Of a DNA stretch of 64,000 nucleotides, positions 1-64,000 are shown piece after piece. The notes beneath the pieces are model-generated. The model saw nothing but the letters and a program-made list of their open reading frames with translations. It searched no databases and was not told where the DNA came from. Both the position numbers and the translations under genes were made by a program. The stretch covers positions 61,963 through 125,962 of the forward strand of contig CAWGDY010000034.1 of NCBI GenBank assembly GCA_963821395.1. Reading direction: 5' to 3'. Origin of the DNA: Vicinamibacterales bacterium. GTDB taxonomy: Bacteria; Acidobacteriota; Vicinamibacteria; Vicinamibacterales; JAMQPK01. How positions within the stretch are numbered: position 1 is the first letter of the stretch; each line of letters begins with the position of its first letter.

Positions 1-224
1 GGGTCGTCGGCGACGAGCCTGGCCATGACGGTGAGCGCCTGCAGAAAGGTGGCGCACTGTTGATCGACCAGCGCGCCCGCTTCGATGAGCCCCCGCTGCA
101 GCTCGGCCTCGGCCTGTCGCGTGGTGGTACGGCTGACGAAGTACACCGCGGCGGCAATCGAGACCACCGCCAGCGCGGCGCTGGCCAGAAAGATGCGATT
201 GGTGAGCGATCCCAGGAGCTTCAC
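1..224 (-). CDS. N-terminal fragment of a membrane-anchored sensor/signalling protein (continues off the left edge)
   Basis: Reverse strand from GTG at 224 reads VKLLGSLTNRIFLASAALAVVSIAAAVYFVSRTTTRQAEAELQRG.., i.e. one TM helix then a soluble segment. It is open to position 1 and starts 7 nt after the stop of the preceding gene (231). Confidence 0.4.
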   Translation of the reverse strand, partial: MKLLGSLTNRIFLASAALAVVSIAAAVYFVSRTTTRQAEAELQRGLIEAGALVDQQCATFLQALTVMARLVADD

Positions 225-230
225 GCGTGG

Positions 231-956
231 CTACCGCAAGGTGAAGTCTGCTTCGACCGGCCCGCCCTCATCTGGAATGACGATGGGGCGCGACTCGCGT
301 ATCGAGCCCTCGTTCCAGGCGACCAGGTTGTACCGGCCGGGAGGGACGCGGCCAATCTGGTAGCGGCCGTCGGCCGCGGCGACCGCGAAGAAGCGATGGT
401 TGAAGACGAGAATGAACGCGCTCATGTGCGAGTGAATTTCGCAGAACACACGCACGATGCCGGGGCGATCGAACCGGACCGATTTCGATCGGCCCGCCGC
501 GTAGCGGCCGAGATCGAACGGCCGCGGACCGCGCAGCGAGAACACGTTGTGGTAGGTGTTGTCACTGTTGGGAAAATCCACGGTGGTGCCGATGGTGATC
601 GCCAGCACGTGGGGCACGAAGGTCTCGTTGCGCTGATCCATCGTCGCACGCTGCGGCTCGCTGTCGGGAAACGCGAGCGCCGGCGCCGATTCGAGATAGA
701 CCACCGGCCGCCGCAGGTCCTGCGGGTCCTGGCCCGGATGCATGCCGAGATCGTTGACGTTGGGCCGTCGTTCGACGTGCGTCGTGCGGGGTACCTCGAC
801 ACGGCCCCGGATGATGCCCATCGGTGTTTGCGCCGACAGGACAGGGCTAAAGCCCTGTGCCACCGAGATGGCACAGCGATGCGCGCAGGCTAGCCCTGCC
901 GCAACGGCAAATCGGTAGCGCAGGGCTTTAGCCCTGCCCCTGCCCGCCGCCACCAC
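231..956 (-). CDS. cupredoxin-like protein with C-terminal carboxypeptidase-regulatory-like beta-sandwich
   Basis: Frame of ORF 231..1238. AGGAAG lies 8 nt before GTG at 956, just after the upstream stop at 970. Contains an HNVFS...CEIHSHM His/Cys/His/Met pattern and the tail GRYQIGRVPPGRYNLVAW. An alternative ATG is at 821. Confidence 0.6.
   Translation of the reverse strand: MVAAGRGRAKALRYRFAVAAGLACAHRCAISVAQGFSPVLSAQTPMGIIRGRVEVPRTTHVERRPNVNDLGMHPGQDPQDLRRPVVYLESAPALAFPDSEPQRATMDQRNETFVPHVLAITIGTTVDFPNSDNTYHNVFSLRGPRPFDLGRYAAGRSKSVRFDRPGIVRVFCEIHSHMSAFILVFNHRFFAVAAADGRYQIGRVPPGRYNLVAWNEGSIRESRPIVIPDEGGPVEADFTLR
841..946. repeat. REP-like family A, inverted pair (GGTAGCGCAGGGCTTTAGCCCTGCC)
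   Basis: cagggctaaagccctg at 843-858 and ggtagcgcagggctttagccctgcc at 915-940 are in opposite orientation. The same element recurs at 23654-23682 and 35613-43. This copy lies in the 5' end of the cupredoxin-like ORF. Confidence 0.65.
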
Positions 957-969
957 ACGAAGTTCTTCC

Positions 970-2166
970 TCACAGCCAGAAATGCAGCTGCAGCGCCACG
1001 AGGCCCTTGCTGCGGATGAGCCCACCGTCACGCCAGTTGTGCTGGTACGCGAGCTTGGCGAGAAAGTTGCGGCGGATGTAGTAGCCGGCACCCGTCTCGA
1101 GCCGCGTGACGGGCGCATCCCACGTCGGACTGTTGAGCGAAGACGGCAGCGCGCCGAAGTTGAGCCTGTCGAAGCGGCTCGCCACGAAAAAACCCGGCGA
1201 CACTTTGTAGCTGCCTTCCACGAAACCGCTGGTCGCATCGAGACTGTGCGCCAGGGTTGGCACCTGCCATTGATTCCAGATCAGCTCGCCTCGCACGAGC
1301 CAGTGATCGCGCGAGAGCTCCACGTCCAGGCCCAGCGCCTGCTGGATCGATCGCACATCGCCGGCGGGAAACGTGACCGTGGCCAGCGCCTCGTCAGAGA
1401 CATAGGGGCCTCGTGCCGCCGATCCGCCCAGTATGAGCCCCGCATTGGGCCTCCACTCGGCGCGTCCGATGATCTGTTTGCCCCCGTTGTTGTCGCGCGT
1501 GCGTGGATCGGACGCCGTGCCGGTGGTCACCGCGACGGCCGCGTTCAGCGACTCCGGGCCGACGCGCACCTGCACGCCGGTGTCCCATCGAAACGCGGTA
1601 ATCAGCGGCATGCCTGGCGCGATGTTGAGCGAACCGAGCGGATAGCTCGGCCGCCAGCCGCGCGCGCGCATGCGGATGACGTCTTCGTTCGACGCCGGCA
1701 GCGCATCGGGCCGCACGGTCGTCAGGTACTGATAGGCAAGCGGGTACCCGATCAACGGATTGCCGGCGCCGTAATCGCGCCGCGCAAACGCGCCGAAGGT
1801 CGGCGGAATCCGTCCCGCCTGAATGTCGATCGGCCGATCGCGCCACGGCCGCACGCGCAGATACAGCGCGTACGGCTTCACGCCGTCGCCGTTCTCGCTG
1901 CGGATCTCCGTGAGCACCGAGACGCGGCTCGTGACGCGCACGTCGGCCGTCACGCCTATCCTGAACAGGCGCAGCGCGTTGTGCTCGTAGTCTGTGTAGT
2001 TGAACCACGCGCCGTCGGTGTCATCCTGCGGCGTGGCTGAGACGGCGATATCCGATCCGAGCGTCACGACGCCGTTCGCAAGCGACACGGGACCCGAGAG
2101 GAAGTCCTGCGCGCGCGCAGGCGTTGCGAGGCTGAACGCCAACGCCGCGGCCACGGCAATTTTCAT
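970..2166 (-). CDS. outer-membrane beta-barrel protein, unknown function
   Basis: Signal peptide MKIAVAAALAFSLATPARA/QD, alternating strand-like sequence, aromatic C-terminus ..LQLHFWL. ORF 970..2178 with ATG at 2166. Confidence 0.65.
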   Translation of the reverse strand: MKIAVAAALAFSLATPARAQDFLSGPVSLANGVVTLGSDIAVSATPQDDTDGAWFNYTDYEHNALRLFRIGVTADVRVTSRVSVLTEIRSENGDGVKPYALYLRVRPWRDRPIDIQAGRIPPTFGAFARRDYGAGNPLIGYPLAYQYLTTVRPDALPASNEDVIRMRARGWRPSYPLGSLNIAPGMPLITAFRWDTGVQVRVGPESLNAAVAVTTGTASDPRTRDNNGGKQIIGRAEWRPNAGLILGGSAARGPYVSDEALATVTFPAGDVRSIQQALGLDVELSRDHWLVRGELIWNQWQVPTLAHSLDATSGFVEGSYKVSPGFFVASRFDRLNFGALPSSLNSPTWDAPVTRLETGAGYYIRRNFLAKLAYQHNWRDGGLIRSKGLVALQLHFWL

Positions 2167-2228
2167 GTCGATGCCCATACTATAATCGCCACGGTCCAGC
2201 TGAAGCTGGGCCCTGCGTACTTTGCATC

Positions 2229-2489
2229 ATGGCGTACATCATCACAGAGCCCTGCGTTGGAACCAAGGACACGGCCTGTGTCGACGTGTGTCCGGTCGAC
2301 TGTATCCATCCACGCAAGGACGAGCCCGAGTTCGCGGCCGCCGAAATGCTCTACATCCACCCCGACGAGTGCATCGACTGCGGCGCGTGCGTGCCGGCGT
2401 GCCCGGTCGAGGCCATCTACTCGCTCGATGAAACGCCCAGGAAATGGGCCAATTTCATCCATTTGAACGCAAAGTACTATCAACGTTAG
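2229..2489 (+). CDS. fdxA: 7Fe-type ferredoxin ([3Fe-4S][4Fe-4S])
   Basis: [27 protein letters not shown]...[16 protein letters not shown]; cysteine spacing is typical of FdxA-type ferredoxins. Confidence 0.9.
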
Positions 2490-2500
2490 AATACGAACTA

Positions 2501-3037
2501 ATGGGACTGATCGACCACAAGTTCGAAGACAATTTCATCACCACCAACGTCGACAAAGTGCTCAATTGGGCACGCCAGAACTCGTTGTGGCCGATGGGGT
2601 TCGGGCTGGCCTGCTGCGCGATCGAGATGATGGCCGCGTCGGCCTCGCGGTTCGACATCGCGCGCTTTGGCGCCGAGGTGTTCCGCGCCTCGCCGCGGCA
2701 GTCCGATCTGCTGATTGTGGCCGGCACCGTCACCAAGAAAATGGCGCCGGTGCTCCGCCGGCTGTACGACCAGATGCCCGAACCGAAATGGGTCATTTCG
2801 ATGGGCAGCTGCTCGAACGCCGGAGGCCCCTTCCCGACCTACAGCGTGCTGCAGGGCGTCGACAAGATCGTGCCCGTCGACGTCTACGTCTCGGGCTGTC
2901 CGCCGAGGCCCGAGGCGCTGCTGTACGGGCTGATGCGCCTCCAGGACAAGATTCGCAAGGAGAACACCGTGCTCCGCAAGGAGCGCGTCATCATGGCCGG
3001 CACATCGGAGCCGATTCTCGTCGGCGAGCGCTCATGA
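2501..3037 (+). CDS. nuoB: NADH-quinone oxidoreductase subunit B (N2 cluster subunit)
   Basis: [50 protein letters not shown] at 2501 inside ORF 2444..3037. Confidence 0.9.
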
Positions 3038-3495
3038 CCAAGCTGCTGCGGACGATTTTTCTCGTCGACCTGCTGAAGGGGCTGTGGCTCACGTTGAAGT
3101 ACACACCCCAGCCGGCCTTCACGTTCCAGTATCCGGCCGAGCGGCGGCCGGTTGCCCCGCGGTTCCGTGGCGTGCTTCGCCTGCAGGTGGAGCCCGAATC
3201 GGGCGCGCAGACCTGCATCGTGTGCGATCAGTGCGCCAAGGCCTGTCCCGACGACCTCATCGCGCTTGGCGGACACCGCGAGCCCGGGCAGAAGATCAAG
3301 ATCCTCGACTACTTCGACTTCAACCTGTCGCGGTGCAGCTTCTGCGGCCTCTGCTCGGAAGTGTGCCCCACCAAGCCCATCAAGGCGCTCATCATGAGCG
3401 AGGATTACGAATTGGGTACCTACAGCCGCGAGACCCAGATCCTCCGCATCGACGAGATGTACGACGGGGTTCCCATCGAACAGTACACGCGCTAA
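3034..3495 (+). CDS. nuoI: NADH-quinone oxidoreductase subunit I (2x[4Fe-4S])
   Basis: [12 protein letters not shown] and [12 protein letters not shown] motifs. ATG at 3034 overlaps the nuoB stop (ATGA). Confidence 0.85.
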
Positions 3496-3523
3496 CGCGC
3501 GTGTACACCGCGCGTTAGCGCGT
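3487..3523 (+). terminator. perfect 15-bp stem hairpin spanning the nuoI stop codon
   Basis: acgcgctaacgcgcg / tgtacac / cgcgcgttagcgcgt. The TAA at 3493-3495 lies inside the left arm. No U tract follows. Confidence 0.5.
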
Positions 3524-3526
3524 GTA

Positions 3527-3567
3527 GGTTCCAGAGTTCCTGGTCCGGTTCCCGTTCTGGTTCCGAG
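3527..3567. repeat. GGTTCC-family low-complexity array
   Basis: ggttccagagttcctggtccggttcccgttctggttccgag; same unit family as 33022-33180 and 36172-36330. Confidence 0.6.
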
Positions 3568-3671
3568 TAATCCAAGATCGCGGATACACCCGGGCCCGAA
3601 TCAGCTTGCCCGCCCGCCCGCCGACCCCTACAATCCAAGGTAAATCGACTCAGGTCAACCCGAGAGGGGCT

Positions 3672-5198
3672 ATGTACTCAGTCCTCAGGCTGGTTCCCTT
3701 GGCTGCCGCCCTGGCGGCGGTTGTTGCGCTTTCACCCTCCGCCGCGGCCATTTCGCCCGAAGCTGCCGAGGTGCAGCTGCAGCTGGCGAGGTTGCTCTTC
3801 AACGACGGCCGCTATGTCGAATCCTTCAACGCCTACGAGCAGGTCAAGTCGACCGACGATCCTCGAATCAAGCGCGAGTCGCTGATTGGCGCGGTCAAGA
3901 CCGCCCTGCGCCTGGGCGACTTTTCCCATGCGTATGCCGACGGGCAGATCCTTTCCCGCGCGTTTCCCAGAAACCCCGATGCTATCGCCAACTACGGCGA
4001 TGCGCTGTGGGCCGTCGGGCTGTTCGAAGAATCCGAGAAGACATTCCAGGACGTGCTTTCCCTTCAGAAAGATCACGGCCGGGCGCTGCACGGCCTCGCG
4101 CGCAGTCTGGCCGCGCGCAACCGGCTGAACGAGGCGCTCGACACGGCCCAGTCGGCCCTCACCAAAGATCCGCGCGACGCCGAATTCCACCACACGGTCG
4201 GGTCGGTGTACGAGCGCATGAAGCGCTACGAAGAGGCGGCCAACGCCTACGGGAGCTACATCAACCTGCTGCCCAACAAGGACCGCAGCGCGAAGGCGGC
4301 GTGGGCGCGGGCCGAAGTGCGCTTTCTGAAGGCATTCGGCGCGCGGTCGCCGATGTACATCGATCCTGCGACCGCGGGCAAGCTGCACACCGTCCCGTTC
4401 CGCGTCATCAACGAAAAGATCATCGTGAAGGCGAAGGTGAACAAAGGACCGCAGATGGACTTCGTGCTCGACACCGGGTCGGAGCAGACGGTCATCTCGC
4501 GTGAGACCGCGGCGCGCATGGGCGTCCGTCCCATCGTCAACATCCTGAGCGCCGGCGTAGGCGATCTGGGCGTGCGCGAGCTGGAGCTGACCCGCCTCGA
4601 CGAGCTGGAGATCGGCGGTTCGCTGAAGATCCAGAACGTGCCGTCCATCATCAAGAATCCGCCGCTGCATGGTCTGCCGACGCGCGAGATGGAAAGCTTC
4701 TCGCCGCTGGCCCTCGGCATGTCGGTCATCATCGACTACGATCGCAACCAGCTCACCATGGGCGCGCAGCTGCCGGCCGAAACGGCCGACGTCGAGCTGC
4801 CGCTGCGCATGCATCGGCTGGCCATGGTGCCGGGCCACGTCCAGGGCGGGCCGGCCAGCTTCATCCTCGACACGGGCGGGCAGGTGATCTCGATCAGCAC
4901 CGACACGGCCAGCGGCCTCGAGCGCGGCGAGATGCGAAACATCCCGCTCAAGGTCTACGGCGCGTCAGGGTGGGATCGCGATGCGTTCCTGATGCCCGGC
5001 GTGAACCTGAATTTCAACAAGATCGAATATCACAACCTGTCGGTGGTGGTGCTCAACCTGCGCGCGCCGAGCGTGCTGCTGGGCTTCAGGCTTGGCGGGA
5101 TTGTCGGCTACAAGTTCCTGAGCCGCTACCGGGTGGCGATCAACCTCGACAAGAGCATCGTGCAGCTTCAGGCGCGCGACGCCAAACGCGCGAACTAG
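3672..5198 (+). CDS. secreted TPR-repeat protein with two retropepsin-like aspartyl-protease domains
   Basis: Signal MYSVLRLVPLAAALAAVVALSPSAAA, then TPR-like helices, then two D-T-G sites (FVLDTGSEQTVIS, FILDTGGQVISIS). ATG at 3672 in ORF 3606..5198. Confidence 0.75.
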   Translation: MYSVLRLVPLAAALAAVVALSPSAAAISPEAAEVQLQLARLLFNDGRYVESFNAYEQVKSTDDPRIKRESLIGAVKTALRLGDFSHAYADGQILSRAFPRNPDAIANYGDALWAVGLFEESEKTFQDVLSLQKDHGRALHGLARSLAARNRLNEALDTAQSALTKDPRDAEFHHTVGSVYERMKRYEEAANAYGSYINLLPNKDRSAKAAWARAEVRFLKAFGARSPMYIDPATAGKLHTVPFRVINEKIIVKAKVNKGPQMDFVLDTGSEQTVISRETAARMGVRPIVNILSAGVGDLGVRELELTRLDELEIGGSLKIQNVPSIIKNPPLHGLPTREMESFSPLALGMSVIIDYDRNQLTMGAQLPAETADVELPLRMHRLAMVPGHVQGGPASFILDTGGQVISISTDTASGLERGEMRNIPLKVYGASGWDRDAFLMPGVNLNFNKIEYHNLSVVVLNLRAPSVLLGFRLGGIVGYKFLSRYRVAINLDKSIVQLQARDAKRAN

Positions 5199-5290
5199 AA
5201 ACAATAACAAGAGAGTAAGAGACTAAGAGAACAGAGGCAGGGGAATTCTGATCAAAAAGAATTCTCCTAGTCTCCTAATCTCTTGTTTGA
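5199..5290. repeat. AT-rich periodic-arm hairpin between convergent genes (AAGAG/CTCCT family)
   Basis: Left arm aacaagagagtaagagactaagag, right arm cctagtctcctaatctcttgtt, with an inner gaattc..gaattc hairpin. Related to 53150-53240. Confidence 0.65.
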
Positions 5291-5763
5291 CTACTGATCC
5301 GCCGTGCGAGATGTTCTTTGCGCCGCGTCTCAGCGGCGGCGTGCTGCGCCTTCTCTTCATCCGTGCTCACCAGGAGCGGCGGCACTTCCTCGCGCTTGCC
5401 GTCGCGTTCGAGCGTGACGAAGGTCAGATACGCGCGGCTCGTCATCTGCCGGCGTCCCGTCAGCGCCTGTTCTGCGTAGACGAGCACTTCGACCTCCAGC
5501 GACGTTCTGAACGTTGCCGTCACGCGCCCCTTCAGCACGATGAAGTCGCCGACTTTGATCGGATTCAGAAATTCGAGGCTGTCGACGGCCGCGGTGACCA
5601 CCAGCGCCCTCGCGTGGCGGAACGCCGTAATCGCCCCCGCGATGTCGATGAGGTGCATCACGGCGCCGCCGAGCATGAACCCCATCGGGTTGGCATCGTT
5701 CGGCAGCACCACCTGCACCATTTCGGTGGCCGATTCCGACGGAGGTTTGGGAGCGGCGGGCAT
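5275..5763 (-). CDS. acyl-CoA thioesterase (hotdog fold, YciA-like)
   Basis: VQVVLPNDANPMGFMLGGAVMHLIDIAGAITAFRH.. is a typical acyl-CoA hydrolase core. Confidence 0.85.
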   Translation of the reverse strand: MPAAPKPPSESATEMVQVVLPNDANPMGFMLGGAVMHLIDIAGAITAFRHARALVVTAAVDSLEFLNPIKVGDFIVLKGRVTATFRTSLEVEVLVYAEQALTGRRQMTSRAYLTFVTLERDGKREEVPPLLVSTDEEKAQHAAAETRRKEHLARRISSQTRD

Positions 5764-5779
5764 CGTTGTCGGGATGCGA

Positions 5780-6014
5780 TCAGTTGGTCGTGCGGGCGTC
5801 GAGAAACGCCTTCAGCTTCAGCCGCAGTTCCTCGGGGAGGTCGTCGTCATTGAGCGACTGCAGAAGCGTGATGGTCGACTGGAACGTACCCTACGAACGC
5901 CGTGCACTCGGAGCACCCGTTGAGGTGCTGCTCGAGGTCGCGCCGGACATCGGCGGGGAGACGCCCTTCGATGTAGTCGGAGAGAAGTTCGATGATACGG
6001 GAGCAGGCGGGCAT
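5780..6014 (-). pseudogene. small zf-HC2 (anti-sigma-type zinc finger) protein with a +1 frameshift
   Basis: Own translation gives MPACSRIIELLSDYIEGRLPADVRRDLEQHLNGCSECTAFVG.., then the next frame gives ..FQSTITLLQSLNDDDLPEELRLKLKAFLDARTTN*. Span is 235 nt (3n+1), with the shift near 5881-5895. Confidence 0.55.
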
Positions 6015-6023
6015 GTCATGCAG

Positions 6024-6108
6024 ATCTAGAATCGCAGAATGCTAAAACCTAGAATCTGAAATCTTCCAGATTCTAGATTCTAGATTCTAGCATTTCAGAT
6101 TCCAGGTT
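6024..6108. repeat. periodic-arm hairpin (AGAATCT units)
   Basis: tagaatcgcagaatgctaaaacctagaatctgaaatc faces gattctagattctagattctagcatttcagattc. It starts immediately after the stop of the Omp85-like gene. Confidence 0.65.
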
Positions 6109-9100
6109 CAGAAGTCGTAGCCGATCCAGACGGCGAACTTGACCTTGCGGAATTCCTCCTGAGCGGCGGCGCCCAGGATGTACCGCTCGTAGTCTTCGTT
6201 GAACATCGTCCGGTACGACCAGTCGAAATGCACCGGGAAGCCCAGCGCGAACGTTTCGAGCCCGATGCCGTACGACGCGCGGGCGTCGATCAGGCGGAAG
6301 CCGTCGATCCTCTGCGCAGGCCTGATGACGATGCCACCGGCGGTCGTGTCGGGCAGGGAACGTCTTCGTCCCGCTCTCCCACGGTTTGAACGTCTGGCCA
6401 TCGAGGCCCGCCCCGCCGATGTTGAAGAAGAACACGCCGCGGATGCCTCCCAGCACGCCGATCGGTGTGGCCATGGCGTTAATCAGCGGGTAGCGCAGCT
6501 CGGCGTTCCCGTAGAACGCCTTGTGACCGACGAACTGCCGGTAGTCGTAGCCGCGCATCTCGGAGTTGCCGCCGAAGAACATGTAGCCCGGCGAATCGCC
6601 AAAGCTCTTGAAGCCCACGGCACGCAGCGCGAACACGCCGTTGGCGCCGATTCGCGCGTAGTAGCGCGCGTCGGCGTCGATGGTCTGGCGCGACAGCGTG
6701 TTGCCGATCTTCGGCGCGGTTTCGAACGACAGCCGCATCGTGCTGCCCGAGAGCGGTCCGTATTCGCGGAACACGGTCGTCTCCTGGACGAACGAGACGC
6801 CCAGCGGCACCATCATGCCGCTGTTGAAGAGCCTGGTCCCGAACTCTTCTTGCTGATACCGATCGGCTTCGTCCTGAAGCAGCGGGTCGGCGAATTCCTC
6901 GTTGTAGTTGACGAGCCCGCCCGAGAACTCGACGCGGCGATACATGCTGAACGGGTAGATGCCGAACGCCGATCCGCCGCGCACCGTCTGCGTGGCGAGC
7001 GCGTCTTCGCGCCTGATGTACGGCGCCAGCGCCGGATCGTAGAAGTAGCTCGCCAGCTGCCCGTAGAAGAACTGCGTCTGCGAGTAGCCCTGCAGCGCGA
7101 ACTGCATGCGCCGCGACAGGTTGACGTACGAGAACGACAGCGTCTTGTACTGCTGCACCGACGAGGCGTACATGCTGAACTGCTGATCGCCCAGAACGTC
7201 GGTGAACGACACCATCGATCCGCCGAAGATGTCGCCGCCGCTCGTGACGCCGACGTTCACCGGCGGGCGTCCGTCGAGGAACATCTTGTCGAAACGGCCC
7301 TTCTTCGACACGTTCTCGGCGACGAGGGTGTGCTGCAGCGGCGGCTGGAAGTCGGTAATCGGCCCGGGGCTCCCGAAGTCGGCCGACGCGGCCGTGTGCA
7401 GCGGCTCCTTCAGATCGAAGGTGTGCAGGCTGTAGCTGCCTTTGTAGTAGTCGACAAACGCCAGGCGCGGATTGGCGCCGTCTTTCGACAGGACCACGGG
7501 CGAGAGCACGCCGCCGAGCGCGTCGGTGTACTGCCGCAGCTCGCCGGTCTTGAGGCTCAGCGTCCACAGGTTGAAGATGTTCCCGTTACGCGCGATTTCC
7601 GGCGACAGCGGCGTCGTCGGGTCGGTGGCCGTCGAAGAGAAGATGATCGTGTCGGTGTTCAGAAACTTGGCCGCGGCCTCGTCCTGCGTGCCGAAGGTGA
7701 GCTGCGTCTTGGCCCCTGTGTCGACATCCAGGCGGAAGAGCTTCTGCGACCCGCTGATGCGCGCGATATAGACGATGAAGCGGCCGTCGGGCGAGTAGAC
7801 CGGGCCGTAATCGCCGAACTCGTCGTTGGTGAGGTTCGTGACATCGCCGCTCGTGACATCGAGCTTGAAGATGTCGCCAATCGCGTTGCGAAGGCCGCCG
7901 AAGATCACCGAGCGGCCGTCGGGCGAGATGTTGGGCGACTCGGGATTGTCGACGCTCGCCAGGTTGAGACGCTGCTCGATCTTGCCCGTGAGCACGTTCT
8001 GCACGATGAGCGTCTTGTATTTTTCCTGACGGACGAAGTAGGCGAGGCGATCGCCCACGGGCGACCACGACATCCACCCGACCATGTTGCTGAGGCTCGG
8101 GTACGCGAGGTACTCGAATCCGCGGTCCATGTCGAAGCCGGGCGTGAGGTTGCGCACGACCGCACCGTCTTTGGCCGACACGAGAATGATGTCGAGCTCC
8201 TGATCCTTGCGGTTGCCGGTCGTCATCGCGATGAGATCGCCGGACGGGGACGGCTCTATCGAAATCGCGCCCGTATACTGCGAGCGCTCCGGATCCGGAG
8301 ACAGATCCTGTCCGTAGTCGGCCGGCCGCTCTTTGTCGCGGAACGCCTTGAACCGATCCTTCAGATACTTTTCGAACTGCTGGTCGAATTCGCGCGAGCT
8401 GATCTGAAAGGCGTCTTCGTAGGGGCTCGAGCCCCCGCCGATGGCGCTGCGCCGCAGCGAGAAGAGGAACTGCCGCACGCCGTCCTTGCCCCAGCGCGCT
8501 TCGATGAACTCGTAGAGCGCGTGGCCGAGGTTGTACACGAGGCGCGGGTTGTTGAACTCGCCGTAGCCCTCCATCTCGCTCATGCGCGGGATGATGTCGG
8601 CGACGGCGGCGTCGCGCACCGTCATGAGGTCGAGCGGATCCCAGATGCCACGCTCGTACTCGGCGCCGCCCTCGTGTACCCACAGCGGCATGTTGCGGCG
8701 GATGAGCGAGGTCGGGATGATGTCGTACTGGAACACGTGCGTCAGCTCGTGCACGATCAGCCCGTAGAGCAGGTCTGACGGGAGATCGATCGGCAGGACC
8801 ATGCGATGGCGCTCGCCTTCGGCGAAGGCCAGCACGCCTTCGGTCGAGGCGCCGGGCGCGATGTTCTGCTGCTCGAACTCGCTGTGGGTCTTGAAGATGA
8901 TGAGCGGCACGCGCTGGGCGAGGTCGTGCCGCAGGTCGGAGCTGACCTGCTGGTAGGCGCTTTCCGCGTAGCTCGCGACCCGCGCCAGGTGCTGCTCGTT
9001 CTCGGGATAGAAGTAGATTTCGAAGTGGTCCGTCTTGTACGTGTGCCACTCGAACTGGTCGTAGTGAATCTGGTTCTTGCCGTAGTACGGCGCGAACTGG

Positions 9101-9291
9101 GACTGCTTGTTGACGGTGGTGCTTCCGCTGTCCTGCGCGTTGACGGTGGAATTGCCCTGCGCGTAGATCTGCGCCCAGGAGCACATCAGATCGGGCGACA
9201 GGCGTTGCGCGTGCGACTCACCTGCAGCGGCCAGCACGAAGCCTGCGGCCAGCAACCAGATGAAAGCCCTGCGGGGGGCGCGGGTGCGCAT
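6108..9291 (-). CDS. large Omp85/surface-antigen-family outer-membrane protein with N-terminal HExxH peptidase-like and TolB-like beta-propeller regions (frameshifted near the 3' end)
   Basis: Signal MRTRAPRRAFIWLLAAGFVLAAAGESHA, HELTHVFQYD, repeated PDGR..I.F propeller motifs, FFGGNSEMRGYDYRQF. The true C-terminus ..KFAVWIGYDF lies in the frame of ORF 6108..6401. Span is 3n+1, with the shift near 6355-6375. Confidence 0.8.
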
Positions 9292-9537
9292 AGGATTACC
9301 TCGCGAAATTAGTGGGGTGCCACCGTGAGATTCACGCGATCTTACTGTGATTACACAGCTATCGCAACGAGGCCGCAGGAGCAAGAGCCATACCACAGAG
9401 CGCGTTCGAATTCGTTCGAAAACCGCCACAGCCTCTTCGGCCATTTACGCTTTTCGGCCTGATTTGGACACAGCGCGTCGACCGGTTCGGAGGACAATCT
9501 CCGAAGCTCGCTATACTGCGGCAAGGTCTCGTTCAGA

Positions 9538-10074
9538 ATGCCGTCCGCCTTCGAAACCGACGCGCTGACACATCTCGACAGCCTGTATGGCACCGCGCTC
9601 CGCCTGACGCGCAACGAGGCCGATGCCCAGGACCTCGTGCAGGACACCTACGTCAAGGCGTTCAAGTCTCGAAAGCAGTTCCGTCCCGGGACGAACCTCA
9701 AAGCCTGGCTGTTCACGATTCTCCACAACACCTACCGCAACCGGCGGCGCGACATCGGGCGCGACCCGGTTGACGTCGACAGCGATCGCGTCGATCTGGC
9801 CGCGCCCGCCGACCCGGCCGATACGCCTGAGGAAAGCCTGCTGCGCGGGGCCATGGAACCCGAGCTGCAGGCGGCCCTCGATTCGCTGCCGGAAGCGTTC
9901 CGCGAGGCGGTCTGGCTGCGCGATGTCGAGGAATTCCCCTACGCGGAGATTGCAGAAATGTTAGGGATTCCGGTAGGAACGGTCATGTCCCGGATCTCGC
10001 GCGGCCGTCGTATGCTCTATGACAAAATGGTGCCAAAACATGTTGAACCGGCGGACCGGAAAGTCTCGTCCTAA
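9538..10074 (+). CDS. ECF (sigma-70 family) RNA polymerase sigma factor
   Basis: Region 2 [30 protein letters not shown] and region 4 [26 protein letters not shown]. Confidence 0.9.
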
Positions 10075-10085
10075 AGGCAGCCTCA

Positions 10086-10820
10086 ATGCCTAGTTGCCGG
10101 GAAATCGATCCGCTGTTTGCCGCCTATGTCGATGGCGAGGCCTCCGCCGACGAGCGGGCGGCCGTCGATGCGCACCTGAAGGCCTGCCCGAAGTGCCGGC
10201 ATCAGACGGCTCTCCAGACCGTCGTGCGCGACACCGTGCGCGAGAAGCTGTGTCGACCGGCGGCCCCGGAAGCGTTGCGGGCGCGCTGTCGCGCCGCGGC
10301 GCACACCGGAACCCTTCCATTTGGTATCACTCGATCCACTCTTGCATCGCTCTCCATGGTCGCCGCCCTCACGTTGGTCCTGGGCGGCGTTTTGTTGTAC
10401 AGCCTCACGGGTCTTTCTCCCACGGTGCTCGCGGCGCAACTGACGCTCGATCACGTGTCGTGCTTCACCTTCGGCAGTTCGGAGACGCCCCTCGACGCCG
10501 CCGCGGGCGAAGAATCGTACGCGCGCAACTACGGGCGCGAAGTCCACTTGCCTCGCGCCGCGGTGGAGGGGCTTCAGCTCGTGGGTCTTCGCCGATGCTA
10601 TTGTGGGGAAGGGGGCGTGGCCCACGCCCTGTACCGGCTGGGCGGCAAGCCGCTCTCGCTGTACGTGATTCCCGATGTCAACCGCGAGCGCGCGTCGACG
10701 GACGTCTTCGGGCACGATGCGGTCATCTGGTCGAAGCGAAATGTCACCTACGTGCTGGTCGGCAGGGAGTCCAGGGAAGAGCTCGAGAGGCTGGCAGGGG
10801 TGATGGAGAAGTCGCTGTAA
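10086..10820 (+). CDS. membrane anti-sigma factor (zf-HC2)
   Basis: N-terminal H-x3-C-x2-C (DAHLKACPKCRH), a TM helix LASLSMVAALTLVLGGVLLY, and a position directly after the ECF sigma gene. Confidence 0.8.
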   Translation: MPSCREIDPLFAAYVDGEASADERAAVDAHLKACPKCRHQTALQTVVRDTVREKLCRPAAPEALRARCRAAAHTGTLPFGITRSTLASLSMVAALTLVLGGVLLYSLTGLSPTVLAAQLTLDHVSCFTFGSSETPLDAAAGEESYARNYGREVHLPRAAVEGLQLVGLRRCYCGEGGVAHALYRLGGKPLSLYVIPDVNRERASTDVFGHDAVIWSKRNVTYVLVGRESREELERLAGVMEKSL

Positions 10821-10826
10821 AGAACA

Positions 10827-10865
10827 TAGGGATTAGGGATTGGGGATTAGGGATTAGGGATTAGA
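10827..10865 (+). repeat. TAGGGAT 7-mer tandem array (G-quadruplex motif)
   Basis: tagggattagggattggggattagggattagggattag contains five G3-4 tracts with 3-4-nt loops. Copies are at 17975-18015 and, inverted, at 19081-19113; 26331-26363 is partial. Confidence 0.75.
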
Positions 10866-10871
10866 AGACTG

Positions 10872-11462
10872 ATGGCGACTGGCGTGCTTCGAGTCGTGGG
10901 TGTGATGGCCGCGTTGGCGTTCCTGTTGCTCGCCGTGCCGCTCGAGCACGTCGATGAGCTCAGGACGGTGGACTTGTCCACCGTAGCGCCGTTAGGCGCG
11001 AAGGTGGAGGCCGCGCAGTCGCCGGCGTGCGACGCAAATCCGAAGGCCGCCAACCTGAACTTCGTGCTCAAGGATTCCAGCGGCAAGGACTTCAATCTCG
11101 CCTCGCTCAAGGGGAAAGTGATCCTGCTCGATTTCTGGGCGACGTGGTGTCCGCCCTGCAAGGTCGAGATTCCCTGGTTCGTCGAGTTCCAGCAGAAATA
11201 TGGGCCGAAAGGCCTAATCGTCGTGGGCGTGTCGGTGGACGACCCCGCGGCGGCGCTCGCGCCGTTTGGTGAAAAGTTCAAGGTGAACTACCCGCTGCTC
11301 GTCGGCGACGGCCGAGACGATATCAAGGGGCCGCGCGGCTACAACGCGGCGTGGGGCCTGCCAAAAACGTTCGTGATCGGCCGCGATGGAAGGATCTGTA
11401 AGACACACATCGGTTTGTCCGTTAAAGAACATTTCGAGCAGCAGATCAAATCGCTCTTGTAG
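10872..11462 (+). CDS. TlpA/ResA-like periplasmic thiol:disulfide oxidoreductase
   Basis: KVILLDFWATWCPPCKVEIPW is a thioredoxin-fold CxxC motif; an N-terminal hydrophobic anchor is present. Confidence 0.85.
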   Translation: MATGVLRVVGVMAALAFLLLAVPLEHVDELRTVDLSTVAPLGAKVEAAQSPACDANPKAANLNFVLKDSSGKDFNLASLKGKVILLDFWATWCPPCKVEIPWFVEFQQKYGPKGLIVVGVSVDDPAAALAPFGEKFKVNYPLLVGDGRDDIKGPRGYNAAWGLPKTFVIGRDGRICKTHIGLSVKEHFEQQIKSLL

Positions 11463-11477
11463 TAAGCTCAGAGGCAG

Positions 11478-11702
11478 ATGGCAAAAGGCTTCACACATGC
11501 CCGCCTCGCCTGTGGCTGCCGCGTCGCGTTTCGCGATGGCCTCGATGGAAGTCCGTACACCGTCGTCGTGTCCGACAAGGCCCCGGGCTGCCAGATTCGT
11601 CTCCACGTCCGCGATCTTCCGATCTACGACTACCGGGAAGCGCTGCGTCCGTCCACGCGCATCAGCCCCGCGGAGCACGAGGATTTCGAAGAAGAGACCT
11701 GA
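11478..11702 (+). CDS. hypothetical small Cys-containing protein
   Basis: 74-aa ORF MAKGFTHARLACGCRVAF..; weak RBS and no recognisable family. Confidence 0.3.
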   Translation: MAKGFTHARLACGCRVAFRDGLDGSPYTVVVSDKAPGCQIRLHVRDLPIYDYREALRPSTRISPAEHEDFEEET

Positions 11703-11708
11703 GTCGCT

Positions 11709-11816
11709 CGAATCTGAACAGAAGATCAGAAGGTCAGAAGAAACTTGAATCTGGAAGATCAGTATCAGTCAACTTCTGATCTTTAGATCTTCAGTTTTAG
11801 TTTTTAGATCTTCAGG
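11709..11816. repeat. periodic-arm hairpin (AGATC/GATCT units) between convergent genes
   Basis: gaacagaagatcagaaggtcagaag..ctggaagatcag faces cttctgatctttagatcttcag..tagatcttcagg. Confidence 0.65.
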
Positions 11817-11817
11817 C

Positions 11818-12555
11818 CTACTCAAACCCCACGCGCAGCTCCGCAAGAAACGGCAGATGGTCCGAGGCCATCAGCGATTTGCGCGTTCGCGGAATTTCGA
11901 CGCCTGCAATGTCGACCAGCCCTTCGTAGTAGATGTGATCGAGGTGCAGCAGAGGTAAGAGACCGGGGTAGGTCCGCCGCCGGCGCAGGTGCGTCCTGAG
12001 GTCGATCGCCTCGAGCCGTCTGGTGAGCTCCACGGTGGCGAGGCCGCCGCTCCACTCGTTGAAATCGCCCAGAAGGATTTTCGGCGGATGCACGCGGCCA
12101 TCGTGCACGATGGTGGCGAGCCGGCCTGCCTGATCCTTGCGCTCGCGATAGGCGGTGCCGAGGTGCACGTTGAAGAGGTGCAGCGTCCGGTCGTCGATGA
12201 GGATATCGGCGCGCTGGCAGCAGCGCGGCTCGCAGGTGCGCCACGACAGGTCGTACTGCACGTGCTGCCGGATGGGATAGTGCGAGAGGATCATGTTGCC
12301 GAATTGATGGCCGCGCAGGTGGCGCACCGAGGCCATCACCCAGCCCATCCCCAGCGCCGCGCCGATTTCCTCGGCGTGTCCCGAGTCGTTCGGGCCCGCA
12401 CCGATCACTTCCTGCAGCGCGATGACGTCGGCGTTCAGGCTGGCCAGCACCTGGATGGTGCGGTCGGGCACGGTCCGCCCGTCCATGCCGCGGCACCGAT
12501 GGATGTTGTAGGTGACGATTCTGAGAGTCTTATGATGGACCGGCGCGCGCATCAA
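11818..12555 (-). CDS. endonuclease/exonuclease/phosphatase (EEP) family protein
   Basis: LRIVTYNIHRCRG..LNADVIALQEV and the C-terminal SDHLP motif. Confidence 0.85.
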   Translation of the reverse strand: MMRAPVHHKTLRIVTYNIHRCRGMDGRTVPDRTIQVLASLNADVIALQEVIGAGPNDSGHAEEIGAALGMGWVMASVRHLRGHQFGNMILSHYPIRQHVQYDLSWRTCEPRCCQRADILIDDRTLHLFNVHLGTAYRERKDQAGRLATIVHDGRVHPPKILLGDFNEWSGGLATVELTRRLEAIDLRTHLRRRRTYPGLLPLLHLDHIYYEGLVDIAGVEIPRTRKSLMASDHLPFLAELRVGFE

Positions 12556-12827
12556 TCCAGGTCGAAGTCGCGCGTGGGCTTCGTAATCGGTTCTTCCTTG
12601 GCCTGTTTCAGCGCTTCCTCGAATCGTCTGGAGAGCGCATCACCCTTCGTGCGCTCGGTGTTGAACGATTGTTCGAACGCCGCTTCGCGGCGCGCCTTCT
12701 CGTCGGCGAGGATCCGTTGCGCGTCCGAGAGCTCGATGTTGAGCCCGGATGCCGGTTCCTTGTGGGCAACGACGCGTCCGAGATTCAGATCGATGACGAG
12801 CGTGGCGCCGCAGCAGGGACAGAGCAT
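12552..12827 (-). CDS. small zinc-ribbon protein (CPCC..), unknown function
   Basis: MLCPCCGATLVIDLNLGRVVAHKEP.. followed by a charged helical tail. Its stop overlaps the EEP start by 4 nt. The longer ORF N-terminus (to 12929) is repeat-derived. Confidence 0.5.
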   Translation of the reverse strand: MLCPCCGATLVIDLNLGRVVAHKEPASGLNIELSDAQRILADEKARREAAFEQSFNTERTKGDALSRRFEEALKQAKEEPITKPTRDFDLD

Positions 12828-12887
12828 CTCGCGCTCGGATTGAAGTCGAGCCGTATCTTTCGCAGCCACGGGACCATCATACTCTGG

Positions 12888-12948
12888 CCCGCCTTCGCGC
12901 GCATCCGCCTTCGCGCCGTCTGCGCACATCGCTACGGCGAGACAGGCC
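12888..12948. repeat. dispersed repeat family B (reverse orientation)
   Basis: The reverse complement ggcctgtctcgccgtagcgatgtgcgcagacggcgcgaaggcgga matches copies at 39287-39405. Confidence 0.65.
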
Positions 12949-12961
12949 TGAGCAAAGGCAC

Positions 12962-13687
12962 CTAACGCGCCAGGAAGTGTTTAGGTATCGGCGTCCACGC
13001 GTGGCGACCTTCATAGAAGAGCGGCTTCCGATTGGGATGTCGCTCCTTGAATTCGCGATATCGCCGCCGGAACTCGCGGAATCGTGCGTCCGGCATCCCG
13101 AGCGGCTGGTGCCTGGTGTCGAGCAGCATCCGCTCCACTTTCCACACGTTCCTTCCGGACAGGCGCCAGTCGTAGGCACCCATCACGCGAAGATCGACCA
13201 GCGCGAAGGCCGTGATGCGTCCGGTGAGGTCGACGTACTCGTCGAGGTAGCTGGCGGCCAGCGCCCGCGGCGTCGCGAAGACCGGCTTGCGTCCGTGCAG
13301 CCCCGGGTCGCGCGACCGCGCGACGGAGCCCCAGCAAACATCGTCGATCATCGATCGGCGATCGTCCATCGTCTGGGGCGCCGACGATGGACGATGGACG
13401 ATGGACGATGGACGATGTTGGTACACGAAAATCACGTGGTCGAGCTCGTCGATCGATTCGAAGCTGATGACGAGCGGCGGATACCCGTGCTGCTCGAGCA
13501 CCGTTGCCGCAAACAGCGCCGCCTCGAGGCAATGCGCCGTCCGATGACGGACGACGCCGCGGAAGCTGCGCAGCGTCGCGCGACCGGGTGGCGGCTCCGT
13601 GTTGTAGGGGAGCGCGTTGAGGTAGCGCTGGACGGCCAGCGGCGTCCGCAGCCTGGCGACGAGCCGACGCTCGGCGCGTGATGTCAG
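12962..13687 (-). CDS. conserved hypothetical, possible papain/transglutaminase-like thiol enzyme (AHCLEAA motif), carrying an in-frame palindromic insertion
   Basis: The frame stays open from the SCO1 stop: (L)TSRAERRLVARLRTPLAVQRYLNALPYNTE..RTAHCLEAALFAATVLEQHGYPPLV.. No ATG/GTG/TTG occurs before 13501; CTG at 13687 is the best start candidate. Family assignment is tentative. Confidence 0.45.
   Translation of the reverse strand: MTSRAERRLVARLRTPLAVQRYLNALPYNTEPPPGRATLRSFRGVVRHRTAHCLEAALFAATVLEQHGYPPLVISFESIDELDHVIFVYQHRPSSIVHRPSSAPQTMDDRRSMIDDVCWGSVARSRDPGLHGRKPVFATPRALAASYLDEYVDLTGRITAFALVDLRVMGAYDWRLSGRNVWKVERMLLDTRHQPLGMPDARFREFRRRYREFKERHPNRKPLFYEGRHAWTPIPKHFLAR
13337..13420. repeat. 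intragenic imperfect palindrome (GATGGAC tandem arm), 84 nt, in frame
   Basis: acatcgtcgatcatcgatcggcgatcgtccatcgtc / tggggcgcc / gacgatggacgatggacgatggacgatggacgatgt. It encodes ..QHRPSSIVHRPSSAPQTMDDRRSMIDDV.. inside the ORF. Confidence 0.7.
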
Positions 13688-13717
13688 CGCGCCTCGGCCC
13701 TTCGACGCTGAAGGGCG

Positions 13718-14566
13718 TCAGAGCAGGCGTTCCAGTTCGGTGACGAGATCCGTGGCTGTCCAATCGGCTCCAGCGTAGCTCTTGACGATTCTGCCGTCGC
13801 GACCCACCACGGTCGTCCGCAATGTGTGGCCGATCTCTTCCGGGTTCGCCGCCTGGCCTCTCACGAGCGTGACGAGCATGTTCGTGGCAAACCGATCGAT
13901 CGCCTCGCGCTCGCCGGTGACGAAATTCCACACTCGTGGATCGGATCGGAGTTTCTGCGCATGCGCCTTCAACACCGCGGGCGTGTCGTTCTTCGGGTCG
14001 AAGCTCACCGACAGCAGCGCGGCTTTGCCCGTGAGACCTTTCTCCTTGATGAGCGCCTGCGCTTCGGCGAACTGGCGATCCATCGCGGGGCAGAAGGTCG
14101 GAATCGGACACTTCGTGTAGATAAAGGTGATCGCGATGGGCCGGCTGGCGCGAATGGTATTGAAGTCGCGCTCGCGTCCCTCCTCGTCGACGAAGACCTG
14201 GTTGGGCACTTCGTCGCCGGGCATCAGGTATTTCGCGCCCGGCGCCGTTGGTGCCGGTGGCGGCACATCCGGTTTCGCGGTGCCCGTCTTCGTGATTTTC
14301 GTGACGACGGCCTGACTGCCGTCGACTTCGATTTCGCTCGTGATCAGGTCGCCGGCCTCGAGGGTGTCGAGCATGTTCGCCGTCCGCACTTTCCACGGCA
14401 TCGTCATCGCCGGCATGAGGCCCTTGATGTCCTCGTGTTTGACGAGAATCTCCATCTTGTCGCGGTTCACGCCGAGAATCTGGCCGCGCATTTCGTACGT
14501 CTTGGCGCTCGTGCACGCGGCCGCCAGGACGAGCAGCGCGGCGGCGCGAAAACCCCGGGATTTCAT
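13718..14566 (-). CDS. lipoprotein fusing a CusF-like Cu(I)-binding domain to a SCO1/SenC copper chaperone
   Basis: Lipobox LAAAC; HEDIKGLMPAMTMPWKV (CusF-type Met motif); thioredoxin-like FIYTKCPIPTFCP plus a later conserved His (GHTLRT). Confidence 0.8.
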   Translation of the reverse strand: MKSRGFRAAALLVLAAACTSAKTYEMRGQILGVNRDKMEILVKHEDIKGLMPAMTMPWKVRTANMLDTLEAGDLITSEIEVDGSQAVVTKITKTGTAKPDVPPPAPTAPGAKYLMPGDEVPNQVFVDEEGRERDFNTIRASRPIAITFIYTKCPIPTFCPAMDRQFAEAQALIKEKGLTGKAALLSVSFDPKNDTPAVLKAHAQKLRSDPRVWNFVTGEREAIDRFATNMLVTLVRGQAANPEEIGHTLRTTVVGRDGRIVKSYAGADWTATDLVTELERLL

Positions 14567-14594
14567 ACGTTAATGCTATGCTTTCCCGGAAGAC

Positions 14595-16176
14595 ATGAGC
14601 AAAGGGAAAACTCGTCGTATCGAGATCATGGATACGACGCTTCGCGATGGCGAGCAGGCCGAAGGCATCTCGATGATGCCCGAAGAGAAGCGCACCATCG
14701 CGCAGCGGCTGCTCGAGTCGGTCAAGGTCGATCGCATCGAGGTGGCCTCGGCGCGCGTCAGCGAAGGCGAACGGCGTGCGGTGAAGGCGATTATCGATTA
14801 CGCCGAGTCGAAGGGTCTCGCGAGCCGCGTCGAGATTCTCGGATTCGTCGATGGCAACCGATCGGTCGACTGGGCGAAATCGGTGGGCGCCCGCGTGATC
14901 AATCTTCTGACGAAGGGCTCGCTGCATCACTGCCGCGAGCAGTTGAAGAAGACGCACGAGCAGCATCTCGACGACATCCGCAGGACGATCGAGTACGGCG
15001 CGAAGAACGGCATCACGTTCAACGTCTATCTCGAGGACTGGTCGGGCGGCATGCTGCACTCTCCCGACTACGTGGTCGAGCACATCGACGCGCTCACCCA
15101 CATGCCCGTGCGCCGCATCATGCTGCCCGATACGCTCGGGCTGCTGCGCCCGGCGCAGGTGCGCGATTTCGTGAGCCAGATCATCCGCCGGTTTCCCGGG
15201 CCCCATTTCGACTTCCACGGCCACAACGACTACGGGCTGGGCACCGCCAACACGCTCGAGGCGGCCACTCGCGGGCGCCCACGGCGTGCACGTCACCGTC
15301 AACGGGATGGGCGAGCGCGCCGGCAACGTGACGCTCGACGAGGTTGTCGTCGCGCTGCGCGATCATGCGGGCATCAGAACGGCGGTCGACGAGCGATCGT
15401 TGTCCGAAGTCAGCAAGCTCGTCGAAGTGTTCTCGGGCCGCCGCGTGCCGGCGAACAAGCCCATCGTCGGGGAGAACGTGTTCACGCAGACCGCGGGGAT
15501 TCACGCCGACGGCGACATGAAGGGCAATCTCTACGAGAGCCGGCTCACGCCCGCGCGCTTTGGCCAGCACCGCACCTACGCGATGGGCAAGCTGATGGGG
15601 AAGGCGAGCCTCGACTTCAACCTCGAGCGGCTGAACATCGCGCTGTCGGCCGAGCAGAAGCAGCAGCTTCTGGCGCGCATCGTCGAGCTGGGGGATCAGA
15701 AGAAGAGCGTCACGCAGGCCGATCTGCCGTTCCTGATTTCAGAAGTGCTGCAGACCCGCGAGCTGCGCGTCTTCGAGGTGAAGGACTACTCGGTTGTCAC
15801 GAATCGCGGACTGCGGCCGACCGCGACGCTGCTCGTGCGCTACCGCGACCGCGAGCTGCACGCGACCGGATTCGGCGACGGCGGCTACGACGCCTTCATG
15901 CAGGCCCTGAAAAGCATCGAGAAGCAGCTGGGCTTCGAGCTGCCGAAGCTGCTCGATTATGAGGTTAGAATCCCACCGGGCGGCAAGACCGACGCCCTGG
16001 TGGAGACCACCATCAAGTGGGAAGGGGGCATGAAGACCCGCGGCGTGCACAGCGATCAGCTCGCGGCGGCGATTCAGGCCACGGAACACGCCATTAACAT
16101 GATCGCGCTGCGGAGCGCGCCACCTGCGAAAGGCACGGGTCACGGGCCAAGGGGCGAGGGGCGCTCAGAGGGATGC
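14595..16176 (+). CDS. cimA: (R)-citramalate synthase, Leptospira CimA type (one +1 frameshift; no stop of its own)
   Basis: IMDTTLRDGEQ, VDRIEVASARVSEGE, ILGFVDGN, NLLTKGSLHH, HFDFHGHNDY, then the next frame gives VNGMGERAGN, LVEVFSGRRVPANKPIVGENVFTQTAGIHADGD, YEVRIPPGGKTDALVET. An extra G lies near 15272 (cgcgggcgcc). Confidence 0.8.
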
Positions 16177-16596
16177 ATGGCACAGCTCAGCACAAAAAAA
16201 TCGCTGAATCTCGACGCGGCTAAGGCCATCGGCAATGCGGCCGAGGCCAAAGCCCGCGAGCTGAACTTTACCAACTGCGTCGCCATCGTCGACGATGGCG
16301 GCAACCTGATTTATCTCGTGACGATGGACGGGACCCAGGTGGGCAGCATCCACGTCGCGCAGGAGAAGGCGCTGGCGGCCCTCCGCTTCAAGCGCTCGAC
16401 CAAGCTGTTCCAGGACATGGTGACCGGCGACAAGCCGCACATGGCATTTCTGCCGGGCGCCGTGCCCGTGGAGGGCGGGCTGCCGCTGTTCGTCGACGGG
16501 CAGATCTACGGTGCGATTGGTGTCAGCGGAATGCCGTCAGACAAAGACGGTATCGTCGCCCAGGCGGGCGCCGACTTCGCCGCGACGCTGAAGTAA
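16177..16596 (+). CDS. GlcG/HbpS-like (DUF336) heme-binding family protein
   Basis: MAQLSTKKSLNLDAAKAIGNAAEAKARELN..VAIVDDGGNLIYL..GGLPLFVDGQIYGAIGVSG; in frame with cimA with no intervening stop. Confidence 0.75.
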   Translation: MAQLSTKKSLNLDAAKAIGNAAEAKARELNFTNCVAIVDDGGNLIYLVTMDGTQVGSIHVAQEKALAALRFKRSTKLFQDMVTGDKPHMAFLPGAVPVEGGLPLFVDGQIYGAIGVSGMPSDKDGIVAQAGADFAATLK

Positions 16597-16630
16597 GGGC
16601 GCCGGCGACCCGGCCCTGCTTGATTTAAGG

Positions 16631-16660
16631 TTGACAGCCCCTTCGGAACCGGTCTATTTT
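16631..16660 (+). promoter_or_regulatory. candidate sigma-70-type promoter for the RRM gene
   Basis: TTGACA (16631-36), 18-nt spacer, TATTTT (16655-60); this predicts a ~130-nt 5' UTR. Confidence 0.35.
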
Positions 16661-16791
16661 CACGCCTTCCAGATAGATGCAGTTCCAACCATCTTACCAA
16701 CCGGTAGTGTCCGGTTTGCGCTTCCATCGGGCTTCGGCGAGACCCGCCGCAGTGGTGAAGCAAGCCCGCCGGACCGAGGAGCGGACAGACC

Positions 16792-17163
16792 ATGGGTCGC
16801 AGGCTGTATGTCGGCAATCTCCCCTACAAAGCCACCGATGAAGATTTAATGTCGCTGTTCAGCACGGTCGGCGACGTGGCAAGCGCCCGCGTCATGCGGG
16901 ACATGGCCACCGGCCGGGCGCGCGGATTCGGCTTCGTCGAAATGACGACGGACGAAGCGGCACAGAAAGCGATTGAGAAGCTACATCAGCACCAGATGGA
17001 CGGGCGCGCCATCGTGGTCAACGAGGCGCAGCCAAAACCGGCGGGCGGCGGACGGCCGTTCGGCGGCAGTGGCGGCGGCTACAATCGTGGCGGCGGCGGC
17101 GGCGGCCGCGGCGGCGACGATTACGGCGGCTCCGGCGGCGGGCGTCGGGAACCTCGCTGGTAA
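16792..17163 (+). CDS. RRM-type RNA-binding protein with Gly/Arg-rich tail
   Basis: RNP2 LYVGNL, RNP1 RGFGFVEM, tail GGGYNRGGGGGGRGG..GGGRREPRW. Confidence 0.85.
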   Translation: MGRRLYVGNLPYKATDEDLMSLFSTVGDVASARVMRDMATGRARGFGFVEMTTDEAAQKAIEKLHQHQMDGRAIVVNEAQPKPAGGGRPFGGSGGGYNRGGGGGGRGGDDYGGSGGGRREPRW

Positions 17164-17173
17164 AGACATCAGG

Positions 17174-17285
17174 GCATCATTGGCAGATTGGCAGAGTGGC
17201 AGATTGGTAGAGTCGCTCACTCACGCCTCGGACATATCCGCTGAGTCCTGCGAGCTCTTAGCCAATCTGCCAATTCCGATGATCC
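17174..17285. repeat. periodic-arm hairpin (GGCAGATT units)
   Basis: catcattggcagattggcagagtggcagattggtagag faces cttagccaatctgccaattccgatgatc. The right arm contains the DUF72 start codon. Confidence 0.6.
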
Positions 17286-17993
17286 TGCGTCGGCACTTCC
17301 GGCTACAACTATCCTGAATGGAAGGGGAGCTTTTACCCGGCCGATCTTGCGGCCGCGAAGATGCTCCCTTACTACGCGGCGCGGTTTCCCACCGTCGAGA
17401 TCAACTACACGTTCTACCGGATGCCCACGGAGAAGCTGCTCGCGGGGTGGACCAGGCAGGTACCGCCCGCGTTCAGATTCACGCTGAAGGCTCCCCGGCG
17501 GATTACGCACGACGCGAAGCTGGTCAACTGCGAGAAGCTGACTGCCGAGTTCTGCCACGTCGCCGGCACGCTCGGCGATCAACTCGCCGCGCTCCTGTTC
17601 CAGCTGCCGCCGTCACTGAAGAAAGATCTCGCACGGCTCGACGCGTTCATCGACACCCTGCCGCCGAAAGCGCCGGCGGCCTTCGAGTTTCGCCATCCGT
17701 CGTGGTTCGACGAAGAGGTGTTCGGCCGCCTGCGAGACCGGGGCCGGGCGCTGTGCGTGGCCGACAGCGAGAAGCTGGAAACGCCGCTCGAGGTGACCGC
17801 CGACTTCGGCTATTTCCGCCTTCGCGATGAAGGCTACCAGGCGGATGACATCAAGGAGTGGGCACGGAGGATTGGCGCGCTCGGCGATCGCTGCAGGGAA
17901 ATCTACGTGTACTTCAAGCACGAAGAGCAGGGCCTCGGGCCGGAGTTCGCCCGACAGCTGATGAAACATCTGGGACTGGGGAGTGGGGATTAG
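17278..17993 (+). CDS. DUF72 (YecE-like) family protein, +1 frameshift at codon 3-4
   Basis: ATG ATC C[T]G CGT.. Removing one nt gives MIRVGTSGYNYPEWKGSFYPADLAAAKMLPYYAARFPTVEINYTFYR, the canonical DUF72 N-terminus. The stop TAG lies inside the TAGGGAT array. Confidence 0.8.
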
Positions 17994-18056
17994 GGATTGG
18001 GGATTAGGGATTGGGTCAGTCGCAAGTCACAAGTCGGCAGTCAGAAGTCGCAAGGC
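17975..18056. repeat. left composite arm: GGGATT array + AGTCGCA-type array
   Basis: ggggattagggattggggattagggattggg + tcagtcgcaagtcacaagtcggcagtcagaagtcgcaagg. An inverted counterpart is at 19030-19113. Confidence 0.7.
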
Positions 18057-18264
18057 GAACCGGTCGTCCCACAGTTCGACGTAGCGCAATCCGATGTGTG
18101 CCTTCGGGCGGACAGGTAACGCTAGGCGACTAAGCATTACTGATGGCGTAAGCTTCGCCTGTCACTAGCGTTCTGAGGGGATTGCTTCGCACTGGCAGGG
18201 CGTGAGCGATGTTCTGGGTAACGGATTGCCGAACGCCACGAGTCTCATCAGAGGAGGCAACCGA

Positions 18265-18627
18265 TTGAAGTGGTCGCTGACCACACTGCCGTTGTTGGCG
18301 CTGTTCGCTTTCGTTGCAGGATGCCAACAAGCTGGGGGGCCGGCCAGAGCGACCGCGCGTCAGCAGGTTCACGAGTTCACGCCAGCTGCCTTCTACAACG
18401 AGTTCTCTCCCACGACGCCGCCAGTTCTTCGTGTCGCGCGGAGACACGAGCGACCAGGACTGACGCAGCCGGGATCGGCCGTGTGTCGGGGACCAGGGAC
18501 ACCAGTCGCAGTGCTGACCGCGCATCGTGTGAACCGCGCCGTCGCCGTCGTGCAACGACACGCGCGCGGCTCGGGTAAAGAAGGATTCCGGAACGAGGCG
18601 TTGAGGGGCGACCCAGCCGCTGATTGA
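18265..18627 (+). pseudogene. decayed lipoprotein gene remnant (possibly acetamidase/formamidase-like N-terminus)
   Basis: GAGGAGG lies 7 nt before TTG at 18265, followed by a lipoprotein signal (M)KWSLTTLPLLALFAFVAGC and ..FYNEFSPTTPPVLRVA. After that the sense is spread over three frames (RGDT / TRTDAAGI..). Family guess is weak. Confidence 0.35.
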
Positions 18628-19029
18628 GCTCGGTCATCACCCATGATCGAGCCCGTAGCGACGAATACACAACGCGCCAAGGGGCGGGGAGCTGAACAAC
18701 GGTCGCGACATTACCAGGGGCGGAGAGGAGTTCAACAAGCCTATCAATCACAACATGAGGGTCTACCTCAAGACCTCAGTGGATCGTGCCAACGCCGGGA
18801 GAAAATCTCGAACGCGCCTCTCTGCTCGACGTTTCAGGGTAGCCCGCTTACTCTCTGGCCAAATGGCTGACGCGCACCTTCACGATGGCGGGGAAGTCTG
18901 GACCTCGATAACAGAGGCGAAGCCGCTCGATAGAGATAACTCCCGATAAACGCCGCTGCGTTTACCGACCGAGTCCCGCCCTCTGTTGTCGCTAAATGGG
19001 TGTAAAGCGCGCCAGCGCATGTGCACACA

Positions 19030-19113
19030 AGGTGCGACTTCGACTTGAGACTGTCGACTTTCGACTTGCGACTTGAGACTGCTAATCCCCAATCCCTAAT
19101 CCCCAATCCCTAG
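19030..19113. repeat. right composite arm (inverted): AGTC-type array + CCCTAAT array
   Basis: The reverse complement tagggattggggattagggattggggattag + cagtctcaagtcgcaagtcgaaagtcgacagtctcaagtcgaagtcgca mirrors 17975-18056. It ends 4 nt from the hydrolase stop. Confidence 0.7.
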
Positions 19114-19116
19114 TTT

Positions 19117-20097
19117 TTAAGTGTGGTGCGTCAGAAAGTCCACGATCTCCCGCTCCGCCCAATACCCGTCGTACCCATTCCGCGCCTCTTCGACAAATCC
19201 GCAATGCCCGCCATGTGCCGTGAGCCGTACCGTGACGTGCGGGTTGCCGATGACGGCGCGCTCCTTGAAAGGTCCGGGCGGAACAAAGGGATCGTCCGCG
19301 GCCGTGATGATGAGCGCCGGCACGTTGATCCTGTCGACGACGCGCATGGCACTCGCGCGGTGGTAGTAGTCGGCGGCATCGCGGAAGCCGTGAAACGGCG
19401 CTGTGTACGCGTCGTCGAAGGCACGAATCGATGTGATGCCGGGCAAGGCGTCCAACGACCACTTGCCCGGCCACGCCCTGGCCTTGCGCCGCATGCGCCG
19501 CTTGAGGTTCCTCACGAAGTGCCACTGGTAGATGGCGTTTTGCCGTTCCTCGAGCGCATCCACGCACACCGCGAGATCCATGGTCGGCGAGACGGCGCAG
19601 ACGGCGCGCAGTTCGCGCGGCGGGTTCGCGCCGAAGTCGCCGGCCAGCTTCAGCGTCAGGTTGCCGCCCAGCGAATAGCCGGCGATCGCAAAGGCCGGAA
19701 GCCCGTCGACCTCGACGAGCTCGCGCATGACGGCGAGCGGATCGCCGGTCAGGCCGGAATGATACAGACCGTCCGACAGACGCTCCGTGCCGCCGCAGTT
19801 ACGCTGGTTGAGGCGAACGGCGTTGAAGCCGGCGGCGAAGGCCTTGTCGGCCAGTCCGCGCACGTAGTGCGCGTCGCTCGAGCTCTCGAGGCCGTGCAGC
19901 GCGATCAGTGTCGGGTGCTCCCACGGTTTCGGCTGCCAGTGACAGTGTGCGAGCACGCGTGTGCCCGGCGCCACATCGAACAGACGAGGTGTGGGGGGCG
20001 GCAGCGCGGGAAACGTGCGCGGGTTGCCCCACGCGTACAACGTCATCCAGTGCCCGCCCTTCCAGCGCGGGAGCGGCGAAAAATCAGCGGAGCTCAT
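19117..20097 (-). CDS. alpha/beta-fold hydrolase (YheT-like)
   Basis: Nucleophile elbow GYSLGGN, later D and H (..AHGGHCGF); length is typical. Confidence 0.85.
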   Translation of the reverse strand: MSSADFSPLPRWKGGHWMTLYAWGNPRTFPALPPPTPRLFDVAPGTRVLAHCHWQPKPWEHPTLIALHGLESSSDAHYVRGLADKAFAAGFNAVRLNQRNCGGTERLSDGLYHSGLTGDPLAVMRELVEVDGLPAFAIAGYSLGGNLTLKLAGDFGANPPRELRAVCAVSPTMDLAVCVDALEERQNAIYQWHFVRNLKRRMRRKARAWPGKWSLDALPGITSIRAFDDAYTAPFHGFRDAADYYHRASAMRVVDRINVPALIITAADDPFVPPGPFKERAVIGNPHVTVRLTAHGGHCGFVEEARNGYDGYWAEREIVDFLTHHT

Positions 20098-21556
20098 AGA
20101 TGCGAAACTGCCCGTTGCGATAGCTCATCGGAAGGTCGACGTCGCGATCGATCACGAGGTAGTCGAGATCGTATTCGGCGGCGAGACGTCGCAGCTGGTC
20201 GGGTGTGAACGTGTCGAAGCCGTGTACGTCTCGAATGCGCCGGAGCAATTCGATCGCGACCTCTCGTGAATATAACGCCAGCGCCAGATCCTTGACTTCT
20301 TCGAGATAGACGTCTCGCTCGCCCGCCACGCGCACGCTCGTCCCGTACTTCCATGCGTGGCCGGGATCGGCCAGCACGTAGGTGTCGGCGGGTGTGCGGG
20401 CGATCCACTTCATGGCATCGTGCCAGTTGTCCTGCGGAAGTCCGACGCGCACGATCGCATTGCCGGCATGCTCGGCGCGGAAGACGTAGACCCCGCGCGC
20501 GACCGCCGCGGCCAGAAGCACCACCACGATGACGCGGCGAGCCAGCCGCGATTCGGCCGACTCGGCCAGGAGCCACGCAATGTAGATGGCCGCGAGGAAG
20601 TCGAGCATCCAGAACACGCGCGAAATCTGCACTTGCAGCGCGAGCGCCACCCCCGCGACCATGAGCGGCCACACCAGCAGAAACAGCACCAGGAGCGCCG
20701 CACCTCCGGCGAGCAACCCGACCTCGCGCGGCAGCGCGACGCCGCGACGGCGCCTCATGTTATGTATGACGCCGGCGACGGGCAGATAGCTCATGTTGAC
20801 GAGCCAGAACGACGCGTTCCAGTCTGCGGGAAAGATGTAGTCCTTGCCCGCCATGGCCGACGCCCACTGCGGGTCCATCGTGATGAGGTGGCCGCGCAAG
20901 GGTCCGAGCGTGACGGCCCACGCCGCGGCGATCGCGGCGGCACCGACGCCCGCGGCGACGGGTATGCGCCACCGGCGATCCGAAACGAAGAGCGCGACGC
21001 CGATCCAGATGCCAAACCAGAGTGCCGTCGTGGGATGGATCGCAAACGCGATCACGACCAGCGCGACGGCCACCGCGTTTCTGCCGCGCAGGTAGGCGGC
21101 GATCGCGGACGCACCCAGCGCGAACGCGAGCATTCTCGGCTGGAAATACGCCTCGAGCGAGTTGGCTCCGGTCTGCGTGATGCGATGGCGCAGCGTCATC
21201 AGCGTGGCAAAGAGCACGACGGTCCACCACGATCGGAACAGCACACCTCCGATGGCGGCAATGGCGCCGAAGAGCACGATGAGGCCGGCAAGGTAACCGA
21301 TGAAGAACAACACGGGAACCGATGTGCCGGTGGCGCGCGCGATCGCCGCGATCGCATCGTCGTAGAGCATGAGCCGATCCTGCGCGTGCAGGATGCCCCG
21401 GTCGCGCGGGAAGAGCTGGGGATCGAGGTGCTGGACGACCGCCGGCACGTAGAACGCCTGATCGCCGACGCCGTAGCGGTAGCCGCCGCAGTTGAGGATC
21501 GCGACCAGACAGAACGCCGCGCAAGCCGCGGCCAGCGCCAGTTTGTGCGTGAGCAA
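20084..21556 (-). CDS. polytopic membrane protein with C-terminal soluble domain (GT-C-like architecture, function unknown)
   Basis: About 10 hydrophobic helices after (M)LTHKLALAAACAAFCLVAIL. TTG at 21556 is the first start after the upstream hairpin. The N-terminal ~280 aa of ORF 20084..22408 is an out-of-frame overlap with the next gene. Confidence 0.6.
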   Translation of the reverse strand: MLTHKLALAAACAAFCLVAILNCGGYRYGVGDQAFYVPAVVQHLDPQLFPRDRGILHAQDRLMLYDDAIAAIARATGTSVPVLFFIGYLAGLIVLFGAIAAIGGVLFRSWWTVVLFATLMTLRHRITQTGANSLEAYFQPRMLAFALGASAIAAYLRGRNAVAVALVVIAFAIHPTTALWFGIWIGVALFVSDRRWRIPVAAGVGAAAIAAAWAVTLGPLRGHLITMDPQWASAMAGKDYIFPADWNASFWLVNMSYLPVAGVIHNMRRRRGVALPREVGLLAGGAALLVLFLLVWPLMVAGVALALQVQISRVFWMLDFLAAIYIAWLLAESAESRLARRVIVVVLLAAAVARGVYVFRAEHAGNAIVRVGLPQDNWHDAMKWIARTPADTYVLADPGHAWKYGTSVRVAGERDVYLEEVKDLALALYSREVAIELLRRIRDVHGFDTFTPDQLRRLAAEYDLDYLVIDRDVDLPMSYRNGQFRIYELR

Positions 21557-21607
21557 CGCTGGCGATTCTATCGGGGTCGGGAGGGGTTTTCCCAATATCG
21601 CGCGGAT

Positions 21608-21653
21608 AAAACGGGGTCGGCATCGCGCGCAAAACCCCTCCCGACCCCGTTTT
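21608..21653 (-). terminator. intrinsic-terminator-like hairpin with U tract, plus competing long-range pairing
   Basis: The minus-strand RNA reads AAAACGGGGUCGG-(20 nt)-CCGACCCCGUUUUAU directly after stop 21652. The first arm can instead pair perfectly (19 bp) with 21572-21590. Confidence 0.55.
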
Positions 21654-22611
21654 ACTCGACCAGATGACAGTGATAACAACCGACGGCCGCGCGCGAGCGG
21701 TTGTATCCGTACGATCGGGCGAAGTCGTAAGCGGGACGGTGCATCAGCTTCGCCATGCCGGGGAGCACGACCTGGCGCATGTAGGCCGCGGTCGACTGGT
21801 TGCTCTCCTCCGCGAGATATCCATAGACGGCGTTGCGCATCTGCGGGTCGAGCCACGACCGCGCCCGCTCGAGGCCCGCGAGGCGGAGCTCGGGTTCGGG
21901 AAGCGCCCGCACGCCGGGCATCCGCCAGTCTTTCTGGCGCGCGTCGATGCCGTGGCACGTCTCGCACGTCACGTTGTCGGCTCCGCCGACGAGCGGCGCG
22001 AGCACGCGCCGCGCGAACGGCATGACGTCGTGCTCCATGAAGGCGGAGATTTCCTCGGTGGTCCGGTGATGGCCATCCGGGAAGATCGGATCGTCGGCGG
22101 CATACACGACCGGTGGCAGGGTGGTGTGCCGGACGAGTCCGACGAGGCCGAAGAGCGACGCACACAACACGGCGGCGGCGAGCGTCAGTCCCCGATGGGG
22201 ATGCAGAATCGAGGGCGCACCAGGGCCGAGCGCCCGGCGAAAGAAATCGGCGTCGAGGTTCCGCCGGTCGTCCCCGAAGAGCTCGGTCGCACGCAGCTGA
22301 AGGATGAGGGCGAGCTCCGGCCCATGGTGAATATTGGCGAGTTCGAGCCCCTCGTCGTCGCGGCGCGAGGCAATCCGAACGGTGCTCGTGCCCAGGGCAC
22401 GTTGCCACCAGGATTGCGACAGGGTGACGCTCTCGATGTCCTCGAGCGCAAGCTCGCTGACCGTACGGTTCTTACGCCGGATGACGATGCGAAAATCTGT
22501 GAACGCGTAGCGCGTGCGCGGCTGCGAGAGCGATGCGGGGAAGTCCGGACGGGAAGACCAGAGCACCTGCTCCCACGGAAGGGGGAAGATTTCCTCGGTC
22601 TTCATGGTCAT
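21652..22611 (-). CDS. bPH (DUF304/YdbT-like) domain - TM - c-type cytochrome (two CxxCH) fusion protein
   Basis: YAFTDFRIVIRRKNRTVSELALEDIESVTL (bacterial PH-like), TM LTLAAAVLCASLFGLVGLV, heme motifs CETCH and CYHCH. Confidence 0.6.
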   Translation of the reverse strand: MTMKTEEIFPLPWEQVLWSSRPDFPASLSQPRTRYAFTDFRIVIRRKNRTVSELALEDIESVTLSQSWWQRALGTSTVRIASRRDDEGLELANIHHGPELALILQLRATELFGDDRRNLDADFFRRALGPGAPSILHPHRGLTLAAAVLCASLFGLVGLVRHTTLPPVVYAADDPIFPDGHHRTTEEISAFMEHDVMPFARRVLAPLVGGADNVTCETCHGIDARQKDWRMPGVRALPEPELRLAGLERARSWLDPQMRNAVYGYLAEESNQSTAAYMRQVVLPGMAKLMHRPAYDFARSYGYNRSRAAVGCYHCHLVE

Positions 22612-22706
22612 TTCCAATTTACGCCACCGCCCAGACACGTGGCAAGGCACGAAAGTGCGCAAACTCCCTGCAGTCCTACGGAAGACTGCCGATAGACACG
22701 AATGAC

Positions 22707-22922
22707 ATGATGTGGATTTTTGAACGCCAGGGCGAACACATGCGGTGCGAAATCCGCCGGGACGGCAACGGCGCGGGTTACGAGATGGTGGTGACCCACC
22801 CCGACGGGTCCGAGCGCATGGAGCGGTTCGACGACACGACCGATCTCATCAAGCGCTCGCTCGATCTGCAGCGCGAATTGCTCGAGACCGGCTGGCGGCA
22901 GCCGATGCCCTCGATGCCCTAA
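22707..22922 (+). CDS. hypothetical small protein
   Basis: MMWIFERQGEHMRCEIRRDGNGAGYEMVVTHPDGSERMERFDDTTDLIKRSLDLQRELLETGWRQP; protein-like composition, no family recognised. Confidence 0.45.
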   Translation: MMWIFERQGEHMRCEIRRDGNGAGYEMVVTHPDGSERMERFDDTTDLIKRSLDLQRELLETGWRQPMPSMP

Positions 22923-23478
22923 AAGCTAACCTTAGGGGCCTGCCGCGCCGACTCCGGCGCTTCGAACAGCGGATAATCCTTGAAACTGAAGACCTTGGCG
23001 GTGACGATGCCCGGAAACTGGCGCCGGCTCGTGTTGTACTCCTGCACGCGCTCGTTGTAGCGCATCCGTTCGACCGCGATGCGGTTCTCGGTGCCCGACA
23101 GTTCGTCGGACAGGCGGTTGAACTGCTCGTTGGCCTTGAGGTTGGGATAGTTCTCGACGATGACGAGCAGCCGCGCCAGGGCGGCGCTCTGCTGATTGGC
23201 CGCATTGATCGTGTCGGCCGGCGTCTGCGCGCCCGACAGCTTCGAGCGCGACTCGGCAATCTGCTGGAACACTTCCTGTTCGTGTGACGCGTAGCCCTTC
23301 ACGGTCTCGACGAGGTTCGGGATGAGATCGTTGCGGCGCTGCAGCTGGTTCTGCACCTGCGCCCACTGCGCCTTGACCCCTTCTTCCTGGGAGACGAAGC
23401 GGTTGTAGGAACAGCCGGACAGGAGCGTCGCTGCCACAGCACTGACAGGAGCGCGATGCGTCGAGTGAACATTGCCAT
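22919..23478 (-). CDS. lemA: LemA family protein (probable 1-nt deletion in the signal-peptide region)
   Basis: NQLQRRNDLIPNLVETVKGYASHE..VENYPNLKAN..RMRYNERVQEYN. The upstream frame encodes MAMFTRRIALLSVL, which joins VAATLLSGC (lipobox) only after a frame change near 23437. Confidence 0.8.
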
Positions 23479-23653
23479 ATCATGATTCTACCGTCATAAT
23501 CCCGCCGAATGAACCGCGGCGATGCGGTGGGACGATATCGCATCGAATCGCCGCTGGGCGGAGGCGGGATGGGGCCTGGTCTTTCTCGCCGAAGACCTCA
23601 CGCTGGGCCGCAGACAACAAGCACGTCGTGTTTCTCTCTATTCAAGGCGCAAG

Positions 23654-23682
23654 CCAGGCAGGGCTGAAGCCCTGCGCTACCG
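23654..23682. repeat. REP-like family A copy (reverse orientation)
   Basis: ccaggcagggctgaagccctgcgctaccg. Confidence 0.65.
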
Positions 23683-23704
23683 AAGTCACAGTCGCCGGTG
23701 TTCC

Positions 23705-23785
23705 GCAATCTTGCCGTCAGCAATCTTCAATCAATCTGCCAATCTACCAATCTCACAATCTGCGAATTCACGATTCACCAACTCG
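23705..23785. repeat. CCAATCT-family array at the 3' end of the TPM gene
   Basis: caatcttgccgtcagcaatcttcaatcaatctgccaatctaccaatctcacaatctgcgaattcacgattcacc. Confidence 0.6.
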
Positions 23786-24614
23786 CTCCACCTCCACCAC
23801 CGCCGCTCCGTCCTCCACCGAATCCGCCAAACCCGCCTCCGAACCCGCCGCCGCCGATGCGTCCGCCGCCGCCGAACGGGCCGGCGCCGCTGTTCCAGCC
23901 GCTCCACGATCCGCCGCCCCAGTAGGGCGGTCCGCGCCGCATGCGCGATCGGCGGCCGCCGCCACCGCTGTTGCTGATCACGATGATGAGGATGATGATG
24001 GCGAGAACGACCCACGGGCTCACCTGGCTCACGCGCGGGATGACCTGGTTCGCCGGCTGCGGCACGCCGGTCAGCGTCACGCCGCGTCCCTGCGCGATGC
24101 GCGCGATGATGCGTGTCGCGCCGGCCAGCAGGCCAGGGCCGTACTCCCCGCGCACGAAGTACGGCCGCATGTCGTCGCGGCTCACCTCGCCCGAGAAGCC
24201 GTCGGTGATGAACTGCTCGACGTCGTAGCCGACTTCTACCCAGACGTCGCGATCCTTGACCGCAAGCAGGATGAGCAGGCCGTTGTCTTTGCCCTTGGCA
24301 CCGATGCCGCGCCCGCGGTTCTCGAACATCCTCACCGCGTATGCGCGAATGTCGGCGTACGGCGCGAACGTGTCGATCGTGGCGACGACCACGACATCGC
24401 CGCTCGCTTGCTTCAGGGCCAGGATGCGCCGCTCGATTTCCGCTTCGCTGTCAGCATCGATGACGTTCGCGAAATCGTTCACCGGGCGCGTCAGCTCCGG
24501 TGGCGGGCGTTGCGCGTAGACAGATGCGATGAGTGCGATAGGTGCGAGCACCGTCAACGTGATGCACGCGACATCGACGCCGCGAGCCGCGATGCGCGGG
24601 TTCGGCTGCAGCAC
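23775..24614 (-). CDS. TPM-domain (YgcG-like) membrane protein with Gly-rich tail
   Basis: VNDFANVIDADSEAEIERRILALK..GLLILLAVKDRDVWVEVGYDVE, a TM helix, then a GGGGxGG tail. Adjacent to lemA, the usual pairing. Confidence 0.85.
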   Translation of the reverse strand: MLQPNPRIAARGVDVACITLTVLAPIALIASVYAQRPPPELTRPVNDFANVIDADSEAEIERRILALKQASGDVVVVATIDTFAPYADIRAYAVRMFENRGRGIGAKGKDNGLLILLAVKDRDVWVEVGYDVEQFITDGFSGEVSRDDMRPYFVRGEYGPGLLAGATRIIARIAQGRGVTLTGVPQPANQVIPRVSQVSPWVVLAIIILIIVISNSGGGGRRSRMRRGPPYWGGGSWSGWNSGAGPFGGGGRIGGGGFGGGFGGFGGGRSGGGGGGASW

Positions 24615-24662
24615 ATATCCCGAATCCCGAATCCCTCAATCGGCCTGGCGTCAGAATCATCA

Positions 24663-25251
24663 TCAATGGCTCCACCGATCGACGTATTCGACGATGCGCT
24701 CGGCGGCGCGGAGGGCGTCGGGAAATCCCTTTTCGAAGTTCTCGAGCGCCAGCTGGGTGACCAGCGCCTTCGGCGCAATCCCTTCGAGCCGGGCCACGTT
24801 GGTGACGAGCGCGCGAAACGGCTCGACCGCGGCCGCCACGAGCCTTGTGATGGCCTTCTGGTCGCCGGCGGCCTCGATGTAGCCCTCACGCAGATGCAGG
24901 ACATGGCCGCGTGCCTGCACTTCGCACGCGCGCCGCAGTTCCTGTTTTGGAATGATGACGTCGGTCGAGCACGTCGGTACCGGCGACCACCCGGCGCGTG
25001 GCGATGATCTCGCTCAGCTCGAGCGGAAACACATCGAGCGCGCGCGGCAGCTCCTCTTCGACGATGAACAGCGGCACTTCCAGTCCGAGCTTGTTCCATT
25101 TCGATCCATGCTCGGCGCAGCGATCGAGGTCGTCGAGCGTCAAAGTCTGCACGATCGCGCAGGTGTGGGTATGACCGCCGAACGACGCGACCATCTTGAG
25201 CCGCTCGCCGAAGATGTCCTTCAGCTGCGCGGCCAGCGTGTCGATGCTCAT
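24663..25251 (-). CDS. nucleotidyltransferase-like (KNTase-type) protein, +1 frameshift
   Basis: ORFs 24886..25251 and 24663..24920 join as ..RRVVAGTDVLD|DVIIPKQELRRACEVQARGHVLHLREGY.. after removing one C near 24962-66. Span is 589 nt (3n+1). Family call is tentative. Confidence 0.5.
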
Positions 25252-25267
25252 AAGTGCATTTAGTATG

Positions 25268-25318
25268 TTCAGTCATCGGTTATCAGTCATCAGTTATCAG
25301 GCGTCAGTCGTCAGTTGC
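25268..25318. repeat. direct tandem array (CAGTCATC/CAGTTATC units) in a divergent promoter region
   Basis: ttcagtcatcggttatcagtcatcagttatcaggcgtcagtcgtcagttgcc; no inverted partner seen. Confidence 0.55.
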
Positions 25319-25346
25319 CGATCGGCAGGCACGGTAAACGGTTAGA

Positions 25347-26318
25347 ATGCTTCTCTCGATGAAGATGCGGCAGCTGAACGTCGGGTGCTTTGGCGGTGGC
25401 ACCGGTCTGCCCAGCCTGCTCGGCGGTCTGAAGAACAATCCCTGGCTGCGCCTGAACGCGGTTGTGACGATGTTCGACAGCGGCGGCAGCTCGGGGCAGC
25501 TGCGCGACGAGCTGGGTGTGCTGCCGCCGGGCGACGTGCTCAAGTGTGCGCTGGCGCTTGCGCGTAACGAAGCCGAAGCCCGCCGCGTGCTGCTGTCACG
25601 CGTGCCCTCGATCGACCCGCGGCTCGCCGGTCACACCGGCGGCAACCTGCTGTTGTCGATGATGGAGCGGTACAGCGGCGACTTCCTGTCGGCGGTCGAC
25701 GGGTTGCGCGCGCTGCTGGGCTGCAGCGGCAATGTCTGGCCGGTGACCGTCGAGCGCGCCAGCGTCTGCGCCGAGTACAGCAACGGGACGCAGACCCGCG
25801 GCGAGGTGGAGGTCGATCGCGGTCAGAGCAGCGGGCAGTTTGTCCGGCGCATCTGGCTCGAGCCGGCGGTCCAGATTCATCCGTCCGTCAACGAGGCCAT
25901 CCGCGAGTTCGACGCCGTCATCATCGGGCCGGGCAGCTTCTATACGAGCCTGATGCCGATCTTCCTCGTCGAGGGCGTGCGCGACGCGCTGCAGCAGGTG
26001 CACGGGCCGGTGATTCTCGTGGCCAACCTGCTGACCGAAGGCAGCGGCATGAACGGATTTACCGCCGGCCATGCCGTGCGTCAAATCGCCGACGCCATCG
26101 GCCGGCCGGTCGATGTGGTCATCCAGAATGCCGCCGTACCCTCGCTCGACGTGCTGGCGCGCTATGCGGCCGAAGAGAAGCATCCGCTGCAACTGGGCAC
26201 GTTGCCGGAAGAGACGGAGTTGATCGAGGGCGACTTCTGGCAGGACGAGATCGCGCGCCACGGACGCAGAAGGCTCTCGACGGCCGTGTGGCTGGCGTTG
26301 GGGAATCGGTTGCTATAG
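25347..26318 (+). CDS. YvcK/CofD-family (UPF0052, gluconeogenesis-factor-like) protein
   Basis: GCFGGGTGLPSLLGGLK..VVTMFDSGGSSGQLRDELGVLPPGDVLKC. Confidence 0.85.
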   Translation: MLLSMKMRQLNVGCFGGGTGLPSLLGGLKNNPWLRLNAVVTMFDSGGSSGQLRDELGVLPPGDVLKCALALARNEAEARRVLLSRVPSIDPRLAGHTGGNLLLSMMERYSGDFLSAVDGLRALLGCSGNVWPVTVERASVCAEYSNGTQTRGEVEVDRGQSSGQFVRRIWLEPAVQIHPSVNEAIREFDAVIIGPGSFYTSLMPIFLVEGVRDALQQVHGPVILVANLLTEGSGMNGFTAGHAVRQIADAIGRPVDVVIQNAAVPSLDVLARYAAEEKHPLQLGTLPEETELIEGDFWQDEIARHGRRRLSTAVWLALGNRLL

Positions 26319-26353
26319 ACACAGGAAAATAGAGGATTGAGAAGGATTAGGGA

Positions 26354-27163
26354 TTAGGGATTCAGAGATGTTTCTCGAAGCTCGCTTTGCGCTACGTGCG
26401 TTGCTTTTTCCCTCTTCTTTTTTCCTTCTTCCTTTCTTTCTTCTTCCTTTTTCCTTTTTCCTTTTTCCTTTTCACTTTCCACTTTCTCTCTCCTCAGCAC
26501 CGCCGCCCTTCGGATGATGTCCTCCAACATCTTGCCGGTTGTGCCGCCTTTGGCGGGACGGTTCGATGTCCAGATCGCTGGTGTATCCGACGCGAGGATC
26601 TCGTGGAAGTCGCCGCCGCTCTTGACGCTGAGCGGCGCAAACTCGGCGATGTCGACCGGGCCGGCCCAGTCGTCGCGATGCTTGATGAGCAGCCAGCTTT
26701 TTCCCTCGCCGTAGGACGGACCCTTCGTGCGCACGAGCACCCACGAGCCTTTCAGCTTGTAGCCGTCGAGCGTGAACTTGAGGTCCCCCTTCTTGAGGGC
26801 GGCGTCGATGTCGTCGCTCTCCGGCTTCCAGGTACCGCGATCCCACAACATGACGATGCCCGCGCCGTAGCCTTCGGGAATGACCCCTTCGAAGTCGCCG
26901 TATTCAATCGGATGATCCTCGACGTGCATGGCGAGCCGCTTGATCGAGGGATCGAGCGACGGACCTTTCGGCACCGCCCACGACAGCAGCACACCGTTGT
27001 GCTCGAGGCGGAAGTCGTAATGCAGATGGCTGGCGAGGTGTTTCTGGACGCAGAAGAACAGGCCGGTTTTCTTGTCGGCCGCCTTGCGGGAGGCCACGAG
27101 CGAGCCCGCGGGCTCGGGGGTTTTCTGAAAATTGCGTTTCTGCTTGTACTTGTCTAAAGGCAT
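26354..27163 (-). CDS. stand-alone DNA ligase D 3'-phosphoesterase-domain protein with K/E-rich tail
   Basis: YKQKRNFQKTPEP..FCVQKHLASHLHYDFRLE..LLSWAVPKGPS..HVEDHPIEYGDFEGVIPEGYGAG. The tail REKVESEKEKGKRKKEEERKEEGKKKREK is encoded by the polypurine tract. Confidence 0.8.
   Translation of the reverse strand: MPLDKYKQKRNFQKTPEPAGSLVASRKAADKKTGLFFCVQKHLASHLHYDFRLEHNGVLLSWAVPKGPSLDPSIKRLAMHVEDHPIEYGDFEGVIPEGYGAGIVMLWDRGTWKPESDDIDAALKKGDLKFTLDGYKLKGSWVLVRTKGPSYGEGKSWLLIKHRDDWAGPVDIAEFAPLSVKSGGDFHEILASDTPAIWTSNRPAKGGTTGKMLEDIIRRAAVLRREKVESEKEKGKRKKEEERKEEGKKKREKATHVAQSELRETSLNP
26401..26495. repeat. ~95-nt polypyrimidine (plus strand) / polypurine (minus strand) tract
   Basis: ttgctttttccctcttcttttttccttcttcctttctttcttcttcctttttcctttttcctttttccttttcactttccactttctctctcctc, with only about 3 purines. 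Confidence 0.8.
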
Positions 27164-27171
27164 TCACGGAC

Positions 27172-27323
27172 GGTTCGTCAGGTTCGTCAGGTTCGTGAAG
27201 TTCGTGAGGTTCGTTGGTTCGTCGGTTCGTCGGTTCGTGGAGTTCGTAAAGTTCTGAGGTTCGGCCAACTTGTCGAACCTGCGAACCTACGAACTCCACG
27301 AACCCAACGAACTTAACGAACCC
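27172..27323. repeat. ~150-nt periodic-arm hairpin (GGTTCGT / ACGAACC units)
   Basis: About 12 GGTTCGTn units, then cgaacctgcgaacctacgaactccacgaacccaacgaacttaacgaacc. It follows the stop of the second RRM gene. Confidence 0.75.
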
Positions 27324-27328
27324 CATTC

Positions 27329-27667
27329 CTACCACCTCGGTTCACGCCGGCCGCCGCCCCCGCCGCCGCCACCGCGATTGCCGCGCTCGAAGCCGCCGCC
27401 ACCACCCCCGCCACCCATCGGCTTCGGCCGCGCCTCGTTGACGACAAGCGGTCGACCTTCCATCTTGAACTCGTTCAGCTCCGAGATCGCACGCTGGGCC
27501 TCTTCGTCGCTGGCCATCTCGACGAAACCAAACCCGCGCGCGCGGCCCGTCGCCATGTCGCGCATGATGCGCGCGCTCTCGACGGTGCCGGCCCGGCTGA
27601 AGAGCTCGGTGAGCTCGGTCTCCCCGGTTTGATATGGAAGGTTTCCCACGTAGAGCTTGCGACCCAT
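27329..27667 (-). CDS. RRM-type RNA-binding protein, paralog 2
   Basis: MGRKLYVGNLPY..RGFGFVEM..GGGGGGGFERGNRGGGGGGGGRREPRW. AAGGAG RBS; ATG at 27667 in ORF 27329..27733. Confidence 0.85.
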   Translation of the reverse strand: MGRKLYVGNLPYQTGETELTELFSRAGTVESARIMRDMATGRARGFGFVEMASDEEAQRAISELNEFKMEGRPLVVNEARPKPMGGGGGGGGFERGNRGGGGGGGGRREPRW

Positions 27668-28020
27668 AACACTGACTCCTTGGTCCCGACTGACGGGACA
27701 CGAAAATACCCGGCGCCGGCCGGATGGCCGCACCGATCGCTTGCGAGACCCATGGTTCGGCCGTTACACAACGAGCGTTGGCGAGCTTCGCCGAATGGCA
27801 TCGCCGGGACGCGGAGAGGGGTTGTATGCGGAGTGTGAAGACTGAGTCTGGGGTAACAACTCGATCGGCACTGCGCAGAAACGGTCGGTCACGCGCACGA
27901 TACCGCCCAGTATACGCCTGCGCAGTCGTTCACGGTTCTGCGTTCTTTAAGAGGCCTTCACGATTTTCCGATAGGGGTCAGTACTAGTGGCGACGTGTAA
28001 AAAATCACTACGGTCATCAC

Positions 28021-28287
28021 CTATTCTGGTTTGTACTCGGGCGGCAGCACGTCCGTTCCACCAAAGAAGAAATCCTCCATCTGCTTGGCCATCAGCTGCT
28101 GCGCCTCTTTCTGCCACGGCATCAGCCGATATTCATTGAGGATCATCTTCATGCGGTCCTCCCACATCTTCCAGGCCTGCGCCGAGACGCTGTCGTAGAT
28201 GCGTTTGCCCAGCTCGCCTGGCCACGGCACTTCGTCGAGTGCGGGGAGGTCCTTTTGCAGTTTTGCGCAAAACACGGTACGTGCCAT
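28021..28287 (-). CDS. yggX: Fe(2+)-trafficking / oxidative-damage protection protein YggX
   Basis: MARTVFCAKLQKDLPALDEVPWPGELGKRIYDSVSAQAW..MILNEYRL. Confidence 0.85.
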   Translation of the reverse strand: MARTVFCAKLQKDLPALDEVPWPGELGKRIYDSVSAQAWKMWEDRMKMILNEYRLMPWQKEAQQLMAKQMEDFFFGGTDVLPPEYKPE

Positions 28288-28304
28288 GGGGTAATCCTAT
28301 CAGA

Positions 28305-28364
28305 GGGCTTAGGGCTGAGGGCTGAGGGCTGAGGGCTGAGGGCTCAGGGCCGAGGGCTTAGGGT
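28305..28364 (+). repeat. GGGCTGA 7-mer tandem array (about 9 units; strong G-quadruplex motif)
   Basis: gggcttagggctgagggctgagggctgagggctgagggctcagggccgagggcttaggg, between divergent yggX and gdh. Confidence 0.8.
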
Positions 28365-28367
28365 GTC

Positions 28368-28373
28368 TATAAT
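28368..28373 (+). promoter_or_regulatory. consensus -10 hexamer TATAAT 10 nt upstream of the gdh start
   Basis: gtcTATAATcgagtctatATG; no good -35 (that position lies inside the G-array). It would imply a leaderless or near-leaderless mRNA. Confidence 0.3.
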
Positions 28374-28382
28374 CGAGTCTAT

Positions 28383-29797
<1,415 letters not shown>

Positions 29798-29825
<28 letters not shown>

Positions 29826-31909
29826 CGCACCATTGGTAGATTCGCAGATTGGTAGATTGGGAGATTACGAAGAAGTTCCTTGCGCCTTTGTGTCTTTGCG
29901 TTGAGACGAAGCATTTCCAGTAACGCCACTTGCACGCGCGCGTCGTTGAAGCACGCGCCGCCGCCGAGATCGGTCAGCGAATCGGGGACGAGCGTGTTGG
30001 CGGTCGACTGATTCCAGGTGCTCTTCCGCCATAACCCCTTCGGCAGCGAGACGGTGCCTTCCCGGATCGCGTCGTCTATTTTCACCGCGCATTGCACTTC
30101 GCCCAGCTCGTTGAACATTCTGATCGGATCGTCCTGTTTCAGGCCCCGCGACGCGGCATCGGCCGGGTTCATCACGACCGCGACTCCGGGCCGTGGCAGC
30201 TCGCCGAGCGTCGAGCTGATGGTTTTGTCGCTCGCCGGCGAGATGAGCGCGAGCGGAAACCGTTCCGAAGACGGATCGTCCTGGTAGGTGTACAACCCGG
30301 TCGGCGCTTCCGCTTCGAGCGCCTCCGGGAAGAGATCGACTTTGCCGTCGAACGTCCTCGGCATGACGTCGACGAACTGAACGGGGCGCAATCCAAACGG
30401 GGGGACGGCCTGGCCCGTGTCGCCGATCTGCGTGCCGGCATCGCCCGGCAGCGCCTTGAACACCTCGAGCAGCATGTCGAGCTCGTTGTCGGTTTCACCG
30501 GATTCGAGCAGGTCCATGCGTTTCGCGAGCTCGCCGAAGACCTCGGGATTCGATCGCGACTCGCCCACGGTGTCGATGACCGGCCTCACGAGCTGCAGGC
30601 TCAGCGGCCCGTACCCTTTCGCGAAATCGTACGCTTCGAGAAATGTGGTGGCCGGCAGGATGACGTCGGCGTATGCCGCCGTGTCGGTCATCACCTGATC
30701 GAAGACGACGGTGAAGAGATCGTCGCGTGCCATGCCCTGGAGCACGCGCTGCTGATCGGGCAGGGTCGCGACCGGGTTGGCGTTGTACACGAACATCGCC
30801 TTGATGGGCGGATCGGAGGGTTCCGTCAGCGCGCGTCCGAGCTTGTTCATGTTCACGATGCGCGTGGCCGGTTCGGGGCCCAGCCAGGGCTTGGTGATAT
30901 TCCAGGCGCTGGAATTGCTCATCGAGTAACCGCCGCCGCGCACGCCGAACTTGCCGGCCACCGCCGGCAACGCCAGAATCGCCATCGCCGCATTTCCGCC
31001 GTTGCGATTGCGCTCGAGTCCCCAGCCGCAGCGCACGAGCGCAGGCGACGTGCTCGCGTAGTCCTGAGCCAGCTGGTGGATCGCGGCCTCCGGGACGCCC
31101 GATATTTCGGCCGCGCGCTCGATCGTCCATGCCGCCGCTCGACCGCGGAGACGCTCGGCGCCCCTGGTGTGCGCCGCGATGAACCCGGCGTCGGCAAGCC
31201 CTTCCTCGAACAGATAACGATGCATCGAGAGCGCGATGGCGACGTCGGTGCCCGGTCTGGGTGCGATGTGGAGATCGGCCTGACGCGCGAGCGGCGTCGC
31301 ACGCGGATCGATGACGATGAGCCGGGCGCCCTGCTTCTGCGCCTGCCGGACGTACGGCACCAGGTGAATGCCCGAGGTCGAAGGGTTGACGCCCCAGAGA
31401 ATGATGAGGCGCGCTTCAGGGTAGTCCTCGTAGGTGACGCACGGCATCTTTCCGTACATCGCCTGTGCCGCGGTGCCCGTCGGCGCCGCGCACACCGTGC
31501 GCCCCAGACGGGACGTGCCGAGGCGCCGGAACAAAATCGCGTCCAGCGTGTCCTGCGTCAGCAAGCCGTTCGAGCCGCCGTAGGAAAACGGCAGGATCGC
31601 TTCCGGGCCCCACTTCTCCCGTACCTCATTCAGACGACCGACGATCATCTCGAAGGCTTCTTCCCAGGTCACGCGAGAGAAACGGGCCTGGCCTTTCGGG
31701 CCGCTGCGCACGGCGGGATGGCGCAGCCGCGCCTCGCCGTACACGCGGTCGCCGAATTTCCTGACCTTCGCGCAAATGTATCCGCCCGTCGGCGCGTTGA
31801 GCATCGAGCCGTCGATGCTGACGAGGCGTCCCTCGCTGACGGTGACGGCGAGACTGCAGGAATCAGGACAGTCGAGAGGACAGGCGGTGTCGACGACGAC
31901 GTTTTCCAT
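29798..31909 (-). CDS. molybdopterin (bis-MGD) oxidoreductase, DMSO-reductase superfamily
   Basis: N-terminal 4Fe-4S motif [11 protein letters not shown], then molybdopterin-binding blocks throughout. The last ~45 aa (..[18 protein letters not shown]..) are read from the repeat spacer and overlap gdh by 28 nt. Confidence 0.85.
29832..29868. repeat. TAGATTG/CAGATTG array
   Basis: attggtagattcgcagattggtagattgggagattacg. Confidence 0.6.
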
Positions 31910-31936
31910 TCCGTGTCAGCATAAAGCATCCACGGC

Positions 31937-33008
31937 ATGCGGCGCGCGTTCAAAATCGGGCTCGTTCTCGTGGCGGCCGTTCTGGCGGCGACACCGCTTC
32001 CGCGCGGCCGCGTCGAAGCGGTGTATTCGCGTGGCCTGTATCCGGCGATTCAACCCTGGCTCACCTCGGTCAGCAACGTCGCGCCGTTCGCGTTGTTCGA
32101 TTGTCGTCGTCGTGTCCGTCACCGTCGGCGTCCTTCTGTTGTGGACGATCCGCCTGCGTGGATGGCGGCACCGGAACGGAAAGGTGGCCACCGTCGGCGG
32201 GCTCGCGCTCGACACGGCAGCCATCGCCGCGGCCTTGTATCTGTGGTTTCTTGCGGCCTGGGGATTGAACTATCAGCGCCAGCCGCTTCGCGAGCAGCTT
32301 GATTTCAACGAAGAGCGCGTGACCCGCGACGCGCTGTATAGCTTTGCCACGCGCAACATCGACTCGCTGAACGCGCTCTACCGCGATGCGCACGCCGCGG
32401 GATGGCCGGAGCTGGCCGACACCGGACGCGTCCTCCAGCCGGCGTTCGTGGCCGCTCAACGCGACCTGGCGATGACCTGGACGGCAGAACCGGGGCATCC
32501 CAAACGGACGCTCTTCAATTTCTATTTCACGCGCGTGGCGATCGAAGGGCTGACCGATCCGTTCTTTCTCGAGACGCTCGCCAACCAGAGCATGCTGCCG
32601 TTCGAGCGCGCGTCAACTGTCGCGCACGAGTGGAGCCATCTGGCGGGGTACGCTGACGAGTCGGAAGCGAACTTCGTGGGGTGGCTGGTGTGCATGCGCG
32701 GAAGCGCGCCGGTGCAATACAGCGGATGGCTGTCGCTCTATGGCACCGTGATGAACGCGCTGCCGCGACCCGACCGCGAGGAACTGTCACGCCGGCTCGA
32801 GCCGGGACCTCGCACCGATCTCATCGCCATCTCCGAGCGCATCCGATCGCAGATGATTCCGATCGCCAACCGCGCCGGTTACGCGGTCTACGATCGATAT
32901 CTCAAGGCAAACAGGGTGGAGGCAGGCATTCGCAGCTACGGCGACGTGGTACGCCTGCTGCTCGGGACTCGCTTCACTGAAGATGGCGTGCCTCTGCGCC
33001 GATACTGA
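31937..33008 (+). CDS. DUF3810-family membrane metalloprotease-like protein, +1 frameshift
   Basis: MRRAFKIGLVLVAAVL..EAVYSRGLYPAIQPWLTSVSNVAPFALFD, then the next frame gives IVVVVSVTVGVLLLW..STVAHEWSHLAGYADESEANF. Span is 1072 nt (3n+1), with the shift near 32095-32100. Confidence 0.75.
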
Positions 33009-33021
33009 CGCAGAGGCCTCG

Positions 33022-33180
33022 AGGTTCCAGAGTTCCTGTTCCGGTTCCTGTTCTGGTTCCGGTTCCGGTTCCGAGTTCTGGTTCCTGTTCCGGGTTCGGT
33101 TCCGGAATCGAGTTCTGGCTCCAGAACCGAACAGGAATCGGAACCAGAACTGGGAACTGGAACCGGAACCCGGAACCGGG
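33022..33180. repeat. ~160-nt periodic-arm hairpin (GGTTCC / GGAACC units) between convergent genes
   Basis: ggttccagagttcctgttccggttcctgttctggttccggttccggttccgag.. faces ..ccagaaccgaacaggaatcggaaccagaactgggaactggaaccggaacccggaaccgg. Confidence 0.75.
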
Positions 33181-33198
33181 TGCGAAGCGGTTACAGAG

Positions 33199-33456
33199 CT
33201 ATGACGGTAGTTGAACGTCGTCCAATGGAAGCACTTGTTCCATCGACGTGTCCGCGCTTGCCGCGGGTGCGGGGGCCGGAGCACGACGCGGCGCGCTGCG
33301 GCGCGGCGCCGCACGTTTCGCGCTGCGCTTGGCCGGACGCTTGGCGGAACGCTTGGCTGAACGCTTTGCGGCTTTCTTCTTGGACGCTTTCTTACTCGTG
33401 GGCTTGCGAGACTTTGACGTCTTCTTTTTTGCCATCTTGCGGCGTTTCTTGGCCAT
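33199..33456 (-). CDS. Lys/Arg/Ala-rich histone H1-like basic protein with acidic tail
   Basis: GGAGGAG lies 6 nt before the ATG. MAKKRRKMAKKKTSKSRKPTSKKASKKKAAKRSAKRSAKRPAKRSAKR.. then ..MEQVLPLDDVQLPS. Confidence 0.5.
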   Translation of the reverse strand: MAKKRRKMAKKKTSKSRKPTSKKASKKKAAKRSAKRSAKRPAKRSAKRAAPRRSAPRRAPAPAPAASADTSMEQVLPLDDVQLPS

Positions 33457-33514
33457 GCGCGCTCCTCCAGGTAAATGGGCGCGCGTATTCTAATCTGATA
33501 ATCTGGTCGCCTGC

Positions 33515-34105
33515 GTGCTGATTCTTCGTTTCTTCCTCGCATTTCTGTTCCTCGTCGCGGCTTCCCGTCCGGCAGTCGCGCAATCCGAGGAGCTCCCGAT
33601 GCCCTTCCAGAAGGGCACGGTCGAAATCACCGTGCTCGGCGGCACGTCGCTTCCCGTGTCCTGGTTCGAAGCGAACAGCGAGCACCAGTTGAGCATGGTG
33701 TCCCTGTCGATCGGCCGGGTCATGGCGGGCGGTCCTGGCCACGGCAGCCTGGAGATGATGGTGGACGTGACGCCGTTCGTGCAGGTGCGTCAGCCGGAAC
33801 CCGTCAGGGGCTGGTCGGTTTCGCCCCTGTTCGTGCGGTGGAACTTTCCGCCGATAGGGTCGAGGGTCCGGATTTTCGGCGAAGTGACCGGAAGCCTGCT
33901 GTTTACGACCGACCCCGTGCCGGCCCGCACGACGACCTTCAATTTCAGGGATGAGGCCGGTTTTGGCGTCCGCATCGCGCAGAACCACCGCCGCGCCTGG
34001 CTGGTGGGCTACCGGTTTCAGCACATTTCCAACGCGGGGCGGGTGAAGCCGAACCCGGGCGCGAATTTCAATTTCGTCTACCTCGGCCTCAGTTTTCTGC
34101 GATAG
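33515..34105 (+). CDS. acyloxyacyl hydrolase / lipid A 3-O-deacylase (PagL)-like outer-membrane protein
   Basis: Signal FLFLVAASRPAVA/QS; GYRFQHISNAG..NPGANFNFVYLGLSF (H-x-S-N catalytic pattern of PagL-like barrels). Confidence 0.7.
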   Translation: MLILRFFLAFLFLVAASRPAVAQSEELPMPFQKGTVEITVLGGTSLPVSWFEANSEHQLSMVSLSIGRVMAGGPGHGSLEMMVDVTPFVQVRQPEPVRGWSVSPLFVRWNFPPIGSRVRIFGEVTGSLLFTTDPVPARTTTFNFRDEAGFGVRIAQNHRRAWLVGYRFQHISNAGRVKPNPGANFNFVYLGLSFLR

Positions 34106-34380
34106 GCCAAAAACCGTCGGTTCCGGGCTGTCATCAGACAAATCTGTCGATTACGGTACGCCCGGCGCGACCGCCAATAGCCTTCAGGCCTCGCCGGCGA
34201 TCGACACCGTTGTGGCCTTCACCTGACACCTGCACAGGAATGTAGGACGCCACGCGCGGCCGCGGGCAGCGTCAGACCGGACTCTCGGAAAACCTCAACA
34301 AATCCAGCCATCTCGACCGGGGACCTCGTCGCGCTGCGTGGTACGGCGCTTGCTATTCCATCTGGCGTGAATAAAAGGCA

Positions 34381-34550
34381 CCCCGATCTTCCCCGTGTGA
34401 CGGCGCGGGCGCGCGCCAGAGCCGCACTAGTACTGCTACGTCGGAACCTCTTTACGCACTCATACCTTCCAGCGTAACGCTTCTCTCAGATCAGCGACCA
34501 ACGCCGCTCACACGGGGAAGATCGGGCAAGCTGCCGACGGCAGCTTGCCC
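34381..34550. other. paired inverted repeats in a 550-nt ORF-free region (candidate structured RNA)
   Basis: ccccgatcttccccgtgtga (34381-400) versus tcacacggggaagatcgggc (34508-27) match at 19/20. Directly after comes a perfect 12-bp hairpin gggcaagctgcc-gac-ggcagcttgccc (34524-50). Confidence 0.5.
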
Positions 34551-34654
34551 GACCGTTCCTTCGCGTCATCCCTCGCGACAACTTCCGCGCCAGATCGCCA
34601 AGATGCTAGGATAGGCGCTCATTTTCAACGCAGGATTCGCGAAGGAGTTGCATC

Positions 34655-35551
34655 GTGTCCAGCAAAATCGGATTCATTGGTCTCGGCATCATGGGCAGGC
34701 CCATGGTGAAAAATCTGTTGAAAGCCGGCCACCAGGTGACCGCGTACGACATCGTGCCCGCGGGGCTGGAGGACGTCGTCGCGGCCGGGGCGCAGAAGGG
34801 TTCGTCGCCGAAGGATGTGGCCAGTAAGACCGACATCGTCATCACGATGGTGCCGGATGGGCCCGAGGTGGAGCAGGCCGTCCTGGGCCCCAACGGCGTC
34901 CTCGAAGGCGTGAAGAAGGGCTCGACGGTGATCGACATGAGCTCGATCAGCCCGATGGTGGCGCAGAAGGTGGGCGCGGCCCTCGAGGCCAAGGGCGTCG
35001 ACTTTCTCGATGCGCCCGTCAGCGGCGGGGAGCCCAAGGCGATCGACGGCACGCTGGCCATCATGGTCGGGGGCAAGAAAGAGGTCTTCGACAAGATGGA
35101 GCCGATCCTGAGGACGATGGGGGCGACCGTGACGCTCACGGGCAAGGTGGGTGCGGGCAACGTGACGAAGCTGGCCAATCAGATCATGGTCGCCGTCAAC
35201 ATTGCCGCGATGAGCGAAGCCCTGGCGCTGGCGACCAAGGCGGGACTCGATCCGGAAGTCGTGTTCAATGCCGTCAAGGCCGGTCTGGCCGGCAGCACCG
35301 TGCTGAACGTGAAGGCGCCGATGGTGTACTCGCGCAACTTCAAGCCCGGCTTCCGCATCCGCCTCCATCAGAAGGACCTGCGCAACGCGCTCCTGGCGGC
35401 CGAGTCGCTGAAGGTGTCGCTGCCGCTGACCAGTACCGTGCAGAACATGCTCATCGATCTGATGAACAACGGCAAAGGCGACCTCGACCATTCGGCCATC
35501 GTGCAGGTCATCGAGCAGGCCTCGGCGGTCGAGGTGAAGAAGCCGAGTTAG
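34655..35551 (+). CDS. NAD(P)-dependent 3-hydroxyisobutyrate / tartronate-semialdehyde reductase family oxidoreductase
   Basis: GTG start; IGFIGLGIMGRPMVKNLLKAGH..DAPVSGG..AG.G...K..NQ pattern of the 6-PGDH-like beta-hydroxyacid dehydrogenases. Confidence 0.85.
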   Translation: MSSKIGFIGLGIMGRPMVKNLLKAGHQVTAYDIVPAGLEDVVAAGAQKGSSPKDVASKTDIVITMVPDGPEVEQAVLGPNGVLEGVKKGSTVIDMSSISPMVAQKVGAALEAKGVDFLDAPVSGGEPKAIDGTLAIMVGGKKEVFDKMEPILRTMGATVTLTGKVGAGNVTKLANQIMVAVNIAAMSEALALATKAGLDPEVVFNAVKAGLAGSTVLNVKAPMVYSRNFKPGFRIRLHQKDLRNALLAAESLKVSLPLTSTVQNMLIDLMNNGKGDLDHSAIVQVIEQASAVEVKKPS

Positions 35552-35643
35552 TCGCAAGGCGCAGGTCGAAAGTCGGGAGGCGCAAGGCAAGTCGGAAGGC
35601 GCAAGCGGGAATGCGGTAGCGCAGGGCTTTAGCCCTGCCAGGG
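35550..35643. repeat. GCAAGG/AGTCG array followed by a REP-like family A copy
   Basis: gtcgcaaggcgcaggtcgaaagtcgggaggcgcaaggcaagtcggaaggcgcaagcg + gcggtagcgcagggctttagccctgccaggg. Confidence 0.65.
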
Positions 35644-35658
35644 TCGACGGCTTACTGA

Positions 35659-36096
35659 TTGGAAATCACTGAATCGCTCGACGCGCTCGTGGCTGCCTTC
35701 AACCGAGGCAGCCTCGACGTGCCGGCGAATCTGTTCACACCTCGCACGACCTTCTCGCTGAACGGCCGGTCGTATGAATCCATCCTGGGCGGATCCGCTG
35801 ACGATCCGCTCATCCGCCTCCTCGCGCGCGGCGCGGCGGGGTATCGGACCGCCGCCAAGGCGCTGCAGTATGCACTGCAGCGCCCGACGGTGACGGTCGA
35901 GTCGTTGTCCGACCCCGATGCCTCAGGTTTGCGCACGGCGTCGATTCGCGTGCAGGGCGAATTGCGCCATCCGGCTGAGCCATTTGCCGGCGGTGCGACG
36001 CTTCGACTCACGTGCCACCACAACGAACTGACGTCGGTCGAGGTGATCTGCGCCGAAGATGATCTGAAGCGGATCGCCGCAAGCCGGCTGGCCTAA
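35659..36096 (+). CDS. hypothetical protein (possibly NTF2/SnoaL-like)
   Basis: 145-aa ORF with TTG start and protein-like composition; no motif I can name with confidence. Confidence 0.45.
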   Translation: MEITESLDALVAAFNRGSLDVPANLFTPRTTFSLNGRSYESILGGSADDPLIRLLARGAAGYRTAAKALQYALQRPTVTVESLSDPDASGLRTASIRVQGELRHPAEPFAGGATLRLTCHHNELTSVEVICAEDDLKRIAASRLA

Positions 36097-36171
36097 CAGC
36101 GCTCGTTGAAGTGCGTCTCGTTCCCACATGTAGGGGATAACGCTGGAAGGGGTGGGGGTGAACAGAGGGGG

Positions 36172-36462
36172 GCCGGTTCCGGTTCCGTTCGGGTTCCGGT
36201 TCGGGTTCCGGTTCGGTTCCTGTTCCCGGTTCGGTTCCTGTTCCCGGTTCGGTTCCCGTTCCCGGTTCGGTTCCCCTTCCGGGTTCGGTTCCCGTTCCGG
36301 GTTGGGTTCGCCGTTCCTGGTTCCTGGTCCGTGGTGCGGGCCCACGAACCTACGAACCGATCACGAACCCAGAACGAACTCCACGAACTCCACGAACTCC
36401 ACGAACCGACCGAACCAGAACGTTCCCGGAACCGGGATTGGAACCGGAACCGGAACCCGTCG
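36172..36462. repeat. ~290-nt composite low-complexity block: GGTTCC-type array, CGAAC-type array, GGAACC array
   Basis: 36172-36330 (cggttccggttccgttcgggttcc..), 36340-36420 (cacgaacctacgaaccgatcacgaaccc..cacgaactccacgaactccacgaacc), 36420-36460 (ggaaccgggattggaaccggaaccggaaccc). Confidence 0.75.
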
Positions 36463-36943
36463 TCAGGGTTTCATGTCAGCGATGAAACAGCCGACGGCCT
36501 GCGTTCGTGGCGGCACGATCGGCTTGCCGGCGACAAGCGCGGAAAGGGCGTTTCGCAGGTCGTGCTCGGTGGCGGCCGGCCGCTCGCGTCCAAGCTCGAC
36601 GAAGCGGTTGTCGATGCGCCCGAGATAGACGAGGCGACCGTTCTTGTCGAACACCGCCGCTTCGGGGGTGATCGTCGCGCCCGCCTGCTTGACGAGCCGA
36701 TGGTCGGGGTCGCGTTCGCCAACCGGCGGCAACCGAAAACGCGCGGATGTGCGTGTCGATCGCCGCGGGCGTATCGAGGGGATTCGGGTAGACCAGCCGG
36801 AAGCGAATGCCCTGCGGCGTGAACTGCTCGTAGAGACGGACGATCTCGGGCGCGTACCGGTTCGAGACGGGGCAGTCGGTGCTCACGAAGAGCAGCACGG
36901 TAAGGGCGAGCGCGGCGGTCATGCCGTCCCCGGCCGCTGACAC
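36463..36943 (-). CDS. thioredoxin-fold (redoxin-like) protein, +1 frameshift; N-terminus unresolved
   Basis: ..TVLLFVSTDCPVSNRYAPEIVRLYEQF..IDTHIRAFS, then the next frame gives LPPVGERDPDHRLVKQAGATITPEAAVFDKNGRLVYLGRIDN..AVGCFI. Span is 481 nt (3n+1), with an extra G near 36731-34. Confidence 0.65.
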
Positions 36944-37047
36944 GGTGTCGCGCGAAGGCGACGCCTGCGCGCGCGATCCATGCGTTTTCTCCGCAATTCC
37001 GCTACGTTTGACATGGTACGGCCGTTGCTCGAAGCAGGATCGTCAGC

Positions 37048-37794
37048 GTGTCACTCCGGAGGCTTGCATTCGTGCGTCATCGATCACGTGTCGCGATCTA
37101 CGGCGCGCTCACCATCTGCGCGTTGTCTGCGGTGTCGGCTCATGCCCAGGACCATCAGGGCAGGCACATCGCTCCTTATTATCCCGGCTTTGCGCAGTGG
37201 TACCCGTATCCGTACCCGATTATCGGATATCCCGGACCCGTCCCGGATCACGCCGTGGCGCTGCGGCTGCAGGTCTCGCCGCGCGAGGCGTTCGTCTACA
37301 TTGACGGCTTTGCCGCGGGAGTCGTGGACGATTACGACGGCGTATTCCAGCGCCTGCGTCTTGTGCCGGGACCACACGAGATCGTGATCTATCACGCCGC
37401 GCATCGCACGCTCCGGCAGAACGTGTACTACAACCCTGGGTCCTCGCACACGATCCGATACACGCTCGCGACCCTCGCACCGGGCCAGGCACCGGAGCCG
37501 CAGCCCGTGCCCCGCATGATGCCGCCGCCAGGCATGCCGCCCCAGGCCGGCGCGCCACCGACCCAGACGTCGCGCTCCGGCACGCTGTCGCTGGGCGTGC
37601 AGCCCGGCGATGCCACGATCCTCGTCGACGGCGAATCGCAGAGAGGCCCCGAGCCGGGGGAGCGGCTGATGATCCAGGTTTCCGAAGGGCCACACCATGT
37701 GCGCGTCGAAAAGAACGGATTTCAACCGTTCGCGGTCGATGTCGACGTGCGCGCCGGAGAAACCGCGAGCTTCAACGTCACGCTCGTTCCCTAG
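37048..37794 (+). CDS. secreted protein with two PEGA domains and a Pro-rich linker
   Basis: Signal ..ALSAVSAHA/QD; LQVSPREAFVYIDGFAAG and LGVQPGDATILVDGES..HHVRVEKNGFQPF. Confidence 0.8.
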   Translation: MSLRRLAFVRHRSRVAIYGALTICALSAVSAHAQDHQGRHIAPYYPGFAQWYPYPYPIIGYPGPVPDHAVALRLQVSPREAFVYIDGFAAGVVDDYDGVFQRLRLVPGPHEIVIYHAAHRTLRQNVYYNPGSSHTIRYTLATLAPGQAPEPQPVPRMMPPPGMPPQAGAPPTQTSRSGTLSLGVQPGDATILVDGESQRGPEPGERLMIQVSEGPHHVRVEKNGFQPFAVDVDVRAGETASFNVTLVP

Positions 37795-37967
37795 TGTCGC
37801 GTCTCTGAAGTTCGTTGGCATTCGGCCGGCGCTGCATCCCGGCTGGCTGCGTTGCTCATCGCTCAAATACTCCCGGTATTCTCACTCTTCGCGCCTTGCC
37901 ATCCGGGTGCATCGCCGGCCTCGGTGCACAACGAACTTCACAGACGCGACACTAGCGTGACGCGGGG

Positions 37968-39278
37968 GTGGAATATACTTCCATCCTCGTGAGCGCCACT
38001 GCCCCTCAGACAACAGGCCGCGATCTTCTCGACGATTGCGTCCACTGTGGTTTTTGCCTGCCGACCTGCCCGACGTACTTGTTGTGGGGACAGGAGACCG
38101 ATTCGCCGCGCGGACGCATTCATCTCATGAAATTGCGGCGCGATGGCCGCGACATCGCCAGCGACAGCTTCGTCCGGCACATCGACAGCTGTCTGGGCTG
38201 CATGGCCTGCGTGACGGCGTGCCCGTCTGGCGTGCAGTACGACTCGCTGCTCGAAGCCGCACGTCCCCAGGTTGAGCGCGAAGCCAATCGGGGCGCCGGC
38301 GATCGTGCGTTTCGCAGTCTCATCTTCGCGTTGTTCCCGCACCCCTCGCGTCTGCGGGTCCTGTCGTGGCCGCTCGGCCTTTATCAGAAGCTGGGTATTC
38401 AACGGCTCCTTCACAAGACGGGCGTGCTCGGCCTGCTTCCCGCGCGGCTTCAGGCGATGGAGCGGTTGCTGCCTCCGATCACGTTCGGTGCGAGCCCGCT
38501 TCCCGCTCGCATTCCGGCGCAGGGAACCCAGCGCAGACGCGTCGGACTTCTGCTGGGCTGCGTGCAGCGCGTCTTCTTCGGCAACGTGAACGACGCGACG
38601 GCGCGCGTTCTTGCCGCGGAGGGCTGCGAGGTGGTGATTCCCCAGACCCAGCAGTGCTGCGGTGCGCTCGCGGAGCACGCCGGCGAAGAGAAGGACGCGA
38701 TGGAGTTCGCGAGACGCCTGATCGAGGCGTTCGATGCGAGCCAGGTCGATACCATCGTGATCAACGCGGCCGGGTGTGGATCTGCGATGAAGCGGTACGG
38801 TCACCTGCTCCGAAACGATCCGGCGTATGCCGCGCGCGCGAAGGCATTTGCCGCGAAGTGTCGCGACATCTCGGAAGTGCTGGTCGAGCTCGAACCGAGG
38901 GCGCCCCGAGGCACCGTCCGGTTGAAAGCGGCCTATCACGACGCCTGCCATCTTCAGCACGCACAGGGCGTGCGCGCGCAGCCGCGACGACTGCTCCAGG
39001 CCATTCCCGGCGTGGAGGTGCGCGAGATCGGCGAGTCGGAAATCTGCTGCGGATCGGCCGGCATCTACAACCTGCTCGAGCCCGGGCCGGCGACCGAGCT
39101 GCGCGATCGCAAGGTCAGGAACATTCTGAAAACCGACGCCGAGGCCATCGTCTCGAGCAACCCGGGCTGTCTGCTGCAGATCGCCACCGGGCTCGACGCA
39201 GCCGGCCGGCCGCTGCGCATCATGCATCTCGTCGAAGTCCTCGACCAGTCGATCCGTGAGGGTCAGCGACACACCTAG
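37968..39278 (+). CDS. glcF: glycolate oxidase iron-sulfur subunit
   Basis: CVHCGFCLPTCP, CLGCMACVTACP, then two CCG-type Cys-rich domains (QQCCGA, EICCGSAG). Confidence 0.85.
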   Translation: MEYTSILVSATAPQTTGRDLLDDCVHCGFCLPTCPTYLLWGQETDSPRGRIHLMKLRRDGRDIASDSFVRHIDSCLGCMACVTACPSGVQYDSLLEAARPQVEREANRGAGDRAFRSLIFALFPHPSRLRVLSWPLGLYQKLGIQRLLHKTGVLGLLPARLQAMERLLPPITFGASPLPARIPAQGTQRRRVGLLLGCVQRVFFGNVNDATARVLAAEGCEVVIPQTQQCCGALAEHAGEEKDAMEFARRLIEAFDASQVDTIVINAAGCGSAMKRYGHLLRNDPAYAARAKAFAAKCRDISEVLVELEPRAPRGTVRLKAAYHDACHLQHAQGVRAQPRRLLQAIPGVEVREIGESEICCGSAGIYNLLEPGPATELRDRKVRNILKTDAEAIVSSNPGCLLQIATGLDAAGRPLRIMHLVEVLDQSIREGQRHT

Positions 39279-39286
39279 GTGTGTTG

Positions 39287-39405
39287 GGCCTGTCGCGCCG
39301 TCTTGTCCGCCGTAGCACTTCGTGCGAAGGCGGAAGCGATGTGCGAAGATGGCGCGAAGGCGGACCTGTCGCGCCGTAGCGATGAGAAGATAGGCGCGAA
39401 GGCGG
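39287..39405. repeat. dispersed repeat family B, 2-3 tandem/partial copies
   Basis: ggcctgtcgcgccgt..gtgcgaaggcggaagcgatgtgcgaagatggcgcgaaggcggacctgtcgcgccgtagcgatg..ggcgcgaaggcggatg. Confidence 0.65.
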
Positions 39406-40191
39406 ATGCGGTTATCCAACCTGCCGGTGATCCTGCTGGCCTTACTCGTCACAATCGGTGCCTGGGTCTTCACCGTTCACAGCGCCCGTACCATGTCTTC
39501 GACGATGCCGATGCCCGGCGGGTGGTCGATGTCGATGGCGTGGATGAGCATGGGGAACCAGTCCGCGCCCGCGCACGCCGCCATGTTTCTCGTGATGTGG
39601 GCGGTCATGATGGTGGCCATGATGCTGCCGTCGGTGCTACCGGCCGTGCTTCTGCACCGCGGGCTTCTGGCCTCGCGCGTCGGCCGTGGCGACCAGGCCA
39701 ACGGCTCGCAGTGGCTGCTCGTCGCCGGATACTTTTCGATCTGGGTGCTGTTCGGTGCGGGTGCGTATGTCATCGGCATGGCGATCGCATCGGCGGCCAT
39801 GCGATCGATCAACGTCAGCCTCCTCGTGCCCGCGGCGACGGGGCTGGCGCTCGGAGCGTCCGGCGTGTTTCAGCTGACGAGCTGGAAGCAGGTCTGCCTG
39901 CGCCACTGCCGCTCGCCGCTGGAGTTTTTTGCGCAACACCCGATTCGCGGCGCCTCAGACTCCTGGCGATTCGGCTTGCACCACGGCGCGTATTGCGCCG
40001 GTTGCTGCTGGGGTTTGATGGTCATCCAGCTCGTGCTCGGCATCATGAGCGTGCCGCTGATGGCGGCCGTCGCGCTCGTCATCCTTCTGGAAAAGCAATG
40101 GCGGTACGGAGAAACGCTGGCGCGTGTGGTGGGCGCCGCCACGCTGGCGGCGGGCATTCTTCTCTTCCTTCAGGCTACAATCCACCCGTGA
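39406..40191 (+). CDS. DUF2182-family integral membrane protein
   Basis: MPMPGGWSMSMAWM..FLVMWAVMMVAMMLPS.. is the Met-rich signature of DUF2182; about 6 TM helices. Confidence 0.75.
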   Translation: MRLSNLPVILLALLVTIGAWVFTVHSARTMSSTMPMPGGWSMSMAWMSMGNQSAPAHAAMFLVMWAVMMVAMMLPSVLPAVLLHRGLLASRVGRGDQANGSQWLLVAGYFSIWVLFGAGAYVIGMAIASAAMRSINVSLLVPAATGLALGASGVFQLTSWKQVCLRHCRSPLEFFAQHPIRGASDSWRFGLHHGAYCAGCCWGLMVIQLVLGIMSVPLMAAVALVILLEKQWRYGETLARVVGAATLAAGILLFLQATIHP

Positions 40192-40233
40192 ACACGAACA
40201 GCTACGCGCAATTCGCGTCGATCGACTGGACCA

Positions 40234-41493
40234 ATGCCTGAAAGACTCCTGCAGACCGCCGTCACTCTGGTCGGTAGCGCTGGTGTTCGCCCTGGCGCGC
40301 CCGCAGATGCCATCGAGGGTGTCGTACCTGGCATTGTCGTCGAGCCGGCGTCCGTCGATGCCGTAGGAGGCCTTCTGGCGTGGGCCTCTCGCGAGAAGTT
40401 GTCCGTGCTGGCGCGGGGATCGGGCACGAAGCTTGGCTGGGGACCGGCGCCGCGTACGATTGATGTGCTGCTCTCCACCGCGAAGCTCAATGCCGTCGTC
40501 GCGCATCGCCACGGCGATCTCACGGCGACGATTCAAGCCGGCGCGACGCTCGGGGATGTGAATCGCACGCTCGCCCGGCACCGTCAGTGGATTCCGCTCG
40601 ATCCGCCATTCGCCGATCGCGCGACGATCGGGGGCCTCGTGGCCACCAACGACAGCGGGCCGAGGCGTCACCGCTACGGCGCTCCGCGCGATCTGATCAT
40701 CGGGATTGAATTCGTCAGAGCCGACGGCCTGCTGGCCAAAGGTGGCGGCATCGTCGTGAAGAACGTCGCGGGCTACGATCTGCCGCGCCTGCTCACCGGG
40801 TCGTTCGGCAGCCTCGGCGTCATCGTGACGGCCACCTTCAAGCTCTATCCACAGACGCCGGCATCTGGCACGCTGGTGGTGGATCTGAAGGATCCGAGCG
40901 ATCTCGCGACGCTCACCGGCAAGGTGCTGATGAGCCATCTCACCCCGACCGCGCTCGAGTTCGCCACGCACCCACTGCGCCTGATTCTGCGGTTCGAATC
41001 GATCGAAGCCTCGGTGCAGCAGCAGTCGCAGACCGCGGCACGGCTCATCGCCGAATGCGGATTCAACGCGCGATCGGTCCCGGGTTCCGAAGAGGATCGG
41101 TTCTGGTCGAGCCACGACGTGTTTGCCGAGGAGGATCGTTGCGCCTTGCTGAAGGTCAGCGTGCTGCCGACCGAACTGGCCGCGACGCTCGCGCTCATCG
41201 AACAGCTTGCCGGACCGCGGGGCTACGCCGCGGTGGGACGTGCGGGCGCCGGTGTGTTTCAGCTGTGCATTACCGGCGACGTCCAGTTGCAGAAACGCGT
41301 CATCAACGGGCTGCGCGATGCCCTGCCGCTTGGCCGGGGCAGCGCGGTCGTCGTGAAGAGCCCTCCGGAGCTACGGACGCACGTCGATGTGTGGGGCCCT
41401 TTGGGCGACGGCCTGACGCTGATGAAATCTGTCAAACAGCAGTTCGATCCAGTGGGAGTGCTGAGTCCCGGGCGCGGACCTGGAGGCTTATGA
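40234..41493 (+). CDS. glcE: glycolate oxidase FAD-binding subunit
   Basis: GSGTKLGWG..ATIGGLVATNDSGPRRHRYGAPRDLIIG..VVKNVAGYDLPRLLTGSFGSLGVI. Confidence 0.8.
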   Translation: MPERLLQTAVTLVGSAGVRPGAPADAIEGVVPGIVVEPASVDAVGGLLAWASREKLSVLARGSGTKLGWGPAPRTIDVLLSTAKLNAVVAHRHGDLTATIQAGATLGDVNRTLARHRQWIPLDPPFADRATIGGLVATNDSGPRRHRYGAPRDLIIGIEFVRADGLLAKGGGIVVKNVAGYDLPRLLTGSFGSLGVIVTATFKLYPQTPASGTLVVDLKDPSDLATLTGKVLMSHLTPTALEFATHPLRLILRFESIEASVQQQSQTAARLIAECGFNARSVPGSEEDRFWSSHDVFAEEDRCALLKVSVLPTELAATLALIEQLAGPRGYAAVGRAGAGVFQLCITGDVQLQKRVINGLRDALPLGRGSAVVVKSPPELRTHVDVWGPLGDGLTLMKSVKQQFDPVGVLSPGRGPGGL

Positions 41494-41502
41494 ACTGGCG
41501 CA

Positions 41503-41607
41503 CTATTCGCAGATTGGTAGATTGCGAGATTCGCAGATTACGAGGTTCGCGGAGTTCAATCTGACAATCAATCTGCGAATCTACCAATCTGCCAATCTGC
41601 GAATTCA
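41503..41607. repeat. periodic-arm hairpin (CAGATTGG / CCAATCTG units) between convergent glcE and glcD
   Basis: cgcagattggtagattgcgagattcgcagattacgagg faces caatctgacaatcaatctgcgaatctaccaatctgccaatctgcgaattc. Confidence 0.75.
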
Positions 41608-43056
41608 CATCCTCTCCGCCAAACCCGCCTTCTCCGCCGGATGCTGGCGATACGGGCCGGGCACTTCGCCGCAGAGACGCGGCGTGGGGAAGACCTTGCC
41701 GGGATTGCAGATGCTCGTGGGGTCGAACGCACAGCGCAGCATCTGCATCGTGTCGAGGTCGGCCGGCGAGAACATCTTCGCCATCGACGCCGACTTGTCG
41801 GCGCCGACGCCGTGCTCACCGGTAATCGAGCCGCCCGCTTCGATGCAGTACATCAGGATTTCCGACGCGACCTGCTCCGCAAGCTCGCCCTGGCCGGGAA
41901 CAGCCTCGTCATAGCAGATCAGCGGGTGCAGATTGCCGTCGCCCGCATGGAACACGTTGCCGATGCGCAGCCCCGATCGCTCTTCGAGCGCGCGGATCCG
42001 GCCGAGCACCTCGCCCAGCTTCGTGCGCGGAATCACGCCATCCTGCACGTAGTAATTGGGCGACACGCGTCCCATCGCCGCAAACGCGGCTTTGCGTCCC
42101 TTCCAGATGCGCGCGCGCTCCTCGTTGTTGCGCGCGATTTGTATCTCGGTGCCACCCGTGCGCCGGCAGATGGCTTCGACCATCTGGAATAACCCTTCGA
42201 CCTCCGATTGCGCACCGTCGAGCTCGACGATGAGCACGGCTTCGGCCTTGGGGAAGTTCGGGTGCACGGCGGCTTCGGCGGCTTCGACCGTCAGCCTGTC
42301 CATCATCTCGACCGCCGCCGGAATGATGCCTTCCGAAATGATTTCCGAGACCGCGACACCGGCGGACTCGGTCGATTCGAATGCCGCCAGAATCGTTTTC
42401 ACCGCCTCGGGCACGCGCACGACGCGCAAGGTGACCTTGGTCACGACCGCGAGCGTGCCTTCCGACCCGACGAGCGCGCCCACCAGATCGAGGCCGGGCG
42501 AATCGAGCGCCGCGCCGCCGAGGTGCACGATCTCGCCGCTCGGGAGCACCGCCTCGAGGCCGAGCACATGGTGCACGGTGAACCCGTACTTCAGACAGTG
42601 CGCGCCGCCGGAATTCTCGGCCACGTTGCCGCCGATCGAGCAAATCTGCTGGCTCGATGGGTCGGGTGCGTAGTAATAGCCGCTCGGCGCCACGCTCCGC
42701 GTCACCTCGAGATTGATCACGCCAGGCTCGACGGTAATCCTCTGATTGGGAATATCGATCTCGATGATGCGGTTCAGCCGCGACAATCCAATCAGGACGC
42801 CGTCCGGGCGAGGCAGCGCACCACCGGACAAGCCCGTGCCATGTCCGCGCGCGATGAACGGCACGCCGTGAGCGTGGCAGTGCCGCACGATGGCCTGGAC
42901 TTCGTCGACGGTGTGGGGCAGCACGACACAACCCGGTGTGGCCCTCAGGCGCGCCAGCCCGTCTGACTCGTATGTCAGCAGCTCGTTCGCATCACGAAGG
43001 AGTCCGTCCGGTCCGACGATGCGCTCGAGCGCGCCGATGAAATCGCTGTTCAACAT
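41605..43056 (-). CDS. glcD: glycolate oxidase subunit GlcD (FAD-linked oxidase)
   Basis: ARGHGTGLSGGALP, GGNVAENSGGAHCLKYG, C-terminal GEHGVGADK. Confidence 0.9.
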   Translation of the reverse strand: MLNSDFIGALERIVGPDGLLRDANELLTYESDGLARLRATPGCVVLPHTVDEVQAIVRHCHAHGVPFIARGHGTGLSGGALPRPDGVLIGLSRLNRIIEIDIPNQRITVEPGVINLEVTRSVAPSGYYYAPDPSSQQICSIGGNVAENSGGAHCLKYGFTVHHVLGLEAVLPSGEIVHLGGAALDSPGLDLVGALVGSEGTLAVVTKVTLRVVRVPEAVKTILAAFESTESAGVAVSEIISEGIIPAAVEMMDRLTVEAAEAAVHPNFPKAEAVLIVELDGAQSEVEGLFQMVEAICRRTGGTEIQIARNNEERARIWKGRKAAFAAMGRVSPNYYVQDGVIPRTKLGEVLGRIRALEERSGLRIGNVFHAGDGNLHPLICYDEAVPGQGELAEQVASEILMYCIEAGGSITGEHGVGADKSASMAKMFSPADLDTMQMLRCAFDPTSICNPGKVFPTPRLCGEVPGPYRQHPAEKAGLAERM

Positions 43057-43130
43057 GGGCCTGAGGTTTGGATAGTAGCATGGCAGGCGCGCCGTCCCGC
43101 CGCCCGGGAAACGGTTCCGGGATCCGTTTT

Positions 43131-43844
43131 CTAACGCTTCAGCTCGGCGAGCCTGCGCTCGGCCTCTCGGAGCGCCCGCTCTGCCTTTTCGATCTCGCGC
43201 GCACGCTTCTCCTGCTCTCTGCGCGCCTTTTCTTCGGCCTGCCGTGCTTTCGCTTCTGCCTGCTGTCGCGCGCGTTCTGCCTGCTTCTCGGCAAGCCTGT
43301 GCCGCTTGATGTCAACGGGCGAGGCACTGGTTTGACGAGCGGAGGGCTTCGCCTGTGGTTCACTCGTCCGTGGCTTGATGCCGGTGAGCAGACTGAATCC
43401 TGCCGGCGGCGGCTCGCGCGTGATCCGCCCTGGCGCTTCATCGGTCGGCAGTGCGGCCAGTGTACGGCGGACGGTATCGCGCACCGCGTCCGTCGTCCGA
43501 ACGCCGTTCTTCTCGGCGGCGCCGATCGACTGTGCGAAAGCTTTCTCCAGCGTCGTCTTGTGGAGCTCGCCGGCTTTGCGTGTGTCCGTGGCGCGTCCCG
43601 ACAAGGCGGCGCGATGCGCGGCCCGGAGTTTCTCGGAGGCATCGACGAGCGCCTGATAGGTCGGCTTGTTGTGCCAGTAGAGGTGGTTGATCACCCACAT
43701 CGCGAGCGAAGGCTTGACCAGCGAGGCGACGGCCTGCCTTTCGCGCCCGTCGAGCGTCTTGGCGAGCGCGTTGCGGGTTTTCGTGAACTCGTCGAGGGGC
43801 AGTCCGTACAGGTCGTCGATTTGCGCCTGGAGATTGGATTTCAT
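43131..43844 (-). CDS. hypothetical protein with C-terminal coiled coil
   Basis: 237-aa ORF with good coding composition; tail AEKQAERARQQAEAKARQAEEKARREQEKRAREIEKAERALREAERRLAELKR. Confidence 0.55.
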   Translation of the reverse strand: MKSNLQAQIDDLYGLPLDEFTKTRNALAKTLDGRERQAVASLVKPSLAMWVINHLYWHNKPTYQALVDASEKLRAAHRAALSGRATDTRKAGELHKTTLEKAFAQSIGAAEKNGVRTTDAVRDTVRRTLAALPTDEAPGRITREPPPAGFSLLTGIKPRTSEPQAKPSARQTSASPVDIKRHRLAEKQAERARQQAEAKARQAEEKARREQEKRAREIEKAERALREAERRLAELKR

Positions 43845-43848
43845 CGCG

Positions 43849-45600
43849 TCACACGTTCAACGGAGCATCGGCCGGTACCTTGTCGAACAGCTCGCGATGC
43901 GCGCGATCGCGCTCGCGGTCGATTTGTTCGGCGGTCGCGCCCAGCCGGTCGAGGATGCTTTCGGTCAACGAGAGCGCGACCTCGCCTTCGCCCGTGAACA
44001 CCCGGTCGGCACCGGCGGCGACGAGCGTCGGCAGGTCGCGGAGATACTGCGCGCGCGCGAGCACATGAATCCCGGGACTGATTTCGCGCGCCATGCGAAT
44101 CACCTCGGACGCGCTTCCCATCCCTGCCGACGTCAGAATCAGCGTGCCGGCCTCGCCGGTCCCCGCCGCCTCGAGCGTGTCGCGCTGCGTCACGTCTCCG
44201 TACACGGCGTCGATTCCCAGCAGCCGAAGATGCCGCACGGTTTCCATGTTCAGCTCGACAACGGTGGAAGTGATGCCGTTGTCGCGAAGCAGGCGAACGA
44301 CCGTCCGCCCCGTCGGCCCGTACCCGACGACGATCGCCCGCTCGCGCCGATCGGTGGGTCGCGCCGGACCCGCGGCGCCGCCGTCCACGACCCTCGGATT
44401 GAGTATCCGTGACCAACGCGGATGCGCCGGCCACCCATTTCTCGACACGCGGAACGAGCCGGTACAGCACGGGATTGAGGACAATCGAGACGATCGACGC
44501 GGCCACGAGCGTGTTGGTGGCTTCGACCGGCAGGATACCGAGGTCCGTGCCGATGCTCGACAGGATGAACGAGAACTCGCCAATCTGCGCGAGCGCGACC
44601 GAGATGGCCAGTGCGACCCGAAAGGGATAGCCGAGCATGCGCACGACGACGAGCGCGATGAGCGGCTTGCCGATCATGACCACCGCGAGCGTCGCCAGAA
44701 TCAGTCCGGGCGCTTCGAGAAGGTAACCGGGTGGCAGCAGCATGCCGACAGCCACGAAAAAGAGCACGGCAAAGGCATCGCGCATCGGCAGGGCTTCCGA
44801 CGCCGCGCGCAGGCTGTAATCGGATCGGCCGACGACGAGCCCGGCCAGGAACGCACCGAGCGCCATCGAGACGCCGAAGAGTGCGGCCGATCCCACGGCG
44901 ATGCCAAGCGCGAGCGTGAGGACCGTGAGCGTGAAGAGCTCCCGCGAGCCGGTGTCGGCGATGTGGTCGAGCACGAAGGGAATGACCCGCGTGCCGACCA
45001 CGATCGTGAAGCCGACGAGCGCGGCGACCTTCAGCGCGGTCACCGCCAGCGCCACCACGACGCTCGTCTCCGATCCGGCATCGGCAAAGAGGACGGGCAG
45101 CAGCACGAGCGCCAGCACGGTGAACAGATCCTCGACGACGAGCCAGCCGACGGCGATGTGTCCCGTCGGCGTATGAAGCTCGCGATGATCGGCCAGCACG
45201 CGGATGAGCACGACCGTGCTGGCGACCGCCAGCGCCATGCCGAAGACGATGCCCGCGGGCCAGCTCCATCCGAACCAGCGCGCGATGACGGCGCCGAGCA
45301 GGGTGGCGACGGCGCTTTGCGCGATCGCGCCCGGAATGGCGACGCGCCGCACCGCCAGCAGCTCTTCGATATGAAACTGCAGGCCGACGCCGAACATCAG
45401 CAGGATGACGCCGACCTCGGCCAACTGCTCGGCGATGTCGCGCGTTGGCCACGAAGCCGGGCGTGTGCGGACCCACGAGCGTGCCGGCCAGCAGGTAGCC
45501 CGACGATGGGCGAGAGGCCGGCCCGCTGCGTGAGGTAGCCGAGCACGAGCGCGGCGGTGAACCCGCCGGCCAGCGTCAGGATGAGATCAAGGTTATGCAC
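43849..45600 (-). pseudogene. CPA2 (Kef-type) K+/H+ antiporter with C-terminal TrkA-N domain, three +1 frameshifts
   Basis: MHNLDLILTLAGGFTAALVLGYLTQRAGLSPIVG | YLLAGTLVGPHTPGFVAN | DIAEQLAEVGVILLMFGVGL... | ..RAIVVGYGPTGRTVVRLL... The reading frame changes near 45490, 45437 and 44405-12. Confidence 0.8.
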
Positions 45601-45627
45601 GCGCGCCGCTTGCGGCTTCCCTCGATC

Positions 45628-46599
45628 CTACGCGACGTCGGCCTCTCGCGTCGGCATCGCGTCGCGTTGCGACTGTGCGAGCACGCGCTTGTACCACCAG
45701 GAGGTGAGGAGGGGAGTGAGAATCGCGGTCACGATCACCGATGCGGCCACCTGAACCGTGGCGGCTTCGGCGACCGGCAGGTAGGTGTTGTCGGCCATGG
45801 CCACTGCCTTGGGAACGGCCGCGGAATTCCCGGCTGTACTGGAGGCCGCGGCGCCGGCGATGCCCGAGCCGCCCAGCAGTTTGTCTGCGAGGATGCAGAC
45901 GAAGCCGGTGACCACGACCACCGTAACGCCGAGAATGACGCCCGGGAGACCTGCGGTGACCACCGACCTCAGGTTGATGGTCTGTCCGAGCGTGAACGCC
46001 ATGAACGGCACGATGATCGGCTCGTGCGATCCGAAGAACTCCTTGATGTCGTCGTCCAGGTTGCCGAGGATGGCGCCCGCGAGAATGGGGGCGATTACCG
46101 AAAGCATGGTGAGCCACGGAATCACGGCGAGCCCGGCGCCCACGAAAATGAGCATGGTGAGGAACGGTCCGGTCTCGACGCTCTGCACTACGTAGGTGCC
46201 CGAGTCTTCCTTGTTGCCCATCACGCTGGTCAGCGCGAGGAACATCCCGCCGTTGGTATCGCTCATCGCGACCATCACGGCCAGGGTGCTGAGCCCCAGA
46301 ATGCTGCCGCCGAAGTAGTTGGCGATGGCGAGGGCAAACAGCGTGGCCGTGCCCACCTTGGCCAGCAGGATCCCGCCGCCGCGCAGCAGCATGCGCGGCG
46401 CTGCGCGAAACGTCATTTTTGTGCCCACGGTGAACAGGTACATCCCCAGGACCGTGGGGTAGCCGACTCCCGTTAGTGCCTGAGTAAACCCGCCAATCCT
46501 CAGGAGATCGGGAAAGAACGTGTTGAGGACCATACCCAGGAACAGCGGAACGACCATCAGGCCGCCGGGCACACGATTGACGGTCTTGAAAATTTTCAT
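45628..46599 (-). CDS. kdgT: 2-keto-3-deoxygluconate permease
   Basis: MKIFKTVNRVPGGLMVVPLFLGMVLNTFFP.. is the KdgT-family N-terminus; about 10 TM helices. Confidence 0.8.
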   Translation of the reverse strand: MKIFKTVNRVPGGLMVVPLFLGMVLNTFFPDLLRIGGFTQALTGVGYPTVLGMYLFTVGTKMTFRAAPRMLLRGGGILLAKVGTATLFALAIANYFGGSILGLSTLAVMVAMSDTNGGMFLALTSVMGNKEDSGTYVVQSVETGPFLTMLIFVGAGLAVIPWLTMLSVIAPILAGAILGNLDDDIKEFFGSHEPIIVPFMAFTLGQTINLRSVVTAGLPGVILGVTVVVVTGFVCILADKLLGGSGIAGAAASSTAGNSAAVPKAVAMADNTYLPVAEAATVQVAASVIVTAILTPLLTSWWYKRVLAQSQRDAMPTREADVA

Positions 46600-46709
46600 G
46601 AGGGCCTATTCTACTTGCGCAAACGACGACAGAACGGTATAACACGGTCCCTCTGGAAAATCGACTAGCGAGTCCTCACCATTGGCTCCGCTTTGCCAAA
46701 TGGGCGAGT

Positions 46710-48356
46710 GTGTGCTGGATCATCGTCTTCTGGAAACTCGGCGCACCCGCGCTGATGGATCCGGATGAGGCGCACTACGCGCAGCTCACGCGCGAGATGC
46801 TGCGCGCGGGCAACTGGATGATGCCGTTGCTCGACGGCCTGCCCTACATCGACAAGCCCGTCCTGTTTCACTGGCTGCAGGGGCTGGCGATTGCGGTGCT
46901 CGGGGAAACCGAAACGGCGATGCGTCTGCCGAGCGCGATCGCCGCGCTCGCGCTCTTCTGGATGACGCGGTGGACCGGCGCGCAGTTGTTCGACGATCGC
47001 ATCGGCGTGCGCGCCTGGCTCATGCTGGCCACCGTGCCGATGACGTTCATGCTCGCGAGCATCGGCGTCTTCGACATGGTGTTCACGGCGTGTCTGTTCG
47101 GGGCCGTGGCGTTCGCGCTCGTATCGGCGCTGCGCGACCGGCCGCGCCTTCAGTACGTCGCGTACGTGCTGCTGAGCCTCGCTGTGATGACCAAAGGCCC
47201 GGTTGCCCTCGTCCTGGCCGGCCTCTTTTTCCTCGTGGGGATGGCGTGCGGACCGGAGTCCCGCCGCGCGCTGCTGTCGCTGCGCTGGGTCACCGGGGCT
47301 GTCATCTCTGTGGCGCTGTCGCTGCCGTGGTTCGTGTGGATGTACCACACGCTCGGCTGGCACTTCGTGCACCAGTACGTGCTGGCCGGCAACCTGTACT
47401 ACATCACGCAGCCGGCGTCGTTTTCCAATCGTGCGTTCAACCATACGTTGTACGTGTCGACGTTCCTGGCCGGATTCTTCCCGTGGAGCGTTCTCGTCAT
47501 CGGCGGCGCGATTGATACGGTACGCCGCTGGCGCCGGAGCGTGCGGATTCCGCCGGAGGAACTTCTGCTCTGGGCGTGGGCGGCCACGGTGTTCATCTTC
47601 TTCAGCCTGGCGCGGTTCAAGGTCGATCGCTACGTCTATCCCGCGGCGCCCGCCTGCTGTCTCCTGGCCGCGCGGGCCTGGATAAGCGTCAGCGTGTCGC
47701 GGCCCGATATCGCCGCGGCCCGCGACAATGTATTCGCGCGGTGGTCCGTTGCCACGCTGGGTCTCGTGCTGGTCGTCTTTAGCGCGGTTGGCGCGTACAC
47801 GCTGTTCGACCTCGGGCTCGATCTTCCGGCCGCTGCCATCGTCATTCCGATCAGTCTCGCGGCGGGCGGGGCGGCGCTGGCCGTCGTGACCTTCAGGCAG
47901 CGTGTCGTGTCGCCCACGCTGTTTACGTCCCTGCTCGTGGCGCTGCTCGTGATTTATGCATGCGTTGCGGCCATCGGTCTGCCTGTTCTTGAAAGCACCC
48001 GTCCCACCGCGGCCGTGGCGGCCGGCCTCAGGCCGAAGCTTGCGGCCAACGAACGTGTCGGGCTGTATCGTCTCGAGAAATGGCGCTTCAGCCTGCGGTA
48101 TTACCTCGAGCATCCCGTCAGCCGGCTGCAGAATTCCGGCGAGGTGAAGGAGTTCCTCAGCAACAAGGGCGGCTACATCCTGATGCTGGACGAGGACTTC
48201 ACGCGACTCCGGAACGACGGTGTGAAGCTGCGCAGCGTGGACGAGCGGCGCGCCGTGACGGGCACGACCGGGAAGGGCCTGCGCCGGCAGAAGTGGGGCG
48301 CGCTGGTCGTGGCGACGTCGGACGACACCCCTCGCACGGAAGAAAAGCCCCGGTAA
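46710..48356 (+). CDS. GT39/ArnT-like (PMT_2) membrane glycosyltransferase
   Basis: LMDPDEAHYAQLTREML..DKPVLFHWLQ..ETAMRLPSA, then a multi-TM body. The start is uncertain: the frame is open upstream and the first TM may be missing. Confidence 0.8.
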   Translation: MCWIIVFWKLGAPALMDPDEAHYAQLTREMLRAGNWMMPLLDGLPYIDKPVLFHWLQGLAIAVLGETETAMRLPSAIAALALFWMTRWTGAQLFDDRIGVRAWLMLATVPMTFMLASIGVFDMVFTACLFGAVAFALVSALRDRPRLQYVAYVLLSLAVMTKGPVALVLAGLFFLVGMACGPESRRALLSLRWVTGAVISVALSLPWFVWMYHTLGWHFVHQYVLAGNLYYITQPASFSNRAFNHTLYVSTFLAGFFPWSVLVIGGAIDTVRRWRRSVRIPPEELLLWAWAATVFIFFSLARFKVDRYVYPAAPACCLLAARAWISVSVSRPDIAAARDNVFARWSVATLGLVLVVFSAVGAYTLFDLGLDLPAAAIVIPISLAAGGAALAVVTFRQRVVSPTLFTSLLVALLVIYACVAAIGLPVLESTRPTAAVAAGLRPKLAANERVGLYRLEKWRFSLRYYLEHPVSRLQNSGEVKEFLSNKGGYILMLDEDFTRLRNDGVKLRSVDERRAVTGTTGKGLRRQKWGALVVATSDDTPRTEEKPR

Positions 48357-48396
48357 CCCTCCGTTTCAGTCCGCCGTTTGGACGTACCATAAGAAC

Positions 48397-48795
48397 ATGA
48401 CCAAGCGAACACGGCTGGCACTCATCATCGGTTGCGCGTTCGCGATCGGCAGCATCGCCGTTGCCGCCGAGCGGGAGTGGGTGAAGGCTACGTTGCAGGA
48501 TTACACCGTCGAGCGGCCGAAGATGGTCTTCAGCGCCGAGCCGCGCGACCCCAACAGCCACGTGCCTCGCACGACCGTGGCGCGCGAAACGCGCACGTTC
48601 GTGATCGACACGAGCACGCATCGTCTCGAGCTTCGCCAGGACGCGACGGTCGACACCCCTCGCGTCAATGTGCTCATCGGTCAGCCCGTGCTCATCGCGA
48701 TTGAAAAGAAAACGGTCTACGTGAAGGACGACGATGGCCGGGAACACAAGCTGACCCTGCGGAAACAGACCGAGCTCACGAAGGTCAAGGAATAG
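48397..48795 (+). CDS. hypothetical secreted protein
   Basis: Signal MTKRTRLALIIGCAFAIGSIAVAA, then a K/E/T/V-rich beta-type sequence. The antisense ORF over it looks like a GC-shadow. Confidence 0.55.
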   Translation: MTKRTRLALIIGCAFAIGSIAVAAEREWVKATLQDYTVERPKMVFSAEPRDPNSHVPRTTVARETRTFVIDTSTHRLELRQDATVDTPRVNVLIGQPVLIAIEKKTVYVKDDDGREHKLTLRKQTELTKVKE

Positions 48796-48805
48796 AGCGC
48801 GCAGA

Positions 48806-48823
48806 GTCCGGCTGAAGCCGGAC
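48806..48823 (+). terminator. short GC hairpin after the stop of the secreted-protein gene (REP-A-like loop)
   Basis: gtccggc-tgaa-gccggac, 11 nt after TAG 48793-95; no U tract. The loop CTGAAG is the same as in copy 23654-82. Confidence 0.35.
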
Positions 48824-48840
48824 ACTGACGTACTGATCGA

Positions 48841-49545
48841 CGCGCCCCTCATGAACACCGAAAGCGGGCGCCGCTGCGTGCCCCCGGCGTCGAAATTGTC
48901 CGGCGCGAGCCAGGCTTCGAATGCGGCCCTGCGCGCCGGCCATTCAGCGTCGGTCATCGAAAACCACGTCGTGTCGCGGCTGCGCTGCTTGTACACGATG
49001 GCCTGCCGGAACAATCCTTCGAAGGTAAAACCCAATCGCAACGCCGCCTGGCGCGAGGGCGCGTTCAGGCTGTCGCATTTCCACTCGTAGCGGCGATAAC
49101 CGAGCTCGTCGAATGCCCGCCGCAGCATCAGGTACATCGCTTCGGTGGCCGCCGCCGTTCGCTGCAACTGCCGCGAGAAGTTCAGGTGCCCGATTTCGAT
49201 GACGCCGTTCGCGCGATCGATCCGCATGTAGGCGGCAAGCCCGATCGCCCTTCCACCCGGGTTGACGATGGTGAAGAAGAGCGGGTCCTGGCTCAGCGCG
49301 GTTTTGACGAGCCAGTGCTCGAAGCCCTCTCGATGTTCGAACGGTCCGTACGGCAGGTACGTCCAGCGACCGTCGTGGTGTTCCGGAGCGCCGAGGCAGT
49401 CGTACAGATCGCCTGCGTGTGTCGTCGGATCCAGGGGTTCAACGCGGCAGAATCGGCCCGGAATCGAGGTGCGCGGCGGATGGGGCCGGGGGATCCAACC
49501 GGGAAGAGCATCCCCGATCGGCTGGCCGAAATCGTTCGTCGGCAT
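48841..49545 (-). CDS. GNAT (RimJ/RimL-like) N-acetyltransferase; homology ends ~48841 but no in-frame stop until 48199
   Basis: ..GVIEIGHLNFSRQLQRTAAATEAMYLMLRRAFDELGYRRYEWKCDSLNAPSRQAALRLGFTFEGLFRQ.. The ORF then reads through a hairpin and the antisense of two plus-strand genes. Confidence 0.7.
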
Positions 49546-49855
49546 CGACCAAGGCTAGCATTTCCTTCGACAGGACGATCACGTGCACCGCCGGCCGCCC
49601 TGCGTCCGGCAGGGCCACCGGCAGACCGTTCGCCTCGTACGGAAGCGCAGCCGCCGGTGGCCGGGAATCGAGCGCGTTATATCGGTGAAGCACCATCACG
49701 CCCAGCGCGACGGTTGCGATGGCGCCGACCAGTTGCGCCACGATGCGGCCGGTGAACGAAATCCAGGCCGAGCGCACCTTGTCCTTCTTTTCCTTCTTCT
49801 TCATCCCGTTGTCTTTGATCCCGTTGTCTGCGTTTGGCGTCTGTGTGTCTTCCAT
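49439..49855 (-). CDS. hypothetical single-pass membrane protein (3' end uncertain)
   Basis: MEDTQTPNADNGIKDNGMKKKEKKDKVRSAWISFTGRIVAQLVGAIATVALGVMVL..; overlaps the GNAT start by ~100 nt. Confidence 0.3.
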   Translation of the reverse strand: MEDTQTPNADNGIKDNGMKKKEKKDKVRSAWISFTGRIVAQLVGAIATVALGVMVLHRYNALDSRPPAAALPYEANGLPVALPDAGRPAVHVIVLSKEMLALVDADERFRPADRGCSSRLDPPAPSAAHLDSGPILPR

Positions 49856-49916
49856 GGTTGAGTAAACGCAGTTCACCGTGTAGTTCGAACACTGACACTC
49901 CGTCGTTAATGCTTAT

Positions 49917-51077
49917 GTGCGAGCGATGTTCCTCCTGGCGGTCGTCCTGGCCTCGGCGGCGCCCGCGGCCGCCCAATATCCTTCTGTAAAGGCCGGAGAC
50001 TGGCTGCGCGTGGATTTCCGCGCGAGGTTCCAGGGAGACGTGCGGCGGTCGGAAGCGTTGATCGCGGAGGACGACTCTACCCTCGACATCGCGCGGCGCC
50101 GCGTGGGCATCGAAGGGCGCCTGGGCCGGGCGCTCGACTACCAGGTGGAGTACGAGCTCGGCCTGAACGAGTGGCGCGACGTGTACATCGACTACCGCCA
50201 GCTCAAGGCGCTCCAGCTGAAAGCGGGCATCTTCAAGGTGCCCTTCGGCCTCGAGGAAAACACCAGCTCGACGAAGCTCGACTTCGTCTATCGCGCGCGC
50301 ATCAGCTCGCGGCTGGCGCCCGGACGCGATCGTGGCGTCAGCGTCCATGGCCGCGTGCTCAAGAACATCGTGACCTACGAAACGGGCATCTTCCGCCACG
50401 ACGGCGACAACGCGCAGCCGTCGGCGAGCGCACGCGTGTTCGGCGGACCGACCATCGCGCTGCGCGTCACGGCGGAACCATTTCGAGATCCCACGTCGAA
50501 GTTCAAGAGCCTGCAGGTCGGTGGCGCGGTCGCGTTCGCGAACCTGCCACTGGGATTTCCCGCCGTCCGCGCCCGCACGGTGTTCGGTGCGTCCTTCTAC
50601 AACTCGGATGTCTGGGTGCAGGGACGAAGACAGCGGACCGGGCTGGAAGCGCGATGGCGCCCGGGGCGGTGGTCGTTGCAATCCGAGTACATCAGGGTCA
50701 GCGACGAGCGGCGCGGCCAGAGCGTCGAGAACGGCGATTTGTCGCCGCTCGTGGCCCAGGGCTGGTATCTGAGCGCGACCCGCGCGTTGACGGGAAAACG
50801 CAGCCGCTTCGGCGTCGTTGAAGTGGCGTCGCGCTACGAGACGTTGCGCTTCGGCAGCAACGGCCTTGCCGGCGAACCGTCAACCAGCGCGCGCGCCGAC
50901 GTGGTTGCCGGCAACACCGATCGCGCCGTCACGCTCGGCGTCAACTGGCAGCTCAACAAATGGATCAAGGTTCAGGCGAACCTCGTCCGTGAGGACATCG
51001 AGCGTCCGTCGATTGGGCCCTCACCGGATCGGGCCGCGTTCTGGAGCCGCGTCTTCAGACTTCAGCTCACGATGTGA
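49917..51077 (+). CDS. phosphate-selective porin O/P family protein
   Basis: Signal LAVVLASAAPAAA/QY; GIFKVPFGLEENTSSTKLDFVYRA; C-terminal ..RVFRLQLTM. Confidence 0.75.
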   Translation: MRAMFLLAVVLASAAPAAAQYPSVKAGDWLRVDFRARFQGDVRRSEALIAEDDSTLDIARRRVGIEGRLGRALDYQVEYELGLNEWRDVYIDYRQLKALQLKAGIFKVPFGLEENTSSTKLDFVYRARISSRLAPGRDRGVSVHGRVLKNIVTYETGIFRHDGDNAQPSASARVFGGPTIALRVTAEPFRDPTSKFKSLQVGGAVAFANLPLGFPAVRARTVFGASFYNSDVWVQGRRQRTGLEARWRPGRWSLQSEYIRVSDERRGQSVENGDLSPLVAQGWYLSATRALTGKRSRFGVVEVASRYETLRFGSNGLAGEPSTSARADVVAGNTDRAVTLGVNWQLNKWIKVQANLVREDIERPSIGPSPDRAAFWSRVFRLQLTM

Positions 51078-51080
51078 CCT

Positions 51081-52265
51081 ATGCGCATGATTCTGCCGCT
51101 CATCGCGACTCTGTTGCTCGTCGGTGCGTCCCTCGCGGACGCGCAGACTCCGGACGACCTGTTCGACAGCCGGACGCTGCAGGAAGTGCGTCTGTACATC
51201 CACTCGAGCGATCTCGCGCAGCTTCGCGAGCGTTACCTCGAGGACACCTACTACCCGGCGGATTTCGAGTGGCGCGGCATCCGCGCGCGCAATATCGGCG
51301 TGCGCGTGCGCGGGCTCGCCACCCGCAGCCCGATCAAGCCTGGCCTCAGAATCGATTTCGACCGCTACGTCACCCAGCAGACCTTTCTCGGCATGAGCGC
51401 CCTGGTGCTCGACAACGGGTTGAAGGATCCGTCGATGATTCGCGAGCGCACGAGCATGGCGTTCATCAAGCGAATGGGGCAGCCGGCGCCGCGCGAATCG
51501 TTCGCCCGTGTGTTCATCAACGGCTCCTACGAAGGCGTGTACGCGCTGGTCGAGGTGATCGGCCCCGCGTTTCTGGCGCAGGCCTTTGGCGACGGGCTGG
51601 GATATCTCTTCGAGCACAAGTTCCAGAACGGATTCTACGGCGAGGATCTCGGCGACGACTACGAGCCCTACAAGCTGCGCTTCGCCGCCGCGACGCACCG
51701 CCTCGAGGGGGACTACACGCTGTATGCGCCCATCCGCGAGCTCTTTCGCGAGGTGAATCAGCCGGTGGACGGTGTCTGGCGCGAGCGCGTGGGGTGGTTC
51801 ATCGATCTCAACCAGCTCGTCACGTATGTCGCGATCGAAACGTTTCTCGCCGAGTTCGACGGGTTCCTGGGGGGATCGGGCATGGCGAACTTCTACCTCT
51901 ACCGTCCGGTGGCGACCAACGTGCACCGGTTGATCGCGTGGGACCGGGACACGACCTTCCAGGAGATCGAAGCGCCGATCTTCGCGCGCGTCGACGAGAA
52001 CGCGCTCTTCCAGCGCGCGTTGATGTTCCCGGACCTCCGGCGGCTGTTTCTCGACGTGCTCGACCAATGTGCGCGCGCGGCGGCGCAGGATCGCTGGCTC
52101 GAAGCGGAAATCTGGTGGACGCACCAGCTCATTCGCGACGCGGTCGGCCAGGACACGACTCGGACGTTTTCCAACGAGGAGTACGAAGGCGCTATCGGCC
52201 ACCTGCTCGCGTTCGCACAGCAGCGCCCGGGGTTCGTGGCGGGCGAGGTCGCGAAAGCGCGATGA
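51081..52265 (+). CDS. secreted CotH kinase-family protein
   Basis: Signal LLLVGASLADA/QT; ..LRIDFD..LVLDNGLKDPSMIRERTSMAFIKRMGQPAPRESFARVFINGSYEGVYALVEVI. Confidence 0.8.
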   Translation: MRMILPLIATLLLVGASLADAQTPDDLFDSRTLQEVRLYIHSSDLAQLRERYLEDTYYPADFEWRGIRARNIGVRVRGLATRSPIKPGLRIDFDRYVTQQTFLGMSALVLDNGLKDPSMIRERTSMAFIKRMGQPAPRESFARVFINGSYEGVYALVEVIGPAFLAQAFGDGLGYLFEHKFQNGFYGEDLGDDYEPYKLRFAAATHRLEGDYTLYAPIRELFREVNQPVDGVWRERVGWFIDLNQLVTYVAIETFLAEFDGFLGGSGMANFYLYRPVATNVHRLIAWDRDTTFQEIEAPIFARVDENALFQRALMFPDLRRLFLDVLDQCARAAAQDRWLEAEIWWTHQLIRDAVGQDTTRTFSNEEYEGAIGHLLAFAQQRPGFVAGEVAKAR

Positions 52266-53146
52266 GGCGGTATCTCGCCGCTTTGACGATCGGCATCGCC
52301 GCCTGCGGCGCCGAGATTACGTCACCCTCCGCGCCCGACATCGACGACGTCGCCGTGCTCGTCGGCGCCGGAGACATCGCGGTATGCGGTGCAGGTGGGT
52401 CGATGGAAACCGGACGTCTCCTCGATTCACAGCCGGGCACGGTCTTCGTTGCGGGTGACATCGCCTACACGGAGGGAACGGCCGAGCAGTTTCGCGCCTG
52501 TTACGATCCGGTCTGGGGGCGGCACAAGGCCCGGACGCGTCCGGCGCCTGGCAACCACGAGTACGGCTCGGCCGGCGCGGCGCCCTACTTTGCGTACTTC
52601 GGGTCGAACGCAGGTCCGAACGGCCTGGGCTATTACCGCTATCACAAAGGCTCGTGGCTCGTCTTTTCCCTCAACAGCAATACCGAGGGCGCCGAACGGA
52701 TGACGCAGCTCGAGTGGTTGAAGCGCGAGCTGGCGACCCAGACATCGGACTGCACGGTCGCCTACTTTCACCATCCGCTCTTCAGCTCTGGTCCGCATGG
52801 GACCGTCCCTCCGATGCCCGTTGTCTCTGATTTCTGGCGCGAGCTCTATGCGGCGGGCGCGGACGTCGTGATCACGGGCCACGAGCATTTCTACGAACGC
52901 TTCGCGCCGCAGAACCCGGACGGTGCGCCCGATCCGCGATTCGGGCTCCGGCAGTTCATCGTCGGCACGGGCGGCGCACCGATGACGCAGCCGGTCCGCC
53001 GAGTGGCGAACAGCGAGACCATCGTGCTGACGTTTGGTCTGCTTCGACTGACGCTCGAAGCCCAGTCGTACAGATGGGACTTTCTGTCTGTGGATGGCGG
53101 GGCAATCAGGGATTCAGGGACGGGCAACTGTCACGGGAAGCCTTAG
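52262..53146 (+). CDS. lipoprotein metallophosphoesterase (calcineurin-like)
   Basis: Lipobox GIAAC; GDIAY, PGNHEY, GHEHFYER metallophosphatase motifs. The ATG overlaps the CotH stop (ATGA). Only the last third of ORF 51074..53146 is real. Confidence 0.85.
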   Translation: MRRYLAALTIGIAACGAEITSPSAPDIDDVAVLVGAGDIAVCGAGGSMETGRLLDSQPGTVFVAGDIAYTEGTAEQFRACYDPVWGRHKARTRPAPGNHEYGSAGAAPYFAYFGSNAGPNGLGYYRYHKGSWLVFSLNSNTEGAERMTQLEWLKRELATQTSDCTVAYFHHPLFSSGPHGTVPPMPVVSDFWRELYAAGADVVITGHEHFYERFAPQNPDGAPDPRFGLRQFIVGTGGAPMTQPVRRVANSETIVLTFGLLRLTLEAQSYRWDFLSVDGGAIRDSGTGNCHGKP

Positions 53147-53149
53147 TCA

Positions 53150-53240
53150 CGAATACGAAAACAGGAGGTTAGGAGATTTGGAGAAAGACTTTCTTCGAAA
53201 AAAATTCTCCTAGCCCTCCTAGTCTCTTATTCTCCTGTTA
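53150..53240. repeat. AT-rich periodic-arm hairpin between convergent genes (AGGAG/CTCCT family)
   Basis: aaaacaggaggttaggagatttggagaaag faces aaattctcctagccctcctagtctcttattctcctgtt; shares attctcctag with 5199-5290. Confidence 0.65.
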
Positions 53241-53251
53241 ACGGACACGCG

Positions 53252-54013
53252 TCAGTTCCAGCCGGCGCGACGGGGCTGCCAGTGTTGCGACGTGTGCGCC
53301 GCCACCTTGTCTCGCCGCTCGAACAGTTTGATCAAGACGACGCCAGCGACGAAACCACCGATGTGGGCCCAGAAGGCGACGCCGCCGCCCTCCTCGCTCA
53401 ACGTGCTGCCGAAGCCCCCAAGTACCTGCAGGACCGTCCAGTAAATCAGCATGACCCACGCCGGAAGCGGCACGGTCGTGGCGTAGAAGCCCAACGGGAT
53501 GAGCGTGAACACCCGCACGCGCGGAAAGAGGACCAGGTAGGCGCCCATGACGCCACTGATGGCGCCCGATGCCCCGACCATGGGCACGGCTGATTGCGGA
53601 TCCGCATAGACCTGAGCGAGCGCCGCCCCGACGCCGCAGAGCAGGTAGAAGATCAGGAACCGCGGCCTCGTGGTCGAGTCTTCGATGTTGTTGCCGAAAA
53701 GCCAGAGGAACCACATGTTACCCAGCAGATGCATCCATGAGCCGTGGAGGAACATGGATGTGAAGACGTGAAGCGGCTCGCGGCCGGGATCGGTGACGCA
53801 CACGAGGCCGTTGCCCATGGGAAATTCGACGCCAGGCGGTAGAGAGGCGGTGAGCTCGGCCGGCACCAGACCAAGATTGCAGACCGACGCCGCTACCGTT
53901 TGCTCTGCACCCGCACCTTGAATGCCAATCCATACCAGCACGTTGAGGCCGATGAGCGCCATCGTGACGACCGGCGTTCGCTGCGTTTCGTTTTCGTCGT
54001 GATAGGGAAACAT
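53252..54013 (-). CDS. rhomboid-family intramembrane serine protease
   Basis: HGSWMHLLGNMWFLWLFG, GASGAISGVMGAY, and a later H (AHIGGF). Confidence 0.85.
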   Translation of the reverse strand: MFPYHDENETQRTPVVTMALIGLNVLVWIGIQGAGAEQTVAASVCNLGLVPAELTASLPPGVEFPMGNGLVCVTDPGREPLHVFTSMFLHGSWMHLLGNMWFLWLFGNNIEDSTTRPRFLIFYLLCGVGAALAQVYADPQSAVPMVGASGAISGVMGAYLVLFPRVRVFTLIPLGFYATTVPLPAWVMLIYWTVLQVLGGFGSTLSEEGGGVAFWAHIGGFVAGVVLIKLFERRDKVAAHTSQHWQPRRAGWN

Positions 54014-54019
54014 GATCCC

Positions 54020-54865
54020 TCAGGTCAGCCAGCCGCGCATCGTCTCGGCCAGTTCCGGCGAAGCCGCCAGAATGGTCACCTCGTTCGGCGACAGGGCAGT
54101 ATAGGGCTTGCCGCTCACATGCACGGCGGCGCCGCCCGCCTCGACGATGGCCAGTGCACCTGGCGCGTGATCCCACGGGTGCAGCCGGTAGTAGATGACG
54201 AACTCCTTCTCGCCTCGAAGAATCGCCGAGTACTCCGTGGCCGCCGCCCCCGTCGACAGGCGCGGCTCGTATTTTCCCTTCAGCTTGCGTTCGACCTCTC
54301 TGGCGCCGTCGGCGGGCATCATCCTCGTGTGAACGCTGCCCCGGGGGACGTCGGTCCTCTCGTACATCGTTCGCACGCTGGCGCCGTCGATGCGCGTGCC
54401 CTTGCCTCGTTCGGCGATGACGAGGTAGCCGGATGGGTGCGCTGCCGGGACGGCGATCCACGATGCGCGAGTCGTCCCGCGCTCAACCAGCGCCAGCATC
54501 ACACCGAAGTCGGCGCTGCCGCGCGCGAAATTCTTCGTGCCGTCGATCGGATCGATCAGCCACGCCGGGGATTCCGCAGACAGCGCCGACAGCAGTTCGG
54601 GGTTCTCCGCGACGGCTTCTTCGCCGACAAAGACCGCGCCGGGCACGAGGCCGCTCAACTGCTCGACGAGCGCACGCTCGGCCGCCTTGTCGACAATCGT
54701 GACGAGATCATCAGGATCTCCGGGAGTGTCTTTGGAGTAGATGTCTTCAGGCCGCAGGGCCCGAAAGGACGGCATGACAACGGACGAGACGACGTTCTGG
54801 ATAATGGCGGCGACGCGATCCAGGCTCAATCCATATAGTTTATCAAGACGTCTCCAGCGATACAT
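54020..54865 (-). CDS. inositol monophosphatase family protein
   Basis: VGEE, WLIDPIDGTKNF, and a later WD..AG motif. Confidence 0.85.
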   Translation of the reverse strand: MYRWRRLDKLYGLSLDRVAAIIQNVVSSVVMPSFRALRPEDIYSKDTPGDPDDLVTIVDKAAERALVEQLSGLVPGAVFVGEEAVAENPELLSALSAESPAWLIDPIDGTKNFARGSADFGVMLALVERGTTRASWIAVPAAHPSGYLVIAERGKGTRIDGASVRTMYERTDVPRGSVHTRMMPADGAREVERKLKGKYEPRLSTGAAATEYSAILRGEKEFVIYYRLHPWDHAPGALAIVEAGGAAVHVSGKPYTALSPNEVTILAASPELAETMRGWLT

Positions 54866-54917
54866 GGACTACAATCCACGCCGCATCGGCAAATCAAACA
54901 ACGCCATAGGAGGTCTC

Positions 54918-55388
54918 GTGCGACTGATTGTTCTATTGGTGGCGCTCTGCGCCACGCCGGCGTTCGCGCAGTCCAAGTCCGAGGTGATCTACTGGCCCGC
55001 GGCCAAGCTCAGCGGGTATTCGCCCACGCTGAAGGACCAGCAGACCGCCAAGAAGACGACGAGCGCGTCGCAGATCCTGTCGGACCTGGGGAACCACAAG
55101 TTCGAGATTCTTCGCCGCGATGGCAGCGGCGCGGGCGAACAGCACAACAACTGGACGGATATCTTCATCGTCCAGGGCGGGGAAGGCACCATCCTGTACG
55201 GCGGCAGCATCCCGGATGCGAAAGACACCGGCAACGGCGAGATCCGCGGGCCGAAGCACGTGGGAGGGACGTCTCAGAAGGTGACGGCCGGCGACGTGCT
55301 CGTCATGCCGCCCGGCGTGCCGCACCAGACGATCGTCGAACCGGGCAAGAATTTTTTTGTGCTGATCGTCAAGGTCGAAAAGAAGTAG
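54918..55388 (+). CDS. secreted cupin-domain protein
   Basis: AGGAGG then GTG at 54918; signal VRLIVLLVALCATPAFA/QS; DIFIVQGGEGTILYGG..GDVLVMPPGVPHQ. Confidence 0.6.
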   Translation: MRLIVLLVALCATPAFAQSKSEVIYWPAAKLSGYSPTLKDQQTAKKTTSASQILSDLGNHKFEILRRDGSGAGEQHNNWTDIFIVQGGEGTILYGGSIPDAKDTGNGEIRGPKHVGGTSQKVTAGDVLVMPPGVPHQTIVEPGKNFFVLIVKVEKK

Positions 55389-55391
55389 TCG

Positions 55392-55859
55392 CTACCACAA
55401 CGAGCGCGGCCCGGTGGCTTGTTCCAGCTCGAGCAGGAACCGCTTGCGTTCGAGTCCGCCACCGTAGCCCACGAGCGTGCCATTGCTGCCGATGACGCGG
55501 TGGCACGGCACGATGATGCTGATCGGGTTGCGGCCGTTGGCTGCGCCCACGGCCCGCATCGCCGATCGCTTGCCGATCGCATCCGCGAGCTGACTGTAGC
55601 TGCGGGTCTCGCCGTAGGGGATGGTCTGGAGCTCGCTCCACACACGCTGCTGAAACGTCGTGCCCACAGGCGCGATCGGAACGGTGAAGACCGTCCGCTT
55701 TCGTGCGAAGTATTCCTCCAACTCGTGGACGACGTCTTCGAACCCTGCGCTGGCCTGTGCCCCGAGCTGCTCTGTTCGCAGATCGGGATGGCCCATATAC
55801 AGGCCGCTGAGCACGCCGTCATTCTTCACGAGCGTCAGCGTTCCAATCGGCGATTCCAT
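55392..55859 (-). CDS. ogt: methylated-DNA--protein-cysteine methyltransferase
   Basis: IPYGETRSYSQLA..AVGAANGRNPISIIVPCHRVIGSNG (PCHRV active site). ATG at 55859 inside ORF 55392..56954. Confidence 0.9.
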   Translation of the reverse strand: MESPIGTLTLVKNDGVLSGLYMGHPDLRTEQLGAQASAGFEDVVHELEEYFARKRTVFTVPIAPVGTTFQQRVWSELQTIPYGETRSYSQLADAIGKRSAMRAVGAANGRNPISIIVPCHRVIGSNGTLVGYGGGLERKRFLLELEQATGPRSLW

Positions 55860-55879
55860 CAGGAAGTGACCTGGCACGA

Positions 55880-57499
55880 TCAGGCGACGGCTTCGGGTAA
55901 TGGACGCGCCCGCGCTTCCGGCGGCAGCTCCACGTACGCGCGTTCGCGGCGCCGCGCCTGTTGGAACCGTTCGAAGACGTTGCGCTGCGCCTCGAGCCCG
56001 ATCATGGATCGCAGGGTGGTTCCGGCAAAAACGTACCTGGTCATCTCGGGCCAATGCCGCAGCACGAACGATGGGCTGTGCAGGAATGCGGCGGGCAGGT
56101 GCTTCAGCTTCATCCACCGTTCCGCGCGCCATCGCATGAACTCCACCTCGGTCGCCGGCACATGTTTCGTGCGAACGACGGCGGTCGTCCCATCGTAGTG
56201 CGACATGTCTTCGTCGACGATCAGGCGGTCCTGGCGGAATTGCTGCGTCATGGGCGTGCGCGGATAGGGCGTCGGGTGCTGAATGTACGGCCAGTCCACG
56301 TACTGCCGGGCGAACTCGAGATTCGTCTCGATCGATTCGCGCGTGTCGTCGGGGTTGCCCACGATGAGCCCGCCGACGACGAAGAGGCCGTGACGATGGA
56401 GATGATCGATGGCTTCGATGGTGGCGTTCCCGCCTTGCCCGAGCCCGTGGCGCGCATTCTTCGCCCGTGCCTTGAGAAAATCGAGATCGCTCTCGAGGAT
56501 GTTCTCGATGCCAAGGAAGACGTACCGGAACCCCGCCCGCTTCATGAGCGGCGCGAGCGTCGCGCCGTGCTGCGCCAGGGGCGAGGTCATGGCCTGCACG
56601 AAATACTCGATGTCGTTCAGGCCGGCGTCGATAATCGCCTGACACAACAGTTCGAAACGCCGGATGTCGAGCGTGATGTTGTCGTCGACGAGGAAAATCG
56701 CCCGCGCACCGTGGTTGCGGGCGTCGGTAATGTCGGCGAGCACGCGATCGATGGAATAGACGTGAAAGTTGCGGCCGCGCATCTCGATGATGGAGCAGAA
56801 GCTGCAATCGTAGGTGCAGCCGCGCGACGTTTCCACGACATCCACCTGGCGGCCGAGCAGCGTGTAGCCCTCGAGGACTCGAGCCGCCCTGTTGGGAAGC
56901 CGCAACGGATCTGATTTCAGGTTCGTGATGGCCCTTTCCGGCCCGTGAACCCATCGGCCGGTGAGTGGCGGGTCTTGAAGTGCAAGACCCGCCCTACGTT
57001 CGCCGTGACTCGAGTAGGGCGGGTCTTGCTTTCCAAGACCCGCCATGCAGCGGCTCGAGAGCCCCGCGATTGACGGCAGGGGCCCGCCGGCTTCCAGTGC
57101 GCGCAGTAGATCGCAAAATGTCTGTTCGCCTTCGCCGCGGACCAGGAAATCCACGTCGTCGCACGATTCGTAGGCCGCCGGCGCGAGGCTGGGATCGTAC
57201 CCGCCCACCACAATCCGTGTCGCGGGGCTGAGGTGTTTGACGAGCCGGGCAATCTTGAAGGCGGTCGCCCGCTGAAACGTCATCACGGACATGCCGACGA
57301 CATCGGGCTGGTGCTCGCGCATCAACCGCTCGACGGTGGACACGACCCGGGACTGCGCGAGGATCAGATCGGCGATCGCGACTCGATGATGCGGGTCGAG
57401 ATTTCCGGCGATCGACGACAGCGCGCCGTTGGGCATGCGCACCACCATCGATGGCATGTGCTCGAAGGAATCGGGCATCGAGAGGAGGAGGATATTCAT
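55880..57499 (-). CDS. B12-binding-domain radical SAM protein carrying an in-frame 78-nt palindromic insertion
   Basis: N-terminal cobalamin-binding-like fold (DVVGMSVMTF..VVGGY), radical SAM CTYDCSFCS. The inserted peptide ..MAGLGKQDPPYSSHGERRAGLALQDPP.. lies between the two domains. Confidence 0.85.
   Translation of the reverse strand: MNILLLSMPDSFEHMPSMVVRMPNGALSSIAGNLDPHHRVAIADLILAQSRVVSTVERLMREHQPDVVGMSVMTFQRATAFKIARLVKHLSPATRIVVGGYDPSLAPAAYESCDDVDFLVRGEGEQTFCDLLRALEAGGPLPSIAGLSSRCMAGLGKQDPPYSSHGERRAGLALQDPPLTGRWVHGPERAITNLKSDPLRLPNRAARVLEGYTLLGRQVDVVETSRGCTYDCSFCSIIEMRGRNFHVYSIDRVLADITDARNHGARAIFLVDDNITLDIRRFELLCQAIIDAGLNDIEYFVQAMTSPLAQHGATLAPLMKRAGFRYVFLGIENILESDLDFLKARAKNARHGLGQGGNATIEAIDHLHRHGLFVVGGLIVGNPDDTRESIETNLEFARQYVDWPYIQHPTPYPRTPMTQQFRQDRLIVDEDMSHYDGTTAVVRTKHVPATEVEFMRWRAERWMKLKHLPAAFLHSPSFVLRHWPEMTRYVFAGTTLRSMIGLEAQRNVFERFQQARRRERAYVELPPEARARPLPEAVA
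56967..57044. repeat. intragenic double-hairpin palindromic element (78 nt, in frame)
   Basis: GGCGGGTCTTG-aagtg-CAAGACCCGCC CTAC gttcgccgtgactcga GTAG GGCGGGTCTTG-ctttc-CAAGACCCGCC. Confidence 0.8.
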
Positions 57500-57524
57500 G
57501 CGCGTTCGCGCCTCCTTGCAGATA

Positions 57525-58337
57525 CTAGCGCTTCGAGTCCGGCCAGGCCGGGCTGGTGAGCTCGATCCGCCAGATCGGCCCGCCGTAAAACAGAGGGCCT
57601 TCAGATTTCACGAACGCCGGTGCGGGGCCCTCGAGAATCCAGATGTGCGTATCGGGCGGCTGCTTGCCGACCAGCGGCGCCAGGAATCCGGCGAGGCCTC
57701 CGATCTCGGCCTTGAGGACATAGTGTGTGGCGCGGCGGCTGGAACCTGCAATCGAAAACGACTCGGCTCCCGCATCGGTGATCGCCAGCTTCACCGGGCG
57801 AGGATCCGGAGTAGCTGCCACGAACGATGCGCTGGCTGCAGTCGTTTTGGCGCCGAGGTTCTTCAGCACCGGGATGACCATGCCGTTGGCGACATCGGGC
57901 GCCAGGTCGAGCTTGCTGTTCTCGACTTCGTCTTCGTCGCCTTTCTCGCGGTGGCGCACCACCACCTGGCCGGTCTCCGTATTCATCGTCATGTCGAGCG
58001 TCCAGCGGAATGACGGTCCACGCTGCACCAGGTGATAGCTCACAAGACGAAGCACGTCGTTCTGGGAGAATACGGTGGTCTCGTCATGCAGCGAACCGTC
58101 CGAGAAACGGAAGATCACCTGGCTGGTGACGCGCCCGCCGCGAACGTTCTGAATCAGATCGCCGCTGGCCAGGGTCTTGCCGTCGAGGCCCTTGAGGACG
58201 AGGAACCCGTGGGCGAGACCTTCGGGGAAACGCACGGCAACGGGTTCGGCGCGCAGGAACGCCTGACAGGCCACTAACAGGCACATCACCCATCGCGCGC
58301 GCGACACAAATCTCCGCCGCATGGTCCCTCGTGGCAT
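57525..58337 (-). CDS. hypothetical secreted protein
   Basis: Signal RARWVMCLLVACQAFLRA/EP; 270 aa with good coding composition; no family recognised. Confidence 0.6.
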   Translation of the reverse strand: MPRGTMRRRFVSRARWVMCLLVACQAFLRAEPVAVRFPEGLAHGFLVLKGLDGKTLASGDLIQNVRGGRVTSQVIFRFSDGSLHDETTVFSQNDVLRLVSYHLVQRGPSFRWTLDMTMNTETGQVVVRHREKGDEDEVENSKLDLAPDVANGMVIPVLKNLGAKTTAASASFVAATPDPRPVKLAITDAGAESFSIAGSSRRATHYVLKAEIGGLAGFLAPLVGKQPPDTHIWILEGPAPAFVKSEGPLFYGGPIWRIELTSPAWPDSKR

Positions 58338-59839
58338 TCTACCGCCCCGCCGATTTCCAAACCACCGCGACCCGAGCGATCGGACACACTCTTGGTCCGG
58401 AACGTCGAGGCGGCACAGAATGTGCCGTGCAGGTCACCGTCGTCGATCTCCTTGCCCCGGTCGTCGGTGCGCTGTTCATTGCCATCGGCGCGTCTGCAGG
58501 CGCGATGGCGCTGAGTGCGCGCCCGCGCATCAATCGAACGGCTGGATGGTTCGCCGTGTTTTGCGCGATGTATGGCGCGCGTCTTCTTGCAGACGCAGAA
58601 CTCGTGCGAGCCGTCACTCCATGGACGGACAAGACCTTTGCGCATATCGTCGCCTCGATTACCTACACGATTCTCGTGCCCGCGACGCTATTCGTCGAGT
58701 CGCTCGTGGGTCCGGGCAGGTACGCGATCCTCCACCGCACCTGGCAGTTGCTCGTCATCTGCGCCGTTGGTGCCATTCTCACGGAGCTTGTCTGGGGTCG
58801 TCCGTACGCCGCCATCGCCCTCAACACGGCGCTCGTCATCATTGCGGTCGTGGTCTGGTTCGGGCATCTTGCGGTGTTTGCGAGAGAGCGACGGTGGTCG
58901 CGGGAAGTGCGTGCGATCGTGGTGGCTGGCGCCTTGCCGGCATTCACGGCCATCTACGAAACGGTGACCGATCGCGGGCTTTTCGGACCTGTCGAAGCAG
59001 AGCCTCTGGCCATCCTTGTGTTTTCCGCCACGCTCGGGTGGTTCGTTCTGACGCGCGCCCGGGAACAGGAGTCGAACTACGCGGCGCTGTCGCGAGAGCT
59101 TGACCTGGCTCGAACGATCCAGCAGTCGCTCTTACCGCGGAACATGCCCGACGTGCCTGGATTGCGCTTCACGGGTGCGTATCTGCCGATGAGCGCCGTG
59201 GCCGGCGATTTCTACGAGATTCTTCCGCGGGCGAACGGCCGCGTCCTGGTGATCGTGGCCGACGTCTCCGGGCACGGAGTCCCCGCAGCGCTCATCGCGT
59301 CGATGGTGAAAGTCGCGGTCGCTGCGGAAGCGGACCGCTACGACACGCCAGGGGAGATTTTGACGGGCATCAACCGCGCGCTGACGGGAAAGTTCGACCA
59401 GGCGTACGTCACGGCCTGCGGCGTTGTGATCGATTCCGGATCGTCAACCCTCCTGTATGCTCTGGCCGGGCATCCGCCGCCGCTGTTGATACGCGCCGAC
59501 GGCCGGATTGAATCGCTCGATCGTGGAGGCACGATCCTGACCTTCTCGGCGACCACTGCCTACGAAACGTCCGAGGCGGTGTTCCAGAGGGGCGATCGGC
59601 TCCTCATGTATACAGACGGTCTCACGGAAGCACGGGGCGCCGGGCGAGACGAGTTCTTCGGCGATGCAGAGCTTCCACGGGTGCTGACTTCCACGCCTGC
59701 GTCGGCGGATCTTCTGGACGCCATCCTCAAGTCGCATCGACGCTGGATCGGTGACGAGGCGCCGCTCTCGGACGACATCTCGGTCGTCCTCGTCGAGCGC
59801 GTCCCATTACAATTGACCAAACGGGAGCCACTGAGCTGA
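58331..59839 (+). CDS. membrane-bound PP2C/SpoIIE-family serine phosphatase
   Basis: About 6 N-terminal TM helices, then ARTIQQSLLP..AGDFYEI..IVADVSGHGVPAALIAS..LLMYTDGLTEAR. The start is uncertain (it overlaps the divergent gene). Confidence 0.85.
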   Translation: MAFYRPADFQTTATRAIGHTLGPERRGGTECAVQVTVVDLLAPVVGALFIAIGASAGAMALSARPRINRTAGWFAVFCAMYGARLLADAELVRAVTPWTDKTFAHIVASITYTILVPATLFVESLVGPGRYAILHRTWQLLVICAVGAILTELVWGRPYAAIALNTALVIIAVVVWFGHLAVFARERRWSREVRAIVVAGALPAFTAIYETVTDRGLFGPVEAEPLAILVFSATLGWFVLTRAREQESNYAALSRELDLARTIQQSLLPRNMPDVPGLRFTGAYLPMSAVAGDFYEILPRANGRVLVIVADVSGHGVPAALIASMVKVAVAAEADRYDTPGEILTGINRALTGKFDQAYVTACGVVIDSGSSTLLYALAGHPPPLLIRADGRIESLDRGGTILTFSATTAYETSEAVFQRGDRLLMYTDGLTEARGAGRDEFFGDAELPRVLTSTPASADLLDAILKSHRRWIGDEAPLSDDISVVLVERVPLQLTKREPLS

Positions 59840-60633
59840 TGACCGACGCTGTCAGACACGCGCTGAACGGGAAGGTCGCAATCGTGACGGGCGCAAGCCG
59901 TGGCATCGGAAGGGCGATCGCGTTGAAGCTGGCCGCACAGGGAGCCGTGACGGTTCTCTGCGCGCGTAACGCCGAGACGCTGCAGTCCGTTGTTCGCGAG
60001 ATTACTTCCGGTGGGGGACAGGGCGACGCGATTGCGCTCGATCTGCGCGCTCCGGAAGCTCCGGCGCTCCTGGTGGCCTTCGCGCTGGACAGGTTCAAGA
60101 CAGTCGACATCGTCGTCAACAACGCGGGCGCCACCAAGCGCGGCGACTTTCTGTCGCTCACCGACGACGACTTTCTCGACGGGTTCGCGCTGAAATATTT
60201 CGGAGCGGTCCGTCTGGTTCGCGCCGCATGGCCCCACCTGAAGGCGACGAAAGGATCGATCCTGAACATCGCGGGCATCGGCGGGCGCACGCCCGGTCCC
60301 GCGTTCACAATCGGTGGATCGGTCAACGCCGCGCTGCTGTCGTTCACGAAGGCGCTTGCCGCGATGGGTGTGGCCGATGGCGTGCAGGTGAACGCCATCA
60401 ATCCTGGCTCGATTCGAACGGATCGCCTGAAAAAGCGGCTGGCCGATCTCGCATCACGAGACGGCACCGGGTTGCTCTCGGCCGAGCATCGATTCGTCAC
60501 GGCAGAGCAGGTGACGCGCATCGGGGAACCCGCCGATATCGCCAACCTCTCGGCGTTCATCGTCGGACCGGAAGGCCGCTACCTTCACGGCGCGCTCATC
60601 GATATGGACGGCGGGGCCATGAAATCGATCTAG
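59839..60633 (+). CDS. SDR-family oxidoreductase (FabG-like)
   Basis: VTGASRGIGRAIA; NNAG; the ATG overlaps the previous stop by 1 nt. Confidence 0.9.
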   Translation: MTDAVRHALNGKVAIVTGASRGIGRAIALKLAAQGAVTVLCARNAETLQSVVREITSGGGQGDAIALDLRAPEAPALLVAFALDRFKTVDIVVNNAGATKRGDFLSLTDDDFLDGFALKYFGAVRLVRAAWPHLKATKGSILNIAGIGGRTPGPAFTIGGSVNAALLSFTKALAAMGVADGVQVNAINPGSIRTDRLKKRLADLASRDGTGLLSAEHRFVTAEQVTRIGEPADIANLSAFIVGPEGRYLHGALIDMDGGAMKSI

Positions 60634-60686
60634 ACGAGATGCCGGGTGCGGCTGACGGACGAATGTAATATGCTCGGCCGCACACC

Positions 60687-62225
60687 GTGCCGGACGCCAT
60701 TGTCCCCATCGCCCTGATGCTCACCGCCGGACTTGTGGCGGCCCTATCCCTGAGAGAGCGCATCATCAATCGCCGGCTGTCGAGCGATATTCGAGTCGCG
60801 CATCAGCGCCTTCGTCTCGCCCTCGAGGCGGGCAAGGCCGTCGCGTGGGACTGGGACGTCAAGAGCGGCCGCGACACCTGGTTCGGCGATCTGAAGACGA
60901 TGTTCGGCATCCCGGGCGACCTCTACGAGGGAAGGGTCGAGGATTTCCACGCGCGTGTCCATCCCGACGATCGGGAGCGCGTGGGGCAGGCCGTGGCGGC
61001 CGCCAGGCGCGATCGCGCGATGTACAACGCGACGTTCCGCGTGCGCTGGCAGGACGGAACGGTGCGCTGGGCCGCGGCGCACGGGCGGTTCTACTACGGC
61101 GCCGACGGCGAGCCGGTTCGCATGCTGGGCATCGCCGAAGACGTGACCGAACGCACGCGTGCCGAGGCAGCGCGAAGAGAGACCGAAGCGCGGTTTCAGT
61201 TGATGGCCGACGGGGCGCCCGTGTTCATCTGGCTATCGGATTCCGACAGGCGCCGCACCTACGTCAATCGCCCGTACCTCGAATTTACCGGCGGAGCGCT
61301 GGAGACGGAACTGGGCAGCGGCTGGACCGAGAGTGTGCACCCTGAGGACGTGAAGCACTGCGTGATGACGTACGCCCGGGCGTTCGACCGGCGCCGATCG
61401 TTCAGGATGGAGTACAGACTGCGACGGCACGATGGCGTCTATCGCTGGTTGCTCGACACCGGTGTGCCGCGATTGTCGGCAGACGGAGAATTCGCCGGCT
61501 ACATCGGTTCCTGTGTCGACGTCACGGAAGAGAAGCTGGCCAAGGAAGCGCTCTCGCGTCTGAGCCGCAGGCTGATGGAATCCCAGGAATCGGAACGTAT
61601 CGGGCTGGCCCGGGCGCTGCACGACGACCTGGCTCAACGCATGGCGCTCCTGACCATCGAGCTGGAAACACTCAGCCAGGTGTTGCCTCGCCCCAGCCAG
61701 TCCGACGACGTGCGCACCAGGTTTCGGGCGTTGAACACTCACGCCGTCGAATTGGGACGGGACATTCAGGCCATTTCTCAGCGGTTGCACTCGTTCAAGC
61801 TGGAGTATCTCGGCATCGCGGTAGCGGTCGAGGGTTTCTGCCGGGACGTCTGCAAGCAGGAACACGTGGAGATCGAGTTCAAGTCGTCGGGCATTGCCGA
61901 TGACCTGCCGAAGGATGTCGGACTCTGCCTCCTCCGCGTGCTCGAGGAGGCGCTGGCCAACGCCGTCAGACATGCCCGTGTGGGGCACTTCAAGGTCCTG
62001 CTGCGCGGGACCCGCGACGAGATCCAGCTCGAGGTCATCGATCGCGGCGTCGGCTTCGATCTGGATGAGGCGATGGGCAGCCACGGCCTGGGCATGACGA
62101 GCATGCGCGAGAGGCTGCGCCTTGTGAACGGCGCCATGGCGGTCGAATCGAGACCGGGCGCGGGAACGACCGTGCGCGCCCGCGTACCGCTGCGCTCTCC
62201 CGGTCGCGACGTCGTGCTGCACTAG
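60687..62225 (+). CDS. PAS-domain sensor histidine kinase (HisKA_3 / NarL-partner type), no adjacent response regulator
   Basis: One TM helix, two PAS-like repeats (..YRVRWQDGTVRW.., ..YRLRRHDGVYRW..), ESERIGLARALHDDLAQ, C-terminal HATPase (GLGMTSMRERL). Confidence 0.85.
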   Translation: MPDAIVPIALMLTAGLVAALSLRERIINRRLSSDIRVAHQRLRLALEAGKAVAWDWDVKSGRDTWFGDLKTMFGIPGDLYEGRVEDFHARVHPDDRERVGQAVAAARRDRAMYNATFRVRWQDGTVRWAAAHGRFYYGADGEPVRMLGIAEDVTERTRAEAARRETEARFQLMADGAPVFIWLSDSDRRRTYVNRPYLEFTGGALETELGSGWTESVHPEDVKHCVMTYARAFDRRRSFRMEYRLRRHDGVYRWLLDTGVPRLSADGEFAGYIGSCVDVTEEKLAKEALSRLSRRLMESQESERIGLARALHDDLAQRMALLTIELETLSQVLPRPSQSDDVRTRFRALNTHAVELGRDIQAISQRLHSFKLEYLGIAVAVEGFCRDVCKQEHVEIEFKSSGIADDLPKDVGLCLLRVLEEALANAVRHARVGHFKVLLRGTRDEIQLEVIDRGVGFDLDEAMGSHGLGMTSMRERLRLVNGAMAVESRPGAGTTVRARVPLRSPGRDVVLH

Positions 62226-62231
62226 AAAGGC

Positions 62232-62316
62232 AGTTTTCAGTTCTCAGTGGTCAGTCCTCAGTCTGAAGCCCACTGAAAACTGACGACTGAGAACTGACAA
62301 CTGAGAACTGACAACG
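62232..62316. repeat. periodic-arm hairpin (CTCAGT / ACTGAG units)
   Basis: 62238-62265 versus 62283-62310 is complementary at 25 of 28 positions by hand alignment. Confidence 0.75.
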
Positions 62317-62376
62317 ACCCGCCTTCCCCCACCCCCAACTTGCCGTCTCCGAGTCCCGGCGGCAGAATGACGGTCG

Positions 62377-63699
62377 ATGCGACGCATGCTGCTGGCCGTA
62401 ATGCTCGTCGCGGGGCCGGTGCTTTCCGTGTGCGCGAACGCGCAGACCTTCTTCTATACCGAGGTCGCAAAAGATGGTCGTCTTTACGTGTTTGCCGTCG
62501 CGTCGAGACATGACGCGTTCGTGAAGAGCGGCGGTGTGGAGACAGGGCCGGTCATCACGCGCCCCGGTTACGGCACGAACGGCGAAACGGTGGTGTTCGA
62601 CAGCGCGGATGCCGTCAACCTGTACAACTTCAAGCACGGGCTGCCGGGCGAGTCCTTCCCCGCGCCGGAGGAATCCTCCAAGTCCCAGTTCCCTGCCGGG
62701 AAGATCAGCGGTCTCATGTTCGGGGACTATTACTGGTATTACAGACGGCATCAGGATCAGGCGAGCAGTACCAACCCCACGTCCGTCGAGGGACAGCACG
62801 GGTTGTGGTTCAGGCGCATCTACTTCACCTACGACCTCGCGTTCAACGAGAGACTCAGCACGCGCTTCCGGCTCGAGATGAACAGCAACGGCGATTTCGA
62901 GGACAGCAATCTCGTGCCGTACGTCAAGGACGCCTCGCTGCGGTGGAAGTATGTTCGAGACCATCACGTGACGCTCGGCATCCAGCCTTCGCTGACGTTC
63001 GACTGGCTCGATGAATTCTGGGGCCTCCGCCACATCGAGAAGACACCGGCGGATTTGTATCGCCTGGATTCGTCGCGTGACTTCGGCGTCGCGGTCGGTG
63101 GTCCTGTCGCCGCCGGCGTGACCTACGCGGTGCAGCTCGGCAACGAATCCGGCACCGGGTCCGAAGCGCAGGAAGGCAAGATTCTGCGCCTCGAAGGCCG
63201 ATACGAACGGCCTCGCGTCGCGCTCGAGGGCTTCTACAGCTTCGGCACGCGGCCCGATGGTGAAGATCGTCACACCGCACAGACGATCGCGGGCGTGCAC
63301 GGCAAGGCCGGGCGCGCGGGTGGTCAATATCTGTGGCAGGCGCGCAGGTCGGGCGAGAACGATGCGCCCGATCAGACGATCGGCATCTGGTCCGGTTTCG
63401 CCGTGTGGGATGTGCGGCCGAAGAAGGCCGATCTGTTTTTTCGCATCGACGGCGTTGCGGGCCATCGCGGCGGTGTCGAGACTGGACTGCCAGGCGCCGA
63501 CGAGATCGACTACCTGCTCTTGAGCCCGCAATCAAAGTTCACGATGTGGATATTCGGCGGTGAGGTGTACCTGCATCCGGCGGTGCGTTTCAGCCCCAAT
63601 CTCGAGCTGGTGAAGTACGCCAGCGATCCCGATCCCGTGAATTTCCCTGGACGCGACCGGGATTCGATCGCCCGCCTCACGTTCTTCTGGACGTTCTAG
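62377..63699 (+). CDS. outer-membrane beta-barrel (porin-like) protein
   Basis: Signal MLVAGPVLSVCANA/QT, strand-rich sequence, C-terminal ..RLTFFWTF. Confidence 0.65.
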   Translation: MRRMLLAVMLVAGPVLSVCANAQTFFYTEVAKDGRLYVFAVASRHDAFVKSGGVETGPVITRPGYGTNGETVVFDSADAVNLYNFKHGLPGESFPAPEESSKSQFPAGKISGLMFGDYYWYYRRHQDQASSTNPTSVEGQHGLWFRRIYFTYDLAFNERLSTRFRLEMNSNGDFEDSNLVPYVKDASLRWKYVRDHHVTLGIQPSLTFDWLDEFWGLRHIEKTPADLYRLDSSRDFGVAVGGPVAAGVTYAVQLGNESGTGSEAQEGKILRLEGRYERPRVALEGFYSFGTRPDGEDRHTAQTIAGVHGKAGRAGGQYLWQARRSGENDAPDQTIGIWSGFAVWDVRPKKADLFFRIDGVAGHRGGVETGLPGADEIDYLLLSPQSKFTMWIFGGEVYLHPAVRFSPNLELVKYASDPDPVNFPGRDRDSIARLTFFWTF

Positions 63700-63711
63700 A
63701 GGAATCTGCCC

Positions 63712-64000
63712 GTGAGCCCCAATCCCTCGAGACCCGCGAATCAGACTGGATGGACGCGCTGGCTTCCAGGGCTGCAGACTCTCAAGGGGTACGAATCGTC
63801 GTGGCTGCGTCACGACATCGTGGCCGGGCTCGTGATGACCACCATGCTCGTCCCGGTCGGCATCGCGTACGCCGAGGCGTCGGGCGTGCCGGGCATCAAC
63901 GGGCTCTACGCGACGATCGTCCCGCTTCTCGCGTACGCCATCTTCGGTCCGAGCCGGATTCTGGTGCTGGGTCCGGACTCGGCGCTCGCGGCCGTGATTC
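63712..64000 (+). CDS. SulP-family anion transporter, 5' part (runs off the right edge)
   Basis: GTG at 63712: ..LKGYESSWLRHDIVAGLVMTTMLVPVGIAYAEASGVPGINGLYATIVPLLAYAIFGPSRILVLGPDSA. Confidence 0.8.
   Translation, partial: MSPNPSRPANQTGWTRWLPGLQTLKGYESSWLRHDIVAGLVMTTMLVPVGIAYAEASGVPGINGLYATIVPLLAYAIFGPSRILVLGPDSALAAVI

Follow-up and report, generated by a model that had tools for sequence, protein, structure and literature searches.

Gene ends in a 64,000-nt stretch of DNA from a Vicinamibacterales bacterium (hereafter, the window) carry long simple-sequence repeats with units of 6-9 nt (mostly 7 and 8), in which an array is followed by a reverse-complement array. Because of this arrangement, either strand can fold into a long imperfect stem-loop. 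From the sequence comparisons described below, we give about even chances to the reading that this stem-loop is selected at gene ends, where it would terminate transcription or protect RNA 3' ends despite having no U tract, and that its repeat arms are a by-product of unit-scale slippage.

Arrays and array hairpins

Tandem Repeats Finder gave 28 merged arrays with a period of 6-9 and at least 2.8 copies in the window; 20 shuffles that preserved its dinucleotides gave 1.7 on average. The dominant periods were 7 (17 rows) and 8 (9 rows). Non-coding DNA makes up 13.5% of the window, yet it carries 79% of the array bases. The program found arrays at every position listed in a first-pass annotation of this DNA, which had also named the unit families GGTTCC, GGTTCGT, CAGATTGG, AGGAG-type, and AGTCGCA correctly. 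At least 12 unrelated unit cores occur within one genome, and a few unit families keep recurring, both across genomes and at loci unrelated to one another. Each unit consists of a conserved core and 2-3 variable linker positions: positions 4-6 hold 19 of the 20 mismatches in the AGATT-NNN units, and positions 6-7 hold 12 of 14 in the ACTGA-NN units (pooled p = 0.013). The GGGATTN, GAGGGCN, and GGGGTAA arrays have at least four G3 runs. Units containing AACT/ACTG were over-represented among the arrays of several phyla (z 2.8-3.8), an observation that we regard as a lead only.

All ten spacers first described as an array plus a reverse-complement array have that structure, and an eleventh such hairpin lies at 13337-13419, inside an open reading frame. 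The window contains these 11 compact hairpins and a twelfth inverted pair split by about 1 kb, as listed below (no strand is assigned to any of them).

5206..5287, array hairpin: AAGAGACT / CTCCTAAT-type arms, inner GGAGAATTC stem; RNA z -4.8, DNA z -5.5; convergent flanking genes with stops at 5198 and 5275
6024..6107, array hairpin: TAGAATC / GATTCTA units; z -7.1; 1 nt past the stop codon (minus strand, 6108-6110) that ends the conserved frame of a Tricorn-like protease gene
11710..11812, array hairpin: CAGAAGAT / GATCTTNA units, convergent spacer; RNA z -2.7, DNA z -2.2
13334..13422, array hairpin: (CATCGTC)n / (GACGATG)n; z -6.9; in frame at a hypervariable insertion site of a conserved 251-aa ORF (12962-13717, minus strand)
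17176..17283, array hairpin: ATTGGCAG / CAATCTGC units (AGATTGGN family), 50-nt loop; z -4.8; 3' of an RRM-protein gene (stop at 17163); family kept in the L082 orthologue
17972..18054, left arm of the split two-tier inverted pair: (GGGATTN)6 then (AGTCGCA)5; shares the last 22 nt of a DUF72 gene
19033..19114, right arm of the same pair: (TGCGACT)7 then (AATCCCN)4; 85-94% complementary to 17972..18054 over ~1 kb; ends just before a stop at 19117
27168..27324, array hairpin: GGTTCGT(N1-3) / ACGAACC(N) units; z -7.7; 4 nt past a minus-strand gene's stop (27329)
33023..33183, array hairpin: GGTTCC / GGAACC units; z -9.8; flanked by a small K/A-rich minus-strand gene (33193-33473) and, convergent with it, a DUF3810 gene (stop 33008)
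36165..36461, composite asymmetric array hairpin: convergent spacer; z -4.4; left arm ~165 nt of GGTTCC/GGTTCG units, right arm ACGAACY then GGAACC units
41505..41604, array hairpin: AGATTGGN family, 35-nt arms, 91% complementary; RNA z -9.9, DNA z -8.7; occupies the whole convergent spacer, 41493 to 41605
53151..53232, array hairpin: AGGAGATT / CTCCTA-type units, convergent spacer, weak fold; RNA z -3.7, DNA z -2.65
62231..62315, array hairpin: CAGTNNT / ACTGANN units; z -6.1; three pairing registers of equal quality; 6 nt past a stop at 62225

Folding against shuffled controls, the check proposed in the annotation, gave RNA z = -2.7 to -10 for the 11 hairpins (100 shuffles, both strands), and DNA folding of 8 hairpins gave z = -2.2 to -8.7 versus 200 shuffles; the weakest folds were those of 11709-11816 and 53150-53245. 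The arms have a common core and pair in several registers, the alternative registers being spaced half a unit apart, and are not exact mirror copies; exact mirror arms, the signature of template switching, were looked for in the arm comparison and were not found. Folding in four co-directional spacers showed no strand asymmetry (the sense strand was better in two and worse in two). The 5' arm was purine-rich in 23 of 30 hairpins, and very unequal arms were frequent (165 vs 115 nt at 36165, about 95 vs 30 nt in L088, and 354 vs 55 nt in L042).

The hairpin spacers among the loci of the annotation were thereby upheld; the loci at 3527, 23705, 29832, and 35550 turned out to be single arrays with no partner arm (z about 0), and 18016 and 19030, given as two loci, are instead both arms of the split pair. 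Single arrays sit 8-50 nt upstream of start codons and are also found in divergent spacers (25269 and 28303). They are as follows.

3527..3565, plus strand: GGTTCC-type array without a partner arm; z -0.6
10827..10864, plus strand: (TAGGGAT)5 array in the spacer from the stop of an anti-sigma gene to the start of an AhpC-like gene; the orthologous L085 spacer has a single (CCAGCTN)7 array
23705..23767, minus strand: array of the AGATTGGN family, flanked on one side by a gene stop (23775) and on the other by a REP-like palindrome (23658-23675)
25269..25315, no strand: TCAGTCA/TCAGTTA array in a divergent spacer, its units reverse-complementary to TAACTGA-like ones; in L035, the site is taken by a GTTTACC/CGGTAAA hairpin
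28303..28363, plus strand: (GAGGGCT)8.7 array lying 20 nt before the start codon of a glutamate dehydrogenase gene; missing from L001 and L035
29832..29866, plus strand: ATTGGTAG array inside a ~90-nt insertion (29826-29924) unique to this genome; a convergent Mo-oxidoreductase ORF runs through it, giving a C-terminal extension of ~36 aa
35550..35605, plus strand: degenerate array of AGTCGCA type, with a stop codon (35551) on one side and a REP-like palindrome (35621-35638) on the other

Placement at gene ends

Hairpins occupied 7 of the 12 convergent junctions in the window, 4 of the 40 co-directional junctions, and none of the 12 divergent junctions, so that the suggested placement at gene 3' ends was supported (7/12 convergent vs 4/52 others, Fisher p = 3e-4). 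They start no more than about 15 nt from the stop codon. Over all fetched loci, for which the automated classification was crude, divergent spacers were depleted, but weakly. The elements are, as described, devoid of T runs and far longer than intrinsic terminators. Canonical hairpin-plus-T-run terminators were not enriched over 60 kb (37 sites vs about 40 expected), and nearly all such terminator-like sites were intragenic; REP-like palindromes sit at other gene ends of this genome.

Conservation and turnover in relatives

The spacer 3' of the DUF3810 gene nearly always contains a hairpin in about 40 related Vicinamibacterales contigs, about 34 relatives having one. Its units are GGTTCC, GAGGGCA, GGGGTAA, AGATTGGN, GAGAGCA, or GGGCTNT, with the family changing between clades, and in two relatives a non-repeat palindrome or a REP-like element replaces the array hairpin. 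The hairpin was likewise kept and the unit family swapped at further spacers, in agreement with the original proposal that the architecture is conserved and the sequence is not. G-rich unit families pass into one another stepwise. Of the two outcomes that orthologous spacers had been expected to distinguish, unit turnover was seen; compensatory change was absent from the one clade whose hairpin could be aligned. The outer stem was invariant, and inner parts were deleted. Some sites are empty in one close relative and filled in another, e.g., the ~90-nt insertion at 29826-29924.

The slippage envisaged in the annotation can be seen directly: relatives that are 95-96% identical differ by indels the size of repeat units, and the arrays show higher-order periods (14, 16, and 18 nt). 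Two deletions set L087 and L088 apart, a single unit long in one arm and ~41 nt long in the second, and arm lengths vary independently of each other. Homogenisation of the arms of inverted repeats by template switching is established elsewhere (PMC7202029, PMC8604942).

At the site of 13334-13422, one codon position of a conserved protein hosts unrelated in-frame arrays, hairpins, and palindromes in different lineages. All of these insertions have lengths that are multiples of 3, and the number of units per arm is one in L083 versus five in the window. Arrays also overwrite or lengthen protein C-termini.

Origin and possible role

In other bacteria, the role at gene ends belongs to intrinsic terminators and REP elements. 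The stem-loop described here may be the gene-end hairpin of this lineage, which would halt transcription in both directions and/or shield RNA 3' ends from exonucleases. Each arm grows and shrinks as replication slips by entire units or several units at a time, as the indels of that scale in close relatives show, and loops of 6-9 nt would evade mismatch repair. The complementarity of the arms could be kept by selection on pairing, perhaps aided by template switching within the hairpin. Units would drift, become homogenised, and now and then be replaced outright, so that the position would be conserved and the sequence would not. Termination by stems without a U tract is disputed for any bacterium, and the lack of strand asymmetry and of covariation, the unequal arms, the full in-frame hairpin within a gene, the L035 hairpin in a divergent spacer, and the weak depletion of divergent spacers in the crude classification all count against a role at gene ends. 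Slippage in place explains neither the recurrence of a few unit families at unrelated loci and genomes nor the purine-rich 5' arm, and the single arrays fall outside the hairpin explanation and need their own account.

A less probable explanation, though one to be taken seriously, is that the hairpins are a neutral or selfish by-product of a lineage-wide bias that makes, expands, and inverts 6-9-nt arrays by snap-back or template switching, with no role in transcription or RNA stability. Arrays would then gather where insertions are tolerated, namely, in gene-end spacers, permissive protein loops, and C-termini; to our knowledge, convergent spacers are the most insertion-tolerant DNA of any genome. 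The variety of in-frame insertions at one codon position, with lengths in multiples of 3, the overwritten or extended C-termini, the abundance of single arrays, the unequal and independently changing arms, and the absence of both strand asymmetry and covariation fit this explanation. It does not account well for a near-universal hairpin in one convergent spacer (about 34 relatives) despite complete sequence turnover, including non-repeat palindromes, for the absence of hairpins from the 12 divergent spacers of the window, though single arrays are tolerated there, or for an invariant outer stem beside deleted inner parts.

It is unlikely that the arrays act as regulatory binding sites or as non-B DNA, through G-quadruplexes (proposed for GGGAATC arrays) or through multimeric proteins that bind single-stranded RNA or DNA, such as those of the cold-shock, S1, or RRM type, reading a 5-nt core once per unit. 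The core-plus-linker design (pooled p = 0.013), the purine-rich 5' arm, the G3 runs of the GGGATTN, GAGGGCN, and GGGGTAA arrays, and the single arrays 8-50 nt before start codons, as with TAACTGA and GGGNATC arrays (PMC4679880, PMC4692102), point in this direction; however, a single genome has at least 12 unrelated cores, unrelated cores take each other's place at the same spacer, most families (AGATTGGN, GGTTCC, GTTCGT, ACTGANN, AGTCGCA, and TAGAATC) cannot form a G-quadruplex, and an array in a hairpin is paired with its own complement. Rather improbable, too, are non-autonomous mobile elements (MITE-like, or REP-like and moved by a tyrosine transposase) inserting at gene ends and sometimes in frame in genes, in the manner of Rickettsia palindromic elements. 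They would explain unit families common to unrelated loci and different genomes, outright family replacement at orthologous sites, the empty and filled sites of close relatives (29826-29924), and the in-frame insertion hotspot, but members of a family share the repeat unit only, their ends, internal sequence, and length all differing and a target duplication being absent, the G-rich families grade into one another, and no transposase gene was present among the ORFs scanned against Pfam. Two conserved genes of the window are frameshifted relative to their orthologues, so the assembly has indel errors or pseudogenes; nevertheless, an assembly or sequencing artefact, raised at the outset as a possible refutation, is extremely improbable as the source of the arrays, since the same architecture recurs at orthologous sites in dozens of assemblies produced independently, in different studies and with different assemblers, and the in-gene arrays keep the reading frame.

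Comparison with known repeats

REP/BIME elements are stem-loops found 3' of genes and in convergent spacers, with a proposed role in stabilising the mRNA upstream of them or in punctuating transcription. The placement is the same here, and true REP-like palindromes of this genome can replace an array hairpin; the distinction drawn in the first-pass annotation nevertheless holds, as REPs have one ~35-nt consensus per genome, whereas the present elements share only architecture and unit vocabulary. Intrinsic terminators include bidirectional ones, and stems without a U tract have been proposed in high-GC bacteria. They resemble our hairpins in lying directly after stop codons, in a symmetry fit for both strands, and in high stability; unlike them, the stems here are 25-70 bp with periodic mismatches (vs 5-14 bp), with loops of up to 50 nt and no U tract. 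Rickettsia palindromic elements, reportedly described by Ogata et al. in 2000 as inserted in frame in genes with a conserved 100-150-nt consensus, are like 13334-13422, where a conserved protein tolerates an in-frame repeat able to form a hairpin, but here one site has unrelated arrays, hairpins, or palindromes in different lineages. The cyanobacterial STRR heptamers, attributed to Mazel (1990), are said to form arrays in spacers, comparable to TAACTGA repeats. Quasipalindrome template switching (PMC7202029; PMC8604942) is an established way of copying a change from one arm of an inverted repeat to its partner, and is a mutational mechanism rather than an element class.

The TAACTGA repeats of Beggiatoaceae, Cyanobacteria, and Bacteroidetes (MacGregor 2015, PMC4679880) are heptamer spacer arrays, often just before start codons, and the (N)AACTGA(N) units of the window (25269, 62231-62315) resemble them. 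They are almost all direct, with one inverted case in the Orange Guaymas 'Maribeggiatoa' genome, and have been read as translational signals, unlike the gene-end hairpins here (PMC4679880). The combination seen in the window had been thought to match no described element class; a class is in fact known, in the long simple-sequence repeats of Mrazek et al. (2007), which are summarised as arrays of 5-11-nt units, chiefly heptamers (PMC4679880), together with the inverted heptamer arrays of Xanthomonas, for which Rehm et al. (2015) reported 70-75 convergent, stem-loop-capable GGGAATC array pairs per genome in two genomes (PMC4692102). For the phylum Acidobacteriota, no description of array hairpins was found in the literature searched. 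The GGGAATC arrays of Xanthomonas and the GGGGA(C/T)T arrays of Nostoc, which the GGGATTN arrays of the window resemble, are like ours in having ~7-nt units, in being strongly intergenic, near stop or start codons and scarce between divergent genes, and in recurring at the same gene pairs across related species with highly variable length and sequence; the Xanthomonas pairs also have the same polarity, with the G-rich arm 5' (PMC4692102). Here, unlike in those genomes, at least 12 unrelated 6-9-nt families coexist, most of them unable to form G-quadruplexes, hairpins dominate convergent junctions, families replace each other at a fixed spacer, and arrays occur in frame in a protein. A soil acidobacterium of the order Vicinamibacterales extends this little-studied repeat class of Xanthomonas and cyanobacteria to hairpins whose position is fixed and whose sequence is replaced.

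Sequences and gene map

The window has a G+C content of 64% and gave no match to Rfam 15 at the gathering score. The single tRNA call (ARAGORN tRNA-Ser, anticodon ACT, 23867-23956, minus strand) is doubtful; it lies within a predicted coding region that contains many CCG repeats and is probably a false positive. An exact-sequence look-up of one window protein returned no record. The glutamate dehydrogenase of the window is 86-88% identical to those of L001 and L035, contigs from metagenome-assembled Acidobacteriota/Vicinamibacterales genomes, which are syntenic with window 17-41 kb and whose genes are 73-84% identical in nucleotides. Further relatives were found via a conserved hypothetical protein (contigs L081-L086) and via the DUF3810 gene (contigs L087-L125).

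The gene map of the window was curated by combining codon statistics with Pfam hits and with the genes called on syntenic contigs. When genes were called and junctions typed automatically at all 125 loci, the result was noisy, with known cases misclassified, and indicated a weak depletion in divergent spacers and nothing more; thus, the curated window map was used for placement. Two conserved genes show frame changes against their orthologues, representing either assembly indel errors or pseudogenes, and two long spacers hold neither an array (a tandem run of 6-9-nt units), an Rfam match nor a called gene:

~6370-6385, frame change in the Tricorn-like protease
~15106-15260, frame change in the HMGL-like synthase
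27668-28020, spacer of 353 nt
34106-34654, spacer of 549 nt

Arrays and hairpins in the window

The first-pass annotation had described gene-end hairpins with arms made of short tandem units, and Tandem Repeats Finder recovered all of its array coordinates. The window contains 28 merged arrays of period 6-9, versus 1.7 in dinucleotide-preserving shuffles; by rows, period 7 predominates (17), followed by periods 8 (nine), 6 (three) and 9 (three). Non-coding DNA makes up 13.5% of the window and holds 79% of the array bases.

In 11 spacers, an array is followed by its reverse-complement array (array hairpin). The folding check that had been proposed bore out the hairpins: RNA folding of these 11 lies well below shuffles on both strands (z from -2.7 to -10), and DNA folding of eight of them gave z from -2.2 to -8.7. 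The unpaired arrays at 3527, 10827, 23705, 25269, 28303, 29832 and 35550 showed no excess of folding over shuffles. The first-pass annotation treated the arrays at 18016 and 19030 as separate loci, but they form one two-tier inverted pair, whose arms are 85-94% complementary and lie about 1 kb from each other:

17972-18054, left arm, (GGGATTN)n(AGTCGCA)n
19033-19114, right arm, the complement

Each unit consists of a conserved core of 5-6 nt and 1-3 variable linker positions. In the AGATT-NNN arrays, positions 4-6 account for 19 of 20 within-array mismatches, and in the ACTGA-NN arrays positions 6-7 account for 12 of 14 (pooled test, p = 0.013); higher-order periods of 14, 16, 18 and above are common. 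Because both arms repeat the same core, they can pair in several registers at half-unit spacing. The hairpin at 62228-62318 has three registers with scores of 0.74-0.76, and the low ensemble frequency of the minimum-energy fold is in line with multiple registers. Arm lengths are frequently unequal. In a mirror-copy test, several registers scored close to the best, which indicates that the arms share a core without being exact mirror images; the templating signature of exact mirror arms was not found by this test. Of 30 array hairpins from the window and the other loci, 23 have a purine-rich 5' arm (p = 0.005), and this polarity is identical on both strands because the element is palindromic. 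Sense versus antisense folding energies in co-directional spacers (2 versus 2) gave no strand signal.

Placement at gene ends

Array hairpins are located at gene ends. On the curated map, they occupy seven of 12 convergent junctions, four of 40 co-directional junctions and none of 12 divergent junctions (convergent versus all others, p = 3e-4); the counts for arrays of either kind are 9/12, 9/40 and 2/12, respectively. Each hairpin either overlaps the stop codon or starts 1-15 nt past it, and at convergent junctions it mostly takes up the entire spacer. Single arrays are found mostly 8-50 nt upstream of start codons. A scan of the window for canonical hairpins with T runs showed no enrichment (12, 12 and 13 found versus 14.0, 13.8 and 12.3 expected); almost all of these terminator-like sites are intragenic, and none coincides with an array hairpin.

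The gene for an RRM-domain RNA-binding protein (16792-17163) has a AGATTGGN hairpin in its own downstream spacer. The motif GCGCGAAGGCGG occurs 10 times in the window versus 2.9 expected, clustered in two spacers (12889-12916 and 39322-39405) with further copies elsewhere, and similar clusters are present in L086. A REP-like palindrome, GCAGGGCT-NN-AGCCCTGC, occurs four times versus 0.02 expected, always downstream of genes, and two of the four copies follow a single array:

841-858, REP-like palindrome
920-937, REP-like palindrome
23658-23675, REP-like palindrome
35621-35638, REP-like palindrome

Hairpin turnover among relatives

Orthologous spacers in L001, L035, L082 and L085 again hold an array or hairpin, whose unit often differs. 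The spacer downstream of the DUF3810 gene, which is convergent and contains the window hairpin 33023-33183, was readable in about 35 relatives, and in nearly all of them a hairpin extends from the stop codon onward. The position is fixed while the sequence turns over, so the earlier claim that the architecture is conserved and the sequence is not holds at this spacer, where the hairpin is kept and the unit family is switched.

Table. Content of the DUF3810 spacer
GGTTCC: window, L087, L088, L089
GAGGGCA: eleven loci
GGGGTAA: five loci
AGATTGGN: ten loci
GAGAGCA: one locus
GGGCTNT: one locus
REP-like palindrome, related to the window GCAGGGCT-NN-AGCCCTGC element: L093
Plain palindrome: L103

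On an approximate neighbour-joining tree of the DUF3810 protein, AGATTGGN and GGTTCC form one clade each and GGGGTAA occupies four tips. GAGGGCA is widespread on the tree and is probably the ancestral family. The G-rich families appear to have been derived from one another step by step; AGATTGGN and GGTTCC are outright replacements.

Insertions and deletions are on the scale of units. L087 and L088, which are 95-96% identical, differ by one unit in one arm and by about 41 nt in the other, a slippage-type change that acted on the two arms independently. Hairpins of the AGATTGGN clade keep an invariant outer stem and have lost inner parts through deletions of 41-75 nt. Of the two outcomes that a comparison of orthologous spacers had been expected to separate, unit turnover was found, as families swap; the hairpin of the AGATTGGN clade, which shows too little variation for a sensitive comparison, had no compensatory pair.

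The spacer orthologous to 17994-19116, the site of the split pair, measures 60 nt in L082; in L035 it is about 110 nt long. The window segment between the split arms (18055-19032, about 1 kb) showed neither codon periodicity nor a Pfam hit, and none of the fetched loci contains a relative; it may be a decayed gene, as suggested by a lipoprotein-like start near 18270. In L001, the spacer carries a 1.3-kb insertion (496-1812 of that contig) with inverted repeats of about 50 nt at its ends, a possible insertion-sequence-like element. The ORFs of this insertion gave no Pfam hit, and the window segment is not similar to it.

Inserts within genes and rewritten C-termini

The hairpin at 13334-13422 lies in frame within a conserved hypothetical protein of 251 residues (12962-13717, minus strand). 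Homologues of 76-93% identity all keep the flanks of the insert, ...FESIDELDHVIFVYQ and WGSVARSRDPGLHG..., unchanged. At the same codon position, the window and L081-L086 carry unrelated in-frame inserts of 18-84 nt in different lineages, and all the lengths are multiples of three. Thus, the array-making process operates wherever insertion is tolerated.

Table. Inserts at the in-gene hotspot
(CATCGTC)n/(GACGATG)n hairpin: 84 or 81 nt
Single CATCGTC unit and complement: 18 nt
Perfect REP-like palindrome: 63 nt
Single (AGCCCTC)9 array
Single (GTCCAGA)10 array
Small hairpin, two copies

The palindrome GGAAACGGTTCCGGGATCCGTTTT in the window spacer 43100-43130 is the same element as the in-frame insert of L082 (8886-8948). 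Three protein C-termini in the window are also made of array sequence:

17972-17993, DUF72 protein, ending in ...HLGLGSGD* rather than ...HLGLPTPG*, the last four residues being overwritten by GGGATTN units
26354-26513, K/E-rich tail derived from the CTTTTTC array 26404-26485, with no alignment to L001
29798-29940, Mo-oxidoreductase, with a C-terminal extension of about 36 residues read through the ATTGGTAG array

Unit vocabulary and distribution

Among 57 arrays from the window and its close relatives, there are 40 canonical units. Units recurring at independent loci and genomes include AGATTGGN, GAGGGC(A/T), AGTCGCA, GGGATTN and GGTGCGATN; hairpins of the TAGAATC and AGGAG types were also found again in relatives. 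Family members have only the unit in common, with no shared ends or internal sequence, which argues against transposable copies. At 38 loci, units with AACT/AGTT, CAAC/GTTG or ACTG/CAGT have roughly double the frequency that they have in shuffled units (z 2.8-3.8, a weak and uncorrected signal).

Beyond Vicinamibacterales, the distribution was read near the glutamate dehydrogenase gene, where dense 7-9-nt arrays, including inverse-array hairpins, were found.

Table. Arrays near the glutamate dehydrogenase gene in other bacteria
Pyrinomonadaceae (L042): TGGACAG x50 facing CCACTGT x8
Blastocatellia (L018): 9-mers
Flavihumibacter (L048): about 20 arrays (25 Tandem Repeats Finder rows) in 21 kb
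Pedobacter (L060): dense 7-9-nt arrays

Origin and meaning of the hairpins

A reading of the arrays as artefacts was rejected. We see about an even chance for a composite explanation, in which the stem-loop would be selected as a gene-end structure, putatively one that terminates transcription in both directions and/or protects 3' ends. Slippage would produce the repeat arms, and selection, perhaps together with template switching (PMC7202029, PMC8604942), would maintain their complementarity. A purely neutral or selfish mutational origin of the arrays and hairpins seems rather unlikely to us, although the in-frame hotspot, the single arrays, the arms of unequal length and the lack of both strand asymmetry and covariation are the strongest points for it. 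Against it stands the strongest argument for selection, namely that the DUF3810 spacer has a hairpin near-universally despite total replacement of its sequence, non-repeat palindromes included.

A more far-reaching proposal, which we consider improbable, is that Vicinamibacterales, and perhaps other array-rich lineages such as Pyrinomonadaceae, Chitinophagaceae, Xanthomonas and heterocystous cyanobacteria, build gene-end hairpins by a route of their own. The products would be putative terminators or 3'-end protectors free of U tracts, with arms continually rewritten from a genome-wide unit vocabulary through unit slippage combined with templated copying, either inverted (by snap-back or template switching) or ectopic. 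If true, such rewriting would explain why the same families recur at unrelated loci, why the 5' arm is rich in purines and why arrays spill over into permissive protein loops.

Should transcripts end at the hairpins, a large, mostly uncultured, high-GC soil lineage would be ending or protecting its transcripts without canonical terminators, and a simple sequence rule for operon boundaries would become available for metagenome-assembled genomes. With structure kept and sequence turning over in dozens of relatives, the balance between slippage, arm homogenisation and selection is directly measurable. The array-making process also yields new protein segments and C-termini. The hairpins tie together the heptamer arrays of Xanthomonas, cyanobacteria, Beggiatoaceae and Bacteroidota, for which the question of function dates from 1990.

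Comparison with known repeat classes

The array hairpins differ from several known elements. Intrinsic terminators have a short GC-rich stem, a 3-8-nt loop and a U tract, whereas the arms here are 24-70 nt long with periodic mismatches and no T runs. REP/BIME elements share the extragenic location at gene 3' ends; however, they require one genome-wide consensus, in contrast to the many canonical units here, and true REP-like palindromes are present separately. No REP-associated tyrosine transposase (RAYT) was found in the ORFs scanned within the 64-kb window. MITEs have terminal inverted repeats, target-site duplications and copies alignable over their full length, whereas family members here share the unit alone, and CRISPR arrays alternate repeats with unique spacers of similar length, whereas the units here are contiguous. 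An explanation by G-quadruplexes only was also rejected: at least four G3 runs occur just in the GGGATTN and GAGGGCT arrays, and arrays of AGATTGGN, GGTTCC, GTTCGT, ACTGANN, AGTCGCA, TAGAATC and the AGGAG type have no G3 runs.

Long simple-sequence repeats are the class to which the hairpins belong. In the summary given in PMC4679880, Mrazek et al. (2007) described them as having 5-11-nt units, most commonly heptamers, and proposed polymerase slippage as their cause. Rehm et al. (2015; PMC4692102) found that the GGGAATC arrays of Xanthomonas are intergenic, lie at most 50 bp from ORF ends, are rare between divergent ORFs, vary between species at the same gene pairs and are mostly transcribed; they favoured G-quadruplexes and found no function. 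MacGregor (2015; PMC4679880) described TAACTGA arrays upstream of start codons. Given these accounts, the first-pass statement that no described element class fits was incorrect. Beyond the two 2015 papers, our literature search found neither later work on GGGAATC or TAACTGA arrays nor functional data on cyanobacterial heptamers; it also turned up no account of a hairpin-dominated system that combines many unit families with unit turnover, and none of any such system in Acidobacteriota.

The arrays here share with this class the head-to-tail iteration beyond chance (28 versus 1.7), the predominance of heptamers (17 period-7 rows), the intergenic position near ORF ends, the rarity between divergent ORFs, and the variable copy number and sequence at the same gene pair in relatives. 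The weak enrichment of AACT/ACTG-type units echoes TAACTGA and the STRR heptamers of other phyla. The Xanthomonas subtype, with convergent array pairs able to form stem-loops, is matched by the 11 hairpins of the window, and the polarity of its convergent G-rich arrays agrees with the purine-rich 5' arm. The array hairpins are thus a real, striking and under-described variant within a known, poorly understood repeat class rather than a new class.

Follow-up and report, generated by a model that had tools for sequence, protein, structure and literature searches.

Host gene and hairpin

The minus strand of the window, by which we mean the whole 64-kb stretch of DNA that was analysed (~1% of the genome), carries a gene whose product is predicted to be a CPR-C4/vasohibin-like (transglutaminase-like) cysteine protease with a conserved triad, and within this gene lies a hairpin-forming palindrome (Table 1). 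The gene ends with TAG (12964-12962) and its frame is open to 13717. There is no ATG, GTG or TTG upstream of 13501, and the CTG at 13687 is a possible start, the alternative being a 1-nt assembly error in 13690-13717. The family assignment rests on a PDB sequence match and not on a predicted fold: a profile built from 25 orthologs matched the 'CPR-C4' entries 7ob6/7pjo over profile positions 7-151 (E=6e-21), searches of the host protein against Pfam and NCBIfam gave no usable match, and an AlphaFold2 model made with the 25-sequence alignment was too poor for use (mean pLDDT 42.5). CPR-C4 has a Cys-His-Leu(carbonyl) triad, C61/H93/L115 (PMC9108980). The residues aligned to these, Cys53, His84 and Leu130, are invariant in 25 of 25 orthologs. 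The segment that holds the hairpin begins six codons after the His84 codon and ends 11 codons before that of Leu130, which places it after the predicted catalytic His and before the strand of the Leu(carbonyl), at a site where CPR-C4 has just D-G-H.

Table 1. Features of the protease gene and its hairpin, with positions in the window
Feature	Position	Strand	Basis or content
Host gene, predicted CPR-C4/vasohibin-like (transglutaminase-like) cysteine protease	12962..13687	-	ORF, translation, profile match
Predicted catalytic Cys53 codon TGC	13529..13531	-	invariant column C53, aligns with the CPR-C4 motif AHC
Predicted catalytic His84 codon CAC	13436..13438	-	invariant column H84, aligned to H93 of CPR-C4
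Variable segment QHRPSSIVHRPSSAPQTMDDRRSMIDDVC	13334..13420	-	87 nt, 29 codons, between anchors ..DHVIFVY and WGSVARSRD
5' arm, mRNA sense	13383..13419	-	(CATCGTC)5; TRF 13383-13417 and inverted-repeat arm
Hairpin loop, mRNA sense GGCGCCCCA	13374..13382	-	inverted repeat, fold and alignment
3' arm, mRNA sense	13337..13373	-	degenerate complementary array GACGATG GACGATC GCCGATC GATGATC GACGATG(TT); TRF 13340-13373 and inverted repeat
Leu130 codon CTG	13298..13300	-	predicted to correspond to the Leu115 carbonyl of CPR-C4

An earlier note on this DNA had described an imperfect palindrome within the gene, with one arm of 4.5 tandem GATGGAC units and the other a degenerate reverse complement. The palindrome was confirmed as an inverted repeat with 37-nt arms that are 86% complementary and separated by 9 nt. 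The tandem heptamer arm also stands, GATGGAC being GACGATG in another register, but the count is 5.0 perfect units on the plus strand (period 7, 100% match, TRF score 70). The second arm is indeed degenerate, with 4.9 units of period 7 at 81% match, and both arms have the three or more head-to-tail copies of a heptanucleotide SSR. The 5' arm is translated through all three frames as HRPSSIV HRPSS. Translation of the minus-strand ORF bore out the statement that the inserted DNA is in frame and free of stops. The non-conserved stretch, which had been given as 84 nt and 28 codons, has to be extended to the limits in Table 1, since the Cys before WGS is not conserved and hence is counted in the variable segment.

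As single-stranded DNA the hairpin folds at -29.6 kcal/mol compared to -17.05 +/- 2.78 for shuffled sequences (z = -4.5; none of 200 shuffles folded as well), and with RNA parameters z is -8.4. With up to 2 mismatches, GACGATGGACGATG occurs 7 times in the window where 1.4 are expected, and 6 of the 7 are within the hairpin. The terminator and promoter scan found no promoter signal at 13337-13419 and no rho-independent terminator there; the tail is GTTTGCTGG and there is no T-tract. Rfam gave just generic miRNA-hairpin matches on the hairpin (24-26 bits against gathering scores of 97-268) and no match at gathering score over the whole window. The arms are five tandem heptamers and not the two inverted REP units of ~20-25 nt that make up a REPIN, and because each CATCGTC unit ends in CGTC, the GTAG/CGTC tag of intragenic REPs is indistinguishable here from the repeat itself.

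The turn across orthologs

Segment lengths were obtained by anchor-to-anchor extraction from 84 loci with DNA, the flanking anchors being 100% conserved. The turn is exactly 15 nt (5 aa, xxxGR) in 65 of 80 species representatives, and the ancestral state is a 15-nt, five-codon beta-turn after the strand of the predicted catalytic His. The gap that had been foreseen in orthologs therefore exists, but it is filled by this short turn and is not zero. Relative to the ancestral turn the window segment has gained a net 72 nt, and relative to L081, the closest hairpin-free relative, 66 nt. Long segments (33-87 nt) are confined to one Vicinamibacterales clade with at least 75% amino-acid identity, which is contiguous in an NJ tree of the conserved parts; this tree showed the split between outgroup and clade and gave no resolution of allele order inside the clade. 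The long segments belong to at least six unrelated types, including heptamer arrays, heptamer-armed hairpins and REP-like perfect palindromes also found intergenically. The turn is a hypervariable hot spot of one clade and not the site of a one-off insertion into an otherwise uniform gene. In 62 outgroup species heptamer arrays are present in spacers (1.6 per 10 kb vs 2.9 per 10 kb) and never at the protease turn.

Strong hairpins are found in 10 of the 15 long alleles. In sister species the same turn holds perfect palindromes with stems of 23-28 bp and z from -10 to -12.5, and those of L004, L012 and L068 resemble REP doublets. Some orthologs have no palindrome at the turn: L005, L007, L014 and L015 have one-armed heptamer arrays (z > -2). 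Such arrays leave the first codon of the turn in place and start directly behind it, and the ancestral G-R or G-G before Trp is retained in about half of them.

A selected function was considered, in which the hairpin works as nucleic acid (as an internal attenuator, by pausing translation, or in the processing or stability of the mRNA) or diversifying selection acts on the loop because it tunes protease specificity or interactions. Such a function would fit the frequency of strong hairpins, the location of the turn beside the predicted catalytic residues and its variability, which is the highest in a protein that is otherwise ~80% identical. It would also fit the co-variation of arm residues across palindromic classes (ESFS/EKDS, EGFS/ENPS, EPFS/EKGS), where complementarity persists as the sequence changes. 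However, independent draws from dispersed palindrome subfamilies explain this co-variation equally well. Neither the hairpin nor a long loop is required, because the four one-armed alleles form no hairpin and several members of the clade have a turn of just 4-7 aa. Additionally, there is no T-tract or terminator signature and no Rfam family at the hairpin, the complementarity of the window arms is decaying, and the peptide frame differs between close relatives. A selected function is considered quite improbable.

Reading frame is preserved throughout, the length being a multiple of 3 in 84 of 84 alleles. Since the repeat unit is not a multiple of 3 and one arm has five perfect copies, gain and loss of units, which differ in number among relatives, could in principle toggle the protease on and off as at a contingency (phase-variable) locus. 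This is very unlikely. No off-frame allele exists among the 84 loci, each of the 7 periodic alleles for which there is DNA (window, L001, L082, L005, L007, L014, L015) is in frame (random-phase P ~5e-4), and the non-periodic palindromes at the same turn cannot phase-vary. Array alleles in orthologs step by 7 aa, that is by 21 nt or three units (10/17/24 and 14/21/28 aa), and this stepping shows selection against an off state. With all alleles in frame, phase variation was rejected.

Closest relatives and allele exchange

Two independent assemblies from other samples, L082 (an Illumina k141 contig) and L001, have a near-identical hairpin at the same site, and the ENA protein P0001 carries it as well. 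A fold-back chimera, a mis-assembled repeat or some other artefact of assembly or sequencing could be suspected, because palindromes and repeats are error-prone and because at least one other place in the window has what is probably a single-base error or else a real frameshift (see below). However, the hairpin is in frame and it recurs at the same codon position in these assemblies and in the ENA protein, so this explanation has a negligible probability and mis-assembly was rejected.

Alignment of the window, L082 and L001 showed differences at the level of single units as well as indels of 3 nt and 1 nt. Both unit number and unit sequence are polymorphic at one position among close relatives, as in an SSR, and the uniformity inside each arm exceeds the complementarity between the two arms. 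The window loop is 1 nt shorter than the loops of L001 and L082. A compensated -1/+1 shift causes the window to read TMDDRRSMIDDV where L001 reads DDGRSTIDDRR, and the sequence of the inserted peptide is not conserved. The turn of L081, whose flanks are 97.5/95.8% identical to those of the window, reads exactly CATCGT|CGACGAGG (CATCGTC|GACGAGG, one unit per arm), and L001 differs from it by one 66-nt block that consists solely of those units plus a loop. In L083 the turn codons are CAA CAT CGT CGA GGC. The CATCGTC unit overlaps the His-Arg codons CAT CGT of L081, L083, L011, L045 and L064, all of which are hairpin-free.

L002 and the window share 96.7% identity over 8.7 kb, but the palindrome that L002 has at the same turn is an unrelated one, and A and B alleles at the turn alternate among lineages that are only 2-5% diverged. 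Near 14964 the identity of L082 to the window leaps from 80-83% to 97-99%, and mosaic recombination has occurred near the locus. The leuA-like gene of the window has an extra C near 15268 compared to four relatives, which is a probable single-base error or a real frameshift.

Related repeats elsewhere

The architecture of the hairpin had been said to be common to intergenic spacers, and periodic-arm hairpins are present in those of the window at 6037-6102, 11719-11812, 41505-41604 and 62231-62315. In an orthologous intergenic spacer the array persists in place while its unit drifts. A second in-frame palindrome lies at 56957-57054 in a B12 radical-SAM gene, where the insert has GTAG at its start, is a REP-like double palindrome and shows length polymorphism in orthologs.

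These findings bear on the main rival explanation, an insertion of the RPE/REP type. It holds that a non-autonomous palindromic element was inserted at the turn, or was copied there from an ectopic copy by break repair or template switching, and that the short alleles are deletion scars. The hairpin would then resemble Rickettsia palindromic elements and the REP dimers that lie within genes of Opitutus and Thauera. In-frame intragenic REPs and RPEs that encode 20-30 aa are documented (PMC3733652), and the in-frame, GTAG-tagged palindrome at 56957-57054 would fit this explanation. The perfect palindromes that sister species have at the turn belong to dispersed families, as their arms recur elsewhere: those of L002/L003 match an intergenic hairpin at window 21573-21648 (identical over 18-19 nt in L002), those of L012 match window 43107-43131, and the L010-type palindrome lies upstream of the host gene in L029, L034, L037 and L043. 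Because of the match in L002, import of dispersed hairpins into this turn does happen. The alternation of A and B alleles would fit insertion as well, as would the GACGATG/CATCGTC-armed hairpins at unrelated intergenic loci in metagenome contigs of similar G+C. GACGATG-type arrays are widespread in metagenomes (at least 120 matches), and among the matches listed none was at the orthologous protease site.

Several observations argue against insertion in the case of the window hairpin itself. A second GACGATG array was found neither in the 64-kb window nor in ~630 kb from 80 related loci. The arms are SSR arrays without defined termini, they are imperfect and evolve unit by unit, and their unit coincides with local ancestral codons. 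By inspection, no target-site duplication was visible and no flanks were common to the in-gene and the intergenic dispersed palindromes. The GACGATG/CATCGTC hairpins at unrelated loci have no shared termini, and because they differ in unit number, loop and flanks, a mobile element with defined ends is disfavoured. For the window hairpin, insertion of such an element is judged unlikely.

Origin of the hairpin

The explanation that we prefer, with somewhat better than even confidence, is that the feature is an in-situ heptanucleotide SSR palindrome of inverted (CATCGTC)n and (GACGATG)n arrays, grown by slippage and template switching, filtered for frame and shuffled by recombination. The best explanation of the hairpin is passenger DNA and not a designed protein segment. 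Local generation is favoured by the match between the unit and the local codons CAT CGT and by L081, which holds one unit of each arm. The earlier note had left it at mobile or locally generated; local generation now appears the better account of the window hairpin, and dispersed families supply the non-periodic palindromes of sister species.

R-rich turn codons (of the type Q-H-R-G-R, CAG CAT CGN GGN CGN) would have gained small slippage duplications, first giving CAA CAT CGT CGA GGC, as in L083, and then CAA CATCGTC GACGAGG, as in L081. A short palindrome like that of L081 would represent one unit of each future arm. Replication slippage may then have multiplied the 7-nt unit, with the complementary arm supplied and lengthened by intrastrand template switching or fold-back copying, and further slippage would now homogenise the arms separately. 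Heptanucleotide SSRs are over-represented in bacteria, which has been attributed to polymerase slippage (PMC4692102, PMC4679880), and template switching can create and homogenise hairpin arms (PMC8794818, PMC8604942). That slippage is ongoing is suggested by the unit-level differences between the window, L082 and L001, by the uniformity of each arm and by the 21-nt allele steps. Selection would purge only alleles that contain a stop or are not a multiple of 3, and the peptide sequence would drift freely; such a frame-only filter is indicated because every allele is a multiple of 3 and the -1/+1 shift is compensated. The turn would be a permissive surface site that has been filled repeatedly within the clade, be it with other heptamer arrays or with REP-like palindromes that were imported, and close lineages would swap alleles by homologous recombination via the near-invariant flanks.

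Growth by slippage and template switching, as opposed to decay, is what we infer from the alleles. The short alleles of L081 and L083 fit deletion scars of a larger hairpin equally well. Palindromes commonly lose their centre and SSRs commonly contract, and because of this the change may have run in either direction. Against an origin in place, the 9-10-nt loop (GGCGCCCCA / GGTCGCTCC) is without an obvious source in the neighbouring sequence. Additionally, slippage alone does not explain why the site opened in one clade, because outgroup spacers have heptamer arrays as well.

It was also considered whether the turn is a true cassette site, where unrelated hairpin and heptamer DNAs are inserted and replaced in frame faster than species diverge. 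This is improbable. If it were true, it would mean either a hairpin-targeting mechanism of insertion and replacement in coding DNA or diversifying selection on a protease specificity loop fed by the genome repeat pool, and by either route repeats would naturally drive the diversification of a protein loop.

Significance

At this locus hairpin-forming repeat DNA reshapes a protein loop in frame without breaking the gene. It is a new form of known phenomena, as intragenic REPs and RPEs and heptamer SSRs have already been described, and what is added is a palindrome with SSR arms. One site offers a natural series, with a fixed turn of 5 residues at one end, inserts of 29-35 residues at the other and short palindromes, either seeds or scars, in between. 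It shows how repeats of a non-coding type (heptamer SSRs, REP-like palindromes) can enter and remodel a loop beside the predicted active site with the reading frame as the only filter. "Selfish DNA in genes", a picture drawn from Rickettsia and a handful of other taxa, is thereby extended to soil Acidobacteriota. With its near-invariant flanks and many alleles the locus is tractable, and in uncultured bacteria it could serve to measure recombination, the deletion of palindromes, template switching and slippage. A caution for metagenomics is that low-complexity protein loops can be translated repeat DNA.

Comparison with known systems

Rickettsia palindromic elements (RPE), reportedly described by Ogata et al. 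in 2000, and intragenic REPs resemble the window hairpin in that a short palindromic repeat lies in frame inside an intact, conserved and apparently functional gene, adds 20-30 residues at a tolerated site and has related hairpins that are mostly intergenic. The window arms differ from both in being tandem heptanucleotide arrays and not a fixed REP/RPE consensus, in having no further copy in 64 kb and in a unit that matches local codons. In sister species the same codon position hosts unrelated repeat types, at least six of them, which to our knowledge has not been described for RPEs. Intragenic REPs have a GTAG or CGTC tetranucleotide as a tag at one end (Di Nocera et al. 2013, PMC3733652). 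REPINs, which are REP doublets mobilised by RAYT transposases (PMC3116915), likewise form a long hairpin from two inverted copies and a short spacer, and the turn palindromes of L004, L012 and L068 and the insert at 56957-57054 look like such doublets. However, REPINs are almost exclusively extragenic, and the window arms are not REP palindromes and have a low copy number.

Heptanucleotide SSRs such as the STRR of cyanobacteria, GGGAATC of Xanthomonas and TAACTGA of Beggiatoaceae (PMC4692102, PMC4679880) share with the window hairpin the tandem 7-nt units, the strong variation in length and sequence between close relatives at a fixed position, the occasional inverted arrangement with potential stem-loops and, where an array falls in an ORF, its reading in three frames as a 7-aa repeat. 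Those SSRs are overwhelmingly intergenic, whereas the window one is a complete hairpin, in frame, in the predicted catalytic domain. Template-switch hairpins (PMC8794818, PMC8604942) and the coding palindromes of Nematomorpha mitochondria (PMC6649704) are similar in that inverted repeats are made or homogenised by replication template switching, also in coding sequence with both arms translated, but they are not built of SSRs and do not recur at one codon position across species. Finally, in Borg proteins in-frame tandem repeats create disordered regions (PMC9879509), which is comparable in that fast-evolving DNA tandem repeats add low-complexity peptide under a reading-frame constraint. The coding repeat units of Borgs are divisible by 3, whereas the window unit is 7 nt and palindromic, and its frame is kept only via three-unit changes or compensating indels.

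In-frame palindrome in a CPR-C4-like protease

The minus-strand protease gene is interrupted in frame by a palindrome, as the earlier note had read from the sequence, and repeat finding, TRF, folding and translation all bear this out. Between ..GTG TAC and TGG GGC.. the minus strand reads CAA (CATCGTC)5 GGCGCCCCA GACGATG GACGATC GCCGATC GATGATC GACGATG TTTGC, which is in frame and stop-free within an ORF terminating at 12962. The palindrome of the earlier note stands with three small corrections, to the register of its unit, to its count of 4.5 units (5.0 by TRF) and to its 84-nt extent, for which the variable segment listed below is substituted. The stretch folds as single-stranded DNA at -29.6 kcal/mol (z = -4.5), a value equalled by 0 of 200 shuffles, and reaches z = -8.4 with RNA parameters. 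Near-matches to two units number 7 in the whole window against 1.4 expected, and 6 of these 7 lie inside the hairpin.

Features of the window (window coordinates)
Feature	Position	Strand	Description	Source
Host protease gene	12962-13687	minus		
Variable segment	13334-13420		87 nt	
Inverted-repeat arms	13337-13373 / 13383-13419		37 nt each, 86% complementary, 9 nt between	repeat finder
GACGATG array	13383-13417		5.0 units, perfect	TRF
Second array	13340-13373		4.9 units, 81% match	TRF
Arrayed spacer	11719-11812		after exo/endonuclease/phosphatase-family gene	
Protease gene junction	13687-13720			
Recombination breakpoint	about 14964		inside leuA-like gene	
+1 frameshift	about 15268	plus	ORFs 14595-15962 and 15286-16596	
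Composite array	17972-18054		(GGGATTG)n(AGTCGCA)n	
Composite array	19033-19112		(TGCGACT)n(AATCCCC)n	
Intergenic hairpin	21573-21648		within 21563-21658	
GAGGGCT array	28303-28363		intergenic	TRF
Intergenic palindrome	43107-43131			
B12-binding radical-SAM gene	55880-57502	minus		
Radical-SAM insert	56957-57054		in frame, palindromic	

Pfam and NCBIfam searches of the host protein found nothing. A profile of 25 orthologs matched the solved structure of CPR-C4 (7ob6, 7pjo; E=6e-21), a vasohibin-related, transglutaminase-like cysteine protease with a Cys-His-Leu(carbonyl) triad (PMC9108980), and the aligned triad residues C53, H84 and L130 are invariant among the orthologs. In CPR-C4 the catalytic-His strand DHVVALFKI passes to the next strand, WGAISK, through three residues (D-G-H). 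Because 29 residues replace this connector in the window protein, the variable segment is predicted to occupy a beta-hairpin tip six residues past the catalytic His; the AlphaFold model (pLDDT 42.5) was too poor to contribute. No ATG, GTG or TTG lies upstream of the catalytic Cys in the window ORF, and the start is either a CTG at 13687 or masked by a 1-nt error, an option on which the 1-nt frameshift of the neighbouring leuA-like gene bears. At the gene junction the window has 34 more bases than the related contig L002 (at 13690-13717), including a small hairpin, CCCTTC..GAAGGG. The relatives L081 and L082 differ again in length there, making this a further variable hairpin site.

Length and content of the turn among orthologs

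The host protein is very common in metagenomes of Vicinamibacterales and other Acidobacteriota (8000 matches), and the stretch from DHVIFVY to WGSVARSRD varies from 4 to 35 aa in all of the best 120 matches (75-93% identity). Ortholog alignment, which the earlier note had proposed as a check, revealed the gap: among 80 species representatives compared as DNA, the turn measures exactly 15 nt in 65 (5 aa, consensus [QR]xxGR), 24 nt in 2 and 33-87 nt in 13. The 13 long alleles all come from the clade whose proteins share 75% or more identity with that of the window, in which three members retain 15 nt and which is contiguous in a neighbour-joining tree of the conserved parts. At this site the length is a multiple of 3 in every one of the 84 alleles with DNA. 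Phase variation is very improbable, since all 84 are in frame.

At least six types of filler were distinguished at the turn from folding, periodicity and peptide patterns.

Repeat types occupying the turn
Type	Filler	Found in
A	CATCGTC/GACGATG periodic-arm hairpin	window, L001, L082 (the ENA protein P0001)
B	perfect palindromes AAAAGGGGWCGGGA...TCCCGWCCCCTTTT ("KRGRE..SRPLF")	about 35 of the 120 best-matching proteins
C	GAAACGGNTCCGGGANCCGTTTTC doublets	L012, L068
D	GGGGTCWGACCCC doublets ("KRGLTP..GVRP")	L004, L006
E	one-armed (AGCCCTC)n arrays, translated SPQPSAL	16 of the 120 best-matching proteins
F	one-armed (AGTCCAG/AGTCCAA)n arrays, translated VQSPESR/K	L007, L014, L015
Further	e.g. (CAGTCGG)n	L005

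Types B and C come from dispersed families: the insert arms of L002 and L003 (18-19 nt) are identical to the window's intergenic hairpin, and L012 has a 25-nt arm that matches the window's intergenic palindrome exactly. Both window palindromes belong to dispersed REP-like families with roughly one copy per 64 kb. In distant species, L010-type arms flank a spacer of ~90 nt immediately upstream of the gene. An intergenic array of the type E unit is present in the window too.

Origin of the window allele

The same hairpin is present in L082 (flanks 98.8/97.8% identical) and L001 (96.7/94.7%). An assembly artefact is hardly credible, as the hairpin recurs in two independent assemblies. L081 (flanks 97.5/95.8% identical) has only CAA CATCGTC GACGAGG CCTG, and the turn of L083 is CAA CAT CGT CGA GGC CTC. 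In alignment A2, a single 66-nt block of flanking units plus loop separates L001 from L081, and L082 has an additional 3-nt deletion. The window's loop is 1 nt shorter and its 3' end 1 nt longer, so that its 3' arm is read in another frame (TMDDRRSMIDDV versus DDGRSTIDDRR) and the frame is restored at the Trp. These differences show that the reading frame alone is conserved and the peptide is not. That the hairpin or loop serves a selected function is improbable given this change of frame, the existence of one-armed and very short alleles, and the absence of a terminator or RNA-family signal at the hairpin.

On balance we lean towards an origin in situ. The turn's own codons would have seeded a heptanucleotide SSR palindrome, slippage would have expanded the heptamer and intrastrand template switching would have supplied the second arm; the filter would act on frame and stops only, and homologous recombination through the invariant flanks would exchange alleles between lineages. 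Heptamer SSRs are over-represented in bacteria, which has been ascribed to polymerase slippage (PMC4692102, PMC4679880), and template switching creates and homogenises hairpins (PMC8794818, PMC8604942). Array alleles differ by 7-aa steps, equal to three units, which supports this reading. The heptamer shares sequence with the His-Arg codons CAT CGT, and these codons are found in unexpanded turns as well (QHRGR/QHRGG of L045, L064 and L011). Uniformity within arms exceeds complementarity between them, with (CATCGTC)5 facing GACGATC-rich units. The main rival, import of an RPE/REP-like element followed by decay, is possible but clearly less probable for this allele; such import certainly brought types B to D to this site, and in-frame REPs inside genes are documented (PMC3733652). 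Short alleles are either seeds or scars.

Neither the window nor ~630 kb of related loci yielded a second copy of this array. A metagenome scan for (GACGATG)3 gave at least 120 matches on contigs of 36-73% G+C; among the matches listed, many pair with a CATCGTC/TATCGTC arm to form a hairpin, and none falls in the orthologous gene. Four examples from contigs with 61-64% G+C are placed in ordinary spacers between genes; their unit numbers, loops and flanks differ. On about ten unrelated metagenome contigs (L094, L103, L105, L114, L116, L153, L166, L184, L185, L192, L202) a (GACGATG)n/(TATCGTC)n hairpin is nested in a larger conserved inverted repeat, TATAGCAATCCTATGTGATTTGTAAAC ... GTTTACATCTGATGTAGG, which is a distinct dispersed element.

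Spacer arrays and recombination

Tandem arrays of 6-9 nt are found in nearly all intergenic spacers of the window, and roughly half of the arrays occur in inverted pairs. The clade has 2.9 arrays per 10 kb and the outgroup loci 1.6 per 10 kb; the turn opened in one clade only, though outgroup genomes carry heptamer arrays too. In every relative compared (L001-L005, L010, L012, L082) the arrayed spacer contains a periodic hairpin or array, while its unit drifts with divergence (GAAGATC, ACTGATCT, GATCTAGG, AATCTGG) and one arm is lost in L003. Spacer arrays thus stay in place and evolve by concerted change. Rfam gave no family at its gathering score across the whole window (1-64000). The two composite arrays, in exact reverse-complement order, form a long-range inverted pair around ~1 kb of DNA without a convincing ORF or Rfam match.

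Identity between L082 and the window rises from 80-83% to 97-99% at the leuA-like breakpoint, a site of recombination. Overall, the genome nearest to the window is L002 (96.7% over 8.7 kb), yet its turn is filled by a type B palindrome instead of type A. The frameshift, an extra C in GGCCACTCGCGG relative to L001, L002, L003 and L082, splits the 2-isopropylmalate/citramalate synthase-like gene, which is either a real pseudogene or the product of a single-base assembly error.

A second coding-region palindrome and known systems

A second coding-region hairpin, of the sort that the earlier note proposed to look for, lies in the B12-binding radical-SAM gene, where the insert consists of two copies of a GTAG-tagged REP-like palindrome, GGCGGGTCTTG..CAAGACCCGCC. 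The anchor-to-anchor length is 44 residues, the ancestral length, in 83 of 119 among the best 120 homologs; the five closest of these have 55 (one copy) and the window about 73 (two copies).

In-frame palindromic repeats in genes are already known as RPE and intragenic REP, and heptamer SSRs are also known. What is new here is an SSR-armed palindrome translated inside a catalytic domain, a single codon position filled, across sister species, by numerous unrelated kinds of repeat, and an in-frame palindromic repeat of this kind in Acidobacteriota.

Follow-up and report, generated by a model that had tools for sequence, protein, structure and literature searches.

Two inverted periodic arrays, now some 1 kb apart, lie between two convergent genes of this Vicinamibacterales genome. 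We give a probability of about 0.6 to the reading that these arms are the resident halves of a gene-end palindrome whose apex serves as a recurrent slot for DNA capture and replacement, the acquisition of DNA at that point having moved the halves to their present distance of ~1 kb. The locus is most likely a small insertion hot spot and not a mobile element. Its present 817-bp cargo is dead DNA, a truncated gene start fused to non-coding DNA. Coordinates throughout are those of the window, that is, the whole 64-kb stretch of DNA that was analysed, and the features are collected in Table 1.

Table 1. Features of the split palindrome and the genes beside it, in window coordinates
Feature	Position	Strand	Description
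DUF72 gene	17361..17993	+	ORF; Pfam PF01904, E 4e-61
Left arm	17972..18056	+	GGGATT(A/G) heptamers 17972-18015, then AGTCNNN heptamers 18018-18056; G-rich in the DUF72 sense
Left inner flank	18057..18130	.	88-92% conserved in L073, L001 and L002; in no other sequence examined
Cargo segment A	18131..18439	+	Upstream region, RBS 18251-18257, TTG 18265 and first 58 codons, including a lipoprotein signal peptide; acetamidase/formamidase-like, truncated
Cargo segment B	18440..18948	.	Non-coding; ends in the conserved motif GAGATAACTCCCGATAAACGCCGCTG
Right inner flank	18949..19029	.	93-99% conserved in L073, L001 and L002; starts with CGCCGCTGCGTTTACCGACCGAGTCCCGCCC
Right arm	19030..19113	+	GACT-type heptamers 19033-19080, then AATCCC(C/T) array 19082-19112
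Alpha/beta-hydrolase gene	19117..20097	-	ORF; Pfam PF00561, E 7.6e-15

RESULTS

Two-module arms at the ends of two convergent genes

The initial annotation described 17975-18056 and 19030-19113 as inverted copies of one two-part array, and inverted-repeat search, TRF and alignment all agree. On both sides the arm is a two-module heptamer array, (GGGATT)n followed by (AGTCNNN)n. The inverted-repeat search pairs 17975-18007 with 19082-19114 (33 nt, 94% complementary) and 18018-18050 with 19041-19073 (33 nt, 85% complementary), and TRF reports period-7 arrays at 17972-18015 (GGGATTG), 18018-18054 (AGTCGCA), 19033-19080 (TGCGACT) and 19084-19112 (AATCCCC). In local alignment, the full left arm scores 36.5 against the reverse complement of the right arm, whereas dinucleotide shuffles give 7.4 +/- 1.4 (maximum 14.5) and no unrelated pure GGGATT array in 1.65 Mb of related DNA exceeds 29.5. 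The concern that the arms might be no more alike than any two GGGATT arrays is thereby answered, and the excess comes from the second (AGTC) module. A scan of the same 1.65 Mb found two-module GGGATT+AGTC arms at the orthologous locus only.

Each arm adjoins the stop codon of one of the two convergent genes. On the left, the GGGATT array encodes the last ~7 codons of the DUF72 gene (GLGSGD) together with its TAG stop, and the DUF72 C-terminus differs in relatives without the array; an exact-sequence look-up of the DUF72 protein returned no record. On the right, the hydrolase stop codon lies 3 nt from the arm, and the hydrolase sense strand reads stop, (GGGATT)n, (AGTCNNN)n, the order seen after DUF72. 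A terminator scan found no U-tract or intrinsic terminator at the arms, and the five-T run after the right arm is not conserved in the relatives L073, L001 and L002. A classical intrinsic-terminator role is therefore unsupported.

Closed and filled states in relatives

Searching a genome collection with the hydrolase confirmed 526 related stretches, 80 of which were kept, nearly all titled Vicinamibacterales/Acidobacteriota. The synteny comparison proposed in the initial annotation finds DUF72 and the hydrolase facing each other at most of the 80 loci, usually with a gap of 0-150 bp, and the pair is syntenic across the Vicinamibacterales. The relatives are metagenome-assembled genomes with indel errors. 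In one of them, L079, the locus is closed: the 153-bp gap between the genes has the same two modules on both sides and no cargo, and the closed hairpin folds as DNA at -42 kcal/mol (z = -7.2). A hydrolase-protein search for further alleles of the window's own species gave best matches only 85-88% identical, so no empty-site allele was obtained.

Other relatives are filled, each with its own cargo. Between the window and L073, L001 and L002 the flanking DNA is 94-97% identical, and the window's cargo shares no sequence with theirs. L073 carries 6.3 kb with four genes on both strands (a kinase, an ECF sigma factor, a peptidase-like gene and an APC permease), L002 carries 3.1 kb with a kinase, and L001 carries 2.1 kb with the permease. 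Cargoes of 1.5 kb with a GDSL-like hydrolase, 0.95 kb, and about 350 bp with a gene fragment occur in L008, L003 and L014, respectively; L014 also has a DDE insertion sequence within its right arm. L091 and L093 have the hydrolase-side arm alone. In an NJ tree, each of the two sister clades has members with two-module arms, which means that the arms predate the individual cargoes. Outside the group, the nearest relatives of the L073/L001 permease include several annotated Gammaproteobacteria (60-68% identity). A nested-deletion test explained L001 as a deletion derivative of L073; as a model for all four cargoes, nested deletion was rejected, as it leaves the identical outer boundaries of unrelated cargoes unexplained.

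Two readings that the initial annotation listed separately were DNA inserted in a hairpin loop, and a pseudogene with one terminator half left to each neighbour. Both were largely right: L079 is closed without cargo and the interior is acquired DNA, and the arms belong to the convergent genes while the interior holds a truncated gene. The two readings describe the same situation.

The third reading, a TIR-bounded MITE-like cassette, is unsupported. The window does present ~80-nt imperfect inverted repeats around non-coding DNA, and eukaryotic foldback elements have tandem-repeat inverted ends. Still, the idea that the periodic arms are the terminal inverted repeats of a MITE-like or foldback-type non-autonomous transposon strikes us as extremely improbable. 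The sequences just outside the arms, ...ACATCTGG and GTTTTTAAGTG, contain no direct repeat and hence no target-site duplication. The left arm lies inside the DUF72 reading frame and supplies its stop, and the locus is single-copy, the two-module arms and inner flanks occurring at no other locus in the sequences examined. Moreover, both arms remain at the empty site of L079, they stay in place while the cargo differs (L073, L001, L002, L003, L008, L014), and one arm can stand alone. Plasmid, phage and viral collections gave no matches. Such arm pairs should not be annotated as MITEs.

The cargo of the window is a gene fragment joined to non-coding DNA

Segment A of the cargo (18131-18948) is 87-88% identical at the DNA level to L081 and L082, and its ~58 residues are 84-86% identical to the metagenome proteins P0001 and P0002. 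This homology backs the gene start originally proposed, with GAGGAGG at 18251-18257, a 7-nt spacer and TTG at 18265. P0001 and P0002, themselves truncated, score 20.1 and 17.6 bits against PF03069, the acetamidase/formamidase family, below its 27-bit cut-off, and Pfam gives no PF03069 match for the window's fragment. The gene had been described as dissolving into three reading frames. We find no frameshift decay; instead, the gene is cut at codon ~58 (about 18439/18440), and at about 18440 the homology changes from L081/L082 to an unrelated soil-metagenome contig, L083.

Homology to L083 covers 18440-18848 and 18923-18956 (84% by BLAST, about 93% outside three larger indels), and the 75-nt stretch 18849-18923 is absent from L083. 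Single-nucleotide indels occur in both segment B and L083. Because one housekeeping gene or more in the window assembly contains a 1-nt indel, single frameshifts alone are unreliable evidence of decay; the presence of the same non-coding stretch in the independent contig L083 backs the decay of the window's cargo.

As first reported, the interior holds only short ORFs, which are not protein-like, and a Pfam search of ten of them gave nothing above noise. The lower GC content ascribed to the interior is found at its two edges (0.55-0.58) but not in the middle (18300-18700), where GC is gene-like (0.65-0.675). Rfam searches, of the region at E up to 10 and of the whole window at gathering thresholds, gave no match to the feature; the four chance-level matches (E 1.5-7.5, far below gathering scores) are outside or irrelevant to it. 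A tRNA search of the interior and plasmid and phage BLAST of the whole interior were negative, and neither a 27-mer of the cargo nor the junction motif described below had a match among viral contigs. In annotation, the ORF fragment between the arms is best labelled a pseudogene remnant.

Cargo boundaries and inner flanks

An inner flank separates each arm from the cargo. Its length is kept at about 75-80 bp on each side in the closest relatives, and among the sequences examined it was found elsewhere only in L073, L001 and L002; a 19-mer taken from the left inner flank had five matches in a metagenome collection, all of them unrelated and due to chance. The left flank ends in GGGCGGACAGGTAACGC (18106-18122), half of a small palindrome, plus GGCGAC (18125-18130), and all four genomes (window, L073, L001, L002) diverge directly after this hexamer. 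The start of the right flank, CGCCGCTGCGTTTACCGACCGAGTCCCGCCC, is the imperfect complement of the left flank's end, and the small palindrome can be written GGTAAACGC..GCGTTTACC. Positions 18117-18121 (GGTAACGC in the window, GGTAAACGC in relatives) and about 15267 are candidate indel-error sites. Complementarity between the inner flanks is confined to the ~30 nt beside the cargo; beyond that, pairing is no better than chance, and a long palindrome running through the flanks was rejected on this ground. Neither sequence comparison nor the metagenome 19-mer scan found an empty version of the inner-flank palindrome.

The cargo boundaries are the same to the nucleotide in the window, L073, L001 and L002: three or four unrelated cargoes follow directly on GGCGAC (TGCGAC in L002), and their other end is at (A/T)AACGCCGCTG. 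On the sequences compared, these identical boundaries hint at site-specific cassette exchange. Non-autonomous cassettes would then enter and leave as circles via a short site, served by a recombinase encoded elsewhere; the chromosomal target would be the centre of GGTAAACGC..GCGTTTACC, and the circle junction would join ...GAGATAACTCCCGATAAACGCCGC to GGCGACTAAGCATTACTG.... Such exchange would add a mechanism to the palindrome-slot reading without replacing it, and we regard it as possible but not likely.

Several observations fit this exchange. Homology between the window and L082 begins right after GTCGAC, and the deletion separating L001 from L073 ends right after CGCGAC. In L083, and between two genes inside the L073 cargo, the right-end motif of the window (or of L002) is joined to its left-end motif, the topology expected after integration of a circle. 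By BLAST, the L083 and L073 internal sites match over 36 nt at 89% (E 6e-4), and the L073 internal site matches the L002 right end over 19 nt at 95% (E 0.002). Across 1.65 Mb, the motif GAGATWACTCC...AACGCCGC is confined to these junctions, and a reconstruction of the empty target forms a hairpin (z = -3.1). On the other hand, the left-end halves share just ~9-10 exact bases, too few for BLAST significance, the junction sites have no significant structure (z = -1.15 and +0.38), and the L001/L073 junction lies 35 nt off the expected crossover. No cargo encodes a recombinase, the junctions number only about six, and the empty target was not seen. A test of cassette mobility through the L073/L001 permease gave no support: its 90%-identical homologues in L089 and L090 stand in other contexts without junction motifs or arms. 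The cassette behaviour first attributed to this locus is unsupported with the arms as ends; it may hold one level inward, for a cargo with fixed boundaries inside conserved inner flanks.

Periodic gene-end arrays elsewhere

The arms are one case of a wider habit of this DNA. The 64 kb of the window hold at least 10 unit families with periods of 6-9, and the arrays or hairpins start 0-7 nt past stop codons. Genome-wide, array pairs no more than 60 nt apart are inverted in 51 cases and direct in none, and the count within 150 nt is 59 to 0, which argues that arrays are generated or kept as inverted copies. The closed hairpin forms fold strongly. Their loops had been put at under 25 nt, which is only roughly true: the arrays of closed periodic hairpins in the window are 0-52 nt apart. 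At least seven intergenic arrays in the window lack any partner, about as many as there are closed hairpins; partnerless arrays stand right after stop codons at 10827, 23732, 25269, 28303, 29832 and 35550. In the literature we found no description of periodic gene-end hairpins in the Vicinamibacterales.

Given such arrays, the two arms might be independent gene-end arrays that never formed one hairpin, with ordinary variable intergenic DNA and a pseudogene between them. Partnerless arrays after stop codons are common, both arms are G-rich (GGGATT first) in the sense of their own gene, L091 and L093 have only the hydrolase-side arm, and the unit variants of the arms do not co-vary within a genome. 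We nevertheless judge this unlikely: although the window has at least 10 unit families, both genes carry the same two modules and in one order, the two-module array is absent from the rest of the 1.65 Mb, close pairs are always inverted, and L079 has both arms as one closed hairpin.

A second hairpin of the window, closed at 11719-11812 and also between convergent genes, shows the closed/filled contrast as an independent replicate. In L010, L004 and L092 the orthologous hairpin consists of 8-nt arrays bracketing a ~540-bp insert with a four-helix-bundle ORF, which scores 26.4 bits against PF05635 (23S_rRNA_IVP-like), under the Pfam threshold of 33.8. A resident core zinc-ribbon gene, which in the window has no such arms, is flanked by complementary 9-nt arrays in L008, L014 and L012. 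A resident gene cannot have been inserted, which shows that complementary arms can also form on either side of DNA already in place.

These bracketed genes raise the prospect that the arms are a stem in which the 5' and 3' ends of an enclosed transcript fold for processing or stabilisation, like the stems of 23S rRNA intervening sequences, the window's copy being a relic after the death of the enclosed gene. The arrays around the zinc-ribbon gene and the 23S_rRNA_IVP-like ORF would fit, as would the retention of arms around every cargo at this locus. Yet cargo length varies between 0.35 and 6.3 kb and the cargo genes lie on both strands, so that there is no common transcript, the arms belong to the 3' ends of the outer genes and extend into the DUF72 coding end, the window's zinc-ribbon gene is without arms, and the arms do not covary. 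We therefore consider such a stem very improbable.

Certain observations also weigh against the palindrome-slot reading itself, namely that L079 is the only fully closed two-module example found, that single arms occur (L091, L093) and partnerless arrays are about as frequent in the window as closed hairpins, that complementary arrays surround the zinc-ribbon gene, that the searches yielded no empty inner-flank palindrome, that the arms lack a U-tract, and that the relatives are metagenome assemblies with indel errors.

DISCUSSION

The preferred reading of the locus as a split palindrome suggests the following course. In this lineage, tandem arrays of 6-9 nt units stand right after stop codons and are often paired with their own inverted copy into long periodic hairpins. 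With (GGGATT)n(AGTCNNN)n on both genes and no intervening DNA, the copies form one ~150-nt hairpin, as in L079, which may serve as a bidirectional 3'-end or terminator-like element. We infer that the closed state came first and the filled state second: in the window's lineage, DNA would have been acquired at the palindrome apex, pushing the halves ~1 kb apart, and the slot would then have kept turning over, leaving four unrelated cargoes with the same boundary nucleotides in four genomes. The apex could be hit through hairpin or cruciform breakage followed by DNA-capturing repair, or through hairpin-targeting recombination. After the split, each arm probably persists alone because a gene end can do with a single array, of which the many partnerless arrays are examples. 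The analysis shows directly that the arms are homologous, that closed and filled states exist, that each relative has different cargo, that the window's cargo is dead and that MITE features are absent; the order of events, the cause of apex targeting and the terminator-like role go beyond this.

A bolder proposal holds that the centres of periodic gene-end palindromes in the Vicinamibacterales are dedicated DNA entry points, where non-autonomous cassettes with short conserved ends (GGCGAC... ...AACGCCGCWG) are swapped, precisely at the middle of a nested palindrome, by a remote recombinase or by hairpin-directed break repair; the window would then contain one slot with a dead cassette. We consider it more doubtful than the site-specific exchange discussed above; if true, it would describe a means of gene capture unlike either integrons or REP-targeting insertion sequences.

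Several known systems resemble parts of this picture. The insertion sequences IS1397 and ISKpn1 insert into the loops of palindromic units. Intergenic REP/BIME palindromes have been described as insertion hot spots (Tobes & Pareja 2006, PMC1525189). The likeness lies in hairpin-forming extragenic repeats at gene ends that repeatedly receive DNA, including the DDE insertion sequence in the right arm of L014. REPs, however, are many near-identical copies of one 20-40 nt consensus, whereas here each hairpin has its own 6-9 nt unit, and the inserts are mostly gene-sized or junk DNA without transposase rather than insertion sequences.

Heptamer tandem arrays (STRR) are known from Cyanobacteria. TAACTGA repeats occur in Beggiatoaceae, Cyanobacteria and Bacteroidetes, almost all as direct repeats with a single inverted case (PMC4679880); in the window, TCAGTTA units, the reverse complement of TAACTGA, lie at 25269-25315. 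These arrays share with ours the 7-nt unit, an intergenic position beside coding-region ends and variability among relatives, but the published ones lie mostly upstream of start codons, while those described here follow stops and are usually paired into hairpins.

Variable islets, or integration hot spots, occur between conserved convergent genes. Conserved flanks and strain-specific cargo, including gene fragments and horizontally acquired genes, are common to both; what differs here is that the slot coincides exactly with the centre of a nested palindrome and that its boundaries are nucleotide-identical in four genomes. Integron cassette arrays and att-flanked elements without their own integrase (CIME-type) likewise offer non-autonomous units with fixed ends; apparent tandem accretion in L073 and a junction resembling a rejoined site are further likenesses. 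In contrast to these systems, no cargo between DUF72 and the hydrolase contains an integrase gene (intI) or other recombinase, there are no RYYYAAC/GTTRRRY boxes and the site forms no significant hairpin. The lack of attC boxes, the folding scores given above and the multi-gene cargo on both strands led us to reject an integron. A weak-match ORF between long complementary arms, as in L010, L004 and L092, recalls 23S rRNA intervening sequences (PF05635), but the locus is not in rRNA and the split hairpin of the window has no such ORF.

The Vicinamibacterales are abundant in soil and little studied for genome mechanics. Two orthologous hairpins in closed and filled states, together with four nearly identical genomes carrying four cargoes between the same boundaries, point to a reproducible site of gene gain and loss in this group. 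Should the boundaries reflect site-specific recombination, they would define a small cassette system that is new; should they stem from breaks at palindrome centres, the locus would illustrate cleanly, in nature, how a palindrome can drive DNA capture.

RESULTS

Two periodic arms form one inverted pair

In the window, a DUF72 gene and an alpha/beta hydrolase gene converge and enclose the region studied here (see the table). The TAG stop of the DUF72 gene lies inside the GGGATT(A/G) array, whose GGGATTAG units (17972-17993) also supply its last codons, and the right arm, which mirrors the left, is 3 bases from the hydrolase stop. The initial annotation had described the arms as mutual inverted repeats, and the pairing is real and beyond chance. 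An inverted-repeat search gave two 33-nt matches, 94% and 85% complementary, and the full arms reached a local alignment score of 36.5, against 7.4 +/- 1.4 for dinucleotide shuffles. Across 1.65 Mb of related DNA, unrelated arrays of pure GGGATT scored no higher than 29.5. The match exceeds that of any two GGGATT arrays because the second module is common to both arms.

Features of the DUF72/hydrolase site and DNA held there in relatives
Feature	Window position	Strand	Size	Content
DUF72 gene	17361-17993	+		Pfam PF01904, E 4e-61
Left arm, first module	17972-18015			period-7 array GGGATT(A/G), at DUF72 stop
Left arm, second module	18018-18056			period-7 array AGTCNNN
Window cargo	18131-18948		817 bp	
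Segment A of window cargo	18131-18439			upstream region, GAGGAGG ribosome-binding site, TTG start at 18265, 58 codons
Right arm, inner module	19033-19080			GACT-type array
Right arm, outer module	19082-19112			AATCCC(C/T) array
Alpha/beta hydrolase gene	19117-20097	-		Pfam PF00561
L073 cargo			6.3 kb	Ser/Thr kinase with beta-propeller, ECF sigma factor, peptidase-like gene, APC permease
L002 cargo			3.1 kb	kinase, ~70% identical to L073 kinase
L001 cargo			2.1 kb	L073 permease only
L008 insert				GDSL-like hydrolase gene
L003 insert				small membrane ORF and REP-like hairpins
L014 insert				~350-bp fragment and DDE insertion sequence

Short-period arrays are abundant in the window and start 0-7 nt past stop codons; some overlap or directly follow the stop (17972-17993, 35548-35560, 10821-10830). 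About 10 closed periodic hairpins, with 0-52 nt between their arrays, accompany at least seven intergenic arrays that have no partner, and the DUF72/hydrolase arms are the sole long-distance pair. Over the window and the loci L001-L083, 51 array pairs at most 60 nt apart were inverted and no such pair was direct; for pairs more than 2 kb apart the orientations were equal (29 inverted, 25 direct). The inverted excess at short range therefore marks periodic hairpins as a real feature of these genomes. Literature searches turned up no account of such periodic hairpins in Acidobacteria.

Certain unit families recur. An 8-nt unit, ATTGGCAG, or its complement CAATCTGC occupies four intergenic sites (17179-17213, 23732-23767, 29832-29866, and 41505-41604), so unit families are common to different sites; it is a closed hairpin at 41505-41604, may form another at 17179-17213, where a weak partner follows after ~47 nt, and is single at the remaining sites. 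The GGGATT arrays that were read run G-rich, in a telomere-like orientation, along the sense strand of the preceding gene, which suggests G-quadruplex potential. The partnerless array at 25269-25315 consists of TCAGTCA/TCAGTTA units, and TCAGTTA is the reverse complement of TAACTGA, a heptamer that is reported to be abundant between genes of Beggiatoaceae, of Cyanobacteria, and of some Bacteroidetes (PMC4679880). Fixed-sequence REP-like hairpins (for example GCAGGGCTTTAGCCCTGC, GTGTCCGGCTTCAGCCGGAC, and GGGTCTTGCA..AAGACCC) also recur, often just inside periodic arms, at 839-939, 35610-35640, and 56957-57054 and in intergenic regions of the related loci L003, L012, and L059. A 12-nt tandem repeat (23824-23890) overlaps an ARAGORN call of a tRNA-Ser of 90 nt whose anticodon, ACT, is unusual (23867-23956, minus strand); an Rfam scan of the whole window gave no tRNA at the gathering threshold, and the call may be false or degenerate. 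Near 23600-23775, the relative L073 carries an additional ~3 kb.

The site is closed in one relative and differently filled in others

A hydrolase scan of species-representative genomes confirmed 526 related stretches. Of the 80 loci retained, almost all have Vicinamibacterales or Acidobacteriota in their titles, and in most of the 80 DUF72 is convergent to the hydrolase, usually at 0-150 bp. The empty and filled states envisaged in the initial annotation both exist. In L079 (hydrolase identity 83%), a 153-bp gap has both arm modules on each side, and these form a closed hairpin devoid of cargo (folding as DNA, -42 kcal/mol, z = -7.2). The nearest relatives by DNA identity, L073 (96-97%) and L001 and L002 (94-96%), are filled: they retain the arms and conserved inner flanks (18057-18130 and 18949-19029), between which they share nothing with the window. 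The same arms enclose still other inserts in the more distant L008, L003, and L014. In L014, the DDE insertion sequence has ~35-nt terminal repeats and sits between the two right-arm modules. One or both arms are lost in L007, L012, L091, and L093. In a tree built by neighbour joining from three flanking proteins, two-module arms are present in both sister clades, and the arms therefore predate every individual cargo.

Other loci carry different elements at this site. L009 has a 1.3-kb insert (10966-12258) bounded by an ~85-nt palindromic element in two inverted copies (..GACGTTCTGCTCGCGGGC..GCCCGCTCAGCAGAACATCG..), and L010 (10960-11290) has a single copy of it; this looks like a separate family of small palindromic repeats. 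L011 (10960-11325) has another periodic pair (units of the AGGAGAA/GGGAGAA type with their complement), separated by ~280 bp of unrelated sequence.

It had also been suggested that the interval is a MITE-like cassette bounded by terminal inverted repeats. This reading was rejected: the arms lack a target-site duplication, the left one lies within the DUF72 reading frame, and the arms stay when the cargo is absent or replaced. No second locus was found for the arms (in 1.65 Mb of related DNA) or the inner flanks, an inner-flank 19-mer gave chance matches only in a metagenome collection, and viral, plasmid, and phage collections gave no match. Tested for membership, the site did not fall within the integron family either.

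The window's cargo is a fusion of two acquired pieces

The 58 codons of segment A include a lipoprotein signal peptide. Its DNA is 87-88% identical to the metagenome contigs L081 and L082, and its protein is 84-86% identical to the metagenome proteins P0001 and P0002, which continue into a weak acetamidase/formamidase match (PF03069, below threshold). This homology ends at 18439/18440, where segment B starts, homologous to a different soil contig, L083 (BLAST, 84% over 433 aligned positions; ~93% identity outside three larger indels). Both segment B and L083 have single-base indels, and a 75-nt stretch is in the window only. Thus, of the gene start said to dissolve into three reading frames, the ribosome-binding site, TTG, and lipoprotein signal stand. 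The gene was lost not through frameshifts but through truncation, by fusion to non-coding DNA. The decay is real, since the non-coding stretch is common to the independent assembly L083, and this support matters because elsewhere the window has a 1-nt insertion breaking a housekeeping ORF that is intact in L001 and L002. No RNA family, tRNA, or promoter-like or terminator-like signal stood out in the cargo interior.

That insertion (15255-15275; GGCCACTCGCGGG versus GGCCA-TCGCGGG in L001, L002, and L073) splits a citramalate/isopropylmalate-synthase-like ORF of ~695 aa, with an HbpS/GlcG-like domain at its C-terminus, into pieces at 14595-15962 and 15286-16596; the cause is either an indel in the assembly or recent pseudogene formation. 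In L081 (8488-11289), the truncated acetamidase-like fragment lies between an ORF with a weak HNH-endonuclease match, just under the Pfam threshold, and a second ORF that by eye resembles the N-terminal region of an acetamidase-like protein, with no Pfam hit. The acetamidase-like fragment is therefore also found in an arm-free context.

Cargo boundaries coincide in four genomes

Similarity among the window, L073, L001, and L002 stops at the same nucleotides on both sides: the left boundary follows GGCGAC (TGCGAC in L002), and the right boundary lies at (A/T)AACGCCGCTG. The inner-flank ends are imperfectly complementary (GGGCGGAC-AGGTAAACGC versus GCGTTTACC-GACCGA-GTCCCGCCC) and, once joined, would fold into a small hairpin (z = -3.1); the large palindrome thus contains a second, nested one, with the cargo at its centre. 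Likewise, window/L082 homology starts directly past GTCGAC, and the deletion in L001 relative to L073 ends directly past CGCGAC. Contiguous sequences in L083 and inside the L073 cargo read as the right-end and then the left-end motif of the window (or L002), and the motif GAGATWACTCC...AACGCCGC was found nowhere else in 1.65 Mb. Such a joined motif is the expected remnant of a circle integrating through that site, but the support for it is uneven. The right-end halves match significantly (E 0.002 for 19 nt at 95%; E 6e-4 for 36 nt at 89%). However, the left-end halves share just 9-10 exact bases, the junction sites lack significant folding, no cargo contains a recombinase, and a 90%-identical permease is present elsewhere without cassette ends. 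We regard site-specific cassette exchange as a live addition to the main explanation, though one less likely than not.

A second hairpin and a counter-example

Also between convergent genes, the window has a closed hairpin of 8-nt period (11719-11812). With flanks aligned, it is orthologous to a hairpin in L010 (18057-18742), L004 (16298-16857), and L092 (~14090-14680), where the arrays GGGATCTA/TAGATCCC enclose a ~540-bp insert encoding a four-helix-bundle protein (weak 23S_rRNA_IVP match, E 8.6e-6, below the Pfam threshold). The closed/filled pattern is thus repeated at another site.

In L008 (17508-17983), L014 (18107-18725), and L012 (15992-16539), complementary 9-nt arrays (GGTGCGNTA / TANCGCACC) bracket a zinc-ribbon gene of ~105 aa, a conserved resident across the order that has no such arms in the window (12555-12869, minus strand); the gene before it takes its TAG stop from the upstream array. 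Complementary arms can thus also arise ~400 nt away, around existing DNA, and for this reason the closed-to-filled order at the DUF72/hydrolase site is less than certain.

DISCUSSION

Most likely, a closed hairpin came first, followed by insertion at its apex and then by repeated replacement. Each arm would have been kept since a lone array at a stop codon is viable by itself, and the hairpin may serve as a 3'-end or terminator-like element. Targeting of the apex could reflect breakage of an extruded hairpin with DNA capture, or recombination directed to the palindrome centre. Of known systems, the nearest are palindromes of the REP type that serve as insertion targets (PMC1525189), the heptamer arrays of Cyanobacteria and Beggiatoaceae (PMC4679880), and variable islets flanked by conserved genes; integron cassettes and the intervening sequences of 23S rRNA offer a looser likeness. 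At the DUF72/hydrolase site, the arms are most likely halves of one palindrome resident at the gene ends. Between them is a slot whose content differs in every close relative, filled in the window by acquired DNA that is now dead.
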